Shown here in pieces: positions 1 to 64,000 of a stretch of DNA of 64,000 nucleotides; positions within the stretch are counted from its first letter, which is position 1; each line of letters starts with the position of its first letter. The stretch is from IMG/VR virus record IMGVR_UViG_3300042540_001822, positions 1 to 64,000 of that record, one strand, 5' to 3'. The position numbers and the translations under genes were made by a program. Below the pieces are notes generated by a model. That model saw only the letters and a program-made list of their open reading frames with translations. It had not been told where the DNA came from and searched no databases.

Positions 1-2
1 CC

Positions 3-311
3 CCAGGAGGAGGAAACCCCCCACCTCCCCCACCACCTCCTCCTCCCAAACCTGGAAATGAAGAAATTTGGCCTCCGAAAGGTTCAGATCCTAAGAATCC
101 ACCTCCTCCAAATGAAGATCCAGAAGATCCAGAAGGTCCAGAAGGTCCAGAAGGTCCAGGAGGAGGTAAACCAGGCGATAAACCTAAAGATAAACCTAAT
201 CCAGCTATTATCGGAAAAAAAGCTAGAATTACTTCTGGACCTAATGTCGGACAGATTGGCAAAATTACCGGAATCACCCCGGAAGGTAAGGTAATAATTC
301 AGCCCGACTAA
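3..311 (+). CDS. C-terminal part of a Pro/Gly-rich protein ending in a KOW-like motif (5' partial; absent from the ORF track)
   Basis: Frame 3 is open from the window edge: PGGGNPPPPPPPPPPKPG...PEGPEGPEG...IIGKKARITSGPNVGQIGKITGITPEGKVIIQPD*; TAA at 309-311. Confidence 0.8.
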   Translation, partial: PGGGNPPPPPPPPPPKPGNEEIWPPKGSDPKNPPPPNEDPEDPEGPEGPEGPGGGKPGDKPKDKPNPAIIGKKARITSGPNVGQIGKITGITPEGKVIIQPD

Positions 312-337
312 GATTATTTCCAATTAAAAATTAAATT

Positions 338-1321
338 ATGATAGAAGTAAATTTAGATGAATTGGTTATTCTAAATCCAGACAAAATGGAAGGAAGTGAG
401 AATGGTCAAAGAGGAAAGGTAGGAAAGGAACAAATTGATATTCCATCAGAAAGAGAAAATCCAGGAGAAGTTCCAATCCCAGACTTTGACGATTCAGAAA
501 AAACAAGGACCGGTATAGCAAGGAGTATTTCTAAGGTTACTGACGATGGAAAACAACACACAACAAGATCAACTTTAGGTGATGCTGGAACAATTTTTGA
601 CGTTAGTAAAAAATGGGAAAAATTAGCCAATGCTGCTTTATCAAAAGCTGGTTCAGGATTAAGTTCTCAAGCTAAAATGCTTCTCACTGGTTTAATTTCT
701 ACCAAACCCAAGGTAAACTGGAAAAAAGAACTAAAAAAATTCTTCGATTGGGGATTTTCTGGTCAAGAAGATACCCTTCCAAACCGTCGTCTTCTTGGTA
801 GTGGAGACATATTGTATGGAACTAAACCTAAAGAAAAAGAAACCGTCAGAACCCTTGTTGTGGCAGTAGACACCTCTGGTTCTATCTCAACAAAACAAGG
901 AGCTGTTTTTTTGAATGAATGTAATCATCTTTGTAAAATGTTTGATTTTGATGAGATGATTGTTATCTATTGTTCTGATGATATAGGAATAAACGGTAAG
1001 GGAGGGATTGAAAGAGTAAAAAGAGGAAAAAAAATTGAATTCAATCCAGATGGGTCTCCAAAAAATTGGCTCAGTACCGGAGGGAATGATAAAGGATTTG
1101 CTCCTCCTTTTGCCTGGTGTGAAAAAAATAAAATTGTTCCCAGCGCTTTTATTTATTTAACTGATACTGGAGCAGAATATCCATCCGCCACGGCATTTGG
1201 AATTCCAAAATACAAGAACAAAGTTTTTTGGTTTATCTGTTCTTTGTGGGGTGAAGAAAATTTGCCCCCTTTTGGTCGGTATGCTATCATACCCATGGAT
1301 CAAGAAGGAAATTTCACGTAA
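338..1321 (+). CDS. VWA-like (DUF2201-type) domain protein, paralog 1
   Basis: VNWKKEL...PNRR segment, MIDAS motif VAVDTSGSIS, YLTD motif. Confidence 0.8.
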   Translation: MIEVNLDELVILNPDKMEGSENGQRGKVGKEQIDIPSERENPGEVPIPDFDDSEKTRTGIARSISKVTDDGKQHTTRSTLGDAGTIFDVSKKWEKLANAALSKAGSGLSSQAKMLLTGLISTKPKVNWKKELKKFFDWGFSGQEDTLPNRRLLGSGDILYGTKPKEKETVRTLVVAVDTSGSISTKQGAVFLNECNHLCKMFDFDEMIVIYCSDDIGINGKGGIERVKRGKKIEFNPDGSPKNWLSTGGNDKGFAPPFAWCEKNKIVPSAFIYLTDTGAEYPSATAFGIPKYKNKVFWFICSLWGEENLPPFGRYAIIPMDQEGNFT

Positions 1322-1334
1322 AAAAATTTACAAA

Positions 1335-2276
1335 ATGATAGAAGTTAATGTTGAAGATATAGTAATCATAAATCCAGGAACGGTTCCTCAAACTCCAAAT
1401 GAAACAGAAGATGAAGGGGAGTTACAACCTGATGCCGAATTAGAAAATCCTCCAGAAAAACCTTCTGCTGGAAAAACTGCTGCAGGATCAGCTAGGATCC
1501 AAAGAAGTTTTGCTCCAGTAACAGGTGGGATTGGTAAACCTCAGATTAAAAAAGCAGAAAGTACCTTAGGTAAAGCTGGAACTATTTATGACGTAGCCCA
1601 AAAATGGGACAAACTAGCAAATGAAGCTGTTTCTAGGGGTATGTCTGGAATGAGTGATACAGCAAAAATGTTACTCAGAGATTTGATTTCTACCAAGGCA
1701 AAAGTCAATTGGAGAATTGTTCTGAAGAAATTTTTCGATAAGATTTTCAACAAGGAAGAGGATGTTTTACCCAATCGCAGGCTTTTGGGAACAGGAGACA
1801 TTCTATATGGTACCAAAAAATCAGATTCTGATGAGTTAAAAACTTTAGTTATAGCAATAGATACTTCTGGTTCTATTTCTAAAAAACAATGTTCTGTTTT
1901 TTTAAACGAAGTTTATAATCTGACTAAAACTTTCGAGTTTGATCAAACTGTAATTATCTATTGTGATGATAATATACCTAAAGGAGCCGTTGATCGTGTG
2001 AAGAAAAAAGGAAAATTAGATTTAGAAAAATGGCAAGGTGGTGGGGGCACTGCGTTTGCTCCTCCTTTTGCATGGTGTGAGGATAATAAGATTGTTCCAA
2101 CAGCTTTTATTTACTTTACGGATATGGAGGGTCCATTTCCCTCAGTTAATTCTTTTGGAATTAAAAAATACAAGGACAAAGTTTTATGGTTTGTTATTAC
2201 TCCAGGTGGATATAAAAAGCCTCCTTTTGGAAAACACATTCAAGTTCCCATCGACAACCAAGGAAATTTTGTATAA
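1335..2276 (+). CDS. VWA-like (DUF2201-type) domain protein, paralog 2
   Basis: IAIDTSGSIS and YFTDMEGPFP; start moved to ATG 1335 (MIEVNVEDIVIINP) because it matches the paralog 1 N-terminus. Confidence 0.8.
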   Translation: MIEVNVEDIVIINPGTVPQTPNETEDEGELQPDAELENPPEKPSAGKTAAGSARIQRSFAPVTGGIGKPQIKKAESTLGKAGTIYDVAQKWDKLANEAVSRGMSGMSDTAKMLLRDLISTKAKVNWRIVLKKFFDKIFNKEEDVLPNRRLLGTGDILYGTKKSDSDELKTLVIAIDTSGSISKKQCSVFLNEVYNLTKTFEFDQTVIIYCDDNIPKGAVDRVKKKGKLDLEKWQGGGGTAFAPPFAWCEDNKIVPTAFIYFTDMEGPFPSVNSFGIKKYKDKVLWFVITPGGYKKPPFGKHIQVPIDNQGNFV

Positions 2277-2282
2277 TCTTTT

Positions 2283-3431
2283 TTAATAAATCCCAAGATC
2301 CTCGAAGTCTGACATCATTTCTGTGTCACTTACCTCTTGATCAGTTAATTGAATTTTTTTCATCAATCTTTTGACAGCTGGATTTTGCATAATCGGATCT
2401 TTCCAAATTGGGGATAAGGCAAAAGATTTACCTTGAAGTGCCTGTGGTGAAATTGAATTTCTGATTGGATCTCTTTGTGCCTTACTCATCCTTTGAAATT
2501 TTTCAGTTGTAATAAGGTAAAAATATGCTGCCGTCCAAGAATTAAATTTTACTGCGTCATTATAAACCTCTTTTAAAACAGATTCTGGCATAAGACATCT
2601 CTTGGCTGAATTAACGGAGCATCTTTTGTCTAAAGGTAAACCTTCTAAAGAATACAATTGAAAATTATCTTCACAAGTAATGTAATATCCATCTCTACCC
2701 GCAGCAGGTGCTCCGATTAGTGTTTTTAGATTGTTATATCCACATTTGAAAATACCTGTGCTATTAAAAACTTTAGGACCTCCTTCTAAAGTTGATAAAT
2801 TACAATCTTGAACTTCAAAATTACGTTTTACATCACAATTTTCCGAACCTTGAAGAGAAACAAGACTTTGAGTATTTCCCAATTCGAAATCCCTACCTAC
2901 GAAATCTGGACATCCTTCTAAATTCTGGATTTTGCTTTCCCTAACGCGGAAATCCAGTCCTACTTTTCTGGGCGAACCAATTAAAGATTCAAGTTCATTA
3001 GAATTCACTTTGAAATTCCTTTTAACCTCCGTTGGAAAACCAGAAAAAGAAACTACAGGAAAACTAACTTCAAAATCATTTTCAATTGTACCGAATACAA
3101 CTTCAGGAACTAATTTTCCATTTTTAAACAAATGATTTCGGGTTTCTGGATTATTGTAAATATTTACCCCACCCTGTACGTTGATAATTCCGTCTTCTAA
3201 CTCCCAACTTCCTGAACAGATTGAATCTAGAACTTTTACCAGTTCCTCCGAAAATCCTGAAGAATCAGTAAGTGGTATATTTAAAGCTTTGCATGCTTCT
3301 TCGAAATCTACCCCTTGATTTTTACAGAATTCCCTAATTCTTTCTTTCCAATTTCTTAATTCTCTACTAGTATAAGACTCGTTTAGTTCTAAAAGTTTGG
3401 AGTAAAAATCAAAATCTTTGATTAAATGCAT
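2283..3431 (-). CDS. LRR-like repeat protein (L.SL.G.P..V..DF repeats) with C-terminal DFEDLGIY motif
   Basis: Repeats such as LESLIGSPRKVGLDF and IQNLEGCPDFVGRDF; ATG 3431 lies downstream of GATATATA (3450-3457). Confidence 0.75.
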   Translation of the reverse strand: MHLIKDFDFYSKLLELNESYTSRELRNWKERIREFCKNQGVDFEEACKALNIPLTDSSGFSEELVKVLDSICSGSWELEDGIINVQGGVNIYNNPETRNHLFKNGKLVPEVVFGTIENDFEVSFPVVSFSGFPTEVKRNFKVNSNELESLIGSPRKVGLDFRVRESKIQNLEGCPDFVGRDFELGNTQSLVSLQGSENCDVKRNFEVQDCNLSTLEGGPKVFNSTGIFKCGYNNLKTLIGAPAAGRDGYYITCEDNFQLYSLEGLPLDKRCSVNSAKRCLMPESVLKEVYNDAVKFNSWTAAYFYLITTEKFQRMSKAQRDPIRNSISPQALQGKSFALSPIWKDPIMQNPAVKRLMKKIQLTDQEVSDTEMMSDFEDLGIY

Positions 3432-3478
3432 TGGAGATATTTTTTTAATTATATATCTCAAAAATTTTAAAATTCTAA

Positions 3479-3943
3479 TTAGAAGTCACCAGGTGCAACT
3501 TGAAAACAGGGAATTCCGTTTCTTCTCCACATAGCAACCACCTTATCTCGGTCGTCGTAAACACAAAGAAGATTTTGTTTATCTGGAAATTCCTGATTTA
3601 GCCATTCCTCTTTTAAAACATCATCCGCTGTGAACATTCTGGAACCAGTTGCGGGCCTCATGAGCAACTTATTGGGTCGAATACCGTACATATCCAGCCA
3701 TTTCTCGGTTTCTTCTCTTGTTGCCTCACTTCTTCCGGAAAAAATAACCATGTTGAATCCAGCCTTTTGGAGGGATTTAAAAGATTCGATCACCGGAATG
3801 TTTGGTTTGTCCAAAGAAATGTTATTTGGATCGAAAAATTTAGGCCAATCAATTTTACCGCTGTCTTTTGTGGCCAGGGTTCTTCTTTCTCTGATGTCGG
3901 CCAATGTGCCGTCCAGGTCAAAGATAATTGTTTTATTTGTCAT
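3479..3943 (-). CDS. HAD 3'-phosphatase, T4 PseT/PNKP phosphatase-domain-like
   Basis: IIFDLDGTLAD, SGR, DDVLKE, VYDDRDKVVAMWRRNGIPCFQVAPGDF motifs. Confidence 0.85.
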   Translation of the reverse strand: MTNKTIIFDLDGTLADIRERRTLATKDSGKIDWPKFFDPNNISLDKPNIPVIESFKSLQKAGFNMVIFSGRSEATREETEKWLDMYGIRPNKLLMRPATGSRMFTADDVLKEEWLNQEFPDKQNLLCVYDDRDKVVAMWRRNGIPCFQVAPGDF

Positions 3944-4154
3944 TTGATTTTTGAGTTGGTACTCTAAGTATGATGAGAACAAGAATTGCTCCTAGGAAAG
4001 ATTTAAAGGTATAAACCACGTCAAAACCCATCCAATCCAAACCAAGCAAAAGTAGAAATGGAATGGCGAGGAAAATTGCTAGAACAAAGAAAATTACGAA
4101 ACTTGTGGCCCCTGCCGATGTTAATTTTCTGTTTAGTTTTTGAAGATCTGTCAT
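3933..4154 (-). CDS. small membrane protein
   Basis: Two hydrophobic segments; overlaps the next gene. Confidence 0.65.
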   Translation of the reverse strand: MTDLQKLNRKLTSAGATSFVIFFVLAIFLAIPFLLLLGLDWMGFDVVYTFKSFLGAILVLIILRVPTQKSNDK

Positions 4155-4173
4155 GTAGTTGAATTATTTTGAT

Positions 4174-4419
4174 TTAAAATTGTTCTTCCTCCCAGTATTT
4201 CACACCTGGTTCAGAACTGGCCCACACCTGTTTTCCATCTATGTCGATTCTGATGATGTTGTCCTTGAACTCAACCTTGGAAATGTAATTCTGTGGGCTC
4301 TTTATGTTGTCATAAACGTAAACCATTCCATCGTGACAGAAAAGTTTAACTACCGAACCTCCGGGTTGATGACTCAAAGGATTAGTTCTGTATTCATCTT
4401 GAACTTTGATTTCTTTCAT
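4174..4419 (-). CDS. hypothetical protein
   Basis: ORF in a tightly packed minus-strand run. Confidence 0.7.
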   Translation of the reverse strand: MKEIKVQDEYRTNPLSHQPGGSVVKLFCHDGMVYVYDNIKSPQNYISKVEFKDNIIRIDIDGKQVWASSEPGVKYWEEEQF

Positions 4420-4481
4420 GTTTAAATTTTTCGCTAAAGTAAGGCAGAAATTAGGTATTTTCTAATTTTTTAAAAAAAAAT

Positions 4482-4742
4482 TTATCGGTATTTTTTGAAC
4501 ATTTTCTCTATTTCAACCCAAGAAATCATTTTTCCACTCAAAACCCTCATGGTTAATAAAAAGTCCTCCGGATGTAAATTAAATTCACCTAGGTTGTGCC
4601 CTATAGATAGGTCCTTAGACATATGAATTTTTCTGGTTTTGATCGACTGCTGTCTAGCTATTCTGGAATTTTTTCTACTCAAACTATCCCTTCGTTGGCG
4701 TTCCCTCCAAACTAGAAATTGTCTTTTCCATGACGTCATCAA
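4482..4742 (-). CDS. hypothetical protein
   Basis: ORF in the same run. Confidence 0.55.
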   Translation of the reverse strand: MMTSWKRQFLVWRERQRRDSLSRKNSRIARQQSIKTRKIHMSKDLSIGHNLGEFNLHPEDFLLTMRVLSGKMISWVEIEKMFKKYR

Positions 4743-4750
4743 TCTTTTAT

Positions 4751-4948
4751 TTAAATTTTTGTTTTTTCAGCTGCCACCATTCGTATCATGTGGATTCGGA
4801 TTGCATTTTTTTCTTCGTCTCTAATTTTTGATTCGTTTAAATCCCTTACACACTCTTGGAGTTTCAAGTACACATTTCTTGCTGTACTCAGAACTTCTTG
4901 GTTGTAATTTGCCTTTAAACTTTGGGATCTAGGATCTTCCATGGTCAT
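4751..4948 (-). CDS. hypothetical protein
   Basis: ATGA overlap with the upstream ORF. Confidence 0.65.
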   Translation of the reverse strand: MTMEDPRSQSLKANYNQEVLSTARNVYLKLQECVRDLNESKIRDEEKNAIRIHMIRMVAAEKTKI

Positions 4949-5172
4949 TTAATTTTAAGTAGTTGTGTCAATTCTTCCTGGTTGAGATCTGAGAGAATGA
5001 TTGCGTTTGGATTTGTAATTTTGCACACGCACTTCCAACATAAAACTGAAGCAACCTCGGAGTCAACATTTTTCACCACCGTCTGACACTGGCGGCATGG
5101 TAAACTTGAATTCTTGTTTGAAGAATTTGAACTGTAGCCTATTTTTTTAGCCATAAATTTCTCGATAGTCAA
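4945..5172 (-). CDS. small Zn-binding protein
   Basis: CRQC...CWKC cysteine pairs. Confidence 0.65.
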   Translation of the reverse strand: MTIEKFMAKKIGYSSNSSNKNSSLPCRQCQTVVKNVDSEVASVLCWKCVCKITNPNAIILSDLNQEELTQLLKIK

Positions 5173-5473
5173 AAAGTGGGGTTGGATCAGAAAAGGATGT
5201 TTTGATTAATGCAGATTTCAGCAGTGAACACTTTTCAAATTCCTCTAAATCAGAATAAAGACCCATCATTCTACGAATTCCTAAAATTGTATCCTCATCA
5301 AAATTTAATCTTCTTCTTTTTTTCATGAAAGGCTCTAAAGCATGAATGGCCTCTTCACACACCAAATAGAAATTTTCGAATTTCGGATTTTCTGAAAATC
5401 GGGAAAAAAGTTCTGGGTTGGGCTTTGATTCCATCCCTCTATTTATTCTTTTGTCCATCAAATTATTCCTCAT
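5147..5473 (-). CDS. hypothetical protein with UVR-like helical C-terminus
   Basis: YSDLEEFEKCSLLK resembles a UVR motif; start uncertain. Confidence 0.6.
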   Translation of the reverse strand: MRNNLMDKRINRGMESKPNPELFSRFSENPKFENFYLVCEEAIHALEPFMKKRRRLNFDEDTILGIRRMMGLYSDLEEFEKCSLLKSALIKTSFSDPTPLFDYREIYG

Positions 5474-5705
5474 CTGATTCTAATTTAGTTCGCAAAATCA
5501 AATTCTTACACAAATTGGACTGTTTTAAATCCCGATATAAAGTTCTTCCGTGAGAAAGTATTTCAAACTCAACGTAAAAATCGTTCTTCAGATCTCTTAC
5601 CCTTTCTCTAATAATTGTGGCTCTATTGAAATTAATTTTGGATTTAATTTCCCAATAGTCCTTCTTGTTATCCGTGTTACAAAAAAATTTAACCAACATT
5701 TTCAA
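5463..5705 (-). CDS. hypothetical protein
   Basis: Overlapping ORFs in an operon. Confidence 0.6.
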   Translation of the reverse strand: MKMLVKFFCNTDNKKDYWEIKSKINFNRATIIRERVRDLKNDFYVEFEILSHGRTLYRDLKQSNLCKNLILRTKLESDEE

Positions 5706-5905
5706 TTTTTTTCAATTTCCATATCATACCCATTTTCGTGAACCAAAGGAGAATGTGATTTAACCCTGAGAGAATGAAGCCACCCTTTGAATAAAACCTT
5801 TTCTCTTGGTTTCATTTTTTGAAAAAAAGAAAGAAAAGAACCTTTGGATTTTTGAAAATCTTGGATAATTTGTGGTAAATCTCTGGGATCTGAAATTTCG
5901 TTCAT
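5702..5905 (-). CDS. hypothetical protein
   Basis: Overlapping ORFs in an operon. Confidence 0.6.
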   Translation of the reverse strand: MNEISDPRDLPQIIQDFQKSKGSFLSFFQKMKPREKVLFKGWLHSLRVKSHSPLVHENGYDMEIEKN

Positions 5906-5952
5906 GTAAACTTTAATTTCAAATTATACAAGAATATCTTGCCTTTGTTTCT

Positions 5953-6696
5953 TTATCCTATTTTTTCCCCTTCCCTCGTGAATTTATAATCCATCGAATC
6001 CATCCATTCGATTACAGCCTTATCTGAATTGATTGAACCATACTCTGCTTCTAATTCAGAATACAGTTCTCTAGATTTTTGTCTGGCCCATTTGGTTATG
6101 GAATCAGCCAAACTACCCAACCAATTGTCAAATTCTTTCTGCTCACTGGCATTGAAATTCCGTCCTTCCATGGGTTCTTCTACATCTATCTCTGCACTAA
6201 TTGTAAATTCATGATAATAGCGTGAACTATTTCTTTCGATGTTAATCCAAAAATCGTCAGGTGTTAAAGGGATAATTTTAGAATTGATTCCTAGCTCTTC
6301 GAATCCAGAAATCATAGCATCAATTTCGTCTTCTTCTTCTTTTTCTTCTTTTTCTTCTCCATAAGCAAACCACTTTACAGGTTGCAATTTAAGAGCTTCT
6401 TTAAAAAACTTTCCAACGTCTCTAACTCTGGCAGTGAAAGATGCACCATCTCCTTGAGACCAAAAACCGGAAAAATTACATTCAATATTTTCTAAACCCA
6501 ATTCCTCTAATCCGGATTTAAAATTTTCAATCACATCTTCGTACCACCAGGAATCTATCTTATCCCGGTATTCTTCTTTATAATTGGATAAAACCTTTTC
6601 CTGAATTTCCGGGGATAATTCATCGAATGAAAATTCTTGATTCTCTTCGTCAGATTCGAATAAACTGAAGTTCGAAAAGGGAATAATAAACCTCAT
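5953..6696 (-). CDS. acidic hypothetical protein with internal IDAMISGFEELGI motif
   Basis: N-terminus MRFIIPFSNFSLFE; GATATATA at 6701-6708. Confidence 0.75.
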   Translation of the reverse strand: MRFIIPFSNFSLFESDEENQEFSFDELSPEIQEKVLSNYKEEYRDKIDSWWYEDVIENFKSGLEELGLENIECNFSGFWSQGDGASFTARVRDVGKFFKEALKLQPVKWFAYGEEKEEKEEEDEIDAMISGFEELGINSKIIPLTPDDFWINIERNSSRYYHEFTISAEIDVEEPMEGRNFNASEQKEFDNWLGSLADSITKWARQKSRELYSELEAEYGSINSDKAVIEWMDSMDYKFTREGEKIG

Positions 6697-6713
6697 CCCT
6701 TATATATCTTTGA

Positions 6714-7019
6714 TTATTCTTTTTTATCCCAAAATTTAACCCAGCCAAAAATCTTGGCCCGATAATTTTCAAATCTGGTCATTGCTATCCATTTGCCTAG
6801 AACACTTCCGGACACATAAAAAAGGATAATCCAAACATCTCCCTTCAATAGATTTCCTATAGAATAGTAAACAGAAATTAAACTTACTAAATTGATGAAA
6901 ATAGAATTTAACAATAAACCTGATGTTTTGTTTTCATAAGTCAATTTTATTTCTAGAACTTTACCAATATTAAATAATAACTGGGAGAAAAAAACAACTA
7001 AATAAATTTGAAAAGACAT
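6714..7019 (-). CDS. small multi-pass membrane protein
   Basis: Three hydrophobic segments, GSVLG motif. Confidence 0.7.
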   Translation of the reverse strand: MSFQIYLVVFFSQLLFNIGKVLEIKLTYENKTSGLLLNSIFINLVSLISVYYSIGNLLKGDVWIILFYVSGSVLGKWIAMTRFENYRAKIFGWVKFWDKKE

Positions 7020-7445
7020 CTATCTTGATTCTAATTTCGTAACAAAAGTTCTTTTGATGATAGCATCGGGGCCTCCATCTTTTTCTCTGATAATAAAGTA
7101 CAATTCGTCATGAGGGTTTTTGAATAAATCAAGCAAAATTTGTTTCATTATCCAAGATGAAAGTTCATCCAAACTCGCAATAGAATAAGATGTTGAATCG
7201 AAAACGGAACCTTTGTAATTAGGACTTAATTTGTACATGTCCCAAAGAATACCATTCGAAATTAAACAATTTAAAATCTTTTCCTCGTTTCTATCACAGG
7301 TAATTGTTTTAGAAAAATGAACAAAACTATTTTTCTCTATTATTCTGTTTTTCACCCCTAATTCTATTTCAAGAGTAATTAGGGATCCTTCTTCGGTAAA
7401 TCCAAAGTTTGAAAATTCTTCTACAGCATATTTTTGTGTATCCAT
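7020..7445 (-). CDS. hypothetical protein
   Basis: ORF abuts its neighbours. Confidence 0.65.
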   Translation of the reverse strand: MDTQKYAVEEFSNFGFTEEGSLITLEIELGVKNRIIEKNSFVHFSKTITCDRNEEKILNCLISNGILWDMYKLSPNYKGSVFDSTSYSIASLDELSSWIMKQILLDLFKNPHDELYFIIREKDGGPDAIIKRTFVTKLESR

Positions 7446-7451
7446 TTGAAA

Positions 7452-8207
7452 TTAAAGCATATTTTCTGCCAATTCCCAAAGTTTGGTATTTATGGTATTG
7501 ACTCGTTGAAAGTTTTTTAAACCCGTAACCTTTCGGTTCTTACCTCCAGAGTTGACATGTTCGTTAGTTCCTCCAACAAATTTTTCTTGAACCAAATTGA
7601 ACGTGTTCCATAAAGTTGGCTCTGCATCTTCCTCCCGGCGGGGAATCAAGATTTGTTGATGGTTAATAATCGGGGTGTTTTCTTTGCCCCATCTAATAAT
7701 TTTGGCTGCCTCAACATAGGAGCATTGCTCCTTCCAGGTTAAATATTTTTCTGACATTCTTCTGACCTTTTCCGAAATAAACGGAAGTTTTTCTGCAAAA
7801 CTATCAGTGATTTCTCTAACCTGTTCAACACTAAAATTGACGTGTCTGAGTTTGAATGTGTGGGACAAAGCTGTGGGAACAGTTAAACCGTTTGAACAAA
7901 CCAAACGAAGTAAACCTGTACTTAAATTAAACGGAGTACTTCCATCGTGAGAATTTGATATCAGCAATTCTGGCAAACAGTCCCCCACCTGTGGGAGCGA
8001 GTCCAGCCTCATTCGCAAAAAGTGTTTACCGTGCAAATCCCTGCCCCTCTGGGTTGCGTGAGTTATTTGCCATCCCTCGGACAAGAATTTGTCCAAAATT
8101 TCGATGGTCGGAACAAAAGAATACCGATCGGTAACCTTTGGGGATCTGGATGTCGTAAAGACTGCTGGGGCAATACCAAGAACTTCTGTAGGGGATAATG
8201 TTGTCAT
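7452..8207 (-). CDS. DUF932 family protein
   Basis: NSHDGST, GLLRLVCSNGL, TLWNTFNLVQE motifs; start set at MTTLSP. Confidence 0.85.
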   Translation of the reverse strand: MTTLSPTEVLGIAPAVFTTSRSPKVTDRYSFVPTIEILDKFLSEGWQITHATQRGRDLHGKHFLRMRLDSLPQVGDCLPELLISNSHDGSTPFNLSTGLLRLVCSNGLTVPTALSHTFKLRHVNFSVEQVREITDSFAEKLPFISEKVRRMSEKYLTWKEQCSYVEAAKIIRWGKENTPIINHQQILIPRREEDAEPTLWNTFNLVQEKFVGGTNEHVNSGGKNRKVTGLKNFQRVNTINTKLWELAENML

Positions 8208-8296
8208 GTTTGTTTTTTTACAAGGTAAAAATATGAAAGTTTCTCCAAATAAAAAAATATTATTCAACTTATTTTTGAATCAAATTTTGGAAGATT

Positions 8297-8524
8297 TTGA
8301 TTTATATTTGGGACATGAAATCTACAAGACCATTATCAGAGGTTCAAAAATTAACCAGAAGTGAACAAATTAGTTCCACGTTGTCATGTCTTTGTGATGC
8401 ACTAAAGTCCTTAGAAGAATCGTCTGTACCCAACACATTTGAACTAAAATTAAAAATGGTGGCTACCGTAGAAGCTCTGGTGGAAAAACTTCAAAGACTC
8501 CATGGTATAGATGATTCATTTTGA
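8297..8524 (+). CDS. hypothetical helical protein
   Basis: Fills the gap between two minus-strand genes; start may be 8315. Confidence 0.55.
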   Translation: MIYIWDMKSTRPLSEVQKLTRSEQISSTLSCLCDALKSLEESSVPNTFELKLKMVATVEALVEKLQRLHGIDDSF

Positions 8525-8542
8525 ATTTTTCCAAAGTGAAAT

Positions 8543-9352
8543 TTAATTCTTCCAAAAATTCAAAGTAACCTCTGCTCCACTTCCGTGGAAAAGGGTAAAA
8601 TGGGAAAATCCATTGGACGCTAGTCTCTCTGTAATCAATTCTCTAGTTTCATTTCCCAAAATATCTGCATGAAATTCCATGGCAATTTTTTTAATTTTAC
8701 ACAGATTGTCATCTGTTAAATCATCCAGAATTTGTTTTTCTGCACCTTCGCAATCTATTTTCATAAAATCTATATGAGGTGGTAAAATCCCAATTTCAAA
8801 TAATTTGTTAAGGGTCACACACATCACATTTTCAAAGCCAGATTCTGAATGGTTTATATCTTTAACTATGCTAGCCCCACCAATTCCAGTAGACATATCA
8901 TATTTAAGGGATATGCTTCCATTTGATCCACCAACTGCCATTTTGTGACACTCCACCAAATTTCTAGGAGTGTTATCAAGTAAGCAAGAAAAAATCCTAG
9001 AGGCAGGTTCGAATGCTATTACTTTACTTGCTCCTCTCTGTATAGCTCTCCTAGAAAACATTCCTATATTTCCCCCTATATCAACAACTACATCACCCTG
9101 ATTAATAAAACATCCCATTCTTTCATAATCACATCCATTAGACTCGTGGATATAACAATCAAAAATTTCCCAGTACATATAATTCATATCATCAAGGCCG
9201 AATTGTTTAGAACAATATTTGTCCCAATCAAATCCTATAGTTTTATTTTCAAGACCAGGATCTCTTAAAATTTTTTTACCTTGGGAATTAATTACCCAAA
9301 AAGAAGAGGAGGAATTCTCAAAAGAGAATGGTATTTTATTTAATTCTGTCAC
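8543..9352 (-). CDS. FkbM family SAM-dependent methyltransferase
   Basis: VVDIGGNIGMFS, IAFEP, FMKIDCEGAE motifs; GTG start uncertain. Confidence 0.85.
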   Translation of the reverse strand: MTELNKIPFSFENSSSSFWVINSQGKKILRDPGLENKTIGFDWDKYCSKQFGLDDMNYMYWEIFDCYIHESNGCDYERMGCFINQGDVVVDIGGNIGMFSRRAIQRGASKVIAFEPASRIFSCLLDNTPRNLVECHKMAVGGSNGSISLKYDMSTGIGGASIVKDINHSESGFENVMCVTLNKLFEIGILPPHIDFMKIDCEGAEKQILDDLTDDNLCKIKKIAMEFHADILGNETRELITERLASNGFSHFTLFHGSGAEVTLNFWKN

Positions 9353-9432
9353 CTGAAATAGTATTTGATTTTTTATTAATTATAACCAAATTTGTTCCAT
9401 TCAGGAATTTTAAATTCAAAATATAACTTAAT

Positions 9433-10140
9433 TTAAAGTGATTTCCAAGTAAATCTTTTCACCAAATAATGGGTCACTTCAGAAGTTTCCGGAATATATT
9501 CCCTTGTAACGTTTGTATTAATCAAAACCCTAATTCTTCCTCTTAGCTTTAAAAATTCTTTCATCAGTTCAGGATCTTTAATTGTCCTGACTTTTCTATT
9601 ATCCCAATAAATTACAAATTTGTCGGGGAACCAATCTACTCTGTAAGAAATAAAATTTTTAGTTGGATCCTTGAATAAAAATCCTCTTCGAGCTCCCAAC
9701 ATTCTGTAGGGTTTAGGGTTGGATAAAAAAGCGTTGGATTCAATTTTATACCACCTAAAAGGGTTGAACAAATCAAAATTACGGTAATTAGGATTTTTTT
9801 TAGAATATCCCTCAAAGACGTCTAACTCCGGTGGCCACTGATCCAAAGGAGAAAGCCAAAAAGCAGGCCAAAGATTTTTTCCATAGGGGAGCTGTGCCTC
9901 TATCTCAAAGGTTCCAAAGTCAAAACCTTCAATGGAACAAACCAATCCGCAACCAGTTGGTATTGTCAAATCTCCAAATTGCCTGGGATTATGACGTGTT
10001 TTTAAATCTAGAATTCCGTCAGATCTAATTTCTGTAGCTTCCGGATCGGTCCACTTGTAGGTGTGATCTGGATGATAAGAACCCCATTCTTCCTGAAGTC
10101 TCCAATCATATCCGGACCAATTTATTTGTTCAATTTCCAT
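9433..10140 (-). CDS. GH16 glycoside hydrolase (laminarinase-like)
   Basis: LWPAFWL followed by the catalytic E-x-D-x-x-E motif (ELDVFE). Confidence 0.85.
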   Translation of the reverse strand: MEIEQINWSGYDWRLQEEWGSYHPDHTYKWTDPEATEIRSDGILDLKTRHNPRQFGDLTIPTGCGLVCSIEGFDFGTFEIEAQLPYGKNLWPAFWLSPLDQWPPELDVFEGYSKKNPNYRNFDLFNPFRWYKIESNAFLSNPKPYRMLGARRGFLFKDPTKNFISYRVDWFPDKFVIYWDNRKVRTIKDPELMKEFLKLRGRIRVLINTNVTREYIPETSEVTHYLVKRFTWKSL

Positions 10141-10144
10141 TTTT

Positions 10145-11002
10145 CTATGTTCCTAATTTTTTTAAAATTTCAGCTAAATTTCTAGCTCTTTCGCCAACCT
10201 GCTTAGCCCATCTTGATCTTAACATTTCAGATGCTGCTCTTTTAAATTTTTTAATTTTGAAATATTTTAAAAATGAATCGAATTTTAAAACACCGGTTGT
10301 TCCTAAATTAAAAACCATTTCTGTAAGAACACCTAATGCCGGCTCTGACATGTTTGTAGCCGAAGGTCCTAATATTCTACGTGCTCCTGCCAAAGCATTT
10401 TCTAAATCTAAAATTAGAAGATTCTCAGCTTGTTGTGGGGTTAGCTTTTGTGAACCTTTTTTTACTTTTGCTGAGTTAAGACCGATTTTCTTTAATTTTT
10501 CATCGGCGTCTTTTCTATTTAGATTAAATCCTACACCTACGGTGGGGATTCCTCTAGAATCCAAATACCTTTGAAATTTAACACCCTCGTGTTTTTTTAC
10601 TCTTTCTAGAATGGAGGAAATTATAGGATCTATTTTTGGATTAGCTTCCGATTGTTTAAGTCTTCGAAGATGGTTTTGAGCTTCTTGTTTATCTTTAAGG
10701 TCAAAAAGTCCTAATTCTCCAGTAATCGCGGATTGTACATCACGATATGAAAATTTAGGTGAAGAGGACATAATTTTGTTTACCATCTCCAATGTCTTCA
10801 AATCACCTATGGATCTTATTGCCTCTAAAAATTTTTTCTCGTCTGTTCCCAATCCACCAACCGAATTTTGGATTGAATTAGCAATATCCAATGTGTTAAT
10901 AGGTTGCCCAGTAGATTCATTTATTACGGAACGAGCAGAAAAAGATTTAAAATCTCGGAATTTAAAAATTCTAGAAGTAAAATTGAATTTCATCAAAAAC
11001 AA
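10145..11002 (-). CDS. T4-type (GH24) lysozyme with N-terminal annexin-like repeat
   Basis: HEG...YLDSRGIPTVGVGFNL and SRWAKQVGERA; N-terminal IANSIQNSVGGLGTDEKKFLEAI. Confidence 0.85.
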   Translation of the reverse strand: MFLMKFNFTSRIFKFRDFKSFSARSVINESTGQPINTLDIANSIQNSVGGLGTDEKKFLEAIRSIGDLKTLEMVNKIMSSSPKFSYRDVQSAITGELGLFDLKDKQEAQNHLRRLKQSEANPKIDPIISSILERVKKHEGVKFQRYLDSRGIPTVGVGFNLNRKDADEKLKKIGLNSAKVKKGSQKLTPQQAENLLILDLENALAGARRILGPSATNMSEPALGVLTEMVFNLGTTGVLKFDSFLKYFKIKKFKRAASEMLRSRWAKQVGERARNLAEILKKLGT

Positions 11003-11008
11003 TTCATC

Positions 11009-11257
11009 TTAATTTTTAGAATGATAAGTAGTCGTATTTCCCGTTTCTTTACGGGTTAAAATCTGTAGTTGTCTTTCAGTAGCGAATCCCCTTTGTCTTT
11101 TGAAAATAGAATCAACCACACCGTTTAGGTAAGCATCTCCACCCACTATGTTTCTCCAATAAGCCTCAGATTTAGGCATTCTTTGTGTTCTTTTTTTAGT
11201 TCCAGGAAGTTCTTCATTTGCCTCTTGGATAAATTGGGTAAATTTGATTAAAGCCAT
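11009..11257 (-). CDS. hypothetical protein with CTS-like N-terminus
   Basis: MALIKFTQFIQE. Confidence 0.7.
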   Translation of the reverse strand: MALIKFTQFIQEANEELPGTKKRTQRMPKSEAYWRNIVGGDAYLNGVVDSIFKRQRGFATERQLQILTRKETGNTTTYHSKN

Positions 11258-11260
11258 GTA

Positions 11261-11809
11261 TTAATTATTTTCTTCGTAGGATTTGATTGAATCTAGATTT
11301 TTGCCCACTAGAGTCATCAATTGTTGATTAACCTTTTTTAGGTTATCTATTATTTCATCCAATCTCATGTTATTTCTATAAACTTCGATGTGGTACATTT
11401 CCTGTTTTTTTGAAGATGAATTTCTACCCAATACATAAACCCCTTTAATATCAAATTGAGAAGAATCAGAGACTTCCCCAGAATCGTCTTGTTTGTTCAT
11501 AAGGTCAATTACTTCTTGAAAACTAAAGGTTCCATTTTTGATGGATTGAAAAATTTCTTCTCTCTCCTCTTCATCTATGTATTCATCAATTAAATCCTCG
11601 TCATAATAATTGAAAATTAAACCTGCTGCCTCTGATCTGGTGTGGGCTACACAAACAAATAAAAATCTGTCCAAGTCTCCTCCACAATTCGACTCCATGT
11701 CTAGCACCCAAGATTCTAAAGGTTGGTAAATTCCTAAATCTTCAAATCCAGAAATTAAATCTTCGATATCTTCGTTTTCAAATGTAATGAAATTTTTAAT
11801 GTTTTTCAT
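11261..11809 (-). CDS. acidic GFEDLG-motif protein
   Basis: MKNIKNFITFENEDIEDLISGFEDLGIY. Confidence 0.75.
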   Translation of the reverse strand: MKNIKNFITFENEDIEDLISGFEDLGIYQPLESWVLDMESNCGGDLDRFLFVCVAHTRSEAAGLIFNYYDEDLIDEYIDEEEREEIFQSIKNGTFSFQEVIDLMNKQDDSGEVSDSSQFDIKGVYVLGRNSSSKKQEMYHIEVYRNNMRLDEIIDNLKKVNQQLMTLVGKNLDSIKSYEENN

Positions 11810-11836
11810 GTACGGCTGGTTTTTTAGTTGAATTTT

Positions 11837-12517
11837 CTAAAAAATTCCCAAATCAGAAAATCCAGAAAATAGTTCTAGTTCATCGTCAAAACCAGGTGGT
11901 ATATTTATTTTTGCTTTAATGGGAGCAAAATCAGGCCAGTTCAAAACGGGGGCAATGATATGTATTCCTTGCGCAGGAAAAAATTCAAATAATTTATTCC
12001 AACAATCTGGATTCAAAAAAGAAGAAGTTTCAAGAGCTTTCTTTACATTCCCACATGCTGTAGTCCCACATGCTGTCTTAGACTCCAAAAGAACGTCTTT
12101 GGCATTCCAATCCTTACCTTTTTTGTCTATGTCTTTAGACTTAAAAGACCACCCGACAGAAAATGGCGACCCTGAATAATTTTCAAGTGGATTATCATCA
12201 ACATTGAATTTCTTTTTTACAAAAAAAGGAAATCCAGTTAGGTCTTTGAAATCGTTACTATAGGCATGGAAACTGCCTGAGACCTTTCCAAATTTTAGAC
12301 CGTGGGGAATCGCTTTTAATCTTTGAAATGAACAATCAAAATCTCCTTCTACGTTAATTAATTTTGATTTCGGATCTTGAGACCAAGACCCCTTGGTGCA
12401 TTTATTTAACCAATCCTTGAATGGATTGGGCAGTTCGTAAAACTCTTCACCTGCATCATTCGTGGACCAATCGTAATCTGATTCTTTGAAGAGTTTGAAA
12501 TTTTGAAGGTACTTCAT
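11837..12517 (-). CDS. LRR-like repeat protein with C-terminal GFSDLGIF motif
   Basis: MKYLQNFKLFKE; DLTGFP..V...F repeats; paralog of 2283 and 19794. Confidence 0.75.
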   Translation of the reverse strand: MKYLQNFKLFKESDYDWSTNDAGEEFYELPNPFKDWLNKCTKGSWSQDPKSKLINVEGDFDCSFQRLKAIPHGLKFGKVSGSFHAYSNDFKDLTGFPFFVKKKFNVDDNPLENYSGSPFSVGWSFKSKDIDKKGKDWNAKDVLLESKTACGTTACGNVKKALETSSFLNPDCWNKLFEFFPAQGIHIIAPVLNWPDFAPIKAKINIPPGFDDELELFSGFSDLGIF

Positions 12518-12528
12518 GTATTTTGTGT

Positions 12529-13017
12529 TTATGTTTGTGGAAACTTGATTAAATCTGCCATTCCAAATCCAAATTCATTTTTAATTTTTCGATCTGCCTC
12601 GAGAAATTGTTCGATCGAATTTAAATTAAAACTGCTCTCAAATCCATCTGACCCTGGTTTGGGATGGTCAATGATCCAAAAATTATCGATGGTATACTCT
12701 TTGGCAAACCTATGACTAGTCATGAGATAACCCAAATTATAGGAATCAAACTTTTCTTCGGAAAATTCAGATAAAATTTCTTCTATCTCAGATTTTTCAA
12801 ACTCTGCGTTATATAAAAAACTTTCTACAATTTCAAATGAAGAATTCCCTTCGATAATAAGAAGTTCACCCGAATGATTATATTCCTCTTGCACATAATA
12901 TTCAATGAATGCCAATTTTTTAACCTTATTTATTCCAAGTTCTTCAAATCCGGCAATCATGGAATCAATGTCAGATTCAGAAATCAAAAAACTCTGGATA
13001 TTTTGGAGATGCTTCAT
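12529..13017 (-). CDS. acidic GFEELG-motif protein
   Basis: MKHLQNIQSFLISESDIDSMIAGFEELGI; C-terminus FGFGMADL shared with 24346. Confidence 0.75.
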   Translation of the reverse strand: MKHLQNIQSFLISESDIDSMIAGFEELGINKVKKLAFIEYYVQEEYNHSGELLIIEGNSSFEIVESFLYNAEFEKSEIEEILSEFSEEKFDSYNLGYLMTSHRFAKEYTIDNFWIIDHPKPGSDGFESSFNLNSIEQFLEADRKIKNEFGFGMADLIKFPQT

Positions 13018-13036
13018 TCACGGAAGGAAATTTTCA

Positions 13037-13048
13037 GATATATATATC
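13037..13048. promoter_or_regulatory. palindromic GATATATATATC, putative bidirectional late promoter
   Basis: Lies between divergent genes 13017(-) and 13068(+); each strand reads GATATATA. Confidence 0.6.
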
Positions 13049-13067
13049 CAAAATTCAAATTCAAAAT

Positions 13068-13394
13068 ATGCGACATTTGGTTATTTATGAGTCTTGGTCC
13101 CAAGAGAAAACGATAGTTTTAGAATCTATCCGAAATCGTGCTAGAATTATTTTGAGCGTTCAGGCGGGCAGAATTCAAACAATAGATAATCCTAGGGGGA
13201 TTAGATTCCCTTGGTCTGAAGGCCAGACTTTAAACAGAAGTCTAGAAACTTGGGCTTGCAACAACGGGTTTACCATCAATGGAAAAGATCCATGTCCAGA
13301 AGAAAAAATATTTGGTATTAAAACCTCGGATATCCCAAAAGGTCACGAATGGAGAATGATGTTTCCGAATAAATTTAAAAAAACTAATTATTAA
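13068..13394 (+). CDS. hypothetical protein
   Basis: MRHLVIYESW N-terminus. Confidence 0.7.
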   Translation: MRHLVIYESWSQEKTIVLESIRNRARIILSVQAGRIQTIDNPRGIRFPWSEGQTLNRSLETWACNNGFTINGKDPCPEEKIFGIKTSDIPKGHEWRMMFPNKFKKTNY

Positions 13395-14920
13395 TGCCAA
13401 ATCCAGTTAAATATAATACTTCACCAGAATCCCTAGCTTTGAGAAGCGGGAATTTTTACCTTGGAACTGGTGATGTTCCAAAGGGAGGGACAACACTAGC
13501 ATATTGGGCTGGTGTAGATCCTCCAGGAGCAACAGCCTACACGATTTATCTTAATAAATCAGCAAATGGACCTTCTATCTACCAGGTCGGGGGAGGAGCA
13601 GATCTACAATCTTTGACAAATAGGATTGCAGGAACGATCCACACAACAGATGCACCTTGTATCGATTATTTCATGTCCCAATCGGATAAAATGATTGTTA
13701 ATAGGAATTTTGGACCCATCGTCACCAACGGTCTACAGTTTGCCGTGGATAAAAGATCTACTCTAAGCTGGAATGGAATTTCTGGGGTTATTGTTTATGA
13801 TATGCAAGGGGGAGGAACAAACTCTGTACCTTATCAGTGGGCTAATTCGTATGTTCAATCCTGGGCTGATTCTCCTTCTTCTCTAACAATCTGTTGTTTA
13901 ATAAGGAGAAGGGCAACACCTACAACATCCACACAATATCCCATTTCAAAATTAGGTACAATTGGTTCTAATTTTAACCTGGCTTCTTTTGGTTTAAGAG
14001 CTGTTTGGGATGGTTCTAATTCTTCCCTAACGTGGGTAGGTCCTGGTACTTCATCATATACTGCTTTGGGACAAGAAAATTTTGCAACTTTTGGAAGCGT
14101 AGTGGATCAAACCTCGTGGGTTGGTCTTCAGTATTCTTCTTCGACTGGTCAAGCTTGGTTCAATGGAAACAAAGTGGGAGGAACTGGTGGTACCACATTA
14201 GCAACTAACACTGGGAATTTAAGTTTATTAAGAATTCCCGGTACATCAACAACAGGAGCAGTCTCTTATGAAATTATTCAAGCTTTTTTTTACAACAGAG
14301 AATTGACAGATGCCGAAATGTACCAAAATTACCAAGCATCAATAGCTCCACCCGTTGGTTCTTTCTACGGAGGAGGTATAGTCTTTGCTACCGAACCCTT
14401 TGGAACCACGGGTGCTACCGGAACTGCATATATCGTGGCCAACGTGAATTCTGGTCCTCAGGAAAATCAAAATTCAAATTTTACTGTTACACCAACCCCT
14501 AATGCAACTAATGCTTTATATGCTGCGATTTCTGCATCGGAGTCAAATACAACGGCAATGCAAAATGCAGCTGCTTCTGCTGGTGTTACTGTCTCGGGAA
14601 TAGCCTGGGCCAGAAATTTATCAGAAGGGGGATTTGGGCCCGGATCTTGGTCATTGGCCTCTTTTGGGGCTGCAACAGCTATCCACAACAACATTTGGAA
14701 ACCATCGCCTGGAGCAAGCTCTGCAATAAATAGATTCGCATCGGGGATGACAATGTCAGCAGAATCTGTTTTGTGCTCCAATAAATCTGGTGCTTCTACC
14801 ACACAGGGAATGTCTTTTAATGATTCAGGAAGAACATCAATAATTAATCAAATAGCTCAGACTTCAAAAATTGCATGGGCTGTGAGATCTCAGACCTACT
14901 CGGTAACAGATGTAACCTAA
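13394..14920 (+). CDS. LamG/ConA-like beta-rich protein, possibly virion-associated
   Basis: Ser/Thr/Gly-rich; WFNG..VG and FFYNRELTDAEMYQNY typical of LamG C-termini. Confidence 0.65.
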   Translation: MPNPVKYNTSPESLALRSGNFYLGTGDVPKGGTTLAYWAGVDPPGATAYTIYLNKSANGPSIYQVGGGADLQSLTNRIAGTIHTTDAPCIDYFMSQSDKMIVNRNFGPIVTNGLQFAVDKRSTLSWNGISGVIVYDMQGGGTNSVPYQWANSYVQSWADSPSSLTICCLIRRRATPTTSTQYPISKLGTIGSNFNLASFGLRAVWDGSNSSLTWVGPGTSSYTALGQENFATFGSVVDQTSWVGLQYSSSTGQAWFNGNKVGGTGGTTLATNTGNLSLLRIPGTSTTGAVSYEIIQAFFYNRELTDAEMYQNYQASIAPPVGSFYGGGIVFATEPFGTTGATGTAYIVANVNSGPQENQNSNFTVTPTPNATNALYAAISASESNTTAMQNAAASAGVTVSGIAWARNLSEGGFGPGSWSLASFGAATAIHNNIWKPSPGASSAINRFASGMTMSAESVLCSNKSGASTTQGMSFNDSGRTSIINQIAQTSKIAWAVRSQTYSVTDVT

Positions 14921-15026
14921 AATTATGGTTTTTAATTCAATGTCCGATAATTACCACGGAAAATAAAGCCATGAAATATTTTTAATTTTTTTTCCAAGAT
15001 ATATAATTAAAAATTAGAATTTTAAA

Positions 15027-15485
15027 ATGAAAAATGTGATCAGATACGAAGACTTTGATGCCAATTCAAAACAAAGTATCCAAGAGTCTTTTTTTGGTTC
15101 AAATAAACCAAAACTTGGTTCTCTCCAGCCATACAAAAGACCAGGTATGCTCCAACAAATGACACGCAAGGCAAAAAGCTTTGTTGGTATAGAAAACAAA
15201 CAGGATCGGGAGAACTTCGAAAAGTTGATCACTGCACTGATGAATCCCCCTTACCCAGATTTTATCAGGGGAATCAAGGATGAAACTGGTTCTGACGGGG
15301 TGACCGCCATGGTGGCCTACACAGATATGGGAAATTTATTGGTTAGATGTGACGATAAAGATCCTATGATTTCTTTCAAAGGAAGAAATTTAGATTTAGC
15401 TGATTTAGAGGAAGAGTGTGAACGACTAGTCAGTCTTCTGAAATTAGAGGCAGAAGACCACGGTCCATATCCTAATTTTCACTAA
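15027..15485 (+). CDS. hypothetical protein with CTS-like N-terminus
   Basis: MKNVIRYEDF...IQE; GATATATA at 14998-15005. Confidence 0.7.
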   Translation: MKNVIRYEDFDANSKQSIQESFFGSNKPKLGSLQPYKRPGMLQQMTRKAKSFVGIENKQDRENFEKLITALMNPPYPDFIRGIKDETGSDGVTAMVAYTDMGNLLVRCDDKDPMISFKGRNLDLADLEEECERLVSLLKLEAEDHGPYPNFH

Positions 15486-15736
15486 AATTTAACCTCCTGA
15501 AGGTAGGTATATCTTCCGCACGAGTCTTTAATTTGTTTTCTATATGGAAGACCCTTTCCAGTAGATTGTTTTTGAATGAAATAAAATTCACAAAGTCCGT
15601 TTCCTAAATCTTTTTGATTTATCATTTGCCAGGAACTAGATTTATCTGGACCCAAGCAAGAAATGAAAATGCAAGAAAACAAAATAAATAGAAAAATCAA
15701 CTTTGACATCTTGTTTAAATTTTTGGAATTATACAA
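15482..15736 (-). CDS. putative lipoprotein
   Basis: Hydrophobic stretch followed by a lipobox-like FISC. Confidence 0.55.
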   Translation of the reverse strand: MYNSKNLNKMSKLIFLFILFSCIFISCLGPDKSSSWQMINQKDLGNGLCEFYFIQKQSTGKGLPYRKQIKDSCGRYTYLQEVKF

Positions 15737-15769
15737 GACAATTTGAGATTGTTCCGGTATAACTCCTTG

Positions 15770-16969
15770 CTACCTAGACCATCTTCTGGTGAAAAAATCA
15801 GATAAATTCCCACCAGGGCCAGCCTCATTTAAAGTCGCCCACCTAGATACAAGAATTGTGATTAGAGATGTAATAAGAGAGGTTACCCATATGGTCCACG
15901 TTGGTGGATCTACGCTCAAGTAAGAGAATTCTTTGAAGTCTTTTCTTACATAATGTTCAACCACCGAATTTTCAACTGCTTCAGATATTTCTAAAGGTTT
16001 GAATTTTCCAATTTTCATAATTTCTTCTCTTACCTCTGGAATAATTCTTCTGCTAGGCGACCACGTGAATGGACGGACCCATTCGATTTGGGCGTTCTTT
16101 GAATTCATACCAACGCAAACAACAAGTTCGTTGTCGTTGCCGCCATCCCAGTATGCTTCTTGCATGGATGCAGCCAAAGGTGGTTGATTCTTAAAAAACA
16201 AAAAGAAAATTCTAACCTTCTTTTTAGGTCCAAGTTTACCGTTTAAATGTGAAAACTTTTGTTTAAAAAATTTAACGTTGATTGGATTTAGTTGAACCAA
16301 AGAATCCAAACCCAAAACTGTTTCTTGTTTCCACTCATTTACTTTGGGGTATTCGAATAGTTTGTATGTTTTAACATCATCTGGAGTCACATTTGCAAAA
16401 TCAAAAGCAGAGTGTGCTGCCTGAACCCTATTTTCGTACCAGTGGCTGGTTGTTGTAGACTTAGAGTGTATTGGATTAAAATCCCAATCAATTTTGTACA
16501 TATCCCCGTCTTGTCCACATCCCCATCCTCCGTGGTTAATACTTCTGTCAAGTTCTACAAATTGAGGTGATGCTTTCCATAATTTGGTAAGGTACTGGTA
16601 GTAAGACTTAGATATAGAAAATTCTTCTCCCAAAGAATTTACAACAGTCCATCGGGGAGGATTCTTATCACAATACGAGCAATCGTAGGTTACCGTGTGA
16701 GATGTTTTTCCGTTAGAGATTGTTCTGGTACAAGTTTTGTGAACATATGTTTCCCAATATTCGTAATATCTAGCACCCGTAACCAACGCTCCATGGAATT
16801 CAGTGTCATTGACTTGAATTTTTTCAACAGAAAATTTGAAAATCAGAATGAAAAGAAAACAAACTATGGCTGGAACAATGACTTCCCACCAGGCCAAAGT
16901 GTGTTTATACCACCGAAGCAAAACAAATGAACCAATAAAGGGAATTACAAGACAAATCCAAATTGACAT
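15770..16969 (-). CDS. membrane protein with N- and C-terminal TM helices and a large soluble domain
   Basis: Hydrophobic termini; AYWDGGNDNELVVC segment; downstream of the LemA-like gene. Confidence 0.75.
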   Translation of the reverse strand: MSIWICLVIPFIGSFVLLRWYKHTLAWWEVIVPAIVCFLFILIFKFSVEKIQVNDTEFHGALVTGARYYEYWETYVHKTCTRTISNGKTSHTVTYDCSYCDKNPPRWTVVNSLGEEFSISKSYYQYLTKLWKASPQFVELDRSINHGGWGCGQDGDMYKIDWDFNPIHSKSTTTSHWYENRVQAAHSAFDFANVTPDDVKTYKLFEYPKVNEWKQETVLGLDSLVQLNPINVKFFKQKFSHLNGKLGPKKKVRIFFLFFKNQPPLAASMQEAYWDGGNDNELVVCVGMNSKNAQIEWVRPFTWSPSRRIIPEVREEIMKIGKFKPLEISEAVENSVVEHYVRKDFKEFSYLSVDPPTWTIWVTSLITSLITILVSRWATLNEAGPGGNLSDFFTRRWSR

Positions 16970-17108
16970 GGGAATTTATTTAAAAAAAGAAATAAGGGCT
17001 GATGTCGTTCTAACCGATTCTATCCTGTTAGACACGGCGAGTAATAAGAAACATCATTTTCTCTACACCCTTATTTTTCCGACACCTAGGTGTTGAGTTG
17101 AATTTGGT

Positions 17109-17666
17109 TTAGAAAATCTGAACGTCGTTGTCCTTGCCTTTTTGAATCACCTCGTCTGTACGATCTGAAGTGATAGGCTTATAAACCAACCTGGATCTTC
17201 CCATAAGATTCGATAAAATCCACCCAGAAGGAAACATGGTCATGATATTATCGTGTTCTAATACGATAGATTGAATCATCTTTTCTTCCATGAAAAATCC
17301 ATCTCTCTGTGCTTCAATTGCTCTACTGAGATCCCCATATAAGGAGGAAACAGCCTCAAAGTTGGAATTTGGATTTGACTCTTGAACCCACTTCATGAAT
17401 AAACCTTGGGCGTCTTTTCTACCTGCCATAATGGCGTCAACGTTTCGGGCAAAGGAGCTGTCGTTTCGAACAGCGACCTGTGATTTTTGGGACAAGGTCT
17501 TCCACATTTTATCGTAGAAGGCGGAGCGCTCGTCTATTTTTTGTTTAAATCTATTGGACAATGTTTTCTCTTGGTTTGAGATAGAAACTATGCTGATCAT
17601 CAGCAGTCCGAAAATAAGTCCACCAATACCTAGAATGGCGAACTTGACGATGTTTGAGTTTGTCAT
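17109..17666 (-). CDS. LemA-like membrane-anchored helical protein
   Basis: N-terminal TM, helical body, YGDLSRAIEAQRDGF, FPSGWIL. Confidence 0.65.
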   Translation of the reverse strand: MTNSNIVKFAILGIGGLIFGLLMISIVSISNQEKTLSNRFKQKIDERSAFYDKMWKTLSQKSQVAVRNDSSFARNVDAIMAGRKDAQGLFMKWVQESNPNSNFEAVSSLYGDLSRAIEAQRDGFFMEEKMIQSIVLEHDNIMTMFPSGWILSNLMGRSRLVYKPITSDRTDEVIQKGKDNDVQIF

Positions 17667-17707
17667 GTGTTTTTATTTTAAGGAGTTAGATATGAAAAGT
17701 TTCGTAA

Positions 17708-17857
17708 TTATAAACAATTCCAACAAATACCATCTGTGTATGAAGTTCCTAATAATTCTGGCAAATGAACACGGGTTCTATATTTTTTCTCACTTCCACA
17801 AAGAACACAGATGTGAATTTCTGTTGAGTACCAATATTTTCTGTCTTCGGACTTCAT
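17708..17857 (-). CDS. small Zn-binding protein
   Basis: CVLCG...CWNC; start set at MKSEDR. Confidence 0.5.
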   Translation of the reverse strand: MKSEDRKYWYSTEIHICVLCGSEKKYRTRVHLPELLGTSYTDGICWNCL

Positions 17858-18093
17858 TATTATTGAAAGTATGTTAGATTTTGGTTTTTTTTCTTCTGGT
17901 ATCAATTTGTAACCGTTTGAAATCCAAATATACGATTTTTTCTGATAACTTTCTCTTTTTCCGGAACTTTTTTTTTGTTTTAACTAAAATTATTTGCACA
18001 GCCTTTCCCGGTGATGTCCAGAGTCTTCTGACTTTCGAGTGGTTTTACCGCCACAAATGGATTTCAACAAAAAAAAAACAAAGGTAAAGCAAC

Positions 18094-18885
18094 ATGATAA
18101 ACACATCACATCTGTCTGTGGATTCTAGGAATCCCCAGGCATGGATCGCCATCCAAAAGAACAGGCTAAAAGTCCATTCGGGTCAAAAGGTATTTTTGAA
18201 CGATGGCCAGGAGTTTCAAATCGAACTCCATAATCCAACCCAGTCTAGATTGCTGGTAAAATTCCAACTTAATGGTCGATATCCCTCCCACCGGGGGTTA
18301 ATTTTAAACCCCGGACAAAGGTACTTTCTGGATCGATTTTTGGACGTCCAACGTCGTCTAACCTTTTCGACCTACGAGGTCGAAGACAATTCAGAATCTA
18401 GAGAGGCAATATCCAAAAACGGCTTGCTCAGGATTGAATTTTACGCGGAGGAAACACCTCCACCAACGAATTGGCTTACTTTCAACAACACCGGGACATT
18501 CAACGCAAATACCTGGAACAATTGTCTGAATCTTAAAGGTCATTCAGTAACGACCACGGGGACTTCTATATCTTCTAATTCAACATTTACCGGGACTTCG
18601 TATTATTCCGGAGAAACATTCGGTTCGCTCTGTGAAAATCTTTCCTCCAGGATAAACTCGTTAGAAACAGGAAGAATTGAGGAGGGCAAGAATTCAAACC
18701 AGTCGTTTTCTGAAGGTCACGGGAAATTCAATTCTTGGACCAGCTTTGTCACGGAAATTAAACTTCTCCCTTCTTCTAGAATGGAAATGGAAACTTCCGA
18801 GATGAAAACCTACTGTACACAGTGTGGAACAAAGAAAAAAAAGTCGGCGTGGAAATTCTGTCCACAATGTGGAAATAAAATGTAA
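18094..18885 (+). CDS. hypothetical protein with C-terminal zinc ribbon
   Basis: CTQCG...WKFCPQCGNKM. Confidence 0.75.
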   Translation: MINTSHLSVDSRNPQAWIAIQKNRLKVHSGQKVFLNDGQEFQIELHNPTQSRLLVKFQLNGRYPSHRGLILNPGQRYFLDRFLDVQRRLTFSTYEVEDNSESREAISKNGLLRIEFYAEETPPPTNWLTFNNTGTFNANTWNNCLNLKGHSVTTTGTSISSNSTFTGTSYYSGETFGSLCENLSSRINSLETGRIEEGKNSNQSFSEGHGKFNSWTSFVTEIKLLPSSRMEMETSEMKTYCTQCGTKKKKSAWKFCPQCGNKM

Positions 18886-18919
18886 ACCCAACGGGAAGGG
18901 TCAGTGTCAGTCCTCGGCT

Positions 18920-19432
18920 TTATCTCCGGGGACTTTTTGTGTCTCCCAGAATTTTTTTCACCATGCCATACACATCCCCATATTTGTCCATTGTTTGAAG
19001 TGTTTCTTCGTCCTTAATATCACAGTCTCGCAAATGAACTTTTTCCCCATTCAAGGGCTTAAAAAAAACTTTTAAAATACCTCTTCCCCTTTTGATATCT
19101 ACGTATGGTGAATATAAATATTCAACTTCTATAATGATATTACCCTTCAAATAAAATTCTAAAGAAAAATCACTTTCTCCTGCACGGCCTGTGACTCTAA
19201 TTACCTTTTCCCCCGTAGATTCTTCGATTTGTTTTTCAACATATCCCACCATTGAATTTTTATCATTCTCTGAGTTGAATTTATCCCAAATTTCAACTTC
19301 TGGATAAGGTGGGGGTTTTTGGTTTACCCCCAGATCCTCGAACCCTGAAATTAAATCATCAATTTCGTTTTGATTTGGAATTTCGTTTTCTTTAATTAAC
19401 CTTAAATCTTCGAATTTAAAAAGATGTTTCAT
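18920..19432 (-). CDS. GFEDLG-motif protein
   Basis: MKHLFKFEDL...EIDDLISGFEDLGV. Confidence 0.75.
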   Translation of the reverse strand: MKHLFKFEDLRLIKENEIPNQNEIDDLISGFEDLGVNQKPPPYPEVEIWDKFNSENDKNSMVGYVEKQIEESTGEKVIRVTGRAGESDFSLEFYLKGNIIIEVEYLYSPYVDIKRGRGILKVFFKPLNGEKVHLRDCDIKDEETLQTMDKYGDVYGMVKKILGDTKSPRR

Positions 19433-19467
19433 GGATTCAATTCATTAAATTGTAAATTGGGCTAACC

Positions 19468-19779
19468 CTATTCATAGCGATCGTCAAAAACTTTTTGTGC
19501 GAATTTCTCATCAAATTCTTTTAACTCTGATGGTGTTAGATCCTCACCATTTAAATATTTAGCATTCGTAATCCAAAATTTAAAAAATCCGTCATAATCT
19601 AAGCCTTCGACCTCGAGTTCAATGGAATCATCACTCACCCATTTGCCCTTGAAATACAAATCTTTAGGACCCGGTTTGGGATTAATCCCTAGCACCTCGA
19701 ATCCTGTAAGCATACCATCTAGTTCATCCTCTATATTCTCTTTTAAATTGAAATCTTCAAATTTAAAAAGATGTTTCAT
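19468..19779 (-). CDS. GFEVLG-motif protein
   Basis: MKHLFKFEDF...ELDGMLTGFEVLGI; AATATATA at 19784-19791. Confidence 0.75.
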   Translation of the reverse strand: MKHLFKFEDFNLKENIEDELDGMLTGFEVLGINPKPGPKDLYFKGKWVSDDSIELEVEGLDYDGFFKFWITNAKYLNGEDLTPSELKEFDEKFAQKVFDDRYE

Positions 19780-19793
19780 GTGTTATATATTTT

Positions 19794-20984
19794 CTAAAAC
19801 AACCCTAGCTCGTCAAATCCCGAGAACAAATCAAATTGGTCTTCGTATTCTGGTGGAATCTTTATTCCGGCTTTCACCTTCGGATCTAGATACTTCCAGA
19901 TAGGAGCCAACATGTGAACCGTCTTGCCCGGGTCCCGTTGGAATTCCTTGTTAAACCAGAGACTAGAAAGATAGGGCAAAGTCCCCATCATTTTTTTTGC
20001 ATCTGGATTTCCCTCCTTTAAAACTTCTAACCAACCGTTCACATCCCACTTGGCATCAAACCAATAGCCGGGTTTCTGATTTTTCATAAAATCCAATGTT
20101 CCTTTGGTTGTCAACACAAAATCATCAGAAATAACATCGCCTTGAACATGAAAAGGAGCCCCTTCCAGGCTTTTTAAAAGGATATTTTCTTCAAAGCGAA
20201 AATCTCCACCTATTTCCGAAGGAGAACCTCTTAGATTTTCAATCTTATTCCATGAACAGTGAAAATTTTTATCTACTGTGCGGGGAAACCCCATTCCGTC
20301 CATGGTGGTGAGATTTAAACCCGAAGCATCAAAATTGCCTTTCACATGGCCAAATTTGATGCCATTTTTGGCAGGTAAAGATGAAATATTTCGGTACGAT
20401 GGATGATGAATCTTATTTGATAAATTCACATCCCCATCCACATCGACCTCGCCGGTTCTGGAATTATAAATCCAGGTTTGAGGTTTTCCATTCTTAGTTT
20501 TACAAACAGATTCTAAAAATTTTAATTGTTGCGTAGTCAGGTTAGGATGTGGAGTTGAAAAAAATAAAGAGTCTTCTTCATCCCTAATTTTTTTAATTTC
20601 TGCCAAAATCGCCTGGTCCTCTGGACTTGGTTTGCGGCCAATTTTTTTTAGCCATCTGGAAAAATAACGTTCAATAAGATAAAAAAACATGGTGTCTATG
20701 TCTTCTTGTCCAAAAGTAGCAGATATTCCTGATTTTGGGGTTCTAACATAGCCTGCCTTGGTCAGGTGAAATCTTTTGCCATCCGGGGCTTCTACAACAA
20801 AGGTATCTTTTTGAACGTAGGGCGATTTTGAAACCTCTGAGAATCCCATTTGAGACAGAATATTCCATCTCGGAGAGTCTTCCAGTCGCAAAGGCCACGT
20901 TTTTAATTTTGGGGTTCTGACCGAAATTTTCCCGAAATCCTCCTGAAGTAAATTAAAATTTTTGAAATTTTGAAGATATTTCAT
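19794..20984 (-). CDS. LRR-like repeat protein with C-terminal GFDELGLF motif
   Basis: IENLRGSPSEIGGDF, LKSLEGAPFHVQGD; GATATATA at 21004-21011. Confidence 0.75.
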   Translation of the reverse strand: MKYLQNFKNFNLLQEDFGKISVRTPKLKTWPLRLEDSPRWNILSQMGFSEVSKSPYVQKDTFVVEAPDGKRFHLTKAGYVRTPKSGISATFGQEDIDTMFFYLIERYFSRWLKKIGRKPSPEDQAILAEIKKIRDEEDSLFFSTPHPNLTTQQLKFLESVCKTKNGKPQTWIYNSRTGEVDVDGDVNLSNKIHHPSYRNISSLPAKNGIKFGHVKGNFDASGLNLTTMDGMGFPRTVDKNFHCSWNKIENLRGSPSEIGGDFRFEENILLKSLEGAPFHVQGDVISDDFVLTTKGTLDFMKNQKPGYWFDAKWDVNGWLEVLKEGNPDAKKMMGTLPYLSSLWFNKEFQRDPGKTVHMLAPIWKYLDPKVKAGIKIPPEYEDQFDLFSGFDELGLF

Positions 20985-21046
20985 TCTTCGATTGAATTTC
21001 TTGTATATATCTTATTTAGCCAATTAAAATGACTAAATTAAAAATT

Positions 21047-22534
21047 CTAATTTTTCCCTGTACCTAGAGATTCTTTATTCCCAATATGAAAAAATCTTGG
21101 CCATTTGGTATAGATCTGTTTGAAATTGTTTTGCTGTCTAAATTTCAATTCGAATTCAAGATCTCGTTGAAATTTACAATTTTTAAAAATTTGTGTTCTG
21201 TATAATGATGGATTCAGAGAGAAATTTTTAAATATACCATCTTTCCATGCTCTATCTGCCAATGGGAATATGAAATCATTTTGTCCTTCATAACCAAAGT
21301 AATAAAGAAAATGCCTCAAATAACTAGGGAATGGATTTCTAAAATAATTTATATCTACATCAATTTCATTTTTAATTTCATCTACTTGTAAATCGAAATA
21401 TTCTGAAAATGAAATCAAATCGAATTTTCCTTCCAAAAGAGTTTGAACGTGTGTTTCCAAATTTAAAGGAGATAGGCTTTCCCAGTCATCTTCCAAATAC
21501 AAAATAAATTCGGAATCAATTTTATGAAGCCAATTCAATTTTTCTACAAATGCAAATTCTTCATCGTTGTCAAATGTGACAAGTTGAACCCTATTCTTTC
21601 CAAAAATTTCGGAAATATCTGAAAACATTTGTTCTCTTTCTTTCCATGGAGAACGATCATCCAAGATGTAAATTGAATCAATTTCATTTGGCAAAGATGG
21701 ATTATGAAAAATTAAAGAATTCAAAGTTCTTTTGAAAAGATGAAATCTTCTGGCCGTGCTAAAAACTAAGCTTGTTAGTTTTTTTGTAGTGGGAACTGGA
21801 ATTCCCTTTTGAGAAAAAAAATCAGCATTAAAGTCAATGGTTCCATTTTCTTTGGTAACATATCCACAACCATCCGAATAGAAATGATTTTGATATAAAA
21901 TTTTATCCTGAGAGGACACACCAGAATTCAAAGAATTTGTCCAAGTGTAATGGAGTGGCTGTGCAACCGAAGTTGGTATAATTCCTCCAGGATAACTTCG
22001 ATAATCTGTTTCCCCAATCAAAAAGTGACAGTCAAAATAGAAACTGGATACACCACCATCTCTTTGGAACCAAGCCAAACGACCGACATTGAAATCTAAA
22101 TAGGAGGTACAATTTCCAACCAAATTCTTGAAAGACATCTCATACCAATTAAAATGGTCATTAGATAAAACCCATTTTAAAACTTCAAAGATATCATCTT
22201 TTGTGTAAAATTCATCACTGTCCACTACCCAAAGGAGATCAATGTTTTGTTCTTTAAACCACGTTAATGATTCACTTCTTGTACCTTGGTCTGATGTGTT
22301 TCCATCATTACCTGGTGTCCAAAGAAAATCAACAACATCAGAAAATTCATTTTCTATTTTTTCCAAAGTCTTCTGATTCCGGTCAGGGAATCCAAGATCT
22401 TTATAAAGTTTGAATTGACCGCTGCCAACCCAAATTTTGAGATCCAACAGTTTTTTGGCCTGTCTCCAGGGCTCTAATAAACGGTCAAGCCTGTCGTGAC
22501 AGTTGTATGCTAAAATTTGTATTCCGATTCTCAC
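21047..22534 (-). CDS. two-domain GT2-like glycosyltransferase
   Basis: WVVDSDE in the first domain; ILDDRS and YLEDDW in the second. Confidence 0.65.
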   Translation of the reverse strand: MRIGIQILAYNCHDRLDRLLEPWRQAKKLLDLKIWVGSGQFKLYKDLGFPDRNQKTLEKIENEFSDVVDFLWTPGNDGNTSDQGTRSESLTWFKEQNIDLLWVVDSDEFYTKDDIFEVLKWVLSNDHFNWYEMSFKNLVGNCTSYLDFNVGRLAWFQRDGGVSSFYFDCHFLIGETDYRSYPGGIIPTSVAQPLHYTWTNSLNSGVSSQDKILYQNHFYSDGCGYVTKENGTIDFNADFFSQKGIPVPTTKKLTSLVFSTARRFHLFKRTLNSLIFHNPSLPNEIDSIYILDDRSPWKEREQMFSDISEIFGKNRVQLVTFDNDEEFAFVEKLNWLHKIDSEFILYLEDDWESLSPLNLETHVQTLLEGKFDLISFSEYFDLQVDEIKNEIDVDINYFRNPFPSYLRHFLYYFGYEGQNDFIFPLADRAWKDGIFKNFSLNPSLYRTQIFKNCKFQRDLEFELKFRQQNNFKQIYTKWPRFFHIGNKESLGTGKN

Positions 22535-22639
22535 GTTGAATTATACGTGGAAAAATTAGAAAAATTTCAAAAAATTTTGAAATTTGATTTTCTTGGTTTT
22601 TCATCAATCGAACTAGGATGATGAAGTTAATAATAAAAA

Positions 22640-23167
22640 TTATTTCAATGGAATTTTCAGTCCCATCTTTGCCATGGCGAGCAGGGCCTCTGCGTTTCCC
22701 TTGGCGTCATTGACCGGGTTGTGATCGTGTTTTGTGCGTCTAAATTTGGACTTCCATTCGGCATTCAATCCGGTATCCATTTTCATGCCGCAGTACAAAT
22801 CACCAATACGCCGACCTGAAAATCCAAATGGATTTCTTTCCAGATAAGAATGAAAGTAAAAATTGATCCACTGCCAGTCAAACGCGACGTTATCAGAGAT
22901 AAAGGTGGGCTTGCCAATAGAATTGGTTTTCAACCAATCTGCAAAGTTCGACATTACCACGGCGGGATCACCAAAATTTTCGTGCTCCTCCCTTGTGAAT
23001 CCGCTAACCGCCAGAGCATCAGACTTCCATTCATAGGATATGGGTTTGACCCTTCCAAGAAAAGTTTTTGAAAGGCTTGGCTCCAGCACCACGGCCCCAA
23101 AACAAACCATGGAGTACTTGCCTGGGATGGGCCCATCAGCCTCAACATCTACAATAATATATGACAT
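22640..23167 (-). CDS. DEDDh 3'-5' exo(ribo)nuclease (Rv2179c-like)
   Basis: IVDVEADGP, NVAFDW, HNPVNDAK motifs. Confidence 0.8.
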   Translation of the reverse strand: MSYIIVDVEADGPIPGKYSMVCFGAVVLEPSLSKTFLGRVKPISYEWKSDALAVSGFTREEHENFGDPAVVMSNFADWLKTNSIGKPTFISDNVAFDWQWINFYFHSYLERNPFGFSGRRIGDLYCGMKMDTGLNAEWKSKFRRTKHDHNPVNDAKGNAEALLAMAKMGLKIPLK

Positions 23168-23321
23168 GTTTTCTTTTTTAATTACCCCACAAATTTACAA
23201 AATAAAATTCAGATTGCCACGATTTTTCCTCATTTTTAAATCCCCCGTCTAAAATTGAAATTTCATGATGAAATTTAATTGCAAATTCAAATAAAATGAA
23301 TTTAAATTCATCACAAACCCC

Positions 23322-24248
23322 ATGTCTTCCATAGTCCTTATTTCTTCTTACTGTAACACCGATGAAAAATGTCAAGTACTACACGACAATCTTAAAATTA
23401 TGAAATCAGAGGGCTTGGAAATTGCACTCATTACTCCTCTTCAAATTTCTCCCGCAACCGCTTCCCTGTGTGATTATATTTTTTACACGAAAGAAAACCC
23501 AGTTTTGAAATATCCACAAAAGGCCATGATGTATTACCAGACATTTCCAGACGGAGACAAATTTTGGTGCGTCCAGAATGCTCTGCCTGATCCAGGATTT
23601 GCTTCTCTTAACCATATTAGGAGATTGGGGGAAATTTTCTCTTTACACGATTACAACCAATTTCATTTTGTGGTTTATGACATCCTTTTGGACGAATCCA
23701 CGATTCAATCTCTAAAGACGAACGGGATATCTATGTGTTATCCACATTACAGGGATGGAAAAATAAAATACGATTTGGGAGCAATTTTAATTTCTCTCAC
23801 TAGAAACCACCTCGCGGAGGTTCTACCTTTGCTTACCATTGAAAATTATCTTGCCGTCGCCAATAGGTCTATAGAAACATTTCTTTTCGACGTTCTCCAT
23901 CAAAAGATGGAAATCCCCATATCAGTTTTGCCAGTCTCTGATCTAATTTTCACCGAGCCCGATAATCCGACTAACCATTCCAATATCCCATCTCTTTTTT
24001 ACTCCATTATTTTGGAATACAACTCCATAGAAAACGTTCGTCTCTTTTTTCATGGAAGACATCAGGGCGAGGTTAGATGTGAAATTAACGGGAACACAAT
24101 TTTCTTTTTTTCTAACCAGCCTGGAGTTTTAGATTTAGGTATGGCAAAGTCACATATTAACTCGGCCATTATAATTTACAATGAAAAGTATTATGACATA
24201 ACAAATGACATTGTTAACCATGTACATTCAACTCTCGAAATCATCTGA
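23322..24248 (+). CDS. hypothetical protein, possibly glycan-related
   Basis: Long ORF; LISSYC N-terminus. Confidence 0.65.
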   Translation: MSSIVLISSYCNTDEKCQVLHDNLKIMKSEGLEIALITPLQISPATASLCDYIFYTKENPVLKYPQKAMMYYQTFPDGDKFWCVQNALPDPGFASLNHIRRLGEIFSLHDYNQFHFVVYDILLDESTIQSLKTNGISMCYPHYRDGKIKYDLGAILISLTRNHLAEVLPLLTIENYLAVANRSIETFLFDVLHQKMEIPISVLPVSDLIFTEPDNPTNHSNIPSLFYSIILEYNSIENVRLFFHGRHQGEVRCEINGNTIFFFSNQPGVLDLGMAKSHINSAIIIYNEKYYDITNDIVNHVHSTLEII

Positions 24249-24345
24249 TTAATTCAATAAGAAATTTTCTTTAATGATATTTTTCTAAAATAGATTTAAA
24301 GATGTTCAACACATAATACAGCAAGAAAAGTTGTAAAGTAATAAA

Positions 24346-24894
24346 TTACACTTTCCTTTTGGGCATTTTGTTTAAATCTGCCAATCCAAATCCAAAATTG
24401 CTTTTCAGTTCTTCATCCGTATCGACGGCTCCGTTCACTCCAACAAGACTCGTGTACACATAGCAGTTAGGATTAAATTTTTTGGATGTGGGCCAATCGA
24501 TGACCCATTCGGCATCCACTTCAAATTCTCCTTCGTCTTCCAAGATTTGACATAATTGATACCACGTGAAATCTTTTTGGCCCTGAAAATTCTTTTCTAA
24601 TTTTTTAATTTGAGATTCCTGGTTTTTTTGGAATTGCTCGAAATCCACGTCATACCCTAAAATAAAACTAACAGCCTTAAAGACAACTGGAAAAATATCC
24701 GTCTCGTCCGTCGGGATGGCGAGCAAAAAGCAACTGTGATCATTGTGTTCATAGGAAGTATATGTGATTTCCCCCACATAAATTTGAGGTTTTTGATTGA
24801 TGCCCAAGTCTTCAAATCCTTGAACGAGAGAATCCAAATCAAATTCTCCAAATTCCGATTCAAAAATCGATTTTAAAAGGGTGAGTCTTGGCAT
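24346..24894 (-). CDS. acidic GFEDLG-motif protein, paralog of 12529
   Basis: LDSLVQGFEDLGI; WVIDWP; FGFGLADL. Confidence 0.75.
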   Translation of the reverse strand: MPRLTLLKSIFESEFGEFDLDSLVQGFEDLGINQKPQIYVGEITYTSYEHNDHSCFLLAIPTDETDIFPVVFKAVSFILGYDVDFEQFQKNQESQIKKLEKNFQGQKDFTWYQLCQILEDEGEFEVDAEWVIDWPTSKKFNPNCYVYTSLVGVNGAVDTDEELKSNFGFGLADLNKMPKRKV

Positions 24895-24979
24895 AAAATT
24901 TAAAAAGTAATTTTACATTATATATTCTTTTTGCAAAATGAATTGATTGTTTATATCAAATTGGCTTTGCAATTTTCCG

Positions 24980-25462
24980 TCAATCCATTTCCCACATAGA
25001 CTCGTGAAAAGCCCTGATAAGGTCATCTACATTTCTTATTTTTACCAATTGATCTTCATCGTATTCGTCATCAAACATGTAGATTTGCCGATGTTCTTTT
25101 TCCTCTGGGGTAAGCTTGTAGGCAAAGGTCTGACCCCCGATATTGACAAAAGCAAGAACATGGATGGGCAAAACTTTTGAAAAATCCCCATCATAATCAT
25201 CTGCATAACCGCTATCGAGCCATCTATCATCGTCTTGTGGGTTTTGCCAAACCAGAAATGGAGTCTCTGGGTCTTTTCGATCTATGGTCAGAGAAAAGGG
25301 TTTTTTATTTATACCCAATTCTTCAAACCCAGTAATTAAATCATCAATTTCTGTGTTGTTTGTTGTTTGATCTTTTTGGTTCATCTGTTTCTCCATTTGT
25401 GCCACCATATGATCCAAGTTGTGAGAGAAATCAAATGATTCGAATAATTTAATGTGTCGCAT
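24980..25462 (-). CDS. GFEELG-motif protein
   Basis: MRHIKLFESF...EIDDLITGFEELGI. Confidence 0.75.
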   Translation of the reverse strand: MRHIKLFESFDFSHNLDHMVAQMEKQMNQKDQTTNNTEIDDLITGFEELGINKKPFSLTIDRKDPETPFLVWQNPQDDDRWLDSGYADDYDGDFSKVLPIHVLAFVNIGGQTFAYKLTPEEKEHRQIYMFDDEYDEDQLVKIRNVDDLIRAFHESMWEMD

Positions 25463-25486
25463 TTTTTCTAATTTAATTTTTTTCTT

Positions 25487-25687
25487 CTAATGTGTGTTTA
25501 TACAGTATTTTTTCACTTTTTCATTTCTCTCAATAAAAAAATCTACTCTCTTTTCTAATTCATCAGGAGTTGCCATAGGTTTGAACACAATACCATGTGT
25601 ATCTACCCAAAGTTCAACATCACAAGCACCATAAGATTCTTCTTTTAGAAGTTCTACCAAAATTTCTTTAAGTTTATTTGTTTCCAT
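25487..25687 (-). CDS. hypothetical protein
   Basis: Operon-packed ORF. Confidence 0.6.
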   Translation of the reverse strand: METNKLKEILVELLKEESYGACDVELWVDTHGIVFKPMATPDELEKRVDFFIERNEKVKKYCINTH

Positions 25688-25940
25688 TTATTCTTTCTTT
25701 AATTTTAGTTTCTAATTCACGAACAATCCTTTCCTTTTCTTCTAATTCTTTTTCGGATTTTTCAATTTCATCTTTTAATTCTTGATGATATTTTTTCATT
25801 TTTTTAAATTTAAGAACTGGATTTATTTCTGAATGAATATCATCAAACACCTCCTTGATAGTTTTTCCAAAGAGTATTTTACTCCAACTTACTTCTTCGT
25901 TTAGAAAATCCCCCAATTTCTTAATTTTTATATCTTTCAT
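25674..25940 (-). CDS. coiled-coil protein with CTS-like N-terminus
   Basis: KKLGDFLNEE; GATATATA at 25962-25969. Confidence 0.65.
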   Translation of the reverse strand: MKDIKIKKLGDFLNEEVSWSKILFGKTIKEVFDDIHSEINPVLKFKKMKKYHQELKDEIEKSEKELEEKERIVRELETKIKERINGNK

Positions 25941-25999
25941 AACATTGATTGATTTTTAGAATATATATCTAAATGAAACATTAATGTATCCCAGGAACG

Positions 26000-26278
26000 T
26001 TAGTCACAATTAATTTCTGCTATATTCACCCACATATATTCACATTTTGGGTCATTTTCATTTTCGGTTTTTCTGATTAACAAGTCATCTCCGTGTATCT
26101 CATCAACCCACCACCAACTCTTTCTATTATTTCTTTTTACTTTTTGATTGATGGACAAATCCCCGATTTTAAGAACAGATTGTTCCAATTGCAATTTATA
26201 AGCATCGACAATTTTTTGTGCTTCTAAATATTCTTTGTATTTTATCATAGGTTTGTGGTTTGGTGGTTTAAAATTCAC
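26000..26278 (-). CDS. hypothetical protein
   Basis: TATATTTG -7 box upstream, near 26314. Confidence 0.6.
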   Translation of the reverse strand: MNFKPPNHKPMIKYKEYLEAQKIVDAYKLQLEQSVLKIGDLSINQKVKRNNRKSWWWVDEIHGDDLLIRKTENENDPKCEYMWVNIAEINCD

Positions 26279-26336
26279 AAAAAATAAGTTTTCATATTTC
26301 TATATTTTCTGGACAAATATACCAGCTGATAAATTG

Positions 26337-26430
26337 CACGCAAGACGGGATTCGAACCAAACCTTAGTATATCCAGTCGTATCTCCTGAGTTGGCCGCAT
26401 CAGGCGCATTACCAATTATGCTACTTACGT
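26337..26430 (-). ncRNA. isolated tRNA-like element with a 10-nt anticodon loop
   Basis: ACGTAAG/CTTGCGT acceptor, GCAT/ATGC D stem, CCTGA/TCAGG stem with loop TGCGGCCAAC, GGTTCGAATCC in a weak T stem. Confidence 0.6.
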
Positions 26431-26526
26431 ATACTTATTTTAATCCATTGGAGATTAATCTACTTAATGAGAAATTACATTATATTCTTGGTGTATGGGT
26501 GAAGAAAAACTGGACAAATAAACGAG

Positions 26527-26736
26527 TTAGTGATAATTCATAGGTAAACAATCACAAGATGGTATATCATAAAATTTCTCACCAGTTTCTATATCTTCCA
26601 GTGTGTAATATTTTGTTCCTATTTTCCAAGGAGCATATGTTTTTAAAATTTTATGAACTTTTCCTCTATACTTAATCAATGAACTATCACTAACATCAGA
26701 TACATTCAATTCTGAGTTTTCGTTTTCTGATTTCAT
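26527..26736 (-). CDS. cassette-derived small protein
   Basis: Stop lies in GTTA at 26526; leader …LNVSDVSDS crosses the right cassette end. Confidence 0.65.
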   Translation of the reverse strand: MKSENENSELNVSDVSDSSLIKYRGKVHKILKTYAPWKIGTKYYTLEDIETGEKFYDIPSCDCLPMNYH

Positions 26737-26871
26737 TTTATTCTATGGCTTTATGGTTTGGTGTTTGTTTTTACAAATATACAAATAAGTTTCGGGATCT
26801 CCAAATCTTACTTACACAAATACATCATATTCCTGGTGTATAAGTGAAAGAAAACTGGACAAATAAACGAG

Positions 26872-27090
26872 TTATACAACATTTATAAAATCCTCTATCC
26901 GTTGATTAACTCGTTTTATTTTTTCGTGATTTTCGTCTTGATGGTAAATCAATTCTCTTCTACAATATTCTTCGTAATTATGACCACGTTCCGCAACCAT
27001 CCATTTTTCTTTCTTTTCAAGTCTTTCTGTGAGAATTGATTTGATTTGTTTTAAATCACTCAAACTCATTGTTTTAATATTAAGTTCCAT
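26872..27090 (-). CDS. cassette-borne small helical protein
   Basis: Lies within the 10-bp inverted ends 26871/27109. Confidence 0.65.
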   Translation of the reverse strand: MELNIKTMSLSDLKQIKSILTERLEKKEKWMVAERGHNYEEYCRRELIYHQDENHEKIKRVNQRIEDFINVV

Positions 27091-27102
27091 AAAATAAACG
27101 TT

Positions 27103-27196
27103 GTATAACAAGGTATATACGAAATACCCTATTAAGGTTTATACTAAATTTTAAAGTTTGTTGTTAGGGTACTTCGTATATACCCAACCGTTATGT
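27103..27196 (+). mobile_element. attC-like site a
   Basis: TAAC-AA-[20-bp stem with one A.C mismatch]-CAACC-GTTA. Confidence 0.75.
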
Positions 27197-27197
27197 T

Positions 27198-27425
27198 TCA
27201 TTTTAGACGAGCATACCATTTCAATCTATCATCATTACCAATTTCAACTAATTCAAATTTAACTTTACAGTTTTCTAATATTTTCCAAGGATGAAAATTA
27301 AAACTCAACGGGTCTATTGGTAATTCACCATTTCTATTACCTGTTAAATTTGAGTTATCGCATTTCACAACCCAATAAGGTGTTGTGTTGAAATTGGTTG
27401 ATTTAATTAATATTCCTATTTCCAT
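27198..27425 (-). CDS. cassette-associated hypothetical protein
   Basis: Ends next to GTT 27190. Confidence 0.6.
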   Translation of the reverse strand: MEIGILIKSTNFNTTPYWVVKCDNSNLTGNRNGELPIDPLSFNFHPWKILENCKVKFELVEIGNDDRLKWYARLK

Positions 27426-27468
27426 ATTTATTTAAGTTTAAAACGACATTTATCTGTAACCGTTATGT

Positions 27469-27690
27469 TCAAGTTTTTGAAACAGGACTAACCTCCACAA
27501 TTTCAATTTGGGAAGTTTTATTCAACAGTACCCTATTAGAATATTTAGAAATAATAAAATCTCTAATATCATCAACTGTTGAATTTTCGTCAATTCCATC
27601 TTTCTTCCAAAAAGTCATAGTGTAATTTTGATTATTTCTAAATCTATCACCACTTTTAACAGATACGTTTTTTAATTTAACTGATACCAT
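27469..27690 (-). CDS. cassette-associated hypothetical protein
   Basis: Ends next to GTT 27462. Confidence 0.6.
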   Translation of the reverse strand: MVSVKLKNVSVKSGDRFRNNQNYTMTFWKKDGIDENSTVDDIRDFIISKYSNRVLLNKTSQIEIVEVSPVSKT

Positions 27691-27736
27691 ATTTTTTTAA
27701 TTTATAAAACAATAATTTAACTAAATAAAACAAAAA

Positions 27737-27970
27737 TTATGAGTTTTTCAGTTTTCCCCATCTTTTGTTAAATTCTTCATCTGTTTTAAGTTTTTCCAAA
27801 AATTCATCCTCTGAATAGTTTGAAGTTGTTGTTGTCTTAAATGGTAATTCAACCGGTAATTCTCTCACAACTTCCCATTTTCTTTGTTCTTCAGGATTCA
27901 TTTTTTCAAGTTCATCCATATATTGTCTCCATAATGGATTTTCATCTTCTGTATTTAATTTCCAACTCAT
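27737..27970 (-). CDS. hypothetical protein ending in NS*
   Basis: Carries the shared AACTCATAATTTTTG tail. Confidence 0.6.
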   Translation of the reverse strand: MSWKLNTEDENPLWRQYMDELEKMNPEEQRKWEVVRELPVELPFKTTTTSNYSEDEFLEKLKTDEEFNKRWGKLKNS

Positions 27971-28017
27971 AATTTTTTGTTTTTTATATTAATTTGTATA
28001 ATTTTTGTTTTACATAC

Positions 28018-28071
28018 TTATAACAAATGATAGACAACATTAAAACGATTGTTTATCATCGAACGTTATAA
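28018..28071 (+). mobile_element. attC-like site b (54 nt, CATTAAAACGA loop family)
   Basis: ATGATAGACAA/TTGTTTATCAT stem between TAAC and GTTA. Confidence 0.75.
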
Positions 28072-28075
28072 GAAA

Positions 28076-28246
28076 TTATTTTTTAATCACTATTCCATTA
28101 TCTTTACAAAATTTTTGATCAACAATCCATTTGTTTTTATCCCAATCCCAAACATACATTCCATATATTCTACCAGGATAAGTCATAGGTGGAATTTTTG
28201 TAAAAACCCCTTCTAATATTATTTTTTCTTCTTTCTTTTTCCCCAT
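28076..28246 (-). CDS. 56-aa cassette ORF (below the ORF-track cut-off)
   Basis: MGKKKEEKIILEG...VIKK*; inside cassette 28065-28276. Confidence 0.6.
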   Translation of the reverse strand: MGKKKEEKIILEGVFTKIPPMTYPGRIYGMYVWDWDKNKWIVDQKFCKDNGIVIKK

Positions 28247-28316
28247 TTGTGTATATTAAAAATAACTACTTATAACAAAGTGTAAATAAACACGCAAAAC
28301 ATTATGTGCAAGCCTA

Positions 28317-28490
28317 CTATTCCGCTTCGATATGATTATATATTAATTTCATTACCCAAGCATTTTCAAACTCATAGAACCCACAAGTCGAGCAAGCATC
28401 TTCTTCGGTATCATAGTAGATTATTTTACCTTCTTTATTTTTCATAAAGTCCATATTTCTAAGGTCTATGATTACATATTGGTCTTTCAT
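28317..28490 (-). CDS. 57-aa cassette ORF (below the ORF-track cut-off)
   Basis: MKDQYVIIDL...HIEAE*; inside degenerate cassette 28301-28538. Confidence 0.6.
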   Translation of the reverse strand: MKDQYVIIDLRNMDFMKNKEGKIIYYDTEEDACSTCGFYEFENAWVMKLIYNHIEAE

Positions 28491-28637
28491 TTCGTTTTAA
28501 AATTAAATTTAATGATGATAAGCCGCCCAGCACATAAGAGCGGTTTGGCAAGGCTTGTTGGTTGGTTTTATGGGTTTAGGGTGTGGGGTCGGGGAAGGAA
28601 AACTGGACAAATAAACGATTTATGTGTAATAAAAAAA

Positions 28638-28922
28638 TTATTCAGCACTCACAAAATGACTTTTCTTCAATTCAGAAAAAGTTTCAAATCTTTTTTGTTT
28701 ATCGTCAATTGTTAAAAGATAGTAATACTGTTCACCATATTGAAAATGTGCCTTCTTTTCAATTTTAGCATTACCCTTAGTAAAGTTTCCTACTTTTTTA
28801 TGTTCATCTCCCGAAAATATAAAGTCCATATTAATTGTGTATTGATACTCGTCATTAAACCAGTAATACTTGTCAACATTTTTATCATCAAAAAAAGATT
28901 TGAATTTCTTAATTATACCCAT
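28638..28922 (-). CDS. cassette-borne protein with CTS-like N-terminus
   Basis: MGIIKKFKSFF; cassette 28619-28958. Confidence 0.6.
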   Translation of the reverse strand: MGIIKKFKSFFDDKNVDKYYWFNDEYQYTINMDFIFSGDEHKKVGNFTKGNAKIEKKAHFQYGEQYYYLLTIDDKQKRFETFSELKKSHFVSAE

Positions 28923-28963
28923 TTTGTTGTTTTAATTTATTTTTTACATACACATAACAAGGT

Positions 28964-29164
28964 TTAGGTGTATATGTAAAATAAATCCAAGTTTCTATGT
29001 TTCACTCTACAAAACTTACCATCTTTAGTTTCAATTAAGAAACTAATATCACCTCTATCTAAGTTTATCTTTTCTCGAATGTATCCATCAACTAATGATG
29101 TTCCGAGATTGAAACTGATATGTGTCCCAACTTCTAATTCTTTGTTCATTTTACAATCAATCAT
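28964..29164 (-). CDS. hypothetical protein
   Basis: Start set at MIDCKMNKEL. Confidence 0.5.
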   Translation of the reverse strand: MIDCKMNKELEVGTHISFNLGTSLVDGYIREKINLDRGDISFLIETKDGKFCRVKHRNLDLFYIYT

Positions 29165-29214
29165 GTGTATAAATTTTAAGTTACTAAATACAACAACAAA
29201 TATAAGAAATAAAA

Positions 29215-29559
29215 TTAAACGCCAAACCAAGAACCATTGTGTAGATAACACTGATTTATTACCTCACCAGTTTCAGTGTTTTTAATATCGTATCTTGGTT
29301 TATCCTCTGTCAGATAAATTTTCCTATCAAAATAACCTTTAGTGATTATTGAAATATTTTTAATAATATCATATCCCATGTTTTTGTATTCTGAAAAGGT
29401 AATATATCTTTCTTTGCCTATATTACCATCATAAACTAACATCAACGGTTCTTTTGAGTCAACCCATCCTGAAAATTTATCATGTTTGTTGATGATATTA
29501 AAAACATCCATTCCTTTTGTGGTTACTTTTTCACCTAAATTAAATTCTTTCATATTCAT
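29215..29559 (-). CDS. hypothetical protein
   Basis: Start set at MNMKEF; the upstream extension overlaps attC c. Confidence 0.55.
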   Translation of the reverse strand: MNMKEFNLGEKVTTKGMDVFNIINKHDKFSGWVDSKEPLMLVYDGNIGKERYITFSEYKNMGYDIIKNISIITKGYFDRKIYLTEDKPRYDIKNTETGEVINQCYLHNGSWFGV

Positions 29560-29581
29560 ATTTTTGTTTAATTTTACATTC

Positions 29582-29635
29582 ATACAACAAATGATAAAAA
29601 ACATTAAAACGAACACATATTCTTAACCGTTATAA
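29582..29635 (+). mobile_element. attC-like site c (chimeric arms)
   Basis: Left arm resembles b/d, right arm resembles i; joined at the shared loop. Confidence 0.6.
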
Positions 29636-29641
29636 GTAATA

Positions 29642-29761
29642 TTATTTTTGTTCAAGTAATTTAATTAATTCATCATATTCTTGTTGATTTTCTTCTTTTA
29701 TTACTTTTAACATATAACCCATCGGTGTTAGGTATTCTTTCTTTTCTTTCTTCTTTTTCAT
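29642..29761 (-). CDS. 39-aa cassette ORF
   Basis: MKKKKEKKEYLTPMGY...LLEQK*; lies between GTT 29629 and TAAC 29789. Confidence 0.45.
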   Translation of the reverse strand: MKKKKEKKEYLTPMGYMLKVIKEENQQEYDELIKLLEQK

Positions 29762-29794
29762 AATTTTAAATTTTTTAACTAAGTATAACAAAAA

Positions 29795-30277
29795 TTATTG
29801 TTCATCACTCTCAATAACTATATCTTCTGAATCTAAATTTTCAGAAACCAATTCATCAACAACTTGCTCTATTGTCTTTTTATATTCTTCCATCTGTTCT
29901 TTTTCATTAATGTAGTCAATAATCTCATTTAATTTATTTCTAAATTGCGAAAGTTTTTGACCAATTGTTTCTTCTTGAAAATTTGATTCTCTTGATGTTT
30001 TTAATCTTTCTATTTTTTTCATATTGTATAATTTTTGATACTCATCTACAATTAGTTTTATGTTGTATGTGTCTTTGCTAAACTCTGATTTATGAATATA
30101 CCAAGTCAAAAAATCAACTAACAATCCACTAACAACAGGTTCATTCAATTTAATAACCTCGCTTTCTAATATAATTTCAGCAATAGTTGTCATAGCAGCA
30201 TTTTCCTCTTTATTCCACATATCCATTCCATATCCTGTCTTTTCTATGTATTTCTCTATCAAGTAATCTGATGTCAT
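29795..30277 (-). CDS. hypothetical protein
   Basis: 5' leader GTTAGGTTTAGTTAAATTATTG is shared with gene 32456. Confidence 0.6.
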   Translation of the reverse strand: MTSDYLIEKYIEKTGYGMDMWNKEENAAMTTIAEIILESEVIKLNEPVVSGLLVDFLTWYIHKSEFSKDTYNIKLIVDEYQKLYNMKKIERLKTSRESNFQEETIGQKLSQFRNKLNEIIDYINEKEQMEEYKKTIEQVVDELVSENLDSEDIVIESDEQ

Positions 30278-30315
30278 AATTCTTTTTTTAATTTGTAAAA
30301 CAATAATTTAACTAA

Positions 30316-30369
30316 ACCTAACAAATGATAAACAACATTAAAACGATTGTTTATCATCGGACGTTAGCG
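30316..30369 (+). mobile_element. attC-like site d (54 nt)
   Basis: Perfect 11-bp stem ATGATAAACAA/TTGTTTATCAT. Confidence 0.8.
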
Positions 30370-30648
30370 ACCATTAAAAGACCGCCACAATTCGACAAAC
30401 TTTTCACGTTTCATTTGCCTTAATTCTCTATTATGCGCATATTTTCTTTCGTGGTAAATTTCTATTTCACTACCACCTGTGAAGTAAACTGAATACGTTA
30501 ACCAGGAACTATCCCCGCCAACTTGACCTACTCTTTCAATTTTTCGTAAATCAATGGTGTCGCCCCCAATATCAACTAAAGGATTAACGGCTTCTAACAC
30601 ATTATTTGCATCAGTGGGGGTGTCGTTTTTCAAATTATCTTTCTGCAT
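30364..30648 (-). CDS. cassette-derived protein
   Basis: Stop in GTTA; leader …TDANNVLEAV. Confidence 0.65.
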   Translation of the reverse strand: MQKDNLKNDTPTDANNVLEAVNPLVDIGGDTIDLRKIERVGQVGGDSSWLTYSVYFTGGSEIEIYHERKYAHNRELRQMKREKFVELWRSFNGR

Positions 30649-30721
30649 GTTATTAAAGTTTTGTGCTTCAATTTAAGAAAAAACTACATATATCTGTGAT
30701 CGTTAGCAGTAATACTACCAA

Positions 30722-31018
30722 TCAGTGCTGATTTTTCAAATAATTTGTTGTACATTCTATCCAACACTTTGCTTTATCCGTATTATCCATAAAATCAACT
30801 TTATGAACAAATAAACAAGTAAATTTTTCAGACCATCCCATTGGTAGCCAAAGAGTATTCATGTATCCTTCCAATAATTCCTTATTAGATTTTTCAAATT
30901 TAGTTTCATCTCTTTGTGATAGCCAATCCTCACACATTCTAACTATCGGTTGGAATTCTGGTATTCCAATCACATTTACTATTTTATTCAATATTTTTTC
31001 AGATTCAAATTGATTCAT
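30722..31018 (-). CDS. hypothetical protein
   Basis: Start set at MNQFES; the track extension is an attC half-site. Confidence 0.6.
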   Translation of the reverse strand: MNQFESEKILNKIVNVIGIPEFQPIVRMCEDWLSQRDETKFEKSNKELLEGYMNTLWLPMGWSEKFTCLFVHKVDFMDNTDKAKCWIECTTNYLKNQH

Positions 31019-31061
31019 ATTTTTAAGTTTTGTGGTAAGGTACTTCGCATATGCCCAGCCG

Positions 31062-31280
31062 TTATGCAAAAGGTAGCGGACAACCGTTCGGTATTGTATC
31101 AGCGTCTACAATTTCAACATCCAGTTTTTCACACCAGTGTTTACCCCATCTGTATTCATGATTACCATCATCGTGAATATGATGAGGACATTGCCAACAA
31201 CACTCAACAACCACTACCCTTCGCATAACATTATGTTGCTGCAATGTGGGCTGACCGTTTTCATTTTTACTGTTGTTCAT
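31062..31280 (-). CDS. cassette-derived Cys-rich small protein
   Basis: CCWQCPH...WC...CPLP; cassette 31061-31229. Confidence 0.7.
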   Translation of the reverse strand: MNNSKNENGQPTLQQHNVMRRVVVVECCWQCPHHIHDDGNHEYRWGKHWCEKLDVEIVDADTIPNGCPLPFA

Positions 31281-31321
31281 CTATGTTTCTTGTTTTGTTC
31301 TTTTTACTCAAATTCGTAAAA

Positions 31322-31504
31322 TTACTGTTTTGTGTTTTCTAATTTATTCTCTAATTCCTCCACTTTGTTTCTCCAATATCTCGTAACCGTATATTGTGCT
31401 GAACGAATATAATCGTATGGATGAACATATCCACCCCATCTTAATTTATATTCTTCTTCTTCTAGAGTTTTCTTAGCCTCTTTCAATTCTTCCTCTATGT
31501 TCAT
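31322..31504 (-). CDS. hypothetical coiled-coil protein
   Basis: ORF track. Confidence 0.55.
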   Translation of the reverse strand: MNIEEELKEAKKTLEEEEYKLRWGGYVHPYDYIRSAQYTVTRYWRNKVEELENKLENTKQ

Positions 31505-31511
31505 ATATTCT

Positions 31512-31787
31512 TTAATTTGTATTTTTTAATTTATTCAAAGTAATCACGTTATTTAGTTGCACTTCTTTTAATGTGATTTTTCGTGTATCTTTAAAGTTTT
31601 CGATTACTTCATCCAAATTTTTACTCATGTGTTTATCAAAATCACTTTCAGTTGGGTGGTCTAGATTAGCCTCAAACTCTACCTCAAAACCGTGTTCACT
31701 TAAAAATTTCTTTAATAAGTAAGTTAAACGAGATTTACCAGATGCAACTTGCCCTGATACTGTAATAATTAAATCTTTCTTTTCCAT
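31512..31787 (-). CDS. small P-loop-like protein fragment
   Basis: ITVSGQVASGKS; promoter at 31819. Confidence 0.6.
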   Translation of the reverse strand: MEKKDLIITVSGQVASGKSRLTYLLKKFLSEHGFEVEFEANLDHPTESDFDKHMSKNLDEVIENFKDTRKITLKEVQLNNVITLNKLKNTN

Positions 31788-31928
31788 TTTATTTTTTTAT
31801 AGTTTAGTGTTTGTTTTACAAATATACGAATAAGTTTTCAGATTTCCAAATTTTATCCACACAAATACATCATATTTCTGGTGTATAAGTGAAGAAAAAC
31901 TGGACAAATAAACGAGTTATAAACAATT

Positions 31929-32162
31929 TTAAGAAACATGTTCCCTTGTATTGAGTTCCGTTTTAATTAAACTCAAAAAATCTTTATGTTCATTGTATTT
32001 TTGCTCCATATCTGATTGTGTTGCTCGTGCTTCCCATATCATTTCACCACATCCACAACTGCACCAATACCCGACACCGTAAAATCTTCTACGTTCTGCT
32101 TTGTAAAATCGTAATAGATTTTTTGTATTTAATTTTCTTAATTCTTCGATTGACTTTCCCAT
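31929..32162 (-). CDS. cassette-borne small protein
   Basis: CSCGCG; cassette 31916-32181. Confidence 0.65.
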   Translation of the reverse strand: MGKSIEELRKLNTKNLLRFYKAERRRFYGVGYWCSCGCGEMIWEARATQSDMEQKYNEHKDFLSLIKTELNTREHVS

Positions 32163-32174
32163 AATAAAAACTGT

Positions 32175-32270
32175 TTATAACAAGGTGTATATGTAATTTT
32201 TTTTTACAAAGATATGAATAATTTTTGAAATTTCCAAATAAAAAACTACATATACACCCAACCGTTAGGT
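32175..32270 (+). mobile_element. attC-like site e with a promoter in its loop
   Basis: 17-bp stem (one A.C mismatch); loop holds TTTG-N20-TATCTTTG on the minus strand. Confidence 0.75.
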
Positions 32271-32456
32271 TCAATCATTAATTTGTTTTGATTTTTTTAA
32301 TTCTTCTTCTAACTCTTTTAATTGAATTTCCCAATGTTTCTTAAATTTAATCCAAAATTCATTTCCATTAGGTCCTTCCACCTCAATCTTTTCTCCACAA
32401 AATTTTATTGATGTTTTACAATGTTCAATTTTATCCTCTGTTGTTAAGTAATTCAT
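32271..32456 (-). CDS. cassette-borne small protein
   Basis: Cassette 32264-32504. Confidence 0.6.
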   Translation of the reverse strand: MNYLTTEDKIEHCKTSIKFCGEKIEVEGPNGNEFWIKFKKHWEIQLKELEEELKKSKQIND

Positions 32457-32546
32457 ATTTCTATTTTTTTTAATTTGTAAAACAATAATTTAACTAAACC
32501 TAACATATAAACGAAAACTCGTTTATTTGTCCACTCTTCTAATTAT

Positions 32547-32969
32547 TTAATAACCAAAATCTCCATACAAATCTTGAAAAGATAAATCATTCATAGCACC
32601 TAAATCATTCCAATGTTCAAGATTATTATTCTTTTTTGATTTGTGTTTTGGTGTTGCCCTTTCACTTCTCGATGGCGGTAATGAATTATAAGCATCATCC
32701 CAATATTTTTGCCAAAAATTCAAATCTTCTTTTGATAAGTCTCTTAATTTGATGGTACATTTACTCAAACTTGTTAGAGTTTCTTTTTCTTGTATAGTTG
32801 CTTCGTTTTCATGTAGTTTCCCAACTAAATTTTGAAGCCACCATCCTTTAATTTGATAGTAAGGATGTTTTAGTCCTCTGTTGTCTAATACAGATTTTGG
32901 TATCCAACCATTACCTTCTAGTTTATATGCTTTCTCTGTTTCTTGAATAATATTTAATTTTACTAACAT
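32547..32969 (-). CDS. hypothetical protein
   Basis: ETEKAY...WIPKS N-terminal beta motif. Confidence 0.65.
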   Translation of the reverse strand: MLVKLNIIQETEKAYKLEGNGWIPKSVLDNRGLKHPYYQIKGWWLQNLVGKLHENEATIQEKETLTSLSKCTIKLRDLSKEDLNFWQKYWDDAYNSLPPSRSERATPKHKSKKNNNLEHWNDLGAMNDLSFQDLYGDFGY

Positions 32970-33069
32970 AGTTTAATGTTTAAATTTATTAATTGCCTCT
33001 CTAAAATTTTGTATTTCAATTTAAGTTTAGTTAAACACTACGTTTATACCCAACCGTTAGCGGTAATTG

Positions 33070-33261
33070 TTAAAGTTCTTCTTTTTCCATTTTACCACAC
33101 CTTACACAATATCGTGTTTGGATTGTGCCAACATAAGGATATTGTTGCCCTTGTTTAACTAATAACATATCTATATTTTCTTGTTTCCATTTAGTCCACT
33201 TGTGTCTCCAAAAACAACTACCGTTAACAACGGTTTGGCTAGATTCAGGGGTTGCTTCCAT
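33070..33261 (-). CDS. cassette-derived small Zn-binding protein
   Basis: CFWRHKW...CVRCG; leader SSQTVVNGS; cassette 33056-33228. Confidence 0.7.
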   Translation of the reverse strand: MEATPESSQTVVNGSCFWRHKWTKWKQENIDMLLVKQGQQYPYVGTIQTRYCVRCGKMEKEEL

Positions 33262-33390
33262 AGGTTTAAAGTTTGTTTTTACAAATATACGAATAAGTTT
33301 TCAGATTTCCAAATTTTATCCACACAAATACATCATATTTCTAGTGTATAAGTGAAGAAAAACTGGACAAATAAACGAGTTATCGGAAAT

Positions 33391-33693
33391 TCATTTTTCT
33401 TCCGACTCCTGCTCCGAAGAAGGTTGTTGCTTTTCAAATTCTTCTCTGATTTTAGTTAATCTTGAAAACTCTGCTACCCAAGCATCTAATGTCATTCCAT
33501 TTACTGAAATGTTTTCAAGCCTGTCCCTACCATCACCATCCCAATCAATTACCACTTCTCTACTACTACCCATTTGCCCAAGACTTCGTAGTTTTGAAAA
33601 AAATTCTAATAGTGGCTTTACTGCATCATCTGAGCAGGTAAATGAAATGACATTTTGAAAAGCAATGTTTGGTGTTTTAAATTTTTGTTCCAT
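33391..33693 (-). CDS. cassette-borne protein
   Basis: MGSSR...DWDGDG; cassette 33379-33738. Confidence 0.7.
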   Translation of the reverse strand: MEQKFKTPNIAFQNVISFTCSDDAVKPLLEFFSKLRSLGQMGSSREVVIDWDGDGRDRLENISVNGMTLDAWVAEFSRLTKIREEFEKQQPSSEQESEEK

Positions 33694-33731
33694 TTTAAAT
33701 TAAGTTTATTACCCACGAAAAATGAACTATC

Positions 33732-33827
33732 CGATAACACGGGTTTGGCAAAATGCCACCAAATAGTTTGTGCCAAGATTGAAAGTTCGTGCAAGGTGGC
33801 ACTTCGCCAAGCCCGAAGCCGTTATGT
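33732..33827 (+). mobile_element. attC-like site f
   Basis: CGGGTTTGGCAAAATGCCACC/GGTGGCACTTCGCCAAGCCCG stem, 18 of 21 Watson-Crick pairs. Confidence 0.8.
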
Positions 33828-33834
33828 GTAATTG

Positions 33835-34152
33835 CTACATTCCGTACATTTGAAGAACTATATTCTTTGAACGACATAATTCAGCCCAAGCTTCTTGACA
33901 GTAATTTCTACCGTGTAATGCGTTATTAAATTCGTGACACAATTCAGTTACCAATGATTCAATGTCTTGTGTTAAATCAATTTGTGTTTCGTATTGGTAT
34001 CTTCCACGCAATATTCCATCCTCGTATAAGTGCAATTCACTTTTCGCTCTTGTTTCTAAATCTACATAGAATTGGTCTTTTTCGCTATTGTAGTGCATTG
34101 ATGTAGAAATTCCTTTCTTTGCCAACGCTTTCATTATGTCTTGTATTTCCAT
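33835..34152 (-). CDS. hypothetical protein
   Basis: Promoter at 34179; ends next to GTT 33821. Confidence 0.65.
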   Translation of the reverse strand: MEIQDIMKALAKKGISTSMHYNSEKDQFYVDLETRAKSELHLYEDGILRGRYQYETQIDLTQDIESLVTELCHEFNNALHGRNYCQEAWAELCRSKNIVLQMYGM

Positions 34153-34287
34153 TTTATTTTTGTTTACTGTTTGTTTTACAAATATACAAATAAATTTTTA
34201 GATTTACAAATTTTACCCCCCACAAATACATCATATTCCTGGTGTATAAGTGAAGGGAAACTGGACAAATAAACGAGTTATGTGCCA

Positions 34288-34488
34288 TTAAGAACCATAA
34301 CCGTTTTTAACCATTTTTTGACGAATTTGTTCAGCTATTTCTAACTTTATCTTTTCGTCTTGGTCATATCTTCCAACAAGGAAATTAAATGATTTTAACA
34401 TTGCAGTCCTTAACTCAAGTTGGTCATCATTTGGATATATTTTCCACATATATTCAACAAATTCGGCTTCGGTTTTACATAATTTCAT
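34288..34488 (-). CDS. cassette-borne small protein
   Basis: Cassette 34277-34513. Confidence 0.65.
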   Translation of the reverse strand: MKLCKTEAEFVEYMWKIYPNDDQLELRTAMLKSFNFLVGRYDQDEKIKLEIAEQIRQKMVKNGYGS

Positions 34489-34506
34489 GCTTCAAAAATT
34501 AACGGC

Positions 34507-34597
34507 ACATAACAAGGTATATGTGAAATACCTTATAAAGTTTCTACTAATTTTTAAGTTCGTCTTTAGGTACTTCACATATACCCAACTGTTATAT
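34507..34597 (+). mobile_element. attC-like site g
   Basis: TATATGTGAAATACCT/AGGTACTTCACATATA stem (one A.C mismatch). Confidence 0.8.
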
Positions 34598-34921
34598 TCA
34601 ATTTTCAATTTGTTTTGGAATTTCTACCCATTTATTATCAACCAATTTATATCGTGTTTCATAATCAAATGAAGTCTCGGAAGCATCATTATTAAAATAT
34701 AAAATATTTTCCATATCCCAACTACTTCTATAAAAGGTGTGTTCGTTATTTTCACAATGAATTACAGTGTTTCCGTCCATAACTATCATCGCATTTATAT
34801 GTGTTGAAAATAACTTACCCCCACATATCGGACATTTATGTTCATATTCATTTATATCACACCAATAATCACCCATTCTTTTTTGTTGGTATCTAAACCA
34901 TTCTAATTTTTCTTTTCCCAT
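34598..34921 (-). CDS. Zn-binding hypothetical protein
   Basis: CPICGG. Confidence 0.6.
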   Translation of the reverse strand: MGKEKLEWFRYQQKRMGDYWCDINEYEHKCPICGGKLFSTHINAMIVMDGNTVIHCENNEHTFYRSSWDMENILYFNNDASETSFDYETRYKLVDNKWVEIPKQIEN

Positions 34922-35008
34922 AATTTTATATTTTACTTACACAAATATATCATATTCTTGGTGTATGTGTGAAGGAAACCTGGACAAATAAACGAGTTAG
35001 CAGAAATA

Positions 35009-35278
35009 CTACTGAGCGTTACTAACAGGAATTGCATCTGCATCTAAATTATGGTCGTGTCTTTGCAGTTCAGAAACTAAATAGTTATCTCTAACAGACT
35101 TGTGAAATGGCTCAACATAACCTTCTTTTGCAAAATACCATTCGCCTTGATAGTTAAACTCAAAGCCACTATCTCGCATACAAATTGACATAGTTTCACC
35201 ACTTGCAGTTTTTAAAGTTAAACCGCTAAAAACTTCTTCTAATTGGATACCTAAATCCTCTGTTACTGTTACTTTCAT
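35009..35278 (-). CDS. cassette-borne protein
   Basis: Cassette 34996-35333. Confidence 0.65.
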   Translation of the reverse strand: MKVTVTEDLGIQLEEVFSGLTLKTASGETMSICMRDSGFEFNYQGEWYFAKEGYVEPFHKSVRDNYLVSELQRHDHNLDADAIPVSNAQ

Positions 35279-35326
35279 TTTGTTATTTATTTAAGTTAAA
35301 AATTCGTTTTAATTACACCGTACTTC

Positions 35327-35412
35327 TGCTAACAGCACATAAGCAAAAGCCCAAATCCAACCGCATAATGCCACCGCTATTTGTGCCTTCGCTTATCTGC
35401 AAACCGTTATAA
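35327..35412 (+). mobile_element. attC-like site h
   Basis: GCACATAAGCAAAAGC/GCCTTCGCTTATCTGC stem between TAAC and GTTA. Confidence 0.7.
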
Positions 35413-35427
35413 GTAATGAAACAAAAA

Positions 35428-35619
35428 TTATGAGTTTTCATTTTTCTTACTCCCATCTTCATTCCACTTCCTAAGAAATTCTTGATTTTCAGGTTTTGAA
35501 AGTTCTTCTTTCATCGCATCATCAAATTTCTTTTGCATTTCAAGATTTTGTTCCTCTGTCAGTGTATTCAAATCCTGAAAATCTTCTTTTGTTAATTTAC
35601 TTTTCATATTGTAAATCAT
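35428..35619 (-). CDS. hypothetical protein ending in NS*
   Basis: Shared 3' tail. Confidence 0.6.
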   Translation of the reverse strand: MIYNMKSKLTKEDFQDLNTLTEEQNLEMQKKFDDAMKEELSKPENQEFLRKWNEDGSKKNENS

Positions 35620-35696
35620 ATTGTAAAATTTTTGTTTTAAGTTTTGTGGTAAGGTACTTCACATATACCCAACCGTTATATTCAATATCAAAAATT

Positions 35697-35993
35697 TTAT
35701 GAGTTTTTATATTTTTCAACCCACTCATCATAAGATAGTCTATTTTCTACCAAATATCTTTTAGCAACCTTAGCGTTCCATTCTTTCATTTCTTCAAAAG
35801 TAACTCCTTTTATATACTTACTACAATTCAAATCAAATTTGTAATCTAACCCACCTTCCCACATCACTTCATAAAACACACTATCTTTATCGTGTCCAAT
35901 CGTTCCATTTATCTTATCAGACTGCATATCAACAAAAGCATCAGTTACTCTTTTCATATATGCTTCGTATTCTTTTTGAAATTCTTTTTTCAT
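35697..35993 (-). CDS. cassette-borne protein ending in NS*
   Basis: Cassette 35675-36023. Confidence 0.65.
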   Translation of the reverse strand: MKKEFQKEYEAYMKRVTDAFVDMQSDKINGTIGHDKDSVFYEVMWEGGLDYKFDLNCSKYIKGVTFEEMKEWNAKVAKRYLVENRLSYDEWVEKYKNS

Positions 35994-36035
35994 TTGTATA
36001 AAATTTTTGATACTAAATATAACAAAGAATATGTG

Positions 36036-36617
36036 TCATTGCCTTTCGTTCCAAACTGATTCTGCTTCATCAATAGTGTCAGACCACCAATCAAGTGAAT
36101 GTCCTTTTTGTTTACAATTCACCCTGTAATATTCTGTCATACTATCTCCAAAAGTCTTGTTTTCAATTTCCGTATCCGAACCACAAAAAGGACAAGGCAA
36201 CGCACACACAACAGCAGGTATATTCAATTGTGGGTTCTGTGGTTTATCCGAATTTTGTGTTTCTCTTGATGTGATTTCATTTAGTTCTTTGTATAATCCA
36301 TTATGCCAAGTTTTCATTTTATCTAAACAATCACTAATAACATCATCAATGTTTGTTTTATAAATTGAAACATCTTGTAATTCACCTTCTTTATATTCTT
36401 TTGTTGAAGGTAACATTTCAACAATATTATAAAACAAATCAATTGGTTTATTTTCCCAATTAAAAAAATTACCATCAAACTCACCATAACTTATTCTAAA
36501 TCCGCCACTAAGCAATCCGTGTGCGTATAATTTATAATTAACACCATCTACCATTAACATTTTTGGTAAATCTTTTTCACATCTTAACACGTGGTCTTTT
36601 TCTTCTTGTAATTCCAT
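36036..36617 (-). CDS. fusion of an unknown domain and a Lar-like (restriction alleviation) Zn finger, joined by an attC-derived linker
   Basis: PQLNIPAVVCALPCPFCG...WN; attC left-arm remnant at 36205-36240. Confidence 0.65.
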   Translation of the reverse strand: MELQEEKDHVLRCEKDLPKMLMVDGVNYKLYAHGLLSGGFRISYGEFDGNFFNWENKPIDLFYNIVEMLPSTKEYKEGELQDVSIYKTNIDDVISDCLDKMKTWHNGLYKELNEITSRETQNSDKPQNPQLNIPAVVCALPCPFCGSDTEIENKTFGDSMTEYYRVNCKQKGHSLDWWSDTIDEAESVWNERQ

Positions 36618-36618
36618 T

Positions 36619-36849
36619 TTATTTAGTTTTCAACATTTCTTTATAGGCATTACCTGTGCTAAATTGTTGTTCAAATGTTGGATTTGGATAATGTTCATTT
36701 TGAATCCAATTATCGTGATGTTCAAATGTTCTCCAACCATTATCACGTAATTCTTTTACCATATTCATTAACCCACTTCCAACTTTCATATCAGAAGGAA
36801 TTTCAATACCACCATCAGGTGTTACTTTTACAATAGTTTCTAATTTCAT
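36619..36849 (-). CDS. hypothetical protein
   Basis: ORF track. Confidence 0.6.
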   Translation of the reverse strand: MKLETIVKVTPDGGIEIPSDMKVGSGLMNMVKELRDNGWRTFEHHDNWIQNEHYPNPTFEQQFSTGNAYKEMLKTK

Positions 36850-36910
36850 AATTTATTTTTTTATAAATGAAGGAAAACTGGACAAATAAACGAGTTATAT
36901 TCAATAAAAA

Positions 36911-37090
36911 TTAATTTATGAGTTTATCTACATAATAGTTATCACCACCATAACCGTATTTAATTCTTGCTTGTTCAGCTTCTTCTTTTGTGTTATATGG
37001 TGCTAATATCACACCATTTTTCTCGTTTTGATGTGCTGGTTCTTTTTCATAAACCGCATAATACTCTTTTTTAAGTGCTTCGTATTTCAT
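36911..37090 (-). CDS. 59-aa cassette ORF (below the ORF-track cut-off)
   Basis: MKYEALKKEYY...DKLIN*; cassette 36894-37120. Confidence 0.6.
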   Translation of the reverse strand: MKYEALKKEYYAVYEKEPAHQNEKNGVILAPYNTKEEAEQARIKYGYGGDNYYVDKLIN

Positions 37091-37113
37091 ATGTATAAAT
37101 TAATTTTTACTAA

Positions 37114-37167
37114 ATATAACAAAGAATATGTGTCATTAAAACGAACACATATTCTCAATCGTTAGCG
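37114..37167 (+). mobile_element. attC-like site i (54 nt)
   Basis: Perfect GAATATGTGT/ACACATATTC stem with loop CATTAAAACGA. Confidence 0.8.
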
Positions 37168-37395
37168 GTAATTTTTACGAACATATCGTTCTACATATTT
37201 CCCGTAATCTTCCATCATTTCCCACCAAGTATCATTACTAATTAAGTTATCGGACAAATAATCTAATTTTGAACGACCATAAACTTTTACCACCCAACCA
37301 ATCGGGTCTAAAAAACTACCGCTAACACCAGATAAAAGCATTTTATTACTGCTAATATCTAACTTCTCTGCTTGTTTTTTACTTTTGTTTTTCAT
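37162..37395 (-). CDS. cassette-derived protein
   Basis: Leader …MLLSGVSGS; cassette 37161-37326. Confidence 0.65.
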   Translation of the reverse strand: MKNKSKKQAEKLDISSNKMLLSGVSGSFLDPIGWVVKVYGRSKLDYLSDNLISNDTWWEMMEDYGKYVERYVRKNYR

Positions 37396-37421
37396 ATTAA
37401 ATTATTGTTTATCATCAGTCG

Positions 37422-37667
37422 TTATAAAACATTTCCGAGAACGTTTCTTAGTTCGTCCTTATCTACGAATGAATTAAGAACAAAAATTTCTTTTCCTGTG
37501 TGATTTTTTTGAACAACATTATCGTTTATCCAAATATGTGCATTATAAATCTCAATTTCAGGTATTATTGTATATCTTGTAGGATATTTACCATCAGTCG
37601 TTTCGGTAATCAATATATTATGTTCACCAAAGAAATTTTTGTAAATCAGTTTTAATTTTGTTTTCAT
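37422..37667 (-). CDS. cassette-borne protein
   Basis: Stop in GTTA at 37421. Confidence 0.6.
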   Translation of the reverse strand: MKTKLKLIYKNFFGEHNILITETTDGKYPTRYTIIPEIEIYNAHIWINDNVVQKNHTGKEIFVLNSFVDKDELRNVLGNVL

Positions 37668-37736
37668 TTTATTTAGTTTTTAACATTTCGGTGTATGGAT
37701 GAAGAAAAACTGGACAAATAAACGAGTTAGCAACAA

Positions 37737-37946
37737 TTAGTGCTGACCATACCTCAAATGAATGTTATCATAATCAGTGTCATAATAAGCACCGTTTTCT
37801 TGCTTATGTTTCTTTATACATTGGTATAAATATATTTCGGTTAATCCAACCAAAGAACAATCACATTTATCCCAAACATTATACAGTTGTTTAATTTCGT
37901 CATCATTCAAATCTAATAAACTTTCTATTGTGTTCTTTTCATTCAT
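37737..37946 (-). CDS. hypothetical protein
   Basis: Follows attI-like junction 37726. Confidence 0.55.
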   Translation of the reverse strand: MNEKNTIESLLDLNDDEIKQLYNVWDKCDCSLVGLTEIYLYQCIKKHKQENGAYYDTDYDNIHLRYGQH

Positions 37947-38190
37947 AAATCAACGTTTTATATCAAGGTATAAATTCAATTAAATATTTTTACTATCTCT
38001 CTAACCTTATCAATCAAAAAATTAGTTTCTTCAATATGATGTTGTTCCAATCTTTTATACCTTTCTTCCCAAGTCAATGTATCATCATCCTTGTATTTTT
38101 TGATTTTAATCCACTTGTATGTTTCAAGTATTTCTTTCTTTTCTAATTCTTCCATAATAAAATATTTAATTAGATTTATACTAAGGAATA

Positions 38191-38409
38191 TTATTTTTGT
38201 TTTGAGAATGTTGATATAACACTATCAATAACTTCTTCTTTACTACCAATATCCCACCAATCTGGATTTTGTTTTAGTTTATACTCTGGATTATCGTTAT
38301 GATAAGTTTCTACCAACCCATCAACTAATCCATTCCACGAAATATTGTTCTGTTCTAAAACTGAAACAATCTCCGCATATTTAATCATTTTTTCTACTAT
38401 TTCTTCCAT
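38191..38409 (-). CDS. hypothetical protein
   Basis: ORF track. Confidence 0.55.
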   Translation of the reverse strand: MEEIVEKMIKYAEIVSVLEQNNISWNGLVDGLVETYHNDNPEYKLKQNPDWWDIGSKEEVIDSVISTFSKQK

Positions 38410-38549
38410 AATTTATATTTTTTAATAAGTTTCATATAACAAGGTGTATGGGAAATTTTTTATCAAATATACATCATATTCCTGATGTATGGATGAAGGA
38501 AACCTGGACAAATAAACGAGTTATAGCCAATACTACCGAAGTACTTCGA

Positions 38550-38978
38550 TTAAGCATTTAGTGGCTCATCAAAGATTACATTCCAACTATCTAATGGTTG
38601 CCAACCGCCACCCATAGTCATTACTTCTAAATCTGATGATGGTATATTTTTGAACGTAATATATTCGTCACCTTTATTATTTACTATTCTTGGTGATAGT
38701 TGAAAATCATCAGTCAATTTTGTTCTCAAAACACACATTTTACTAATCCCACCTTTTGATTTAGCATAGTATTTAGCATAATCTAAATCGTTTGTAAAAC
38801 TAATTGATGGTTGTTCTTCACCAGTTCTATTTGGTTTCATATATCCATCGTACTGTATATTCATTGCTTGTCCTTTACCTGTTCCATGATAAATATAATC
38901 ATCTTGTTTTATATCTTCATTTACAAATTGATTGAATGATTTAACCTCATCAATCATATCTCGTATTTCTTTACTCAT
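38550..38978 (-). CDS. ADP-ribosyltransferase-like protein with CTS-like N-terminus
   Basis: YIYHGT...PSISFTNDLDYAKYYA; N-terminus …KSFNQFVNE. Confidence 0.55.
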   Translation of the reverse strand: MSKEIRDMIDEVKSFNQFVNEDIKQDDYIYHGTGKGQAMNIQYDGYMKPNRTGEEQPSISFTNDLDYAKYYAKSKGGISKMCVLRTKLTDDFQLSPRIVNNKGDEYITFKNIPSSDLEVMTMGGGWQPLDSWNVIFDEPLNA

Positions 38979-39091
38979 TTTGTTTATGTTTATATAAAAA
39001 TATTTCTATGTTTCTACAAAAATACATCATATTCCTGGTGTATAAGTGAAAGAAAACTGGACAAATAAACGAGTTATAGATAATAAAATAT

Positions 39092-39340
39092 CTATTTAAT
39101 CTTAGTTCCTTTTGGAACAAATTTCTTCAAATCTTTTTTCAATTGTTTATCTACTGATTTAGAGTATTCTTCATCATTTTCAATCATCCAAGTATGAAGT
39201 TGAAGAAATTCTTTTTCTGATAGAGTTTCACCATCTAATTTACGTTGAATAAGTTTAGATATTTTACTATCTATAAAATCAGATATATTCAAGTTTTCTT
39301 GATGTTCGTTGAAACTTTGTATGTGTTTATTACCTTTCAT
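39092..39340 (-). CDS. hypothetical protein with CTS-like N-terminus
   Basis: KHIQSFNE; AATATATA at 39360-39367. Confidence 0.6.
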   Translation of the reverse strand: MKGNKHIQSFNEHQENLNISDFIDSKISKLIQRKLDGETLSEKEFLQLHTWMIENDEEYSKSVDKQLKKDLKKFVPKGTKIK

Positions 39341-39382
39341 CTTCGTAAATTGTTTTTAGTATATATTAAAAAGAAAACCTAA

Positions 39383-39436
39383 ATACAACAAATGAGAAAC
39401 AACATTAAAACGATTGTTTATCACACGACGTTGGCA
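39383..39436 (+). mobile_element. attC-like site j (54 nt)
   Basis: CAAC-AAATGAGAAACAA-CATTAAAACGA-TTGTTTATCACACGAC-GTTGGCA. Confidence 0.7.
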
Positions 39437-39720
39437 ACCACCTCTGTTGGAATTATTGTAAAATCCACCACTCTATACACACCATTTTCGTCTTCAAAAG
39501 AAATCTTACCAAATGTTTGTCCATTTTTAGTTTCCGAATCAGATACGTTAGTTTCAAACTTCAAATTTGAGTTTAATCGATCTTGTAAAATTTCTTTCAA
39601 ATCATCTACTGGTCCAAATAAGTTTTCTTCTATGAAAGACTTTACCTCGACTTCCACCAACATTCCTCTGTGACTTCTGTTTTCTATTTTCATCATGATT
39701 TTGGGTTTTAATTTGTGCAC
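39421..39720 (-). CDS. hypothetical protein whose C-terminus reads into attC j
   Basis: Ends …EVVANVV*; -7 box at 39742. Confidence 0.55.
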   Translation of the reverse strand: MHKLKPKIMMKIENRSHRGMLVEVEVKSFIEENLFGPVDDLKEILQDRLNSNLKFETNVSDSETKNGQTFGKISFEDENGVYRVVDFTIIPTEVVANVV

Positions 39721-39789
39721 CTTAGTTTATGGTTTGTTTTACAAATATACAAATAGGTTTTTTATTTAGTCTATATAAATATTCAAAAA

Positions 39790-40284
39790 TTAAAATCCCC
39801 CGCCGCCCCCTTTAAAATTAGGAACTAAATTGTATTTGATCCTATTATCATTCAGCATTTTTTGGACATCATCAAACTTATGATCATTTTTAAGATGTTC
39901 TAAAATGTCAATTTGTATAATGTAATCAAATATTGGAAAAGTTTCTTTGTTGGTAAAAATTCGTTCTTCCGATTGTGATTTATTAAATTTAAAGTAGGTG
40001 ACTGGTTTTATAACAAAACGATTTGATATTTTATCCCCGTCTAACATTATCCTGATACCACCCCATGTAAGAGATTTGTTTCTTGTACAGGAAACACTAT
40101 AATCGTAATTATATTTAGGCAAGTCATTATATCTTGTCAGAAATGTTTTGCTTTCTAATATAAAATATAAATTCATAAGATGGGTGAAATGGTATATTAT
40201 TCCTTCATTTTTTGATTCCTCTAAATGATCCTTCATCAAGAAGTTTTTAAACTTGTCAATGTGTTGTCTCATTTCTTTACTCAT
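39790..40284 (-). CDS. ART-like protein (DarT/DUF4433-like YHFT motif) with CTS-like N-terminus
   Basis: IIYHFTHLMNLYFILES...SVSCTR; AATATATA at 40296-40303. Confidence 0.5.
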   Translation of the reverse strand: MSKEMRQHIDKFKNFLMKDHLEESKNEGIIYHFTHLMNLYFILESKTFLTRYNDLPKYNYDYSVSCTRNKSLTWGGIRIMLDGDKISNRFVIKPVTYFKFNKSQSEERIFTNKETFPIFDYIIQIDILEHLKNDHKFDDVQKMLNDNRIKYNLVPNFKGGGGGF

Positions 40285-40416
40285 AGTTTTATCTTTATAT
40301 ATTAAATCTCAGAACTAAATGTTTTGAAGAAACTTTATGGGCAATGCTAATAATCAGATGTCTTAACAAAATTATACATTTAACATTCTACTTCATTTAA
40401 ATCCGATATAACTCGA

Positions 40417-40671
40417 TTTACTCTGCCCTACTTGACTTCATCTTAGACTTCACCATAGACTCTGCCCTAGACTTCACCATAGACTCTGCCCTAGACTTCA
40501 CCATAGACTCTGCCCTAGACTTCACCATAGACTTCACCATAGACTTCACCATAGACTCTGCCCTAGACTCTGCCCTAGACTTCACCATAGACTCTGCCCT
40601 AGACTTCACCATAGACTCTGCCCTAGACTTCACCATAGACTCTGCCCTAGACTTCACCATAGACTCTGCCC
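40417..40671. repeat. tandem array of two 12-bp units (TAGACTTCACCA x10, TAGACTCTGCCC x9)
   Basis: 19 perfect units at 40444-40671 plus degenerate leading copies. Confidence 0.95.
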
Positions 40672-41121
40672 ATTTTACATAACCCCTTTGTGCAAGCGCC
40701 CCCCGACCCAGTGCTTATTGTATATACGTGAGGGCCCCGGGTTTTTCCATGCTAAGGGTCCCCTAAATTGGTCCATTTAGACCCCTTCTAAGTCCGAGGG
40801 TCCCCCATTTATAACCGGGCCCTGTATAAGGGGCCTTTTACCCCCTAAAAAAGGACCCTGTTTTTACCCCCCTCCATGGACCGGAGGGGACCTATTTTAG
40901 GGTCCATTTGGGTGCTTCGGATTTCCCGGAATTTAAGGCTTATTTATAGAATAGGGTCCCCGGGATGGATTTGGATCCTTGGTCCCCAGCCCTCCCCCAG
41001 CCCATGGCCATTCTTGGGCCCCAAAAAAACCCCCAAAAACACCCGTTGTTTAATCTGTTCATTACCTGGTTTTCCGATGGATTCTTAACCCCGTTTAACC
41101 TCACGCCTAACCTCGGTCCAC

Positions 41122-41149
41122 AAAAAACCCCAGACCGTTAGGCCTGGGG
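41122..41149 (-). terminator. intrinsic terminator
   Basis: CCCCAGGCC-TAAC-GGTCTGGGG followed by a T-run. Confidence 0.85.
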
Positions 41150-41196
41150 CTTGAAGGAGGTCCAACCACGAACCCCCTTCGGGAGGGGGTCCCTTC

Positions 41197-41556
41197 TTAG
41201 TCTTCCCCCTCCTGGTCCATTGATTTTTTACGGTCCAGCCCTTCCAGCCCCCCAAACAACTTTTCCATCATTTTCATGACTTGGTCGTGATCGGATTTTT
41301 TCGTTGCGTGGATTTTCCCGAGGAAATAACCGGCCAGAAGAAGTTTCTTTTCGTAGCGTGACAGGGGACCAGGAACGTCCAGTTCTTCGTCCCGGATTTT
41401 CCTGCCAGATACGAGAATGGCTTCGGACAACTTGCTTTGACTTCGGAAAGATTGAATACAATCCTCCGCAAGTTGGTCGAAGTATTGTTCGGTGAGACCG
41501 AGGCCTCCGGAGATGGTCGAATCGTCGACCGGTGCGTCATGTGGATGCTGTGACAT
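41197..41556 (-). CDS. hypothetical protein, paralog of 51870
   Basis: MSQHPHDAP...SRYEKKLLLAGYF...MDQEGED. Confidence 0.75.
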   Translation of the reverse strand: MSQHPHDAPVDDSTISGGLGLTEQYFDQLAEDCIQSFRSQSKLSEAILVSGRKIRDEELDVPGPLSRYEKKLLLAGYFLGKIHATKKSDHDQVMKMMEKLFGGLEGLDRKKSMDQEGED

Positions 41557-41794
41557 AAAAGAAGGGTTTAAAAGGTTAGTGATGTAAAGATAAGAAAACG
41601 GGACGAAAGAAAAAAATGGAACCCCAAAAAAATCTGGGATTAGTTATCTGAAATGAAGTTGTCCTTTCCCCGCTTATAGAGCTTGGCTGACGGCTTTGCT
41701 TTCGTGGTCATTTTCCTACGGACAATTTGGGCAATGTGCCTTAAGGATAGACCGTGTTGCCAGGTGGTGGTTTCTTTTTGCATGGTGTGGTTGG

Positions 41795-42079
41795 TTATTT
41801 CTTTTTAAATTGTTCAAACCATCTTTCACAATGTTCATTTTTCAAATCTAATTCTTGTACAGGACTTCCATATCCTATATTAAAACCAATTTTAAAAGCA
41901 CTTTTTAATTCTTTCTCACTATGCATTCTTTCAGCTTGCCATTTAGCACCTTCAATCCAAAAAAGGCGTTTAATGGTTATAATTCTATTTTCAGAATCAT
42001 CTTTTGTGAAAGGAAATAATCTTTCAGCTGCCTCTTCAATTGTTTCTTGTTTAGGTTCTTCTGCTGTTGGTATGTTCAT
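41795..42079 (-). CDS. hypothetical protein
   Basis: QETIEEAAE...GAKWQAERM motif common in Bacteroidota-phage small ORFs. Confidence 0.65.
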   Translation of the reverse strand: MNIPTAEEPKQETIEEAAERLFPFTKDDSENRIITIKRLFWIEGAKWQAERMHSEKELKSAFKIGFNIGYGSPVQELDLKNEHCERWFEQFKKK

Positions 42080-42080
42080 A

Positions 42081-42449
42081 TTATTTATTTTTAACTATTT
42101 CTATCAATTTAATTAAACAAGCAAGTTCTGCTTCTTCTTCCTTTCCACCTCCAATAATATAATTAAACATTATTGTATGATGTGGAAATACACCATACTT
42201 ATCTTTTAGATTATACTTCTCTCTAAACCATCTAAATGCTTGTGAGAATGTTGGGGCGGATATACAATCCCCAATACTACCATAATAAGATTCTTGGTTA
42301 GTTTTTGGTGTGAGTTTACCCCAGTCACAGATACAAGGTATCAATTTGGGTGCATAAGTCCATTGCATAAAACAAGGTTCATTAAACCCAAGTTCTTTGA
42401 GTTCTAAGGCTTGTTCGTAAGGAACGAATTCTTTTTCTAAGGAGTTCAT
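42081..42449 (-). CDS. hypothetical protein
   Basis: ALELKELGFNEPC...APTFSQAFRWFREK. Confidence 0.7.
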   Translation of the reverse strand: MNSLEKEFVPYEQALELKELGFNEPCFMQWTYAPKLIPCICDWGKLTPKTNQESYYGSIGDCISAPTFSQAFRWFREKYNLKDKYGVFPHHTIMFNYIIGGGKEEEAELACLIKLIEIVKNK

Positions 42450-42802
42450 AACAAGTTTTTTAAAGTGTATTCGATAGCAGCTTCATAGGCTTCTGTTGGT
42501 GAGTTAGATTCCCCAATTTTTCCTGATAAAACTGCCATATCTCCAAACTTATGTTGAATACACGGATGCCATATCTTACCATTTGTATAGACATAGCACC
42601 AATATTCATGTTTCTCATACAACCACATTATCACTTCCACAATGGTTGGTATTGAAACAGATTGTTTGGTTAAGTTGTAGTTACCTAATGGCGCGTTATC
42701 AATTTGTGTATTACTAATTAGATCATAAAAAGAAGTGCATTTTTTTTTAAAATCTTTCTCTTTTAGCAACTTGCCTAATTCAAAACTTACTGAGGTGTTC
42801 AT
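42446..42802 (-). CDS. hypothetical protein, distant relative of 42081
   Basis: VSFELGKLLKEK...PTIVEVIMWLYEKH...SPTEAYEAAIEY. Confidence 0.7.
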   Translation of the reverse strand: MNTSVSFELGKLLKEKDFKKKCTSFYDLISNTQIDNAPLGNYNLTKQSVSIPTIVEVIMWLYEKHEYWCYVYTNGKIWHPCIQHKFGDMAVLSGKIGESNSPTEAYEAAIEYTLKNLL

Positions 42803-42814
42803 TTCTTTTATGTT

Positions 42815-42967
42815 TTAATCGTGTAGTTTTGTCCATTTAAAGAATCCTATTAGATACATTAGTAACATTCCAATACTTGGTGCTTCTCTAATAATTTCAT
42901 TACCATTTAAGAAAATACAAACTAAAACACCTAACCAAAATGGGTAATACTTTTTTATTTTTTCCAT
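42815..42967 (-). CDS. small membrane protein
   Basis: Start set at MEKIKKYY; two hydrophobic segments. Confidence 0.5.
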   Translation of the reverse strand: MEKIKKYYPFWLGVLVCIFLNGNEIIREAPSIGMLLMYLIGFFKWTKLHD

Positions 42968-43038
42968 TTTATAAATAATTTTTGGTAATGTAAATATAAG
43001 AAAAGACTTGGAAAGAAAAACCGAATCCCCGTTTTTTT

Positions 43039-44004
43039 CTATTCTGGATATAAACGAGCAAGGGCGCGCATCTCTAGAGAATCCCCGTCCAAAATCTGTT
43101 TTTGAACCCTTTCTTCTGTCGGGAGTTCCTGAGGTTCCACGGTTGGCTCTGCCCAAATAATTTCCCCGCCATTTCTGAGGTCAAAGTAAAGCCTTTTCCC
43201 GATGGATCCTCTTCTGTTTTTTGTGAACTCTAAGAAGGTGATGGATTTGTCCTCCTCGTCAAATCTCATTTCCAGCATGCCGGTCGTGGCGTGCTTTAAA
43301 CGATTGGATCCAAGAAAAACTCCGTCTTTGGTCACCTGTTGGATACACAGAAACGTGGTAAACTTGGACTGGGGGTTTCCTCCCATGTTGTGTTTCTTCA
43401 TAAGATTCACTAACCACTTCTGAGCAACAACAGATGAAATTTTGAGGGACTCCTGAACATATTCTTGAACCTCTACAAAAGAATCAATTAGGACAACATC
43501 GAACCCGAGGTCTAAGGCCTGTTCGAGTATGGTTTGAGGATTGTGGTCTATGAACTCCCCTAAAAACAGAGTTTGCAAAGTTGAGAGTCGAGGGAATCTT
43601 TGAACGTATTTGGCTAGATCTACCCTCGTCATTTCCGCAGAGACGAACAGACATTTGGCACCTTGCTCTGTCAGTGAAGCTAGGGTGTCCATGCCAACAG
43701 TGGATTTGCCAACACCCGGGTCTCCAACAAGAATCCAGTTGGTGGCTTTGGGTACTCCACCCTCCGGGGTGAAAAGGAAATCAAGGGCTGTCTGCGTGAG
43801 GTGATTTTCCCACAGAGAATCTGGAAATGACATAGAACCTAAAGAAAGGATCTCTAGCGCCTTGGCTGGTTTGGGAGATAGGGCAACGTGAGGGCCCTTT
43901 GTATTTACCCGGGCCGCAGCGGCCTTCTTCACAGCCGCAGCTATGCGGGCTTTGGCTTCTTCGGACATTGGTCTGCGTTGTCCTGTGGTGGTTTTTCTAG
44001 GCAT
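43039..44004 (-). CDS. RadA/Sms-like RecA-superfamily ATPase
   Basis: Walker A GDPGVGKST, Walker B VVLIDS, QVTKDG, KNRRG. Confidence 0.8.
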   Translation of the reverse strand: MPRKTTTGQRRPMSEEAKARIAAAVKKAAAARVNTKGPHVALSPKPAKALEILSLGSMSFPDSLWENHLTQTALDFLFTPEGGVPKATNWILVGDPGVGKSTVGMDTLASLTEQGAKCLFVSAEMTRVDLAKYVQRFPRLSTLQTLFLGEFIDHNPQTILEQALDLGFDVVLIDSFVEVQEYVQESLKISSVVAQKWLVNLMKKHNMGGNPQSKFTTFLCIQQVTKDGVFLGSNRLKHATTGMLEMRFDEEDKSITFLEFTKNRRGSIGKRLYFDLRNGGEIIWAEPTVEPQELPTEERVQKQILDGDSLEMRALARLYPE

Positions 44005-44081
44005 GGTTTGGAATTGAAATTTGAAGTAAAAAAAACCACGGGCCGAGAGGAGTGCTGTCTCCTCCCAAGCCCGTGGAGTTG

Positions 44082-44582
44082 TTAGGCTGGCTGAGAATCC
44101 AACCGATTGAGTTCGGTTGGAATTGCTGGGGTGGTTGGGTTGGTGTTGGCGAAGCAGTCATCCCCAAGGCCCCTTTCGATAGATTGGGGATTGGTGAGGG
44201 GAAGGCCACACCGGCAACACCGACCTTCGTGAAGAAGGGAAATTCCCTTGGTGCGAAGAAGGTGTGGATGAGCAACAGCGTTGAGGACGAAGTTGAACAC
44301 CTGGGCGAGTTGGGAGTTGGGGAGAAGATTTTTTGCGGGTTTGTAGGTCATGGTGTCCTGGAAGATGGTCCCCGCAAAAACCATGCCTTGTTCCTTGTCA
44401 CCCAGAAGGGAAATGTTGACAAAGAAAATGGGGAGACGGACCTTGCGGTCTTTTTTGTCCCGGGCCTGCTTCACATGCACTGTGATGTGCTTTTCGGTCG
44501 CAGGGTTGAAGAAGGTGAGGACTGCACGACCTGCAAAGAAGAGGCGTGGGAGGGAGAGGGGGTTGACGTTGGAACGTATCAT
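44082..44582 (-). CDS. DUF6011-type Zn-finger protein
   Basis: CCRCGLPLTNPQSIERGLGDDC; start set at MIRSNV. Confidence 0.75.
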   Translation of the reverse strand: MIRSNVNPLSLPRLFFAGRAVLTFFNPATEKHITVHVKQARDKKDRKVRLPIFFVNISLLGDKEQGMVFAGTIFQDTMTYKPAKNLLPNSQLAQVFNFVLNAVAHPHLLRTKGISLLHEGRCCRCGLPLTNPQSIERGLGDDCFANTNPTTPAIPTELNRLDSQPA

Positions 44583-45070
44583 AGGTGGTTGGTTTATAAT
44601 GTAAAGATACGACATATCCCCGAGGATAAAAAATTAAACCCCGTTTTTTTCCAATTTATTTTTGGTCCAAAATTCCCCGGAGAAAACAAAGAATGCATAC
44701 GCATAAAACCCCGGGGTTTCCCATCCTGGCTTGGCCCAGCCTGGGCAGGCTGGGGCTCGGGCCTTGGCTGGGGATGGATAGGCCTTACCAGGCCAGGCTG
44801 GACCTGAGGTTAATAACCCGACGGTTTGATGTGTTTTATGGTTGGTTTCGTTCGGGGTTTTCGTGTGAAGTGGAAAGGGTATAAGAAGGTAGGATTAATT
44901 TAATGGAAAAAAACATACTCAAAACCTTTACTTTATGGAAAAAATGAATTGAAAATTGCCAATGATGATATTTTGGTGGAATAAAAAAGGCCCTCTTTTA
45001 TCGCGCGCTAAGAGTATGTTAGTGACATACTATGTTTTTGGGGGCCTTACCTATTTAAGCAAATAAGTTT

Positions 45071-45262
45071 TTACAAGGAATGATTATACCCATTAACCAA
45101 TCGTTCTGCAAATTCTTTATCCCTAGTTTTTAGGATAAGGTTTTTTGTTTGTTCTACATGCCCTCTGTGTATCTCATATTCTGTTGGAAATTTGCGTTCC
45201 AACAAAACAAGAGAATCTTTACCTTTAACAAATGCTTGACAGGAATCAGGGTTTGGTTTCAT
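45071..45262 (-). CDS. hypothetical protein
   Basis: ORF track. Confidence 0.55.
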   Translation of the reverse strand: MKPNPDSCQAFVKGKDSLVLLERKFPTEYEIHRGHVEQTKNLILKTRDKEFAERLVNGYNHSL

Positions 45263-45300
45263 GGGTTAGGTGTTACACGAATATACAAGTTATCGGAAAT

Positions 45301-45645
45301 TCATTTTTTTCCCGGATCAGTGTAAAAACAAAGTGTGTGGAATAAACCAAATGAAATTGATTTGAACTCTCTCGAAAAAATGTTGTAAGTGTTGAATAGT
45401 TCTTCAAACTCAAAATACATTTTATGTAGAATTTCATTTGCTTTTTCCCTTTCAATCTTACCTTTCTCTTGTTCAATTCTAACATCTAATGCGTTCCAAG
45501 CCAACGAATATACTCTTGCAATTAGTTTATCTGAAAATACCCCACACAACTGCATATTAGCCAGAAGTTTATTGTGTGCTTCGTAGTTTGGTTGAAGTTT
45601 TTTTAATTCTTTTGGTGGTTCACCAACTTGATAATCTAAGTTCAT
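45301..45645 (-). CDS. hypothetical protein
   Basis: Promoter at 45666; left end GTTATCGGAAATTCATTTTT identical to 33379. Confidence 0.65.
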   Translation of the reverse strand: MNLDYQVGEPPKELKKLQPNYEAHNKLLANMQLCGVFSDKLIARVYSLAWNALDVRIEQEKGKIEREKANEILHKMYFEFEELFNTYNIFSREFKSISFGLFHTLCFYTDPGKK

Positions 45646-45708
45646 ATGTTTAGTGTTTGTTTTTACAAATATACAAATAAATTTCTAAATTTTCAAATCT
45701 TATCTACA

Positions 45709-45948
45709 CTAATATACAAGTTGTAGGTAATGCCTTGAAAACCATTCCTCAAATTTCAATGCTTTGTCAGGAACATCTTTAATATCAGTATCCACACTTC
45801 TATTTTTGTATTGTTCCATATCAAACATTCTACCATTACTCCACGCCTTTCTAAGATGTTCCTTGAAAAAGGCACTACTCATAACAGCAGATATAAGCAA
45901 TTGCTCATCGCTGTTATTAAGTTTTTGTTGTTTATTATCATTCTTCAT
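45709..45948 (-). CDS. cassette-derived protein that starts inside the attC k loop
   Basis: Leader …EQLLISAVMSSA. Confidence 0.65.
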   Translation of the reverse strand: MKNDNKQQKLNNSDEQLLISAVMSSAFFKEHLRKAWSNGRMFDMEQYKNRSVDTDIKDVPDKALKFEEWFSRHYLQLVY

Positions 45949-46008
45949 ATTATCAAATTTTGTCTGTTAATTAAAAGAGCAACTGCTCATATCTGCAAAC
46001 CGTTTTAG
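45879..46008 (+). mobile_element. attC-like site k
   Basis: GCAGATATAAGCAATTGCTC/GAGCAACTGCTCATATCTGC, 18 of 20 pairs with two A.C mismatches; R' degenerate. Confidence 0.7.
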
Positions 46009-46021
46009 CTAATAAAATTTA

Positions 46022-46237
46022 CTACGCCTTTACCCATTTTTTACCATTGTGTTTTAATTCTACAACTTGTTTTAATTTCGTTTGTTCATCGTATGCTTCA
46101 ACATTACTACTGTCTAAAGGGTGTTCACCCCATCTGCTGTAAGTAAGTTGTTGTTCCCACAATTCTCTTGCCTGTTTTTCGTCCTTTGCCATTATTACAA
46201 CTTCTGCTTTAATAATGAATTTTTTAATTGTTTTCAT
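46022..46237 (-). CDS. hypothetical protein
   Basis: ORF track. Confidence 0.55.
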   Translation of the reverse strand: MKTIKKFIIKAEVVIMAKDEKQARELWEQQLTYSRWGEHPLDSSNVEAYDEQTKLKQVVELKHNGKKWVKA

Positions 46238-46278
46238 AATCCGTAAATTTTCAAATCTTACCTACACTAATATACAAG

Positions 46279-46656
46279 TTAGCGGTCAGCTTTAGACAGT
46301 TCACTTTTCAGCCACTCTTTACGCCAATTAAGACAGTAGTTAATGGCATCTTCAAGTTTCTTAAACTCTTTACTATGCGGTAATTCCATAAACATTGAAA
46401 TATCGTGAACATTACACACATCGTGTTTAGTTCTTGGACACACCCACCAATGAGTTTTTTTGTATTTAGTATAATCTTTGTTATCAGGTGGACAACCATC
46501 TAACCCACAAATAACATCAAAAGGCATAAAGATACCTTTCCAAACAACTTCCCAGCATCCACTACCTTCTGAATAGTTTTTGGGAGTTTTCAATGACCAA
46601 GCCGAACCGCTAACACGGGTTTGGCAAAATGGCTGTTCAGTAATTCTATTTGACAT
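46279..46656 (-). CDS. cassette-derived protein
   Basis: Leader …PFCQTRVSGSA; cassette 46278-46614. Confidence 0.65.
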   Translation of the reverse strand: MSNRITEQPFCQTRVSGSAWSLKTPKNYSEGSGCWEVVWKGIFMPFDVICGLDGCPPDNKDYTKYKKTHWWVCPRTKHDVCNVHDISMFMELPHSKEFKKLEDAINYCLNWRKEWLKSELSKADR

Positions 46657-46682
46657 ACCTATAACATAACAAGTGATATATG

Positions 46683-47183
46683 TTATTTGACTTCGTACAA
46701 GTGAAAGCAAATTACATATTCAAAGTCATCACCAAAATCTTCATCATCTAAATATTCACATTTAGGTTCTAACTTACCAATGTATTCACCCCATTTGTGC
46801 CAACGCCATCCCCCACCTTTGCCTTTATTTTCTTTATCTTGAAATACGGGTGTAACTGCAATAAAGTATTTCCTGTTGGGGTCTTCAATTTCTTCCTTAA
46901 AATACTCTTTTATTTGTTCAATACTATCACCAACACCATATTGTGCTTTAAGATAACTTGGAGCAAAAACTTCAAAACTTTGGTCAAATGGGATACTACC
47001 CATATCATCAAATTCTAAAAACTCTTCGTGAGAAAAATTAAATTCAATGTTACATTGGTAAACACCAATACCGAACTGCATCCATAATTCATCACACTGC
47101 GGGATGTATTCAAAATTGTGCTCTTTTGATATGGCACTTCTTCTTTCTATTTCTTTCCAATTTGGAGTTAAGTTTACTAACAT
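46683..47183 (-). CDS. hypothetical protein
   Basis: GGWRWHKWGEYIG motif. Confidence 0.7.
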   Translation of the reverse strand: MLVNLTPNWKEIERRSAISKEHNFEYIPQCDELWMQFGIGVYQCNIEFNFSHEEFLEFDDMGSIPFDQSFEVFAPSYLKAQYGVGDSIEQIKEYFKEEIEDPNRKYFIAVTPVFQDKENKGKGGGWRWHKWGEYIGKLEPKCEYLDDEDFGDDFEYVICFHLYEVK

Positions 47184-47239
47184 TTGTGTTTCAAATTAAA
47201 TTGTCTTATTGTCTAGAAAAAAGTTTTAAGTCTGGTGAT

Positions 47240-47767
47240 TTATTTATTTAGAACTATCTTTGCAAATGACGAATCCACATTCATCTTTTGAATTAATTCA
47301 TCCGTGGTCATATTTTTAGCTTCATTTAATATCTTCTCCTTTTGGTTTGCGATATTCAAATCAACTTTAGCATCTGCCGCCATATTTTTTAATTCGGTTA
47401 CAACAAAGTTAGATAACTCATGTGGAATTTGTTTAGCACTAGAATCTGTTGTTAAAAAGTTCATTGTTTGACCACCCGCCACAATTAATAAAGCGTCTTT
47501 CTTAGATGGTGTGAACACCAAAAGTGCCCACCACAAAAACATAAAAGGATAACTCCACAATATCCATTTTCTAGATGATTTTGCTGTTTGTAAATAATCT
47601 TCCTTGTCACTTTCAGGGGTTTCAGAACTCAAATATTTACCACGACAAATAATATTAATAATAGTAGCTACAACAGCAATGGTCGTAAAAATAGCAACAC
47701 CCCAACCAAATAGTGTTCTTGCATTGTCAGCTACTGCGAGCCAATAAAATAATTTTGTGTAATTCAT
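47240..47767 (-). CDS. membrane protein
   Basis: Two TM segments, PSKKDALLI motif. Confidence 0.7.
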   Translation of the reverse strand: MNYTKLFYWLAVADNARTLFGWGVAIFTTIAVVATIINIICRGKYLSSETPESDKEDYLQTAKSSRKWILWSYPFMFLWWALLVFTPSKKDALLIVAGGQTMNFLTTDSSAKQIPHELSNFVVTELKNMAADAKVDLNIANQKEKILNEAKNMTTDELIQKMNVDSSFAKIVLNK

Positions 47768-47791
47768 AATTTTTGTTTTGAAAAGTTTGAG

Positions 47792-48151
47792 TTATTGATT
47801 TTTTAATAAGGGATTTCCTAATGCAATACTTCTAAGTGCTAACATTGCGTTATTATACTGTTTTGCAGTCATTGTATTTTCATAGTCTCGAAATAAATAC
47901 TTCAAAACATATTTACATCTTTCTTCCAGTAAATCCTTTTCTTTGTCTAAATATTGTTTAGATCTGTTGTCTTCAATTACACCATTTGAATTCTCAAAGT
48001 AAATTTCCTCACCTTTAGAATCATATTCCCACTTTTCCCAATATCCACCTGAAATCTCAAAGTAAACTAGATTACCATTCGTGTCTTTAATTGCCAAGGA
48101 AGGATTGGCCTTAAAATCCCATTTGATTAGTTGTCCTACTGTTTGTTCCAT
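47792..48151 (-). CDS. dispersed member of the 21-aa repeat family, fused to a different C-terminus
   Basis: QLIKWDFK...YFEISGGYWEKWEYDSKG. Confidence 0.7.
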   Translation of the reverse strand: MEQTVGQLIKWDFKANPSLAIKDTNGNLVYFEISGGYWEKWEYDSKGEEIYFENSNGVIEDNRSKQYLDKEKDLLEERCKYVLKYLFRDYENTMTAKQYNNAMLALRSIALGNPLLKNQ

Positions 48152-48155
48152 GGTT

Positions 48156-48365
48156 TCACTTTTCTAAAACATACCGCATCATTTCTTGCATCTTGAGAAT
48201 CAAAACTTTCATTTCATCCTCATTAAGATACAACCTACTGTTAGGTGTTTTATCATCTAATTCTTTGGTTTCTATGATGATTCCATCGAACTCTTCCATG
48301 GGGTAAATTCCAACATTCTGGGATTCTGTTGAAATAATAGTTTTGATCCAAACTTTGTTAGCCAT
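48156..48365 (-). CDS. hypothetical protein
   Basis: ORF track. Confidence 0.6.
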   Translation of the reverse strand: MANKVWIKTIISTESQNVGIYPMEEFDGIIIETKELDDKTPNSRLYLNEDEMKVLILKMQEMMRYVLEK

Positions 48366-48420
48366 TCCGTGAAAATTGATGTTTTAGTTTATGGTGTAAA
48401 TATAGGATAAAAATGGAAAT

Positions 48421-48454
48421 AAAAAAAATGGAACCCCGGAAATTCCGGGGCTCC
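48421..48454 (-). terminator. intrinsic terminator overlapping the promoter upstream element
   Basis: GGAGCCCCGG-AATTT-CCGGGGTTCC followed by A and a T-run; similar structure near 48946-48977. Confidence 0.75.
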
Positions 48455-48460
48455 TTCAAT

Positions 48461-48895
48461 TTACTTCAAAATCAAAATTCTTTTTCCTGTTGAAATTTCT
48501 TGGGTCAAAATCATTTCAAAGTTTGGATTTTGAATCAAAAATTCCAAAACAAAATTCACTTTGTCATGAATTTGGGGTTGGGTTGGAATGGTTTGGACTT
48601 TTGGTTTTGGTTGAGAAATCTTTTTGAGACAAACTTGAACATAACCATGTTGAGCTCCAACAATTCTGGCAATGTCTTTGGATGAGAGTTCGGGGAATTT
48701 CTTTTTCAACCTCAAAATTTTCTGACTTTTTGTGGTTTTCTTTTCCTCCCTCAAACAAAAGTGAACATAACCAATGTGAACTCCCAATTTCTTGGAAATG
48801 TCCATGAATGACATTTTGGGATTTTCCTTTCGGATTTGCAGGATTTTTTCCTTTTTGAAAATTGGTTTGGGGGTTGGGATTTGGATGTTTTGCAT
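48461..48895 (-). CDS. tandem-HTH putative DNA-binding protein
   Basis: Two repeats: KILQIRKENP..SFMDISKKLGV..GYV and KILRLKKKFP..SSKDIARIVGA..GYV. Confidence 0.65.
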   Translation of the reverse strand: MQNIQIPTPKPIFKKEKILQIRKENPKMSFMDISKKLGVHIGYVHFCLREEKKTTKSQKILRLKKKFPELSSKDIARIVGAQHGYVQVCLKKISQPKPKVQTIPTQPQIHDKVNFVLEFLIQNPNFEMILTQEISTGKRILILK

Positions 48896-48984
48896 AAGTG
48901 GTTGGTTTTAGTTAATGATGTAAAGATAATCCAAAACTTAGAAAAATAAAAATGGAACCCCGGAAAATTGGGGCTCCATTTCAA

Positions 48985-49521
48985 TTAAACAACTGGACCA
49001 ACAAGTTCGGTTTTGGATTTCCGAATTTTGAGGATGGATTCAAAGGAGTAGGTTCGAATGATAACCTTGTCAATCAAACCACCTTGTTCTCCCTCTGTTT
49101 TTGTGGGTAAACCTTGGACTTCTTCTTTGGAAATTTCCACCCCATCCAAGAGGTAGGTTGATTGACCGCCTCTCAGGAAAATACACTCAAGATATTCCTT
49201 TCCTTTGTGGGTGATGAAAGGGGAGTTTGGGATCCTTTCTCCCCATGCCCTAGGTCCTGGCTCCCAACATCCATTGGGGGAATCTGTTGCAAGGATTTCA
49301 AACACTCTGTTGGCTTCATGTTGCTTTGAAAGCCTCCGGTTGACCATGTTGAAGTAACCTTTGCCATTTTTGAAAATCATCACCCTTGAATTGGTGGTAA
49401 GTTTGGTGACCCTTCCTTGTTGAGGATTGGATTTTCCCCCAAGCAAATCTACTTTGACGAGGGTATCAAGGCTGACGATTTGGCAACCTTTGAAAGAATT
49501 GATTTGAGATTTTTGAAACAT
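48985..49521 (-). CDS. hypothetical protein
   Basis: Start set at MFQKSQ; promoter at 49541. Confidence 0.7.
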   Translation of the reverse strand: MFQKSQINSFKGCQIVSLDTLVKVDLLGGKSNPQQGRVTKLTTNSRVMIFKNGKGYFNMVNRRLSKQHEANRVFEILATDSPNGCWEPGPRAWGERIPNSPFITHKGKEYLECIFLRGGQSTYLLDGVEISKEEVQGLPTKTEGEQGGLIDKVIIRTYSFESILKIRKSKTELVGPVV

Positions 49522-49619
49522 ATGTGGTTGGTTTATGTCGTAAAGATACGACATTTTTACTAAGAATAAAACCAAAACCCCGAAAAGTTTTTCCCCAATT
49601 TATGGGGCTAAGTAAATTG

Positions 49620-49693
49620 TGATTCCACTAGGACTCGAACCTAGGACCTACAAATTATGAGTTTGCAGCTCTAACCAACTGAGCTATGGAATC
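49620..49693 (-). tRNA. tRNA with CAT anticodon (elongator Met or Ile2)
   Basis: Canonical cloverleaf GATTCCA/TGGAATC, loop CTCATAA, TTCGAGT; CCA not encoded. Confidence 0.92.
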
Positions 49694-50000
49694 TTTGGGT
49701 AAATTCTGTTTACGGTTTGTAGGGGTTTGTAAACAAAATTATGGTGGGTTGTTTAATTCATTTTTTTGATTTCCTCTATTAACTGAATAAACATGGATTT
49801 TGTTATATGTTCTTGTTTAACCCACATATAAATTATGCCCATCCTTTCATGGTAATCTTTTTTAGTTTGTAATTTTTCAATGAGTTCCTTTATCATTTAA
49901 CTATTTGTTTTTTCTTCTTTTGACCCGCCCGCGTTCGACGTATGTTAGTAATATACTATGTTAAAAAGTAACACCTAGCCGTTGTCTGTTTCGGAACGTG

Positions 50001-50098
50001 TAGTCAGGACAGGATTCGAACCTGCACACCTCAGTGTTTTATAGTTCATCAACTATGCGTTTCCCAAATGATATGTCTACCAATTTCGCCACCTGACT
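50001..50098 (-). ncRNA. AGTCAGG-family tRNA-like element 1
   Basis: AGTCAGG…GCAGGTTCGAATCCTGTCCTGACTA; Leu-type D loop; no canonical anticodon arm. Confidence 0.8.
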
Positions 50099-50201
50099 AT
50101 TTGTTTAACGATACGGTATTACATTATTTTCAATACACCATAAGTAATACTCTCTGTTGTCAATGTAATAATCTTTCATTGTTTCTATTTTTAATTGTTA
50201 G

Positions 50202-50333
50202 TAGTCAGGACAGGACTCGAACCTGTGCCTTGAGACTGACCCCTTGCTGACCTTTAGGTATCCACATCCTACCAGACTTGATGTGATATTTCTTTATCTG
50301 GGGAGCTGCTCTAACCAACTGAGCTACCTGACT
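50202..50333 (-). ncRNA. AGTCAGG-family tRNA-like element 2 (132 nt)
   Basis: Class-I D arm GCTCAGTTGGTTAGAGC; long insert. Confidence 0.8.
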
Positions 50334-50338
50334 GTGTT

Positions 50339-50536
50339 TTATTCCTCAATATATGTCCACTTTTTAATATCTTTCTCATCACAATAATCATCATATGATG
50401 GAAGATACCACTCACCATTTTTATAATAACACACCTCAAACTTTGGTGTGTTTTTTAATGATGTCCGAATCAAAACCCAACTATTATCTTTGGGAGGTAT
50501 TTTGTCTTTTTTGAAATCTATCCAATTCATATCCAT
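50339..50536 (-). CDS. DUF551-like small protein
   Basis: MNWID...PP...W motif. Confidence 0.6.
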   Translation of the reverse strand: MDMNWIDFKKDKIPPKDNSWVLIRTSLKNTPKFEVCYYKNGEWYLPSYDDYCDEKDIKKWTYIEE

Positions 50537-50538
50537 AC

Positions 50539-50745
50539 TTAAGAATTAAACAATCTTTTATATTCACTTTCACAAGTATCTCGTTTGTTTAATGGGTGAA
50601 CGTCATTCCACTCACCTATATCAACACATTTGACATCTTTTACCTTGGGGTAAATGTAACTAGTGTTTTCAATTAATTGTGTAATTTCTTGTTCACCGAC
50701 ATTTTTTATATCAATAACCAGTAATTCTACTTTATATGCTTTCAT
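50539..50745 (-). CDS. hypothetical protein
   Basis: DIGEWNDVHPLN motif. Confidence 0.65.
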   Translation of the reverse strand: MKAYKVELLVIDIKNVGEQEITQLIENTSYIYPKVKDVKCVDIGEWNDVHPLNKRDTCESEYKRLFNS

Positions 50746-50759
50746 ATTTTTATTTTTAG

Positions 50760-50892
50760 CAGTCAGGACAGGATTCGAACCTGTGGTGCAAGTTATTAGG
50801 TGAAGTAATACTCTTCATTCATCAGACTGAGCTGAACCTCTCATTACCTTGCCGACTTGTAGTAGTTGCGTCTGCCATTCCGCCACATGACT
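50760..50892 (-). ncRNA. AGTCAGG-family tRNA-like element 3 (133 nt)
   Basis: G73; insert with GCAAG/CTTGC and GTAAT/ATTAC stems. Confidence 0.8.
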
Positions 50893-51022
50893 ATTTTATT
50901 TTTTTATGCTGTCAACATTCTTATTACAACACCTAACAATACTGAGTAAATCATTGCGGTAATTGCAAAACCAATCATTATACCATCAAAATATGTTTTT
51001 TCCTTTTTCATAACTTTAAATT

Positions 51023-51232
51023 TTAGGATTTCTGTCTTATCCAAACCTCACCACATTTTTCACACTCTTGTCGGTCTTTAAAATTTCGTACATCATGCTC
51101 GCAAACCGATTTCATAACAGCAGATTGGCGTAATACTTTGGCATACTCATCGGCAAAGTTAAGTGCCATTTCTAAAGTCCAGTGTCTCGTTTCAATCATT
51201 CGAGTTGATTTGTAATATTCTTTTGCTGTCAT
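51023..51232 (-). CDS. hypothetical protein
   Basis: Contains …QSAVMKSVCEH...CEKCG. Confidence 0.55.
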   Translation of the reverse strand: MTAKEYYKSTRMIETRHWTLEMALNFADEYAKVLRQSAVMKSVCEHDVRNFKDRQECEKCGEVWIRQKS

Positions 51233-51421
51233 AACCTTTATTTATGAACTGTGAGGTATTGACTTATCCTTTTGAATTACTTCTAGTGTATCTAGCTGTT
51301 CTTTCAAAGATTTAAGTTCTGTGTGACAAATTAATAACTGCCTTTCCTTTTCTTTAATATGCAATTTTACATCGTAAATTGCTTTCTCAATTTTATTCAT
51401 TGTGTTAATTAAAAATTTTAG

Positions 51422-51515
51422 TAGTCAGACAGGGTTCGAACCTGTATGTCAGCTTTACATTTCGTTGACTGACCGCACCTTGAAGCGAGCGTCTATCCAA
51501 TTCCGCCACTTGACT
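51422..51515 (-). pseudogene. AGTCAGG-family element 4: tRNA-Leu-like with an 8-nt anticodon loop
   Basis: CGC-TTCAAGGT-GCG; 1-nt deletion in the acceptor 3' strand; long variable arm. Confidence 0.7.
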
Positions 51516-51521
51516 ATTTAT

Positions 51522-51737
51522 TTAAGTAAGCAAATCCCCACACTTTAGTATATCCCCAACCATTTTCTTGGTACCATTTTCATCAGTAATAGAATTTAGT
51601 TGATAGTGTTTTCCACTGTTGATTGCATCAGCAGTTAAAAGGAATAATGCTTGGATAAATCCATTACAATAAGCAGTCAATTCATATGTGTGTCCATTAC
51701 TGCTTTTAAATAAGCCTATGTACTTGTTATGTTTCAC
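51522..51737 (-). CDS. hypothetical protein
   Basis: Promoter at 51757. Confidence 0.6.
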   Translation of the reverse strand: MKHNKYIGLFKSSNGHTYELTAYCNGFIQALFLLTADAINSGKHYQLNSITDENGTKKMVGDILKCGDLLT

Positions 51738-51869
51738 TGTATTTATTTTATTAAGACAAATATACTATTGAAATGAGATTAGAAAAAATGAAACCCCAGG
51801 CCAAAAGACCTGGGGCTTGAAAGGGACCCAACCACAGATCCCTTTCGGGAGGGGGACTTTGGACTCCTA

Positions 51870-52220
51870 TTAGTCTTCCCCCTCCTGGTCCATTTCTTTT
51901 TTACGTTCAAGACCCCCAAACAAACCCCCCATCATTTTCTGAATTTCTTCTCGTTTGTTTTCGAATCCTGCGTGGATTTTTCCAACAAAATAACCTGCCA
52001 GAAGAAGTTTCTTTTCGTAACGTGTTAGGGAACCAGGAACATCCAGTTCCTCGGAACGAACAAAGTTACCACAGTCAAGAATGGTGTCAGAAACTGAATC
52101 ACATTTCTTAAAGGAATTCACACATTCCTTAGCCAATGAATCGAAACAGGAATCTGATAAACTGAGACCTCCGGAGATAGTTTTTGGGTAGAATGGTGCG
52201 TCATGCGGATGATTTGACAT
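51870..52220 (-). CDS. hypothetical protein, paralog of 41197
   Basis: MSNHPHDAP...TRYEKKLLLAGYF...MDQEGED. Confidence 0.75.
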   Translation of the reverse strand: MSNHPHDAPFYPKTISGGLSLSDSCFDSLAKECVNSFKKCDSVSDTILDCGNFVRSEELDVPGSLTRYEKKLLLAGYFVGKIHAGFENKREEIQKMMGGLFGGLERKKEMDQEGED

Positions 52221-52320
52221 AAAATAAGGGTTTAAAGGTTAATGATGTAAAGGTAAGATAAAATTTAGTGAAAAAAAAATGGAACCCCGATTTTATAAAA
52301 TAAATTTGAAATTGTTTTAG

Positions 52321-52407
52321 TAGTCAGGACAGGATTCGAACCTGTGTTCAGGGACTCAAAGTAAGTAACCCTCTGAGTTTGAATGGCAATCTTTTCGCCA
52401 CCTGACT
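52321..52407 (-). ncRNA. AGTCAGG-family tRNA-like element 5
   Basis: Long ACTCAGAG/CTTTGAGT hairpin replaces the anticodon arm. Confidence 0.8.
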
Positions 52408-52471
52408 ATTTGTAATTTTGGCTTTTCATTTAGTATCCACAGAGCCCAAATTACTAAAATGAACTGTGCTG

Positions 52472-52593
52472 TAGTCAGGACAGGATTCGAACCTGTGACA
52501 TTGCAACCCTTATACTTCCCGCGTCCTAATGATTATGAACCGTGTTGTTTTCGGGATGTGATAAACCTCTTTCACATTACGCAATACCTGACT
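52472..52593 (-). ncRNA. AGTCAGG-family tRNA-like element 6
   Basis: No D arm; ATGTGA/TCACAT and TCCCG/CGGGA stems. Confidence 0.75.
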
Positions 52594-52596
52594 ATG

Positions 52597-52806
52597 TTTC
52601 CCCACCCTGAGATTTGGGGTGAGTAGTCATTCTGGTTTTTTCCTATTGATAAAACCTACAGGGCATCCCCTATTAAAACAGTCACACTACGAAGGAGGGG
52701 CTGTGAGTGGCACCTTTAGCCCTAAGAACCGGCATTCCGCTGTCCGATTTAAGCGAGTCCATTGTTTAAGTCTTGAACCAAAGACTCTGAGTATCTCTTA
52801 CTCATT
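52597..52806 (-). ncRNA. candidate structured ncRNA
   Basis: Non-coding; hairpins at 52603-52621, 52769-52786, 52788-52804. Confidence 0.45.
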
Positions 52807-52807
52807 G

Positions 52808-52928
52808 CAGTCAGGACAGGACTCGAACCCGTGGAGAACGGCTTGATAGTTTCTGCGCGAGGGCTACTTAATTCGCCACCCCTCAATCCTTGTTCTCAAT
52901 TACGCTGCGGAACCACCGCCACCTGACT
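52808..52928 (-). ncRNA. AGTCAGG-family tRNA-like element 7
   Basis: G73; GCGG/CCGC D hairpin; GAGAAC/GTTCTC and GAGGG/CCCTC stems. Confidence 0.8.
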
Positions 52929-53089
52929 ATATTTAAAGTAACCCAACTCAGAGGGGTATTTGTTACATTATCACAGCTTTTGCAAAGTACTCTGGTTAAT
53001 TACTCCGTCTGTACCCAACTGCTTTATGTTGGCTTATAGCTGGCTATTTTAATGCAACTCACAACTTTATTTGTTGGAATTACTTTTTG

Positions 53090-53170
53090 TAGTCAGGGCA
53101 GGACTCGAACCTGCGGGAACTGTTTTGCCACGTAGGACTTATGTAGGCTCCACCATTTTGCCACCTGACT
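53090..53170 (-). ncRNA. AGTCAGG-family tRNA-like element 8 (81 nt)
   Basis: Perfect acceptor and T arm; non-canonical middle. Confidence 0.75.
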
Positions 53171-53340
53171 GTGTGTACCGTTCCTATCTACTTTATGAAC
53201 ATACGGTACCAGATGCTTCATCATGACCTTCGGATAGGTAAGTTTTGAGGATGAGAAGACCTCTGTGTTGTAAGTTGCCTACCATAAATGGTATCCTTTA
53301 GCATCTACTCAAGCAATTCCTTTCTCAAGGGAACAACACT
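53171..53340 (-). ncRNA. candidate structured ncRNA
   Basis: Stems GTACCGT/ACGGTAC, GTGTTG/CAACAC, TACCAT/ATGGTA. Confidence 0.5.
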
Positions 53341-53342
53341 AG

Positions 53343-53463
53343 CAGTAAGGACAGGCTTCGAACCTGTAAGGTCTCCATGACAGAGCCTATGGTGTGATTA
53401 CGCTCACTCATCTTAGGGATGCGAACCCATTCCAATACCGTTTACCAATTTCGGCACCTAACT
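53343..53463 (-). ncRNA. AGTCAGG-family tRNA-like element 9
   Basis: AGTTAGG/CCTTACT acceptor, CCG/CGG D stem, G73. Confidence 0.75.
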
Positions 53464-53975
53464 AAAAAAGAAGGTTCTGGATCGTACCTGGACCAATCAG
53501 GAGAACCTTCAAATTGTATATAAAAGGTCATTTATAATCCTACCTATATTTCCAAGATCCTTTGGAATATAGTAACCATCCAAGGTAGGCCTATACTCTG
53601 GCACTCCGTCTGTACTTGTTGGCCTAATCAATGTGTCATAGGTTTTCAGATACAGCGTTCAGTGTTACCCTCAGGACTTCTTCATCCTGCCCCCAAAGTT
53701 ACGTGGGAACCTCACTTAGAAGTTTAAGTGTGTATCGTAGAATTGTCCAGTATTTCTACGACTTGTGGATTACAACACGACCAATTAAGGCCCCTTACCC
53801 TCTCAATCCATAATGAGGGACTCATTTATTCTCGTTCCCGACGTAACCTACTGAATACCTTCTGTGGTTATACGAATTTCACTTTTGTGTATCTTTCACC
53901 CATAGCCACGAAGACTTCCAGTCGTGGATCACACACCATAACGGATGAGTACTTCCGTTAATTGTGGGCTCTTTT
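53464..53975 (-). ncRNA. candidate large structured ncRNA (about 500 nt)
   Basis: At least 7 clear stems; no plausible minus-strand ORF in the track. Confidence 0.5.
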
Positions 53976-54072
53976 GTTGATTAATAAGGATTCGAACCTT
54001 AATCCTCCAGCCCTGTAGCGTTTCGTGTTCCCGAACCTACCGGGGCCAGTGTGCCCATTACACTATAATCAA
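53976..54072 (-). ncRNA. tRNA-like element with a 29-nt structured anticodon loop
   Basis: TTGATTA/TAATCAA acceptor, GTGT/ACAC D stem, GGCCC/GGGCT stem, TAAGG-TTCGAAT-CCTTA. Confidence 0.65.
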
Positions 54073-54122
54073 TCGAGAGTTTCGAACCTCTCAGGTACCA
54101 AGGTAATTAATCTTGGACTTTG

Positions 54123-54262
54123 CAATCGGTGTGAGAATCGAACTCACTCAAAAGGACGGTTCCTTTATCAGTTACACAAAGTAATTACTCCTTGCTTTAC
54201 CTGCCGTGTAACGTTTTGTGGCCACTCCGCGTTACCAAATGTCAACCAAAGACATACCAATT
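54123..54262 (-). ncRNA. tRNA-like element (140 nt)
   Basis: AATTGGT/ACCGATT acceptor, GTGAG-TTCGATT-CTCAC T arm; 5' boundary uncertain. Confidence 0.5.
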
Positions 54263-54340
54263 CCGCTGTCTTCCCAGCTGTGTGGGTTTAGTATTGACTT
54301 ACCCGTCAATGACGAGCTCTTGCCCCAAACCAAGGCTAGG

Positions 54341-54436
54341 TAGTCAGGACAGGAATCGAACCTGTGAGTATAGGATTAGCGCTTAGCCTATACACATCTT
54401 ATTTCTAGAGTGCGTCTACCACTCCGCCACCTGACC
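54341..54436 (-). ncRNA. AGTCAGG-family tRNA-like element 10
   Basis: Leu-type D arm, 7-bp GTATAGG/CCTATAC variable arm, collapsed anticodon stem. Confidence 0.8.
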
Positions 54437-54655
54437 AAATAAAGGGACTGGTTACCCCTTAAGTACCGTTTTCCCGGTTGACGATCTTTCTGTTCACACC
54501 ATGCCACTTTTTTTAGGCATTACAGTGACTGGTTGTTCCCTACTCCAACTACCAGAAAGATCTCGTTGAAAGCAAGGCCGGGTCTAAAAATGGAAAGCAA
54601 TAACTTTCCAAATGAACCATTTTCCATTTTCAGTCTCCCGACTGAAGATGATGAT
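54437..54655 (-). ncRNA. candidate structured ncRNA
   Basis: 10-bp GATCTTTCTG/CAGAAAGATC; TGGAAAG/CTTTCCA; TTCAGTC/GACTGAA. Confidence 0.5.
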
Positions 54656-54687
54656 TTTTCCAAAATGTCAAAGAACAAAATCTTTAG

Positions 54688-54758
54688 TAGCGGGTGGGGG
54701 TAACGCTCCCCCTACACACCTTGGGTTATGAGCCCAGGCTGCTACTAAGCTACCCGCA
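54688..54758 (-). tRNA. divergent initiator-like tRNA(CAT)
   Basis: 1-72 mismatch, GGG/CCC in the anticodon stem, loop CTCATAA; T loop AGCGTTA and reduced D arm. Confidence 0.6.
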
Positions 54759-54770
54759 TAAATATCTATC

Positions 54771-55178
54771 TTACCACCATGAATCGTACCAAATTGTGAA
54801 TCCTTCCTTTAATGCCTGTGATGCCTTTTCTAGAAATTCAATGTCTTTCTCCTTCATTTCATCAGACGACTTACCAAAATTAAAACCTTCAGTAATGGGA
54901 AGTTCATCATCAATAACCAAAGCACCAATCCTATCTAAATCTTCCTGGGTAAGTTTGACAGGAGTACAGTTGAAATGATTTTCTTTACCTCCCTTTTCCC
55001 TGTAAATTTTTTCCATCAAACCATGAAGATTTGGATGGTTTCTCCAGTGAAAAAATTTTTCTGGTTTATGAATGGTTCCATCATTTTCCACAAGGAAATC
55101 TATTTCTTCATGGAAATCGACAGTGTTAGAAGGTTTGAATTCCTTCATTTTATAAACATACATATCTAATCCACCCAT
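54771..55178 (-). CDS. conserved phage hypothetical protein
   Basis: GLDMY...FHWRNHPNLHGLME...YDSWW. Confidence 0.8.
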   Translation of the reverse strand: MGGLDMYVYKMKEFKPSNTVDFHEEIDFLVENDGTIHKPEKFFHWRNHPNLHGLMEKIYREKGGKENHFNCTPVKLTQEDLDRIGALVIDDELPITEGFNFGKSSDEMKEKDIEFLEKASQALKEGFTIWYDSWW

Positions 55179-55274
55179 ACTTTGTTTTTGTTTTGTGAAA
55201 GCAAATTTATGTAAAGAATCGAAATTAAAAAAATTAAACCTCTGTTTTTAAACCGGAAAATTTCAAAAATGTTT

Positions 55275-55475
55275 CTACTTTTTTTTCAGTAATCCAAATA
55301 AAACAATTACACCCAAAACAAAAAAAGCAAATTGTGAAAAGGAAATCCCAGACTCAATTCCTGCCAATTCTGTTAATAGCCAGTAGAAAAATCCAATTAC
55401 TAAAATATTCCACAATAAAATTAGTAGTCCTGCTAGAACTACTAATTTAATGAAACAGCCAATCAAATCACTCAT
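55275..55475 (-). CDS. small membrane protein
   Basis: Two TM segments. Confidence 0.6.
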   Translation of the reverse strand: MSDLIGCFIKLVVLAGLLILLWNILVIGFFYWLLTELAGIESGISFSQFAFFVLGVIVLFGLLKKK

Positions 55476-55918
55476 TTGATTTCTCCTTTTCTGAAGTAAA
55501 ATGGGTTTTCCATTCCAGGTGATTTTTTGATTTTGTCCAACATGTGATTGTTGAATTCAATTGCAGATTCAAATTCTGGAACATTCAATTTTTCTGATTC
55601 CACCCATTCGAAGGGTAGAACCATCATTCTGGTTGCCAGTTGGGTTTTTTCCCAGAATTTGGTGACAACATTTTCCTGCTTTGAAAAACCATCAGCTGGA
55701 GAATTGAGGTAGGCATGAAGCTGAGATGGATTGTTGGGTTTGATGATTGCAAACATTCCTTTCATAACTCCATACATAGATTCATGAACCAAACCAACCA
55801 AAACCTTGTCTCCATTCTTGGCAAGTTCTCCAAGAAGCAATTCGATAGGGGTTGGTTGATAGGTTTGACCTGAATTGTCGTTGACAATTACTGTTTGTGG
55901 TTTTTGGTTTTTGTTCAT
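55472..55918 (-). CDS. hypothetical protein
   Basis: Promoter at 55941. Confidence 0.65.
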   Translation of the reverse strand: MNKNQKPQTVIVNDNSGQTYQPTPIELLLGELAKNGDKVLVGLVHESMYGVMKGMFAIIKPNNPSQLHAYLNSPADGFSKQENVVTKFWEKTQLATRMMVLPFEWVESEKLNVPEFESAIEFNNHMLDKIKKSPGMENPFYFRKGEIK

Positions 55919-55988
55919 AAGTGGTTGTTTTTAGTAAAAGCAAATGTACAATAATTCTTAGAAAAGTAAAAATGAAACCTCATTTTTT

Positions 55989-56765
55989 TCAAATCCCCAA
56001 TTCTGCAAAATCATGAATTGTTGTACCTACTTCCTCCCCAAATACTTCTTGAATAGTTTTTAGTTCCCCATATGGAATATCCATATTATAAACAGAGATG
56101 CTATAATAAAATTCCCGATCTTCTTTGAATCCCATCTCATAAGTGAATGAATTGATTTTTTTCTCGGGTTTACTTTGGTATCTCTTCCACAATTTAAATT
56201 TGGGGTTTAGAGGTTCAACCCTCACATATTTGGAACCAGCTGAAACAACTTTAAAAACATCTCCAAGTTCATATCTTGGTCTGTAAGAATCTTTGGAAAT
56301 TAAACACAATGACCCAACCTTAAATTTCTCTTTTGCTGATTGTATTTTAGTATTCAATACTTTGTCGATTGGTAAAAAAATAATACTGTTAGCAGAAATC
56401 GTAACATTTACATTTGGTTCATCCACCAAATAACCTTTAACACACAAATTCGATTTACTTCTCACACACATTTTATACCCGTGTTTGGAAAAAGAGGGAG
56501 AGTTAATTTGAATTATTTCACCTGGTTTTACTAATTTGTAATTGATAGCACCAATGATATTTTGATTAATTTCAGTTCTAGTAGCAACAAAATACTCTTG
56601 ATAACCATACACAATTTTAGGAATCTCTAATTTTACATCTTCCATCAGAATTTCCAAAATATGGGGCGCATAACCATAGATAGCAGGTAATTCTGCTTCA
56701 AATTTTTCCCTTGTAGGTTCAAACCTAACAATGTTACGTGCTAATGAAAGTCTAGTTCTAGGCAT
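55989..56765 (-). CDS. hypothetical protein with weak C-terminal DFAELGI motif
   Basis: ORF track. Confidence 0.7.
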   Translation of the reverse strand: MPRTRLSLARNIVRFEPTREKFEAELPAIYGYAPHILEILMEDVKLEIPKIVYGYQEYFVATRTEINQNIIGAINYKLVKPGEIIQINSPSFSKHGYKMCVRSKSNLCVKGYLVDEPNVNVTISANSIIFLPIDKVLNTKIQSAKEKFKVGSLCLISKDSYRPRYELGDVFKVVSAGSKYVRVEPLNPKFKLWKRYQSKPEKKINSFTYEMGFKEDREFYYSISVYNMDIPYGELKTIQEVFGEEVGTTIHDFAELGI

Positions 56766-56817
56766 AAGATTTAATACCGTAAGAATAAAAGAATCAAGTG
56801 AACAAAAAAAATGAAAC

Positions 56818-57051
56818 CTATCTTCTATTTCTAAATACTCCCACCAAAATTAAAAACACTACCATAAAGAAAATCACATATTCTCTATCCTCTGGTTTGT
56901 TTTCAATTGCCGCTTGTATCACAATCCAAACTGATTTTCCAATTAATTGGATAACATACCAAAAGAATTTAGCAATATCTCCAAATAGGGGAACATTGAT
57001 TATAACATACCCAAAGGCAAAAAAAACCAACAACCTAAATGCTTGATTCAT
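56818..57051 (-). CDS. small membrane protein
   Basis: Hydrophobic segments. Confidence 0.55.
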   Translation of the reverse strand: MNQAFRLLVFFAFGYVIINVPLFGDIAKFFWYVIQLIGKSVWIVIQAAIENKPEDREYVIFFMVVFLILVGVFRNRR

Positions 57052-57053
57052 TT

Positions 57054-57320
57054 TTATTTGGTTTGGGTTTTCTTTAACCTTTCCTTCTTGGCCTTCTCCC
57101 TTCTTGCTATCCAGGCGAATTCAGCATTAACCCTCTTCATTTCCCGATCTGCTGCCTTCTGAAAAACGGTGGAATTAAAGGTTGATTTTTGGGGTGTTGG
57201 TTTGGGTTGATTCCTTTCGTTTTCGATTTGGGTCCAACGTAAAACTGGATCTTGGGTAACCTGTTGGGCAAAGGTTTGGATACAACAGATAAGGCAGAGG
57301 AAAAAAAGAGATGCTTTCAT
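57054..57320 (-). CDS. small protein with a signal peptide
   Basis: MKASLFFLCLICCIQTFAQ. Confidence 0.55.
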   Translation of the reverse strand: MKASLFFLCLICCIQTFAQQVTQDPVLRWTQIENERNQPKPTPQKSTFNSTVFQKAADREMKRVNAEFAWIARREKAKKERLKKTQTK

Positions 57321-57367
57321 AGGGTTGGGTTTCGCGAGCGCTGAGTATGTTAGTAATATAGTATGTT

Positions 57368-57943
57368 TTAAAATGTGTTGTTGTCAATTTGGGATTTCTC
57401 TTCCGTGTTTATCTTCGTAACTTCCTCGTCTTCGTAAGAAATTCTAATTTCAGCTTCTCCGTATTTCACAGAGGTAATTTCAAGTAAAATAGAACCACCG
57501 GGTATATTCCAATTGTACAAACAAACTACCTTGTCAAGATTAAGAGCCAACATCTCGTGACCATCTCCTTCTTCATAAGGGTTTCTAAAATAGAAATATT
57601 GATCGGAATGTGCACCGTATTTTTTGGTGAAAATTTCGATGTATTTATTCAAGGAAGCCTTGGTGTCATACCAATCTGTATGAGTCTCGGCTACCACTAA
57701 AAATTTCCAAACCAATTTTGATTTGGGAGTTGAAACTGTGTAAATCTTACCGGTTTTTCCGCCGAAAGTACCTTCCCAGGTAATAACATTACCTTTGGAT
57801 GATTTTTGAACAAATCCCTTTGCAATAAAGTTTTTCTTTGTGATTTCCAAACTTTCTCCTACCCTCATGCCGTTAAACTCGACTTGAGAGTGTGAAAGAA
57901 ATGGAATTAGAAAAAGAAGAGGGATTAAAAGAAATTTTTTCAT
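57368..57943 (-). CDS. exported protein with a signal peptide
   Basis: MKKFLLIPLLFLIPFLSHSQ, Bacteroidota-style Q after the cleavage site. Confidence 0.7.
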   Translation of the reverse strand: MKKFLLIPLLFLIPFLSHSQVEFNGMRVGESLEITKKNFIAKGFVQKSSKGNVITWEGTFGGKTGKIYTVSTPKSKLVWKFLVVAETHTDWYDTKASLNKYIEIFTKKYGAHSDQYFYFRNPYEEGDGHEMLALNLDKVVCLYNWNIPGGSILLEITSVKYGEAEIRISYEDEEVTKINTEEKSQIDNNTF

Positions 57944-57967
57944 GGGTTTGTGATTTGGAAATTAAAG

Positions 57968-58321
57968 TTAAAGTGAATATGACGATTCTTGGTTGGCAAA
58001 ATAACCAACCTCCTGTAATTCTGTGATTGCTGCCTGGTCCCATTTATCGGGAAGACCAGATTCGATTTTCAACATCCACTCAACGTGCTCCTCTTTGTCC
58101 TCATCATAAACAAGGGCCAGGTCAAGATAAGTGCCAAAGTCGTGGGGACAATGTAAGGTTTTGAATCGTGCTCCTTCGGGAGGAACACCATGAATTCGAA
58201 GTAACTGCCGGGTAAATGCCTGGACTTCTTGTCTTGCCCTGGTGGAATAATTTTCAGAGCCAATTTGGGCACATTCCTCTTCGTGAGGAACTGTGGTTGC
58301 TAATTCTAGAGTTTCTAACAT
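57968..58321 (-). CDS. conserved phage hypothetical protein
   Basis: TVPHEEECAQIG...PHDFGTY...LPDKWD. Confidence 0.75.
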   Translation of the reverse strand: MLETLELATTVPHEEECAQIGSENYSTRARQEVQAFTRQLLRIHGVPPEGARFKTLHCPHDFGTYLDLALVYDEDKEEHVEWMLKIESGLPDKWDQAAITELQEVGYFANQESSYSL

Positions 58322-58418
58322 GTGTGTGTTTTTATGAAGGTAAATGTACAAATAAACTGGGAAACAAAAAAACGAAACCCTACAAAACTAGGGATTTTTA
58401 ATCAATATTTTAAGAACA

Positions 58419-59126
58419 TTAATTAATAATAAATTTACTGAAATTACTGAATGATGTTTCAAAGTATTCATCTTCAAAGTATTTATTTGAATATTCATTT
58501 TTTTCATATGGAACATAAAATCTAACATCTTCATTTTCCATTTTTCTTATAGGAAAAATATAAGTTGTATTATGTACATATTTTGGATAATTTAATTCAT
58601 TTTGTATTAGGTCCAAAAATAAGGTTTCTTCATATTCTTCATAATATGATCCTAATTCTACTGTTAGTTGTGTTTTTAAATCTAGATTAGTCTTTATATT
58701 TTTAAGTTTATTATATTCAGTTTCTTCAAAAATATAACCATACATAGTTTTAAATTCTCTCCAATTATACATTATTTCCTTATATTCATAATTACCATTC
58801 CATTTTTCAACTAATATAACATAATATCTAATATCTTTGTAAATTAAAACTTTAGTTTGGATTGATATAAAATTTTGTTCATTATTTTTAGACATCATAT
58901 AAGAACCTTGTAAATTACTCCAAGTTTCTTTCCATTTTTTATCTTCACAAATAACATTCTTATAATCAATCCATTCTCCAATTGTATGGTTATAAGACCA
59001 ACCAATTGATGATGTTAATTGAAAGGAAGAGTCAATAAATTTCAATTTTTGTCTATTAACCCTATCTTGAGCTAAAGTTAATAACGAAAGAAAAATAAAA
59101 AAAATTGTTAAAATTTTGTGTTTCAT
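58419..59126 (-). CDS. exported protein with a signal peptide
   Basis: MKHKILTIFFIFLSLLTLAQ. Confidence 0.7.
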   Translation of the reverse strand: MKHKILTIFFIFLSLLTLAQDRVNRQKLKFIDSSFQLTSSIGWSYNHTIGEWIDYKNVICEDKKWKETWSNLQGSYMMSKNNEQNFISIQTKVLIYKDIRYYVILVEKWNGNYEYKEIMYNWREFKTMYGYIFEETEYNKLKNIKTNLDLKTQLTVELGSYYEEYEETLFLDLIQNELNYPKYVHNTTYIFPIRKMENEDVRFYVPYEKNEYSNKYFEDEYFETSFSNFSKFIIN

Positions 59127-59155
59127 GAATTCTCGTTTTTTTAAAATCCCTTTTT

Positions 59156-59371
59156 TTACATGTCTCTTTCTTCTAGAAAAGCTTGAATTTCTTCCACCAA
59201 AGCTGGATCCTCAATGGAAAAACCATCTTTGTCTCTTAACTGAAAATCTATGACCTTTCCTTTTTCATTCAACCATTCCTTATAGATAAGCTTTCCTTTA
59301 GAATCTTGAAGGATGAAGGTTTCTTCAGTAATAGGACCTGAAGTGTCGTGATTCAAAATTTCAAATCTCAT
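59156..59371 (-). CDS. hypothetical protein
   Basis: Promoter at 59393. Confidence 0.65.
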   Translation of the reverse strand: MRFEILNHDTSGPITEETFILQDSKGKLIYKEWLNEKGKVIDFQLRDKDGFSIEDPALVEEIQAFLEERDM

Positions 59372-59435
59372 GAGTGTGTGTTTTTATGAAGGTAAATGTA
59401 CAAATAAACTGGGAATCAAAAAAACGAAACCCCGT

Positions 59436-59747
59436 TTATAATTTTACAAGTTTAAATTTTTCACCACCAATTACGATTTCTTTATCTTCACAAGGTTTAG
59501 GCCGATTATCTATGATTTTACCTTTTGAATCCTCGTAGTAGATTCTATTACCTTGAGAATCCCACTCCTGCTTTGACCAATATCCATTTGAATTCTCAAA
59601 GTAGATTAATTTACCTTGAGAATTCCATTCCTTCTTTGCCCAAAATCCACCTGAACCCTCAAAGTAGATTTCTTTGCCATTCTTGTCTAGTATTGCCAAG
59701 TTTCCATTGGTCTTGAAGTCCCATTTGATTTGTTGTGCTATTGTCAT
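59436..59747 (-). CDS. 21-aa repeat family paralog 1 (2 full units)
   Basis: MTIAQQIKWDF...GEKFKLVKL. Confidence 0.8.
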   Translation of the reverse strand: MTIAQQIKWDFKTNGNLAILDKNGKEIYFEGSGGFWAKKEWNSQGKLIYFENSNGYWSKQEWDSQGNRIYYEDSKGKIIDNRPKPCEDKEIVIGGEKFKLVKL

Positions 59748-59992
59748 ACTTTTACAAGTTTAAATTTTTCACCACCGATTACAATCTCTTTACCTTCACA
59801 GGGTTTGGGTCGTTTGTCTATGATGTAACCATCTGAATCCTCATAGTAAATTCTATTACCTTGAGAATTGTATTCACGCTTTGTCCAACCTCCATTTGAA
59901 TTCTCCCAGTAGATTACTTTACCATTCTTGTCTTTGACTACCAATTCACCATTGGTCTTAAAATCCCATTTGATTTGTTGTGCAATTGTCAT
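59744..59992 (-). CDS. 21-aa repeat family paralog 2 (1 full unit)
   Basis: ATGA-coupled to its neighbours. Confidence 0.8.
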   Translation of the reverse strand: MTIAQQIKWDFKTNGELVVKDKNGKVIYWENSNGGWTKREYNSQGNRIYYEDSDGYIIDKRPKPCEGKEIVIGGEKFKLVKV

Positions 59993-60303
59993 ACTTTCAC
60001 GAGTTTAAATTTTTCACCACCAAATTCTACAATCTTACCTTCACAGGTTTTAGGTCGGTTGTCTATGATTAGACCATCTGAATCCCCAAAGTAGATTTGA
60101 TTACCTTTAGAATCGTATTCACACTTTTCCCAATCCCCATGTGAATTCTCCCAGTAGATTAATCTACCTTGAGAATCGTATTCATACTTTACCCAAAGTC
60201 CAGTTGAATCCTCAGAGTAGATTACTCTACCATTCTTGTCTTGGATATCCAAGGAACCATTGGTCTCAAAATCCCATTTGATTTGTTGTGCGATTGTTTT
60301 TAT
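59989..60303 (-). CDS. 21-aa repeat family paralog 3 (2 full units; ATA in place of ATG)
   Basis: In-frame (I)KTIAQQIKWDFETNG upstream of the track start. Confidence 0.7.
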   Translation of the reverse strand: MKTIAQQIKWDFETNGSLDIQDKNGRVIYSEDSTGLWVKYEYDSQGRLIYWENSHGDWEKCEYDSKGNQIYFGDSDGLIIDNRPKTCEGKIVEFGGEKFKLVKV

Positions 60304-60674
60304 ACTTTTACAAGTTTAAATTTTTCACCACCGATTAGGATTTCTTTACCTTCACAGGGTTTGGGTCGTTTGTCTATAATTCCACCATTTGAATTCTCGT
60401 AGTAGAGTTCATTGCCTTGAGAATCCCGTTCATACTTTGCCCAATCACCATTTGAATTCTCTATGTAGATTCTATTTCCTTTGGAATCCAGTTCCCTCTT
60501 TACCCAAAATCCACCTGAATTTTCATAGTAGATTTCATTTCCTTGGGAATCGTATTCTCGTTTTGCCCAATCCCCAAATGAATTCTCCCAGTAGATTCTA
60601 TTACCATTCTTGTCTTTGATTGTCAATTTACCATTGGTCTTGAAATCCCATTTGATTTGTTGTGCTATTGTCAT
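60300..60674 (-). CDS. 21-aa repeat family paralog 4 (3 full units)
   Basis: ATGA-coupled. Confidence 0.8.
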   Translation of the reverse strand: MTIAQQIKWDFKTNGKLTIKDKNGNRIYWENSFGDWAKREYDSQGNEIYYENSGGFWVKRELDSKGNRIYIENSNGDWAKYERDSQGNELYYENSNGGIIDKRPKPCEGKEILIGGEKFKLVKV

Positions 60675-60985
60675 ACTTTCACAAGTTTAAATTTTTCACC
60701 ACCAAATTCTACTATCTTACCTTCGCAAGACTTGGGTCGTTTGTCTTTAATTAGACCATCTGAATTCTCAAAGTAGATTTGATTGCCTCCAGAATCGTAT
60801 TCATACTTTGCCCAAAATCCATCTGAATTCTCAAAGTAGATTACTTTTCCTCGAGAATCGTATTCACGCTTTAACCAATACCCAGTTGAATCCTCAGAGT
60901 AGATTGGGTTACCATTCTTGTCTTTGATTTCCAAGGGGCCATTGGTGAAATCCCATTTGATTTGTTGTCCTATTGTTTGGTTCAT
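60671..60985 (-). CDS. 21-aa repeat family paralog 5 (2 full units)
   Basis: Start MNQTIGQQ; promoter at 61005. Confidence 0.8.
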   Translation of the reverse strand: MNQTIGQQIKWDFTNGPLEIKDKNGNPIYSEDSTGYWLKREYDSRGKVIYFENSDGFWAKYEYDSGGNQIYFENSDGLIKDKRPKSCEGKIVEFGGEKFKLVKV

Positions 60986-61088
60986 TTTCGGATTTTTACA
61001 AAGGTAAATGTAAGAATAAAAGGGGAAACAAAAAAACGAAACACACAAAAAGTCTTGAATTTAACTTCATCAAAAATTGGATTGTTTT

Positions 61089-61511
61089 TTACATATCAAT
61101 AGAGAAACAATGGTTCCAATCATCTTTTGATGGATTTTCAGAATAAAACCATGAACCATTACGGAAAAGAAAAATATTAATTGGTCTAAATAAGTCACAA
61201 TAAAACAAAAATTCATTCATGTTTTCGAAAACCTTGGCTTCTGTTCCAGTTTCTCCCTTATCTCTTTTATATGCAACTGTAATACCTACAGCGGGATTTT
61301 CAAAATCGTGTGATTGACCTTGTTCAGGAGACAATTTCTTCTCAAGATAAGATAAATCTCCTAACCCCAAAATTTGAGATGCTGCAAGTAATGAGTTGTA
61401 GTGGGTGTGAAGCATGTGACCCAATGCTTCTGTCTGACCAAATTTAGAACAGTATATCGCCTCAATAGTTCCATTTGGCATTTCAACACCTATAACTGAA
61501 TGGTTTTGCAT
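61089..61511 (-). CDS. conserved phage hypothetical protein
   Basis: IYC...G...LGHML..HY...LGDLSYL...AYKRDKGE. Confidence 0.75.
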   Translation of the reverse strand: MQNHSVIGVEMPNGTIEAIYCSKFGQTEALGHMLHTHYNSLLAASQILGLGDLSYLEKKLSPEQGQSHDFENPAVGITVAYKRDKGETGTEAKVFENMNEFLFYCDLFRPINIFLFRNGSWFYSENPSKDDWNHCFSIDM

Positions 61512-61575
61512 AATTATATTTTATTAATGAGCCAAATGTAGAAAACAAAATTGGATCAAAAAAATTAAACCCCAC

Positions 61576-61601
61576 AAAAAACCCGGTTTGAAGACCGGGT
61601 T
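61576..61601 (-). terminator. intrinsic terminator (identical copy at 62618-62643)
   Basis: AACCCGGTC-TTCA-AACCGGGTT followed by a T-run. Confidence 0.85.
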
Positions 61602-61615
61602 ATTTTGGATTGGAT

Positions 61616-62122
61616 TTAAACAACTTTGAAAATCAATGTTATTCTTGGATTCATAAACATTCCAGATCCAGATACAACTGCTTTACAGTGATTTAAGAAT
61701 TCTGGTGTGTATTTTCTCTTATCCGGGTCTTCTAAAACCTCTTCACATTGATCTTTTTCAATCTCTGGATTTTCATTAAAGTTATTTATAAAATCTTCCA
61801 ATTCCCTTTTGAAATCCTCTGGTGAGATTGAAGGATCTGCTGCAAATATTACCATTCCATTATCACGTTGACTAAGATTCATACCATTTTGGTCACCCCC
61901 AATTATTTCTTCAACACCTTGTTCAAGGTCTAATGTTTCGCCAGGGGTTGAACCTTCTAAATCACGCAGTTTTTGAGAGGGATTAGTGTGATAGGTTACC
62001 ATATAAGTGTTAGGTTGTGTCCAATCAATGGGGGAACCGTCTTTTGTGAGTTTTGAAAAATCACCAGTTGCTGTGATAATTGGATTGGTTCCAAAATTTT
62101 CGAATAATTTAATGTGTTTCAT
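61616..62122 (-). CDS. hypothetical protein with CTS-like N-terminus
   Basis: MKHIKLFENF; GATATATA at 62139-62146. Confidence 0.75.
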   Translation of the reverse strand: MKHIKLFENFGTNPIITATGDFSKLTKDGSPIDWTQPNTYMVTYHTNPSQKLRDLEGSTPGETLDLEQGVEEIIGGDQNGMNLSQRDNGMVIFAADPSISPEDFKRELEDFINNFNENPEIEKDQCEEVLEDPDKRKYTPEFLNHCKAVVSGSGMFMNPRITLIFKVV

Positions 62123-62176
62123 TTTTTTGTTTTTTTTTTATATATCTAAATGTGAGGAAGAATTTTTGGTTGGTTT

Positions 62177-62551
62177 CTATTTCAGATTCTTGGCAATAAC
62201 TTCCCATTGATTTAAAATCTCTTCCATCATATTTGTGCCATTTTTCAAAATTGCGTAGTAGCATTCTTCATATCTCAGTTCCTCAAGATTCTCCTCCAAT
62301 TCACTCACAGATTTAACCAAACCATGTGAAAGATTTTCCAAAAAATTTTCCCAATTTCTTTCAATGGGTGCATTGTTGTAGGATTTCACTTGTTCTAGGG
62401 TTTTCTGCCATACAGATTCTTCTGCTTCTTGCAAAGTTAGAAAAGTTCCAACCGGATCTTTCTCACCCCTATATAAATTGTAGTACATAACAAGGAATGG
62501 TCCTGAATTAGATGAAGCCCCAAAATTTTCGAATAATTCTACGTGTTTCAT
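62177..62551 (-). CDS. hypothetical protein with CTS-like N-terminus
   Basis: MKHVELFENF; GATATATA at 62567-62574. Confidence 0.75.
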   Translation of the reverse strand: MKHVELFENFGASSNSGPFLVMYYNLYRGEKDPVGTFLTLQEAEESVWQKTLEQVKSYNNAPIERNWENFLENLSHGLVKSVSELEENLEELRYEECYYAILKNGTNMMEEILNQWEVIAKNLK

Positions 62552-62736
62552 TTTTTATTTTTTTTTTATATATCTAAATGTAAGAAAAAATTTTGGAGCA
62601 AAAAAACCAAACCCCACAAAAAACCCGGTTTGAAGACCGGGTTCTTAATTTTTGTATTTTAAAGTTTTGTTTTTTAATTTAAGTTCTCGTTAGCACTGCG
62701 TATATACGCAAAACGTTATAAGTAATAAAACAAAAA

Positions 62737-63153
62737 TTATGAGTTTATTATATTAATTAACGATTTCTTACAATTTTCAATAACTTCATTTGAGACATAT
62801 TCATCTTTGTATGTTTTTAATTCGTCCAGGTAGAATTTTGATAATTCTTTTAACCCTTCATCCGAAGTTAGAAATCTATAACCGATCCTTCCAAGTTCAT
62901 AATCAAAATCATTATCACCCTGATTTATTTTAATAAACTTAATTAAGAAATCTTTATCAAAATTACCTTCATTTGGTTTTACTTTATATCGTTGAACTCC
63001 ACCATATAATCCTTCGTATATGGATTCAAATAAATCATGAATTCCCATCATACCTGTAAAAAAATCAATAATAATATTATTATAATTCATACTTTCTTGT
63101 TTTAGTTGTTCGTTAATAAACTGACTTAGAGTTCTTTTAATATTCTTTTTCAT
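62737..63153 (-). CDS. hypothetical protein with CTS-like N-terminus and cassette-type NS* tail
   Basis: LSQFINE; followed by GTTATAAGTAAT at 62715 and an attC-like half-site. Confidence 0.65.
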   Translation of the reverse strand: MKKNIKRTLSQFINEQLKQESMNYNNIIIDFFTGMMGIHDLFESIYEGLYGGVQRYKVKPNEGNFDKDFLIKFIKINQGDNDFDYELGRIGYRFLTSDEGLKELSKFYLDELKTYKDEYVSNEVIENCKKSLINIINS

Positions 63154-63186
63154 ATTTATTATTTTTATATGTATAGTTTTAATTTT

Positions 63187-63534
63187 TTACCCACCCACTT
63201 TTGAAATAGATGTTTTAGTTGCCCCACATTTAAAACCATCATCAAAAATCAAATTTACCATAGCACTATCATTTTTACCTCGTTCTACCCAAGTTACAGT
63301 TGCTATATCACCAGATAATGCCTTATCATATAACCCATCATGTTGTCCAGCCATATGTATTTCTCTTTTAAAATGTTTGCCTAACGCTTTTTTCATCATT
63401 TTTTCGTAGCTTTCCATTTGATTTTTAATGATTTCAGGATTGACTAAAACCTTATCACCTTTTTTAAAATCAGTAGTTATTTCTTCATTCAAGAATTGTT
63501 GCCAGTTCTTTACTTTGTTTATTTGTTCTCCCAT
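63187..63534 (-). CDS. hypothetical protein with CTS-like N-terminus
   Basis: KVKNWQQFLNEE. Confidence 0.7.
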   Translation of the reverse strand: MGEQINKVKNWQQFLNEEITTDFKKGDKVLVNPEIIKNQMESYEKMMKKALGKHFKREIHMAGQHDGLYDKALSGDIATVTWVERGKNDSAMVNLIFDDGFKCGATKTSISKVGG

Positions 63535-63617
63535 TTTTTGCTATTATTTTTATTTTTTATGTATCTAAATGTAATTAAGAATTTTTGACCAAAAAAATCA
63601 AACCCCATTTTTACAAT

Positions 63618-63935
63618 CTAGAAATCGGAATCCTTGGAAACTGTGTTACCTTCTTTGGTTCCAAAATAATAGGAAAAGATCATAAGAACCAAAGTTCTAA
63701 TTAAATCAAAAAGCTGGTCGCTTTGTTCTGGTGAAAGTAGGGATACTTTCCATGCAATTGTTTTATCCACAATAAACAAAGCAACCAAAGAGGTAAAAAT
63801 AACTAAAATGTATCTTACCAAAATTTCTTTGGTGCTTTTAGCAAACATCCTATAAACAAAAAAGGATGTGCCTAAGATAAATCCTAGAGCCATGAAAATC
63901 CCTAGCATCATAATGGTGGGAGAAGAGGAAAACAT
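63618..63935 (-). CDS. small 3-TM membrane protein (holin-like topology)
   Basis: Three hydrophobic helices, SYYFGTK; GATATATA at 63940-63947. Confidence 0.6.
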   Translation of the reverse strand: MFSSSPTIMMLGIFMALGFILGTSFFVYRMFAKSTKEILVRYILVIFTSLVALFIVDKTIAWKVSLLSPEQSDQLFDLIRTLVLMIFSYYFGTKEGNTVSKDSDF

Positions 63936-63947
63936 GGATTATATATC

Positions 63948-63979
63948 AAAAAAAAAGACCCAAACTTTCGTTTGGGTCT
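63948..63979 (-). terminator. intrinsic terminator
   Basis: AGACCCAAAC-GAAA-GTTTGGGTCT followed by a T-run. Confidence 0.85.
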
Positions 63980-64000
63980 GGCGTCAATTTTAATTCTTTT

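Follow-up and report, generated by a model that had tools for sequence, protein, structure and literature searches.

A hairpin-forming junction between two small genes of a large freshwater phage carries a complete Bacteroidota-type promoter motif in its loop. This junction, which we call site e, belongs to a widespread and apparently undescribed phage gene-cassette system that resembles an integron and that, in 10 of 25 related records, is accompanied by a single small Xer/IntI-like tyrosine recombinase. The window analyzed is a stretch of 64,000 nucleotides, the start of the 219,475-bp IMG/VR virus record IMGVR_UViG_3300042540_001822, which is linear and 88% complete by CheckV. The original prediction, made from the sequence alone, was that the variable loop of an attC site holds a host-type promoter pointing into ORF 32162, that the site is both recombination substrate and promoter, and that hairpin extrusion could switch the promoter off. 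The observation itself is confirmed, with every coordinate correct. The interpretation is partly supported, since the promoter motif, its orientation, its place in the loop of a real hairpin and the attC-like design of the junction held up, whereas a canonical attC in a bacterial integron was not supported and the switch-off idea has no evidence behind it.

Read on the minus strand from 32270 down to 32160, the sequence is ACCTAAC, GGTTG, GGTGTATATGTAGTTTTTT and A, then TTTG, 20 nt, TATCTTTG and T, then AAAAAAAAATTACATATACACC, TT, GTTATAAACAGTTTTTATT and ATG. The features of the site and its surroundings, all on the minus strand, are as follows.

32264-32270, minus strand: inverse-core-like box ACCTAAC (TAAC at 32267-32264), which ends the 3' inverted repeat of the upstream cassette; the inferred crossover lies between TAA and C, that is, between 32265 and 32264.
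32259-32263, minus strand: 5-nt unpaired spacer GGTTG, opposite the 2-nt spacer TT on the other side of the hairpin.
32240-32258, minus strand: 5' arm of the hairpin, GGTGTATATGTAGTTTTTT.
32235-32238, minus strand: -33 element TTTG, starting 1 nt after the 5' arm.
32215-32234, minus strand: 20-nt promoter spacer, GAAATTTCAAAAATTATTCA.
32207-32214, minus strand: -7 element TATCTTTG (consensus TAnnTTTG).
32184-32202, minus strand: 3' arm of the hairpin, AAAAAATTACATATACACC, with the predicted transcription start (about 32199-32203) in its A run.
32165-32183, minus strand: 2-nt spacer TT, then the core-like GTTA (32181-32178, within GTTATAA at 32181-32175) and the 5' inverted repeat of the cassette, GTTATAAACAGTTTTTA, which pairs with 31932-31916 with G:T at position 11.
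31929-32162, minus strand: cassette ORF of 77 aa with a Cys-rich motif and no Pfam or PHROG family, the gene into which the loop promoter points; homologues occur in three other phage contigs with different flanks.
31916-31932, minus strand: 3' inverted repeat of that cassette, TTAAAATTGTTTATAAC, ending in TAAC.
32271-32456, minus strand: upstream cassette ORF of 61 aa, bracketed by GTTAGGTTTAGT (32504-32493) and ATTGAACCTAAC (32275-32264).
31788-31928, minus strand: next junction, consisting of the type A box (TAAC TCGTT TATTTGTCCAG...), a small hairpin and the same promoter module (31850-31819); it stays linked to ORF 31787-31512 in the phage contigs L085, L131 and L146.
26526-39100, minus strand: array of about 45 small co-oriented ORFs separated by attC-like junctions of types A, B and C and GC-rich types; a second array lies at about 66.5-70.4 kb of the record, outside the window.

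As single-stranded DNA, the 113-nt stretch folds into a 19-bp stem around the promoter-like sequence, at -16.7 kcal/mol for the minus strand and -16.4 kcal/mol for the plus strand (z = -3.9 and -3.6). None of 200 shuffles folded as well. The bare promoter pattern TTTG-N18-22-TAnnTTTG is not convincing on its own, since it is only weakly enriched in the window, with 10 matches against 4.7 expected, and 3 of 100 shuffles reached 10. However, six of those ten matches, plus one more at 69.7 kb of the record, are near-identical copies of one 32-37-nt module. All seven are on the minus strand, are intergenic, have a 20-nt spacer and lie 20-45 nt upstream of an ORF start.

Across this genome and other IMG/VR contigs we found 21 distinct contexts of the module, with both boxes invariant or nearly so while several spacer positions vary. 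Among 14 module copies compared, the -33 element was conserved in 13-14; in the -7 element T25, A26, T27, T29, T30 and T31 were invariant and G32 was present in 12. About half of the copies sit just downstream of a conserved type A box followed by a small hairpin, and others have unrelated upstream sequence, so the module is an independent unit. Both boxes and the spacing match the Bacteroidota sigma-A consensus, -33 TTTG and -7 TAnnTTTG separated by 19-21 nt, as described for housekeeping promoters of Bacteroides and Flavobacterium (PMC2483708), and an A-rich leader precedes the start codon. Transcription from the motif was not measured here. The stretch is present nearly unchanged in about 19 freshwater or lake DNA metagenomes from 17 studies, no RNA run contains it, and the one run labelled RNA is probably DNA. 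The predicted start is inferred from the usual distance to the -7 box. The length of the A run in which it falls is polymorphic in metagenomes (at 32197).

In four contexts the module exactly fills the loop of a hairpin: site e, the contig L181 (position 116258 of record G007), and the contigs L156 and L152. The arms are either the same as in site e or changed on both sides (GGTGTATAAGAAGG with CTTTCTTATACACC in L156), and the four sites sit between different cassettes. We had first read the promoter-in-loop arrangement as a one-off recombinant between modules, but rejected this after finding the three further copies with compensated stems. The composite is therefore a conserved design and not an accident of this genome. 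In two other phages (L060, at 85567-85681 of record G008, and L138), the same upstream cassette end, ...AATGATTGAACCTAAC, is followed by an ordinary type B hairpin without a promoter. Site e is thus a type B element, the commonest hairpin, whose distal stem and loop were replaced by the promoter.

The record encodes a ribonucleotide reductase, a topoisomerase II large subunit, a gp46-like exonuclease and a helicase. The topoisomerase is closest to those of T4-like phages, at about 30% identity. GC content is 35.8%. Only 12% of ORFs of 150 aa or more have a Shine-Dalgarno-like motif upstream of the start, and their leaders are A-rich and G-poor, which is the pattern described for Bacteroidota (PMC6847099). 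"Host-type promoter" is therefore a reasonable label, although the host is inferred rather than known.

The small minus-strand ORFs of the two arrays are separated by short spacers. Our scan found at least nine elements, eight in the window and one or two in the second array, that share one architecture when read in the ORF direction: xTAAC, 5 nt (GNTYG), a stem of 9-20 bp, a loop, the stem again, 1-2 nt and GTTA. They have at least five unrelated stem sequences but the same 5/2 (or 5/1) asymmetry. Each ORF is in addition bracketed by its own inverted repeat of 12-26 nt that extends these cores. All 15 such pairs in this genome have a G in the 5' copy opposite a T in the 3' copy at position 11, whereas block shuffles gave a mean of 4.3 unconstrained hits. 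Across the phage loci examined there are 212 distinct pairs with this G:T, against 33 with a Watson-Crick pair there. The cassette genes are almost all ORFans, and one carries a Lar-like restriction-alleviation domain. A megablast search of the 14-kb array against 50,697 phage records returned one 73-nt hit. Rfam 15, searched at gathering thresholds over the whole window and at E<=1 over 26-40 kb, gave only tRNA-like hits and nothing on the repeats.

The type B hairpin is a conserved structured element. The 16-mer TAACGGTTGGGTATAT occurs in 112 IMG/VR contigs, of which at least 66 carry the complete element. In an alignment of 61 elements, TAAC, GTTA and the 5-nt spacer are invariant, 99.6% of cells form a pair, and 8 of 16 stem pairs show changes on both sides. 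The covariation score was 0.217, against 0.069 in shuffles (0 of 500 reached it) and 0.01-0.06 when the partner was slid. The first seven stem pairs were fixed by our selection of sequences and carry no information, but the covarying pairs were not constrained by that selection. Pair 36-88 of the alignment is G:U(T) in 59 of 61 elements, and another pair shows AU, GC and GU but never A.C. The strand that keeps pairing is therefore the ORF-coding strand. Site e has the same G:T at stem position 13.

No tyrosine recombinase, serine recombinase or Y1 transposase was found in this record, and five related records also have no tyrosine recombinase. A Pfam search of 20 larger ORFs of the window likewise found no recombinase or transposase. 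Of 25 larger records that carry a type B element, 10 encode exactly one tyrosine recombinase (PF00589) of 265-291 aa. These include three complete genomes with terminal repeats or at least 94% completeness. The other 15 lack it, three of them also at least 94% complete. The enzymes are orthologues with conserved catalytic residues R, K, HxxR, H and Y, and have the N-terminal PF13495 domain plus PF00589. Their best NCBIfam matches are XerA/integron integrase (179-197 bits, cut-off 220) and integron integrase TIGR02249 (157-164 bits, cut-off 265), both below their cut-offs, followed by XerD and XerC. The TIGR02249 match is split in two because the IntI-specific insertion is missing. The closest solved structures are archaeal XerA and Vibrio IntI4.

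In all seven records in which its position was examined, the recombinase gene lies on the same strand as the cassette ORFs, directly after the last cassette. In five of them (records G006, G007, G008, G017 and G026) the last TAAC lies 16-53 nt before the start codon. In G006, G007, G008 and G026 that TAAC is followed by a conserved attI-like sequence, TA(T/G)ATTATATA(T/G)GTAATAA, of which G013, G017 and G018 have variant forms. The sequence is absent from the genome that carries site e. The homologue of site e's upstream cassette lies in the recombinase-adjacent array of G008.

If the array is turned so that the recombinase gene points away from it, the layout is that of an integron: the 5' end of the recombinase gene, a conserved non-hairpin site, and cassettes whose sites read inverse core to core with the core (G|TT) distal and the bottom strand folding. 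We had first read the array in the ORF direction as canonical cassette orientation, and revised this on the breakpoint, wobble and recombinase-position data. Three observations favor the revised orientation, which means a crossover between TAA and C in the ORF direction. First, the attI-like sequence follows a TAAC. Second, cassettes shared between phages lose homology exactly after TAAC, while what follows is unrelated; examples are window 27462-27702 against record G005 and ORF 32162 against contig L034. A metagenome contig in one run (X8) also joins TAACGG to another hairpin body. Third, a junction body stays linked to the ORF downstream of it in other phages (window 31527-31931 against L085, L131 and L146). 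This argument rests partly on analogy, and breakpoints also occur near start codons and inside hairpin bodies (for example, a metagenome joint from 32202 to 34226), so ordinary recombination between modules happens as well. The metagenome joints come from assembled contigs of four runs aligned to 5,901 bases; many fell at the repeats, but with short sides and unknown intervening letters, and we use them only as weak support. In the revised reading, a cassette is a hairpin plus its downstream ORF (32264-31917 for site e).

Our preferred explanation, which we consider somewhat more likely than not, is that site e is a cassette junction of a phage-borne, integron-like gene-cassette array whose loop holds a working-type host promoter. 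The analysis shows the motif, the hairpin and their conservation, the cassette architecture, the covariation and strand asymmetry, the association of arrays with a Xer/IntI-like recombinase in relatives, and the absence of that gene here. That the motif fires, that the hairpins are recombination sites, and where the crossover lies are inferences; recombination was never observed directly. In this view, the recombinase would act on the sites in folded single-stranded form. The cassette ORFs, being inverted relative to those of classical integrons, could not be read from a platform promoter, so some cassettes would carry their own in the variable part of the site. In duplex DNA the host RNA polymerase would start at about 32200 and transcribe ORF 32162-31929. 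The arrays of this genome would behave like clusters of sites without an integrase. Against this explanation, the conserved G:T wobbles lie on the mRNA-sense strand, which fits an RNA structure equally well, the commonest junction (type A) has no stem, and canonical attC features such as extrahelical bases and a symmetric unpaired spacer are missing.

As for the proposed switch, transcripts started at the motif contain only the 3' arm, so they cannot form the hairpin. Extrusion of a cruciform with a 34-nt loop from duplex DNA is unfavorable, and was not tested here. The promoter would be unavailable only while the site is single-stranded and folded, which is trivial rather than regulatory. Read-through transcripts from upstream would contain the whole hairpin, so an RNA role in attenuation, processing or stability remains possible.

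A bolder version of this explanation is tentative, and we rate it slightly less likely than not. In it, large freshwater phages, probably of Bacteroidota, carry a distinct integron-like system with a minimal Xer/IntI-like recombinase lacking the IntI insertion, a conserved attI-like site next to its gene, and arrays of dozens of cassettes whose sites are long hairpins with TAAC/GTTA cores, a 5x2 spacer and fixed G:T wobbles at positions 11 and 13. The recombination site would lie upstream of its inverted gene and, in one conserved sub-family that includes site e, would house the gene's promoter in its loop, making it recombination substrate and promoter at once. Arrays without a recombinase, as here, would be serviced in trans during co-infection or be frozen.

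If the neighboring enzyme does recombine these sites, this would be an integron-type gene-capture platform native to virulent-looking large phages, with a simpler recombinase and a differently built site. That bears on how integron integrases evolved from Xer recombinases and on how phages assemble their hypervariable regions of early and anti-defence genes, such as the Lar-like cassette. A promoter built into the variable loop would explain how cassettes that face away from any platform promoter are expressed, and the 96 nt holding promoter plus recombination site form a compact natural part that can be tested directly. Even if the hairpins act only on RNA, the type B element and the ORF-bracketing repeats form a large conserved family of structured elements that is absent from Rfam.

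Literature searches for a phage system of this kind found, in the library searched, only the promoter-early stem-loops (PeSLs) of T4-type phages and phage-borne clusters of attC sites without integrase (CALINs; Qi et al. 2023, PMC9892861). The present system shares the logic of integrons and the regulatory content of PeSLs, but it fails defining features of canonical attC sites. With integrons, including CALINs, the present system shares an array of small genes of mostly unknown function, units bounded by AAC/GTT cores, sites conserved in structure rather than sequence, first bases of a unit complementary to the box at its other end, preferential folding of one strand, and a recombinase of the Xer/IntI clade whose 5' end abuts a conserved non-hairpin site at one end of the array and which is transcribed away from it. 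It differs in the 266-291-aa recombinase, which lacks the IntI-specific insertion and scores below the TIGR02249 and NF040815 cut-offs, in the asymmetric 5x2 spacer and fixed G:T wobbles in place of extrahelical bases, in R-box pairing extended to 12-26 bp, in cassette ORFs that point toward the recombinase, in promoters inside some sites, in its virulent-looking large phage carriers, and in the lack of a recombinase in this particular genome. Cassette-borne and attC-associated promoters are reported in gene-less cassettes of Vibrionaceae superintegrons (PMC11014356) and as outward promoters of group IIC-attC introns (PMC3001079). These too free downstream genes from dependence on the platform promoter, but they lie in cassette bodies or inserted introns, not within the attC loop itself.

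The strongest rival, which we consider possible but unlikely, is a PeSL-like regulatory cassette (Arbiol 2010, PMC2839356; Comeau 2014, PMC4122927). In this case, a host-type early promoter is combined with a stem-loop that acts on RNA as a terminator, attenuator, processing or stability signal for read-through transcripts. Cassette shuffling would arise from homologous or illegitimate recombination between the repeated intergenic modules, as in the hyperplastic regions of T4-type phages, and the recombinase in relatives would be unrelated or only incidental. PeSLs are defined as a host promoter plus a stem-loop in variable relative positions and mediate shuffling, and site e fits the combination of a host-consensus promoter with a stable stem-loop in one intergenic module. 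PeSLs are concentrated in hyperplastic regions upstream of ORFans, their boundaries, like those of the modules here, coincide with gene gain, loss and replacement between related phages, and the cassettes were proposed to be mobile via mini-circles. The T4-like replication genes, the run of ORFans, the wobble pairs kept on the mRNA-sense strand, the mosaic junctions with breakpoints inside bodies and near the ATG, and the lack of a recombinase in this genome and many relatives all agree with this reading. Whether the array counts as a hyperplastic region of a T4-type genome was left undecided by our data: the ORFan array is present, the replication genes are T4-like at about 30% identity, and a Pfam search for Gp23 that found nothing is uninformative because its control was silent. 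Termination or attenuation of upstream transcription was not assayed, but terminator-like sites are not enriched (4 found against 3.4 expected), nor are sigma-70 promoter consensus matches, and the hairpins lack a U tract directly behind the stem. PeSLs use sigma-70 boxes and G/C-rich stems, with no conserved AAC/GTT cores, ORF-bracketing repeats or associated site-specific recombinase, and of the five stem positions described relative to the promoter, none has a promoter filling the whole loop. An RNA terminator does not explain the invariant TAAC/GTTA cores around unrelated stems, the bracketing repeats with a fixed G:T at position 11, breakpoints exactly at TAAC with no homology beyond, or the constant placement of a tyrosine recombinase plus a conserved flanking sequence at the array end in 7 of 7 records examined.

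Very unlikely, in our judgement, are MITE-like elements comparable to the Correia elements of Neisseria, in which the hairpin bodies or ORF units would be small non-autonomous transposons with terminal inverted repeats, inserted at a TA within GTTAAC-like targets, some bringing outward promoters. Inverted repeats do bound both the bodies and the ORF units, TA is shared at both ends (GT-TA...TA-AC), and the units are scattered among unrelated phages. However, the repeats differ in sequence from unit to unit, so a transposase could not recognize them by sequence, no transposase family was found in the searches described above, and the arrays are ordered and end at a tyrosine recombinase.

Also very unlikely is a canonical attC site (a CALIN) acquired from, and serviced by, a bacterial host integron integrase, with a promoter that happens to lie in its loop. 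The box ACCTAAC fits RYYYAAC, the length is 96 nt, the ORFs are co-oriented, and the first bases of each cassette are complementary to its own inverse core. CALINs in virulent phages, including a Polaribacter phage, were recombined by IntI1 (PMC9892861). The core GTTATAA matches GTTRRRY only in GTTA, and across the 61 elements the positions beyond TAAC and GTTA vary, so the core boxes alone do not settle membership either way. The folding strand is similarly ambiguous, since the ORF-coding strand is the top strand relative to the ORFs but the bottom strand if the array is oriented from the recombinase gene. The attC covariance model (IntegronFinder) and HattCI were not applied. Clearer evidence against this reading comes from the stem, which is fully paired apart from the G:T at position 13 and has no extrahelical bases, from the 5-nt against 2-nt spacer, and from the recombinase, which is absent here and in relatives lacks the IntI insertion. 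The 20-nt type A box was found in only one of about 185,000 bacterial and archaeal species genomes, an Anabaena MAG contig without the rest of the element, probably by chance; the type B element was not sought in bacteria.

Finally, chance occurrence of a short AT-rich motif in an AT-rich loop, for which the roughly 2-fold enrichment of the generic pattern might speak, is already contradicted by the conservation data, because the module is conserved over 32-37 nt in 21 contexts, is always sense to and just upstream of an ORF, and recurs as a promoter-in-loop composite in four phages with compensatory stem changes.

In contigs of three lake metagenomes (X8, X11 and X15), the A9 run between the -7 box and the 3' arm of site e, the junction hairpin with the promoter motif in its loop, is 2 nt shorter (window 32197-32205). 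Contigs of X8 and X11 join the 3' arm of site e to a type A left half instead of the promoter loop. The type A box itself, TAAC TCGTT TATTTGTCCAG TTTTyCTTC, occurs about 18 times in this genome (window 26466-39084 and record 68548-70352), and exactly in 23 IMG/VR contigs (loci L009-L031). Some of those contigs have 52% GC, and there the box is followed by a C-rich tract and ATGAAAC instead of the hairpin and promoter. The type A box has no stem partner and its role is unexplained. At window 32457-32546, the type A 12-mer occurs in inverted orientation, as one arm of a small perfect hairpin (ACAAATAAACGA GTTT TCGTTTATATGT) that abuts the GTTA of the next cassette.

Several junction bodies encode the start of the downstream ORF, with a conserved peptide M-K-P-T-P-x-S-C-Q-T-x-V. 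The stem arm and the GTTA core (GCCAAACCNGTGTTA) are therefore coding sequence at these places, which are:
record 70352-70270, junction body encoding an ORF start
record 68548-68490, junction body encoding an ORF start
window 28637-28560, junction body encoding an ORF start
window 33261-33220, junction body encoding an ORF start
Among the cassette products, a 193-aa protein encoded at window 36036-36617 (minus strand) has a C-terminal Lar-like restriction-alleviation domain (Pfam E 9.5e-5, PHROG 599), which suggests that some cassettes are anti-defence genes. In the 310-kb complete phage G006, one of the related records, a SIR2-family gene lies immediately downstream of the phage recombinase (L170 2032-2727, corresponding to G006:188328-189023).

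A second family of conserved intergenic modules is present among the minus-strand genes at window 41569-63607. These modules consist of a GGGGTT...AACCCC-type hairpin followed by TTACATTTACC(T/C)TCATAAAAA just upstream of ORFs (repeat families D6, D13, D15 and D17), and it is possible that they represent a different promoter class of the phage combined with a terminator. A tandem array of a 12-nt unit (about 26 copies, 60-91% identity over the 108-nt reference window) lies just upstream of the cassette region, at window 40386-40697. Direct repeats of 200-300 nt at 60-86% identity (families D2, D3 and D5) at window 47940-48142 and 59438-60972 indicate a small paralogous gene family repeated in tandem.

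ARAGORN called only one tRNA (Met, window 49619-49693). The tRNA model of Rfam matched five further genes of 87-132 nt, far longer than a tRNA, within window 49619-54436 and at 26337-26430 (minus strand), and a repeat family shows nine copies of a tRNA 3' half between 49981 and 54366. This looks like a phage tRNA cluster with large insertions (introns or long arms). A relative (locus L033) has similar long tRNA-like genes flanking the homolog of ORF 32162, the gene into which the site e promoter motif points.

Near the start of the window (338-2276), two adjacent, overlapping ORFs each carry a VWA-like DUF2201 domain, and they are followed at 7.4-11 kb by a lysozyme, a GH16 glycosidase, an FkbM methyltransferase and a DUF932 protein.

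What the first reader, a model, noticed from the sequence alone, without database searches (positions are those of the whole stretch)
41585..63606. Promoter class with a fixed-distance GGGGTT element (MotA-box-like logic)
Fourteen promoters have a -7 box TAnnTTT(A/G) exactly 24 nt from a 9-mer of type GGGGTTCCA/GGGGTTTAA/GGGTTTCG, with a T-tract where the -33 TTTG normally lies. They occur only from 41.5 kb onward, whereas cassette-region promoters use canonical TTTG. In some copies the 9-mer is also the 3' arm of the upstream terminator. This suggests a phage activator redirecting host RNA polymerase, or a strong UP-like element.
Basis: partly seen in the sequence, partly recalled or inferred. 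Interest (0 to 1): 0.65.

Follow-up and report, generated by a model that had tools for sequence, protein, structure and literature searches.

The report
Phage promoter family with T-tract and GGGGTT
A jumbo phage of Bacteroidota-type bacteria carries 15 near-identical promoters in which a run of seven T's replaces the usual -33 signal and a GGGGTT block sits just upstream. The T-run design recurs in other giant phages, and most likely marks strong early promoters read by the host enzyme rather than an activator-dependent (T4 MotA-like) class.

Summary
GGGGTT-N27-TAnnTTT occurs 11 times in the window against 0.16 expected. A weight matrix finds 15 strong members in the 219-kb phage genome, 14 of them in the window. 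All lie on the minus strand between 41.6 and 65.4 kb, in intergenic DNA, and 14 stand 18-31 nt before an ORF start.

The conserved blocks are GGGGTT (-45..-40), T7 (-36..-30) and the Bacteroidota -7 box. The spacer is not conserved.

The interpretation needs revision. The core element is T7-N17-(-7 box). It recurs massively in distant giant phages (54 copies in one 373-kb genome) and occurs in a sigma-less Cellulophaga phage. GGGGTT is an accessory specific to this lineage.

The phage encodes an RpoD-like sigma and no RNA polymerase, MotA or AsiA. In relatives from 33% to 92% identity, the sigma gene itself sits behind a T7-class promoter. The sigma's DNA-reading residues differ from host sigma-A and vary between phages that share the T7 design. 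A separate GATATATA motif (48 of 50 copies non-coding, just before ATGs) fits the phage sigma better.

Best reading: an early class read by host polymerase. A MotA-like or sigma-dependent mechanism is not excluded. No transcript data could be obtained.

The parts
41585..41625 (-). Class-B promoter: GGGGTTCCA, T7, N17, TATCTTTA. ATG at 41556 (119-aa ORF).
44602..44642 (-). Class-B promoter: GGGGTTTAA. ATG at 44582 (166-aa ORF).
48397..48437 (-). Class-B promoter: GGGGTTCCA. The 9-mer is the 3' arm of the terminator hairpin at 48454-48430. ATG at 48365.
48921..48961 (-). Class-B promoter: GGGGTTCCA. The 9-mer is the 3' arm of the hairpin at 48982-48949. It drives a 144-aa protein with an N-terminal winged-HTH match.
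49541..49581 (-). Class-B promoter: GGGGTTTTG, with a weaker T-tract. ATG at 49521.
51757..51797 (-). Class-B promoter: GGGGTTTCA. The 9-mer is the 3' arm of the hairpin at 51818-51791. It is followed by an ORF-poor stretch with tRNA-like genes, not by an ORF.
52248..52288 (-). Class-B promoter: GGGGTTCCA, no hairpin. ATG at 52220. The downstream ORF is a paralogue of the gene behind 41625, but the spacers differ.
55941..55981 (-). Class-B promoter, variant 9-mer GAGGTTTCA. ATG at 55918.
58341..58381 (-). Class-B promoter, variant AGGGTTTCG. Near-duplicate of 59433.
59393..59433 (-). Class-B promoter: GGGGTTTCG, no hairpin. Highest matrix score.
61005..61045 (-). Class-B promoter, variant TGTGTTTCG.
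61533..61573 (-). Class-B promoter: GGGGTTTAA. A separate terminator (61601-61580) lies directly upstream.
62575..62615 (-). Class-B promoter: GGGGTTTGG. A separate terminator lies directly upstream, and the -7 box is followed at once by GATATATA.
63566..63606 (-). Class-B promoter: GGGGTTTGA, no hairpin. ATG at 63534.
55202..55242 (-). Weak class-B-like site: GAGGTTTAA, T7, N17, TAAATTTG. Matrix score 14.
45666..45697 (-). Class-A promoter with canonical TTTG-N20-TATATTTG, lying inside the class-B zone. Five more are at 26805, 31850, 32238, 33313 and 34210.

Best explanation
The fifteen sites are promoters of one class in a T4-like jumbo phage that has no RNA polymerase of its own.

Architecture (relative to a start site taken 5 nt after the box):
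- GGGGTTynr at -45..-37
- a run of about seven T at -36..-30, exactly where the Bacteroidota -33 TTTG would lie
- a 17-nt unconserved spacer
- the Bacteroidota -7 box TAynTTT(A/G) at -12..-5
- an ATG 14-27 nt after the start site

Core and accessory: the functional core is the T-tract plus the -7 box at fixed distance, a design shared with distant giant phages. GGGGTT is an accessory upstream module specific to this lineage.

Most likely mechanism: the class is read directly by host core polymerase with host sigma-A, as a strong early class that expresses small host-takeover genes, tRNA-like genes and, in relatives, the phage sigma itself. The phage sigma then redirects the polymerase to the -10-only GATATATA promoters in front of structural and replication genes, in the place of T4 gp55.

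Dual use: in several copies the G-block plus T-run also ends the upstream transcript as an intrinsic terminator, so one compact module stops one unit and starts the next.

Shown: the motif, its statistics, positions, block-wise conservation, occurrence in relatives, and gene content.
Inferred: which holoenzyme reads the class, its timing, and what GGGGTT contacts.
For: Motif and statistics.

Position: every copy is intergenic and sense to the next gene. Fourteen of 15 have an ATG 18-31 nt after the box. This matches the 24-nt median 5'UTR and the -12..-5 box position mapped in Flavobacterium (PMC9723704).

Block-wise conservation: mean pairwise identity is 0.91 for GGGGTT, 0.87 for T7 and 0.82 for the box, against 0.44 for the spacer and 0.31 upstream. 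Only one triplet of copies is a recent duplicate.

Gene content: the downstream genes are almost all small ORFans. The genome has no T7-like or beta-subunit polymerase domain.

T7-N17-box in other phages:
- 54 copies at spacing 17 against 0-10 at other spacings in a 373-kb phage whose sigma is 42% identical.
- 121 at spacing 17 against 6-26 at other spacings over 80 sigma loci.
- Present in a lineage with a quite different sigma (L198).
- Present in sigma-less Cellulophaga phage phi38:1, before tRNA clusters.

The sigma gene lies 62-128 nt behind such a promoter in 10 of 11 distant relatives. The sigma operon does so in relatives of 92, 77, 70 and 53% identity, with GGGGTT at 70 and 53%.

Sigma residues: the phage sigma's -10 and -35 reading residues differ from a Flavobacteriales sigma-A. 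Its region 4.2 helix varies widely among phages that share the T7 design.

GATATATA: 48 of 50 copies are non-coding and 41 have an ATG within 3-25 nt. It is also the top sense 8-mer upstream of ORFs in the 373-kb phage and is rare in three sigma-less phages.

Literature: T4-like jumbo phages without a polymerase are reported to carry a minimal or an RpoD-like sigma (PMC7824862).

Bacterial example: a terminator-promoter junction of the same design precedes a methyltransferase gene in three MAGs.
Against: - No transcript ends or timing data exist.
- The class lacks the TTG of the host -33 element, and 11 of 15 boxes end in A rather than the canonical G.
- The same genome also has canonical TTTG promoters, which suggests two recognition modes.
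- T7-N17-box is not enriched in five Bacteroidota genomes. That test has low power, because the canonical pattern was barely enriched either.
- Co-occurrence of T7 promoters, GATATATA and the sigma is confounded by shared ancestry.
- phi38:1 contributes only one independent case (three near-identical copies).
- The host is unknown.
Confidence: 0.5

Rival explanations
1. Activator-dependent middle class. A phage protein made from the canonical class-A promoters binds GGGGTTynr at -45..-37 and recruits host polymerase to promoters that lack a -33 TTG.
For: - GGGGTT is held at 0.91 identity at a fixed distance, even in copies without any hairpin.
- It is kept at the orthologous sigma-operon promoter in relatives of 70% and 53% sigma identity.
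- Canonical and T-tract classes coexist in one genome.
- The full pattern is found only 37 times, always singly, in 185,579 species genomes.
- A small winged-HTH protein is encoded behind one of these promoters.
Against: - No MotA C-terminal domain or AsiA is detectable.
- The cross-lineage constant is the T-tract, not GGGGTT. Other lineages have AT-rich or GAATCA blocks there.
- GGGGTT is absent from the sigma-operon promoter of this phage and of its 92% and 77% relatives, which keep T7-N17-box.
- Giant relatives have practically no canonical TTTG class from which an activator could first be made.
Confidence: 0.17
2. The class is read by the phage's own RpoD-like sigma. Its divergent region 4 recognises the T-tract and GGGGTT, and the sigma gene is positively autoregulated.
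For: - The phage encodes a full sigma with regions 1.2, 2, 3 and 4.
- Its region 4.2 helix differs from the canonical one of host sigma-A.
- T7 promoters are abundant in sigma-bearing giant phages and not enriched in bacterial genomes.
Against: - The -7 box is the host type, while the sigma's region 2.4 residues differ from host sigma-A.
- Region 4.2 is not conserved among phages that share the identical T7-N17 design.
- The design occurs with an unrelated sigma type and in a phage with no sigma.
- A sigma whose only visible promoter needs that sigma leaves no way to start the cascade.
Confidence: 0.15
3. GGGGTT has no promoter role. It is the leftover or working 3' arm of intrinsic terminators whose U-tract happens to double as the T-tract, and it spread with the promoter cassettes.
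For: - In bacterial genomes the same 15-mer is nearly always the 3' half of a terminator.
- Three copies here are strong terminators and two are weak ones.
- Giant relatives also show hairpins ending in the T-tract.
Against: - Seven to nine copies have no complementary 5' arm, yet keep GGGGTT.
- Three copies have a complete separate terminator immediately upstream and still carry GGGGTT.
- Spacers have diverged while GGGGTT has not.
Confidence: 0.1

Closest known systems
Bacteroidota sigma-A promoters (-33 TTTG / -7 TAnnTTTG)
   Same: Same -7 box at the same inferred position. Same distance from the box to the -33 register: TTTG-N20 in class A equals T7-N17 in class B. Same short 5'UTR.
   Different: The G of TTTG is replaced by more T's. 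Eleven of 15 boxes end in A. There is an extra G-rich block one helical turn upstream.
Phage T4 middle promoters (MotA box with AsiA sigma appropriation)
   Same: A host-type downstream element is kept, the upstream host element is replaced, and a conserved box sits at a fixed distance. The phage has T4-like replication genes.
   Different: - The MotA box sits at about -30, in place of -35. Here the T-tract holds that place and GGGGTT lies further upstream.
- No MotA or AsiA homologue was found.
- The sigma gene lies downstream of this class.
Phage T4 early promoters and PeSL (promoter-early stem-loop) cassettes of T4-type phages (from my own knowledge, not checked here)
   Same: Many closely spaced, highly similar promoters, each before one to four small ORFans. 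They are often joined to a stem-loop or terminator, and their conservation extends beyond the host consensus.
   Different: Different host phylum and consensus. Recombination at these modules was not tested.
T4 late promoters (TATAAATA, gp55) and the RpoD-like sigmas of group-2 jumbo phages (PMC7824862)
   Same: The genome's GATATATA motif is -10-only and lies just before genes. The phage has no polymerase of its own and carries an RpoD-like sigma.
   Different: This concerns the companion class, not class B. The sigma-to-motif link is inferred only.
UP elements (alpha-CTD sites at -40 to -60)
   Same: GGGGTT lies in the register of the proximal subsite. The function could be factor-independent.
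   Different: UP elements are A/T-rich, whereas this block is G-rich. The A/T-rich part lies at -36..-30.

Membership tests
Bacteroidota sigma-A promoter | -7 box TAnnTTTG at about -12..-5 | tested here: met
   All 15 copies have TAnnTTT. The last base is A in 11 and G in 4. The box position is taken from PMC9723704.
Bacteroidota sigma-A promoter | -33 TTG/TTTG about 19-21 nt upstream of the box | tested here: not met
   A T-run fills the register. TTTG appears only 4 nt out of register in six copies. Class A in the same genome does have TTTG-N20.
Bacteroidota sigma-A promoter | Intergenic, sense to the downstream gene, short leader | tested here: met
   Fourteen of 15 copies have an ATG 18-31 nt after the box.
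T4 MotA-dependent middle promoter | Activator box replacing the -35 element at a fixed distance from the -10 element | tested here: inconclusive
   The fixed distance is met. However, the -35 register is held by the T-tract, and GGGGTT lies at -45..-40.
T4 MotA-dependent middle promoter | MotA activator and AsiA co-activator encoded by the phage | tested here: not met
   No match to MotCF (PF09158) or AsiA (PF09010) even at E=10. The record is 88% complete, and distant analogues would be missed.
T4 MotA-dependent middle promoter | Expression after, and dependent on, early protein synthesis | not testable with these tools
No isolate or host is known.
UP element | A/T-rich block at -40..-60 that stimulates transcription without extra factors | tested here: not met
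   The block at -45..-40 is GGGGTT. Stimulation could not be tested.
Intrinsic terminator | G+C-rich hairpin followed by a U-tract | tested here: inconclusive
   Met in 48437, 48961 and 51797, weakly in 41625 and 49581, and not in the rest.
T7-N17-(-7 box) promoter design of giant Bacteroidota-type phages (defined here) | Seven T's exactly 17 nt before TAnnTTT(G/A), many copies per genome, before small genes | tested here: met
   Own genome. Relatives.

The most novel reading that the evidence does not exclude
GGGGTTynr is the binding site of an unrecognised phage-encoded factor, or of the divergent region 4 / C-terminal tail of the phage's RpoD-like sigma. That factor re-targets Bacteroidota RNA polymerase to promoters lacking a -33 element. 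It would be a functional analogue of T4 sigma appropriation, evolved independently in phages of a phylum whose promoter rules differ from those of E. coli.
Probability: 0.2. Interest if true: 0.7.

Novelty: new variant of a known kind. Interest (0 to 1): 0.45.

Why it matters
Transcription programmes of Bacteroidota phages are almost unexplored, and the phylum's promoters follow their own rules. This work yields three things.
- A precise, testable promoter grammar, T7-N17-(-7 box), shared by giant uncultivated phages, with a lineage-specific GGGGTT add-on.
- A candidate early-to-late cascade: host polymerase first, then a phage RpoD-like sigma acting at GATATATA.
- Compact terminator-plus-promoter modules that could serve as strong, portable expression parts for flavobacteria and Bacteroides.

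If GGGGTT proves to be a factor-binding site, it would be a new case of polymerase redirection.

Tried and rejected
- Scanning IMG/VR for the motif: a loose pattern gave over 116 single chance hits and a strict one gave 3 singletons. No multi-copy relative was visible there.
- Close sigma relatives in IMG/VR by exact peptides: none. Relatives above 50% identity exist only on 1-5.5-kb metagenome contigs.
- Host-genome enrichment test: T7-N17-box equals its control in five Bacteroidota genomes. The canonical TTTG-N20 positive control was barely enriched either, so this test has little power and I lean on it only for density.
- Hunt for a gp55-like late sigma next to the gp47-like exonuclease: nothing found in ten neighbouring ORFs. 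The rest of the genome was not scanned for it.
- Consistent inverted repeats flanking the T-tract: seen by eye in a few copies only (alignments), no dedicated test run; dropped.
- Literature on Bacteroidota phage promoters and on phi38:1 transcription: nothing on this motif.
- Sigma-70-type consensus scan: fewer hits than in shuffles, as expected for this phylum.
Full report
WHAT THE WINDOW IS. The window is the first 64 kb of a single 219,475-bp IMG/VR virus record. The record is linear, estimated 88% complete, and has 36% G+C. Only a 43-nt stretch matches any isolated phage at the DNA level.

Gene content places it among T4-like jumbo phages. It has a topoisomerase II large subunit about 30% identical to those of T4-type phages, class I ribonucleotide reductase, family-B DNA polymerase pieces, a helicase and a gp47-like exonuclease. 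No single-subunit polymerase domain and no beta-subunit domain is detectable.

From 24 to 74 kb nearly all genes are small, lie on the minus strand and have no family match.

THE OBSERVATION. On the minus strand, GGGGTT-N27-TAnnTTT occurs 11 times in the window against 0.16 expected. Genome-wide, spacing 27 gives 12 hits and all other spacings give 0-3.

A weight matrix separates 15 members (scores 32-54) from a background of 17 or less. Fourteen are in the window and one lies at 65405. All lie between 41.6 and 65.4 kb.

- Each is intergenic and points at the next gene. Fourteen have an ATG 18-31 nt after the box, opening an ORF of 69-178 aa. The fifteenth (51797) faces an ORF-poor stretch with tRNA-like genes.
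- Mean pairwise identity is 0.91 for GGGGTT, 0.87 for the T-run and 0.82 for the box. It is 0.44 for the 17-nt spacer and 0.31 upstream.
- Only 58381, 59433 and 61045 look like recent duplicates.

This block pattern indicates selection on the three blocks, not recent copying. With the -7 box at -12..-5, as mapped in Flavobacterium psychrophilum (PMC9723704), GGGGTT lies at -45..-40 and the T-run at -36..-30.

TERMINATORS. The 9-mer plus T-run is the 3' half of a strong hairpin terminator in 48437, 48961 and 51797, and of a weak one in 41625 and 49581. Three copies (61573, 62615, 65405) have a complete terminator immediately upstream and still carry GGGGTT. The remainder have no partner arm. 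Terminator function therefore explains some copies but not the conservation.

OTHER PROMOTER CLASSES IN THE GENOME.
- Class A is a 45-nt module with canonical TTTG-N20-TATATTTG. It occurs at 26805, 31850, 32238, 33313, 34210, 45697 and 69748.
- GATATATA occurs 50 times. Forty-eight copies lie in the 15% of the genome that is non-coding, and 41 have an ATG 3-25 nt downstream. It is found on both strands, before structural-region and replication genes, with no conserved upstream element. It resembles the -10-only late promoters of T4.

THE PHAGE SIGMA. At 71822-72706 (minus strand, outside the window) the phage encodes a 294-aa sigma with regions 1.2, 2 and 4 matching Pfam. NCBIfam and PDB matches to RpoD/SigA/RpoS span residues 20-287. 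It is 29% identical to the primary sigma of a Flavobacteriales MAG.

It differs from that host-type sigma at the residues that read DNA in sigma-70. Region 2.4 reads W-H-I-R-K-E against W-W-I-R-Q-S. The region 4.2 helix reads S-K-Q-K-A-E-I-I against T-R-E-R-V-R-Q-I. No MotA DNA-binding domain or AsiA is found.

RELATIVES. Sigma homologues above 50% identity occur only on short metagenome contigs. Homologues of 30-42% occur in many phages of 100-500 kb.

In a complete 373-kb phage (sigma 42% identical), seven T's lie exactly 17 nt before TAnnTTT(G/A) 54 times, against 0-10 at other spacings. The consensus has AT-rich flanks upstream and ATCYG downstream of the T-run. Most copies lie before small genes on one strand at 41-100 kb. 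Of 95 intergenic boxes near ORF starts there, 50 are of this type and one is canonical.

Over 80 sigma-bearing loci (1.45 Mb), spacing 17 gives 121 hits against 6-26 at other spacings, concentrated in the closest clade. A further lineage has the same design with GAATCA in place of GGGGTT, and its sigma has canonical-like region 2.4.

The shared core is therefore T7-N17-box, and the block upstream of the T-run is specific to each lineage. The region 4.2 helix varies widely among phages that share the design.

THE SIGMA GENE LIES BEHIND THIS CLASS. In 10 of 11 distant relatives, a T7-class promoter lies 62-128 nt before the sigma ATG, and likewise in the 44% relative.

In relatives of 70% identity (five metagenomes) and 53% identity, the small gene that precedes sigma is headed by a full class-B promoter including GGGGTT, at the same spacing. 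In this phage and its 92% and 77% relatives, the orthologous promoter keeps T7-N17 and an imperfect box but has lost GGGGTT.

Two conclusions follow. GGGGTT is conserved yet dispensable. And the class precedes sigma in the regulatory cascade, unless sigma is autoregulated.

CONTROLS.
- The full class-B pattern occurs 37 times, never twice in one stretch, in one genome each of 185,579 species. Most of these hits are terminator 3' halves.
- Three orthologous Bacteroidota MAG loci show terminator, T-run, 17 nt, then TATCTTTG before a homocysteine methyltransferase gene in ordinary chromosomal context.
- T7-N17-box is at control level in five Bacteroidota genomes. The canonical pattern was barely above control too, so only the density contrast is informative: about 5 per Mb in bacteria against about 145 per Mb in the 373-kb phage.
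- Among five isolated Bacteroidota phages without any sigma domain, Cellulophaga phage phi38:1 has three near-identical T7-N16/17-box promoters before tRNA clusters. Tenacibaculum phage PTm1 has a T-run ending in the canonical TTTG.
- GATATATA is the top sense 8-mer upstream of ORFs in the 373-kb phage, at 62 against 6 expected. It is three to six times rarer per kb in the sigma-less phages PTm1 and phi38:1 than in the 373-kb phage, and about 1.5 times rarer in phi14:2.

INTERPRETATION. I favour an early class read by host sigma-A holoenzyme, for five reasons.
- The box is the host's.
- The design is constant while phage sigmas vary.
- It occurs without a phage sigma.
- It drives the sigma gene.
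- In giant relatives it is the only abundant host-like class from which infection could start.

The phage sigma, with conserved but non-host region 2.4, fits the shared GATATATA motif. This agrees with the report that T4-like jumbo phages without a polymerase carry either a minimal or an RpoD-like sigma (PMC7824862). A Bacteroides phage promoter is known to be very strong in uninfected cells (10.1101/2025.03.18.644028), so factor-independent strength has precedent.

What GGGGTT contacts is unknown. Candidates are alpha-CTD, a host factor, a phage factor, or DNA shape next to the T-run. The MotA-like reading, the sigma-dependent reading and the pure terminator-remnant reading remain possible at lower odds.

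LIMITS. The host is unknown, no transcript data could be obtained, ORF calls are my own simple ones, and the comparisons across phages are not phylogenetically independent.

Noticed in passing
window 50001-50098, 50202-50333, 52321-52407, 53090-53170, 54341-54436 (minus strand): tRNA-like genes above Rfam's gathering score in which the anticodon arm carries or is replaced by an insert (76 nt in one). ARAGORN sees them only in intron mode. They lie in an ORF-poor stretch, 49.6-54.7 kb, behind class-B promoters.
   Followed up: partly
window 40386-40697 and 40660-41200: About 13 tandem copies of a 24-nt unit (12-nt sub-period), followed by a G+C-rich 0.5-kb non-coding stretch with several GGGG/CCCC blocks. 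It could be an origin, a packaging site or a structured RNA.
   Followed up: no
whole genome; in the window at 3457, 6708, 13037, 13048, 14998, 21011, 25969, 62146, 62574, 63947: GATATATA, a -10-only late-type motif. Forty-eight of 50 copies are non-coding and usually lie 3-25 nt before an ATG, which implies very short or absent leaders. The motif is shared with giant relatives.
   Followed up: partly
G000 71822-72706 (outside the window; L001:991-1875): The phage encodes a 294-aa RpoD-like sigma factor. Its promoter-reading residues differ from those of host-type sigma-A.
   Followed up: yes
window 26774-26805, 31819-31850, 32207-32238, 33282-33313, 34179-34210, 45666-45697: Class-A promoters. 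These are nearly identical modules of about 45 nt with canonical TTTG-N20-TATATTTG, and their spacer is conserved too.
   Followed up: partly
G000 74009-74607 (L204:10009-10607): A 599-nt non-coding stretch at the point where transcription diverges, holding 4-5 copies of AGTCCTTTAAAGAATCC with flanking repeats.
   Followed up: no
G000 about 73050-73190, and L268, L273, L283, L285: A conserved ORF of about 45 aa, very rich in basic residues, just upstream of the sigma-operon promoter in this phage and its relatives.
   Followed up: no
window 59436-60252; G000 138-151 kb, 77-83 kb, 112-114 kb, 192.8 kb: Two expanded gene families. Their members share termini and adjoining promoter motifs, which suggests cassette duplication.
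   Followed up: no
L237, L238, L240 (Bacteroidota MAG contigs): A chromosomal terminator whose GGGGTTTTG arm and T-run lie 17 nt before a -7 box, in front of a homocysteine methyltransferase gene. The arrangement is conserved in three genomes.
   Followed up: partly
window 338-2276: Two adjacent HNH endonuclease paralogues. Elsewhere, the DNA polymerase matches are spread over three separate ORFs (G000 116321-117538, 181894-183048, 202484-203887).
   Followed up: no

What the first reader, a model, noticed from the sequence alone, without database searches (positions are those of the whole stretch)
50001..54436. Array of ten tRNA-scaffold RNAs with constant ends and unrelated structured inserts
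Ten minus-strand elements of 81-133 nt share the acceptor AGTCAGG/CCTGACT (minor variants) and a (A/G)CAGG-TTCGA-CCTG(T/C) T arm. Their D arms are of different tRNA classes or absent, and the anticodon region is replaced by unrelated, self-pairing inserts of about 30-90 nt. Seven have A73 and three G73; all are followed by C but none encodes CCA. Keeping the ends while the middles diverge argues against simple decay. Options: RNase P/Z punctuation signals that release neighbouring ncRNAs and mRNAs; anticodon-less decoys for tRNA-targeting defences; substrates for LeuRS or SerRS, which do not read the anticodon; or a tRNA-framed guide/cargo RNA library.
Basis: partly seen in the sequence, partly recalled or inferred. 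Interest (0 to 1): 0.9.

Follow-up and report, generated by a model that had tools for sequence, protein, structure and literature searches.

The report
Phage tRNA-shell RNAs with swappable inserts
A large uncultured phage carries ten genes for RNAs that keep the two ends and elbow of a leucine tRNA but replace the decoding middle with unrelated sequences. The same constant shell, with well over a hundred different middles, occurs in at least 120 other phage contigs, apparently an undescribed natural version of the "tRNA scaffold" that engineers use to express RNAs.

Summary
Ten minus-strand elements of 81-133 nt lie at exactly the stated coordinates. They share an AGUCAGG/CCUGACU acceptor stem and an ACAGG-UUCGAnU-CCUGU T arm, are followed by N73-C74, and encode no CCA. 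They are not decoding tRNAs, intron-containing tRNAs or decaying pseudogenes.

The same shell occurs in at least 120 IMG/VR phage contigs, usually inside real tRNA gene arrays and always co-oriented with them. It shares the U(-1) and C74 flanks of the canonical tRNA genes. It is absent from 50,697 GenBank phage records. Among bacterial and archaeal genomes it appears only on 23 MAG contigs, 12 of them binned as Bacteroidota.

The shell derives from tRNA-Leu. The middles are hyperdiverse: 165 sequence clusters in the sample. Individual insert types are nonetheless conserved, with compensatory changes, across phages whose flanks are unrelated. Near-identical phages carry different inserts at the same site, so inserts are exchanged by recombination within the constant arms.

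Best reading: these are tRNA-framed stable non-coding RNAs, released by the tRNA-processing machinery, that display exchangeable payloads. The payload targets are unknown, and no expression data exist. A conserved, unannotated ~500-nt structured RNA lies in the same island.

The parts
54341..54436 (-). Element e1 (96 nt). G1-U72 acceptor variant, Leu-type D arm, A73-C74.
   Evidence: R1 55.4 bits. Rfam tRNA 38.8 bits with a 27-nt skip. The payload recurs in 4 other viral contigs, with a compensated stem change.
53343..53463 (-). Element e2 (121 nt). Acceptor AGUUAGG/CCUUACU with a U4-U69 mismatch, G73-C74. It directly follows an intrinsic terminator.
   Evidence: R1 39.7 bits. Its payload homologue in L078 is about 85-90% identical.
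53090..53170 (-). Element e3 (81 nt), A73-C74.
   Evidence: R1 62.8 bits. Rfam tRNA 30.4 bits. No payload homologue was found outside its own contig.
52808..52928 (-). Element e4 (121 nt), remodelled D arm, G73-C74.
   Evidence: R1 40.2 bits. The payload is 98.6% identical to L032 although the flanks are unrelated at 62-66%.
52472..52593 (-). Element e5 (122 nt), the long form of a widespread payload type. A central helix encloses a D-like hairpin and an optional 40-nt sub-domain.
   Evidence: R1 48.7 bits. There are 22 distinct relatives in 29 viral contigs. The consensus structure has 24 pairs, 100% of cells are paired, 5 pairs have double changes, and 0/500 shuffles reach this.
52321..52407 (-). 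Element e6 (87 nt), with a stable 8-bp payload hairpin, A73-C74.
   Evidence: R1 58.7 bits. Fold z-score -3.8. Partial payload match in L179.
51422..51515 (-). Element e7 (94 nt), the least remodelled copy. It keeps a Leu(CAA)-like loop and a long variable-arm hairpin. Its acceptor is damaged (A6 plus a 1-nt deletion).
   Evidence: R1 48.5 bits. Rfam 20.4 bits, below threshold. The L011 homologue is 91% identical, has an intact acceptor and shows a compensated hairpin change.
50760..50892 (-). Element e8 (133 nt), U6-C67 mismatch, G73-C74.
   Evidence: R1 44.6 bits. The payload is 85-88% identical to L011.
50202..50333 (-). Element e9 (132 nt), class-I D arm identical to that of the neighbouring tRNA-Met, A73-C74.
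   Evidence: R1 47.3 bits. Rfam tRNA 46.1 bits with a 76-nt skip. No payload relative by exact 21-mer.
50001..50098 (-). Element e10 (98 nt), insertion in the D region, A73-C74.
   Evidence: R1 64 bits. Rfam tRNA 35.3 bits.
54123..54262 (-). Eleventh tRNA-like element, with a divergent shell: acceptor AAUUGGU/ACCGAUU, T stem GUGAG/CUCAC, G73-C74. It carries the same payload that sits in an AGUCAGG shell in L071.
   Evidence: Alignment with L071 and L011. In L011 the shell is AGUCGGU/ACCGACU with GCAAG/CUUGC. The acceptor and T stems are fully compensated across the three versions.
53978..54070 (-). Weak tRNA-like element with another acceptor (UGAUUAU/UUAAUCA), A73-C74. It lies immediately upstream of the large ncRNA.
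   Evidence: R1 16.1 bits, E 0.11. Read from the sequence.
53465..53975 (-). Conserved, roughly 500-nt structured ncRNA that ends in an intrinsic terminator. It belongs to the same non-coding island and is flanked by tRNA-like elements.
   Evidence: No Rfam hit. A 17-mer from it occurs in 38 viral contigs. The consensus has 83 pairs, 40 with compensatory changes. Family shells lie at recurrent offsets.
49619..49693 (-). Genuine tRNA-Met(CAU) at the downstream end of the array, on the same strand.
   Evidence: ARAGORN. Rfam 71.2 bits.
52586..52807 (-). Conserved non-coding spacer module between e4 and e5.
   Evidence: 86% identical to L011. Also matches L075 and L099. No ORF of 60 aa or more.

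Best explanation
The elements are genes for tRNA-Leu-derived chimeric non-coding RNAs. Each keeps a constant 'shell': the 7-bp acceptor stem, T arm, U8, usually a G18G19-bearing D loop, an A15/U48 pair, and N73-C74. The anticodon arm and variable region, and sometimes the D loop, are replaced by a payload of about 30-130 nt.

Steps shown here from sequence:
- The elements sit in the same orientation as canonical phage tRNA genes, usually among them.
- They share those genes' flanking signature (U at -1, C74, no encoded CCA).
- They almost never have their own terminator.
- They cannot decode.
- Their payload types are conserved, with compensatory changes, across unrelated genomic contexts.
- Payloads are exchanged between phages, with breakpoints inside the constant arms.

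Inferred steps:
- The elements are transcribed within polycistronic tRNA/early transcripts.
- RNase P cuts them out at the 5' end, and the host 3'-end pathway plus the CCA-adding enzyme finishes the 3' end.
- The tRNA shell gives them tRNA-like stability.
- That excision also frees neighbouring mRNAs and ncRNAs.
- The payload is the functional part. It acts by binding or titrating host or phage factors, and anti-defence is the leading guess, given the turnover and the position in accessory tRNA islands.

At the DNA level, the two roughly 25-bp constant arms serve as portable homology. This lets payloads move through a shared phage gene pool and keeps the arms uniform.
For: **Identity and extent**
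- ten elements, none expected by chance.
- at least 120 viral contigs, many with 2-7 copies.
- the elements are interspersed with high-scoring canonical tRNAs in related phages.
- co-oriented with each other in 82/82 cases and with canonical tRNAs in 73/73. The Bacteroidota -7 box TAnnTTTG occurs 19 times at -20 to -11, against 1.5 expected.

**Processing signals**
- U(-1) 80%, A73 91%, C74 98%, U8 97%, A14/A15 about 88%, U48 80%.
- canonical tRNAs in the same loci have U(-1) in 70% and C74 in 212/215, and only 15 encode CCA.
- 29% start within 30 nt of an upstream stop codon, 33% end within 40 nt of the next start codon, and 2% have a terminator.

**Not decoding**
- anticodon-type hairpins number 9, against 9.8 +/- 2.8 in shuffles.

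**Origin**
- the D-arm region is closest to the phages' own tRNA-Leu.

**Payload diversity and conservation**
- 165 payload clusters.
- the same payload is 77-100% identical in flanks that are about 60-70% identical, which is unrelated.
- the e5-type structure is 100% paired with 5 double-change pairs, and 0/500 shuffles reach it.
- e1-type compensation.
- the same payload occurs in three shells whose stems are fully compensated.

**Exchange**
- L011 and L044 have flanks 99.6-100% identical, but their 130-nt and 80-nt elements share only the first ~10 and last ~25 nt of the shell.
- one orthologous site carries five different payloads.
- in 40 flank-matched comparisons the site was never empty.
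- module order is shuffled between the window and L011.
Against: - No transcript, end-mapping, CCA or charging data exist, and no cultured phage carries the family.
- Thermodynamic support for payload folding is weak. The mean z-score is -0.85 over 185 payloads, and most window elements are above -1.5.
- Three of the ten window copies have acceptor defects, so some may be decaying.
- Three window payloads have no relative outside their own contig among the loci in hand (e3, e9 and e10). For e9 an exact 21-mer scan of the viral collection also found none.
- The cross-phage constancy of the arms is partly ascertainment, because the loci were fetched by an exact 3' motif. Divergent shells exist.
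- No conserved partner protein was found next to the elements.
- High payload identity across unrelated flanks could reflect very recent transfer rather than selection.
Confidence: 0.55

Rival explanations
1. The elements are processing and recombination signals only. The shell acts as an RNase P/Z 'punctuation' signal, like plant-mitochondrial t-elements, that separates mRNAs and ncRNAs. As a repeated sequence it also mediates modular shuffling, like PeSL cassettes in T4-type phages. The middles are functionally neutral filler that merely has to avoid misfolding the shell.
For: - Elements abut ORFs and the large ncRNA, and only 2% have terminators.
- They share flanks with canonical tRNA genes.
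- Module order is shuffled and swaps occur at the arms.
- There is a precedent for repeated regulatory cassettes driving shuffling (PMC2839356, PMC4122927).
- Folding z-scores are weak.
Against: - Neutral filler should drift and shrink. Instead, payload types stay 77-100% identical in unrelated flanks, and they change by compensation.
- Many payloads are long (up to about 130 nt).
- In the window, six elements lie in a 2.1-kb stretch with no ORFs to punctuate.
Confidence: 0.2
2. The elements are decoys or inhibitors for host nucleases or toxins that attack tRNAs. The shell is bound as if it were a class II tRNA, and the altered middle resists or traps the enzyme.
For: - Phage tRNA arrays are known counter-defence loci, and defences cut anticodon or variable loops (PMC10264068, PMC13096335).
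- The shell is tRNA-Leu-like, that is class II.
- Payload turnover is rapid.
- The phage encodes a PNKP-type phosphatase domain typical of tRNA repair.
Against: - Anticodon-like hairpins occur only at chance level.
- No bacterial genome carries a tRNA with this 3' motif.
- One universal shell cannot mimic many different tRNAs.
- The PNKP gene lies 46 kb away.
Confidence: 0.12
3. The elements are non-decoding but aminoacylated tRNA-Leu mimics. LeuRS, which does not read the anticodon, charges them. The Leu-RNA then titrates LeuRS or EF-Tu, or donates leucine to a non-ribosomal transferase.
For: - Leu-type D arm, A15/U48, G18G19, U72 and A73 in 91% of copies.
- C74 and the tRNA-like 3' context.
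Against: - 7% of copies, and 3 of the 10 in the window, have G73.
- Several elements have class-I, remodelled or interrupted D arms (e9, e5, e4, L030, L099).
- The hypothesis does not explain payload diversity or conservation.
- No transferase or LeuRS gene was seen.
Confidence: 0.08
4. The elements are selfish MITE-like mobile DNA with 7-bp terminal inverted repeats that happens to look like a tRNA.
For: - The same element occurs in unrelated flanks.
- There are many copies per genome.
- Homing endonuclease genes occur nearby in some loci, and the window has two HNH genes.
Against: - There were no empty sites in 40 flank-matched comparisons. The site always held another element, which indicates replacement rather than insertion.
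- No target-site duplication is seen, and the flanks equal those of ordinary tRNA genes.
- tRNA tertiary positions are conserved, and the stems are compensated in divergent shells.
- The elements are strictly co-oriented with tRNAs.
Confidence: 0.07
5. The elements are neutral pseudogene decay of duplicated tRNA genes, or tRNA genes interrupted by introns that are spliced to give normal tRNAs.
For: - Three window copies have acceptor lesions.
- e7 looks like a slightly degraded tRNA-Leu(CAA).
- ARAGORN in intron mode can force a call on 112 of 157 elements.
Against: - Decay would hit the ends as much as the middles.
- Payloads are conserved with compensation.
- The intron-mode anticodons are scattered and include many A34 types.
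- No conserved anticodon-arm 'exon' borders the inserts.
- The inserts are too short for group I introns, and there is no Rfam intron hit.
Confidence: 0.04

Closest known systems
Engineered 'tRNA scaffold' for recombinant RNA expression (Ponchon-Dardel approach; described in PMC3753655)
   Same: The anticodon arm of a tRNA is replaced by an arbitrary structured RNA. The acceptor, T and D shell recruits tRNA processing and protects the chimera.
   Different: The scaffold is a laboratory design. Here the arrangement is natural, phage-borne, multi-copy and Leu-derived, and its payloads are exchanged by recombination. Processing here is inferred, not shown.
Murine gammaherpesvirus 68 TMERs (tRNA-miRNA-encoded RNAs; PMC4838037)
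   Same: A viral array of non-aminoacylated tRNA-like units whose tRNA part drives the expression and processing of attached small RNAs.
   Different: TMERs belong to a eukaryotic virus, use Pol III promoters inside the tRNA, and carry the payload (pre-miRNA hairpins) downstream of the tRNA-like unit rather than inside it. There is no homology.
tmRNA tRNA-like domain
   Same: The acceptor stem and T arm are retained, and the anticodon region is replaced by a large insertion closed by a helix. The e5-type has exactly this three-way topology.
   Different: There is no G3-U70, no tag reading frame and no pseudoknot ring, and the elements are 80-130 nt. ARAGORN finds no tmRNA.
Stable RNAs C and D (species 1 and 2) in the phage T4 tRNA gene cluster (from my own knowledge, not checked here)
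   Same: Non-tRNA stable RNAs encoded among phage tRNA genes and matured with them. Their function is still unknown.
   Different: T4 has two unique RNAs, not a family with a constant shell and exchangeable middles. No sequences were compared.
Plant-mitochondrial t-elements and the mitochondrial tRNA punctuation model (from my own knowledge)
   Same: Acceptor/T-arm mimics are used as RNase P/Z cleavage signals that define the ends of neighbouring transcripts.
   Different: t-elements have no conserved payload and no constant sequence across genomes.
PeSL mobile regulatory cassettes of T4-type phages (PMC2839356, PMC4122927)
   Same: Short conserved repeats in hyperplastic regions act as homology for modular shuffling between phages.
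   Different: PeSLs are promoter-terminator composites that flank ORFs. Here the repeats are the two arms of an RNA gene, and the exchanged unit lies between the arms.
Bacterial Y-RNA-like YrlA tRNA mimics (PMC4201824)
   Same: Modular ncRNAs with a tRNA-like domain, sometimes phage-encoded.
   Different: In YrlA the tRNA-like part is internal and the termini form the Ro-binding stem. There is no Rfam YrlA hit and no Rsr gene here.

Membership tests
Canonical (decoding) tRNA | 7-bp acceptor stem, 5-bp T stem, and a T loop with the UUCRAnY consensus | tested here: met
   Seven of ten have a perfect acceptor and three have one lesion.
Canonical (decoding) tRNA | Anticodon arm: 5-bp stem and 7-nt loop with U33 and R37 | tested here: not met
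   ARAGORN calls none of the ten. Across 215 family members there are 9 such hairpins, against 9.8 +/- 2.8 in shuffles.
Canonical (decoding) tRNA | Reaches the Rfam RF00005 gathering score | tested here: inconclusive
   Five of ten reach 29 bits, but only by skipping 24-76 nt. One scores 20.4 bits and four give no hit.
Intron-containing tRNA (group I or protein-spliced) | Conserved exon halves that rebuild an anticodon arm, and an intron with a group I core or bulge-helix-bulge | tested here: not met
   Intron-mode anticodons are scattered. There is no consensus at the insert borders, no Rfam intron hit, and the inserts are 30-130 nt.
tmRNA | G3-U70 alanine identity, a tag reading frame with a resume codon, and pseudoknots | tested here: not met
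   No tmRNA by ARAGORN or Rfam. Pair 3-70 is U-A.
tRNA-Leu (as a LeuRS substrate) | A73, class II D arm with G18G19, and an A15-U48 tertiary pair (E. coli rules, from my own knowledge) | tested here: inconclusive
   Consensus: A73 91%, A15 88%, U48 80%, and the D arm is closest to phage tRNA-Leu. However, 3 of 10 window copies have G73 and several have non-Leu D arms. Charging cannot be tested in silico.
YrlA / Y RNA-like | Ro-binding terminal stem, internal tRNA-like module, and linkage to rsr | tested here: not met
   No Rfam hit at E<=5. No Ro/TROVE domain among the window proteins scanned.
MITE-like transposable element | Terminal inverted repeats, target-site duplication, and empty sites in relatives | tested here: not met
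   Only the 7-bp acceptor acts as an inverted repeat. There is no duplication, and 0 of 40 flank-matched sites was empty.
PeSL-type shuffling cassette | A repeated conserved sequence at the boundaries of swapped modules | tested here: met
   Breakpoints lie inside the constant arms in L011 vs L044 and at a six-phage orthologous site. Module order is shuffled.
PeSL-type shuffling cassette | Composite early promoter plus terminator stem-loop | tested here: not met
   A terminator-like site follows 2% of elements. A Bacteroidota-type -7 box precedes about 9%.
Known large phage ncRNAs near tRNAs (GOLLD, ROOL), considered for the ~500-nt neighbour | Match to the Rfam models | tested here: not met
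   No hit at gathering or at E<=5.

The most novel reading that the evidence does not exclude
Phages of freshwater Bacteroidota maintain a communal, recombination-shuffled library of hundreds of structured RNA payloads, each displayed in one standard tRNA-Leu-derived shell. The host's own tRNA maturation enzymes excise and stabilise each chimera. The payloads would form an RNA-based accessory arsenal of aptamer-like decoys or sponges for defence proteins, toxins or signalling nucleotides, or regulators of host RNAs. This would be the RNA counterpart of hypervariable anti-defence protein islands, and a natural invention of the tRNA-scaffold expression trick.
Probability: 0.35. Interest if true: 0.92.

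Novelty: new variant of a known kind. Interest (0 to 1): 0.8.

Why it matters
If the reading holds, this is a widespread and so far unannotated class of phage non-coding RNA. It is missing from Rfam except as partial tRNA hits. It is missing from all 50,697 GenBank phage records searched, and from the literature I could search.

It would matter in four ways:
- It shows that nature uses a tRNA shell as a general-purpose cassette for expressing, processing and stabilising RNA.
- The same shell doubles as portable homology for horizontal exchange of RNA modules.
- It offers hundreds of compact, evolution-tested structured RNAs whose targets could reveal new phage-host conflicts. These RNAs could also be used directly as scaffolded aptamers.
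- It warns annotators that 'pseudo' or undetermined tRNA calls in phage tRNA arrays may be functional chimeras.

Tried and rejected
- **Intron-containing tRNAs.** ARAGORN intron mode gives scattered, implausible anticodons. Rejected.
- **Host tRNA mimicry or an attP-type tRNA 3' end.** The 23-nt motif is absent from 185,579 species genomes except for 23 MAG contigs. Rejected as exact-sequence mimicry.
- **Known RNA families.** Rfam at gathering and at E<=5 gives only tRNA, plus noise hits (C/D-box sR60 and sR3, FMN, and a Plastid-ycf2 hit antisense to tRNA-Met).
- **Cultured relatives.** None found.
- **A conserved neighbouring protein partner.** Clustering 2,270 ORFs from the loci gave terminase, portal-sized, DUF932, VRR-NUC, ParB, metallophosphatase, GIY-YIG and methylase families. 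None occurred in more than 16 of 143 loci, and none was RNA-specific. The e5-type lies just downstream of a DUF932 gene in about 6 of 30 loci, but not in the window.
- **Antisense or guide hypothesis.** Payloads searched against all masked loci gave only hits to further, unmasked elements or modules.
- **A shared payload motif.** k-mer enrichment found only displaced D-arm pieces, which reflect D-loop insertions.
- **Thermodynamic stability as evidence of structure.** Weak.
- **Literature.** Six searches returned analogues but no description of this family. A 2026 preprint on bacterial tRNA mimics concerns different RNAs.
- **Not done.** I did not use the metagenome-contig scan, the protein homology searches or structure prediction, because no protein hypothesis emerged that they could test.

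Full report
**1. The observation**

Reading the minus strand of 49800-54700 shows the repeated ends directly. The shared 23-nt 3' motif (T arm plus the acceptor 3' strand) occurs nine times in the 64-kb window. All nine are on the minus strand between 50002 and 54364, and none is expected in shuffles. A tenth copy at 51422-51515 has a one-base deletion.

A covariance model (R1) was built from 49 relatives in other contigs plus one window copy. The next best hit is the true tRNA-Met(CAU) of 49619-49693, at 22.8 bits.

ARAGORN finds only that tRNA-Met. The Rfam tRNA model reaches its gathering score for five of the ten, but only by jumping over 24-76 nt where the anticodon arm should be.

The ten middles are unrelated to one another apart from D-arm remnants.

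Two corrections are needed:
- Three copies (e2, e7, e8) carry a lesion in the acceptor stem.
- Thermodynamic evidence that the middles are 'self-pairing' is weak, and only 52321-52407 stands out with z = -3.8.

**2. The genome**

The window is phage-like. Genes are almost all on the minus strand. They include a lysozyme, a GH16 domain, virion and baseplate families, a RecA/DnaB-like ATPase, two HNH endonucleases, a PNKP-type phosphatase domain (3482-3943) and DUF932 (7455-8207).

Loci L153 and L191, from IMG/VR contig UViG_3300042540_001822 (219,475 bp), match the window elements at 100%. The source is therefore, or is identical to, a jumbo phage contig. No GenBank phage resembles the region.

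**3. The family outside the window**

Many contigs have 2-7 copies. In nearly all, the complementary AGUCAGG lies 53-210 nt upstream.

By contrast, one genome for each of 185,579 bacterial and archaeal species holds the motif on only 23 contigs. All are MAG contigs, mostly from lakes, and 12 are binned as Bacteroidota. None of 50,697 GenBank phage records holds it.

The shell is therefore phage-specific and does not copy a host tRNA's sequence. The likely hosts are freshwater Bacteroidota. This fits the enrichment of the Bacteroidota -7 promoter box TAnnTTTG at -20 to -11 of the elements, seen 19 times against 1.5 expected.

**4. They are handled like tRNA genes but cannot decode**

In related phages the elements are interspersed with high-scoring canonical tRNAs. 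All 82 neighbouring element pairs are co-oriented, and so are all 73 element/canonical-tRNA pairs within 2 kb.

The unbiased positions of the profile show a tRNA core:
- U8 97%
- A14 and A15 about 88%
- a GG in the D loop
- U48 80%
- U(-1) 80%
- A73 91%
- C74 98%

The canonical tRNA genes of the same loci have the same flanks. U(-1) occurs in 70% and C74 in 212 of 215, and CCA is encoded in only 15. Only 2% of elements are followed by a terminator-like site. About 30% abut an ORF on either side. Release therefore has to be endonucleolytic, by inference RNase P at the 5' end and the host's 3' pathway plus CCA addition.

Decoding is excluded. Anticodon-type hairpins occur at the chance rate, 9 against 9.8 +/- 2.8. 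ARAGORN's intron mode yields scattered anticodons, including many A34 types. Three 70-nt members (L020, L053, L082) do look like real tRNA-Lys(UUU) in this shell.

**5. Origin**

The segment from position 8 to 26 is most like the phages' own tRNA-Leu, with a mean score of 8.2 against at most 4.3 for any other isotype. Those tRNA-Leu genes also have U72 and A73. Element e7 and its L011 homologue still show a Leu(CAA)-like loop and a long variable-arm hairpin.

The shell is a remodelled class II tRNA-Leu. In some relatives the insertion sits in the D loop instead (L030, L099, L207).

**6. The middles are hyperdiverse yet individually conserved**

Among about 190 elements of at least 80 nt, the payloads fall into 165 sequence clusters. 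Where a payload recurs, it is 77-100% identical, while the 200-nt flanks are no more alike than unrelated AT-rich DNA at about 60-70%. For example, window e4 and L032 are 98.6% identical in the payload and 62-66% in the flanks.

Differences tend to be compensatory:
- **e5-type** (window 52472-52593). It has 22 distinct sequences in 29 contigs, in a short (80 nt) and a long (121 nt) form. The 24-pair consensus is 100% paired over 527 cells and has five pairs with double changes. None of 500 shuffles, and no slid register, reaches this.
- **e1-type.** It recurs in four other contigs with a G-C to U-A exchange in its hairpin.
- **A payload in three shells.** The payload that sits in an AGUCAGG shell in L071 sits in an AGUCGGU/ACCGACU shell with a GCAAG/CUUGC T stem in L011. 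In the window (54123-54262) it sits in an AAUUGGU/ACCGAUU shell with GUGAG/CUCAC. The stems are fully compensated, and each version is still followed by N73-C74. This shows selection on the RNA fold of the shell. It also shows that the cross-phage constancy of the arms is partly a product of how the loci were fetched.

**7. Cassette exchange**

L011 and L044 are 99.6-100% identical over 250 nt on both sides of one element. They even share a rare acceptor variant. Yet the interior is a 130-nt element in one and an unrelated 80-nt element in the other, and they share only the first 10 and last 25 nt.

Two orthologous sites show the same pattern:
- L021, L030, L074, L094, L101 and L109, with flanks 83-95% identical, carry five different payloads.
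- The site upstream of a terminase gene in L034, L039, L070 and L095 carries three.

In 40 flank-matched comparisons the site was never empty. The process is therefore replacement by recombination in the constant arms, not transposition. The order of modules differs between the window and its closest relative, L011.

**8. Interpretation**

Together these results support a tRNA-framed ncRNA. Its shell recruits tRNA processing, by inference, and gives an L-shaped stable body. Its payload is the selected, exchangeable part. Its constant arms double as recombination homology. Excision necessarily also trims neighbouring RNAs, so 'punctuation' is a by-product, or a second function, rather than an alternative.

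What the payloads do is not shown. Three features resemble anti-defence islands: rapid turnover, very large diversity, and placement in tRNA arrays, which are known counter-defence loci (PMC10264068, PMC13096335). I rank this as the leading guess. A search for antisense targets within about 1.2 Mb of related phage DNA found nothing. No common payload motif exists, and no partner protein is consistently adjacent.

**9. Comparison with known systems**

The system works like the engineered tRNA scaffold (PMC3753655). More loosely, it works like the herpesviral TMERs (PMC4838037), the tmRNA tRNA-like domain, mitochondrial t-elements and, at the DNA level, PeSL cassettes (PMC2839356, PMC4122927). 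It is a member of none of these (see the membership table). Six literature searches and Rfam 15 gave no description of the family.

**10. Caveats**

- Everything about transcription, processing, CCA addition and charging is inferred from sequence.
- The loci were ascertained by exact motifs.
- Some window copies may be decaying.
- High payload identity could partly reflect recent transfer.

**11. Side finding**

The 2.1-kb ORF-free island (about 52300-54440) also holds a ~500-nt RNA at 53465-53975. It ends in a terminator, has no Rfam match and recurs in 38 viral contigs. Its consensus has 83 pairs, 40 of them with compensatory changes. Family shells lie at recurrent offsets on either side of it.

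Noticed in passing
window 53465-53975 (-): A conserved ~500-nt structured ncRNA that ends in an intrinsic terminator and has no Rfam match. A 17-mer from it occurs in 38 IMG/VR contigs. RNAalifold on 27 sequences gives 83 pairs, 40 with compensatory changes. tRNA-like shells sit at recurrent offsets (-236, and +312 to +373). It looks like a new large phage ncRNA family.
   Followed up: partly
window 54123-54262 (-) and 53978-54070 (-): Two further tRNA-like elements have different acceptor sequences but the same N73-C74 context. The first carries the payload found in an AGUCAGG shell in L071, with fully compensated stems.
   Followed up: partly
window 54126-54340, 53174-53339, 52586-52807 (-): The 'spacers' between elements are themselves conserved at 70-98% in other phages (L011, L050, L025, L032, L075, L099) and contain no ORFs. 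They may be further ncRNA modules.
   Followed up: no
window 26337-26430 (-): An isolated weak tRNA-like hit (R1 21 bits, E 0.006) with a UUCGAAU T loop, lying in the low-GC early-gene region far from the array.
   Followed up: no
window 3482-3943 (-): A 154-aa ORF is a PNKP-type HAD phosphatase domain (E 1e-32) without an attached kinase domain. Such enzymes repair nuclease-cut tRNAs, which hints that the host attacks tRNAs.
   Followed up: partly
window 7455-8207 (-); L002, L144, L145, L159, L166: A DUF932 gene is present. In about six other phages an e5-type element lies 17-130 nt downstream of a DUF932 gene on the same strand. In the window the two are 45 kb apart.
   Followed up: partly
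window 25000-40000: A 15-kb stretch of very low GC (27-31%) is packed with some 50 small minus-strand ORFs of 55-140 aa, separated by 50-150 nt gaps. It looks like a hyperplastic early region.
   Followed up: no
L153, L191: These loci, from IMG/VR UViG_3300042540_001822 (219,475 bp), are 100% identical to the window over all ten elements. The window evidently comes from this jumbo-phage contig or an identical one.
   Followed up: partly
L030 484-642; L099 4212-4391; L207 about 3155-3320: In some relatives an extra hairpin is inserted inside the D loop, between GGCGGAAU and GGUAGACGC. The shell therefore tolerates payloads at two sites.
   Followed up: no
L020 2845-2915, L053 13031-13101, L082 4078-4148: Three 70-nt members have the AGUCAGG shell but a proper anticodon arm (UUU, Lys), and they score as good tRNAs. 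A real tRNA core can therefore also sit in the shell.
   Followed up: no
window 49619-49693 (+): Rfam 'Plastid-ycf2 5'UTR' scores 52.8 bits on the strand opposite the tRNA-Met. This is below its gathering score and is an artefact of that model resembling an antisense tRNA.
   Followed up: yes
upstream of elements in 216 loci: The Bacteroidota-type -7 promoter box TAnnTTTG is enriched at -20 to -11 (19 observed, 1.5 expected). This supports Bacteroidota hosts and suggests that some elements start their own transcripts.
   Followed up: partly
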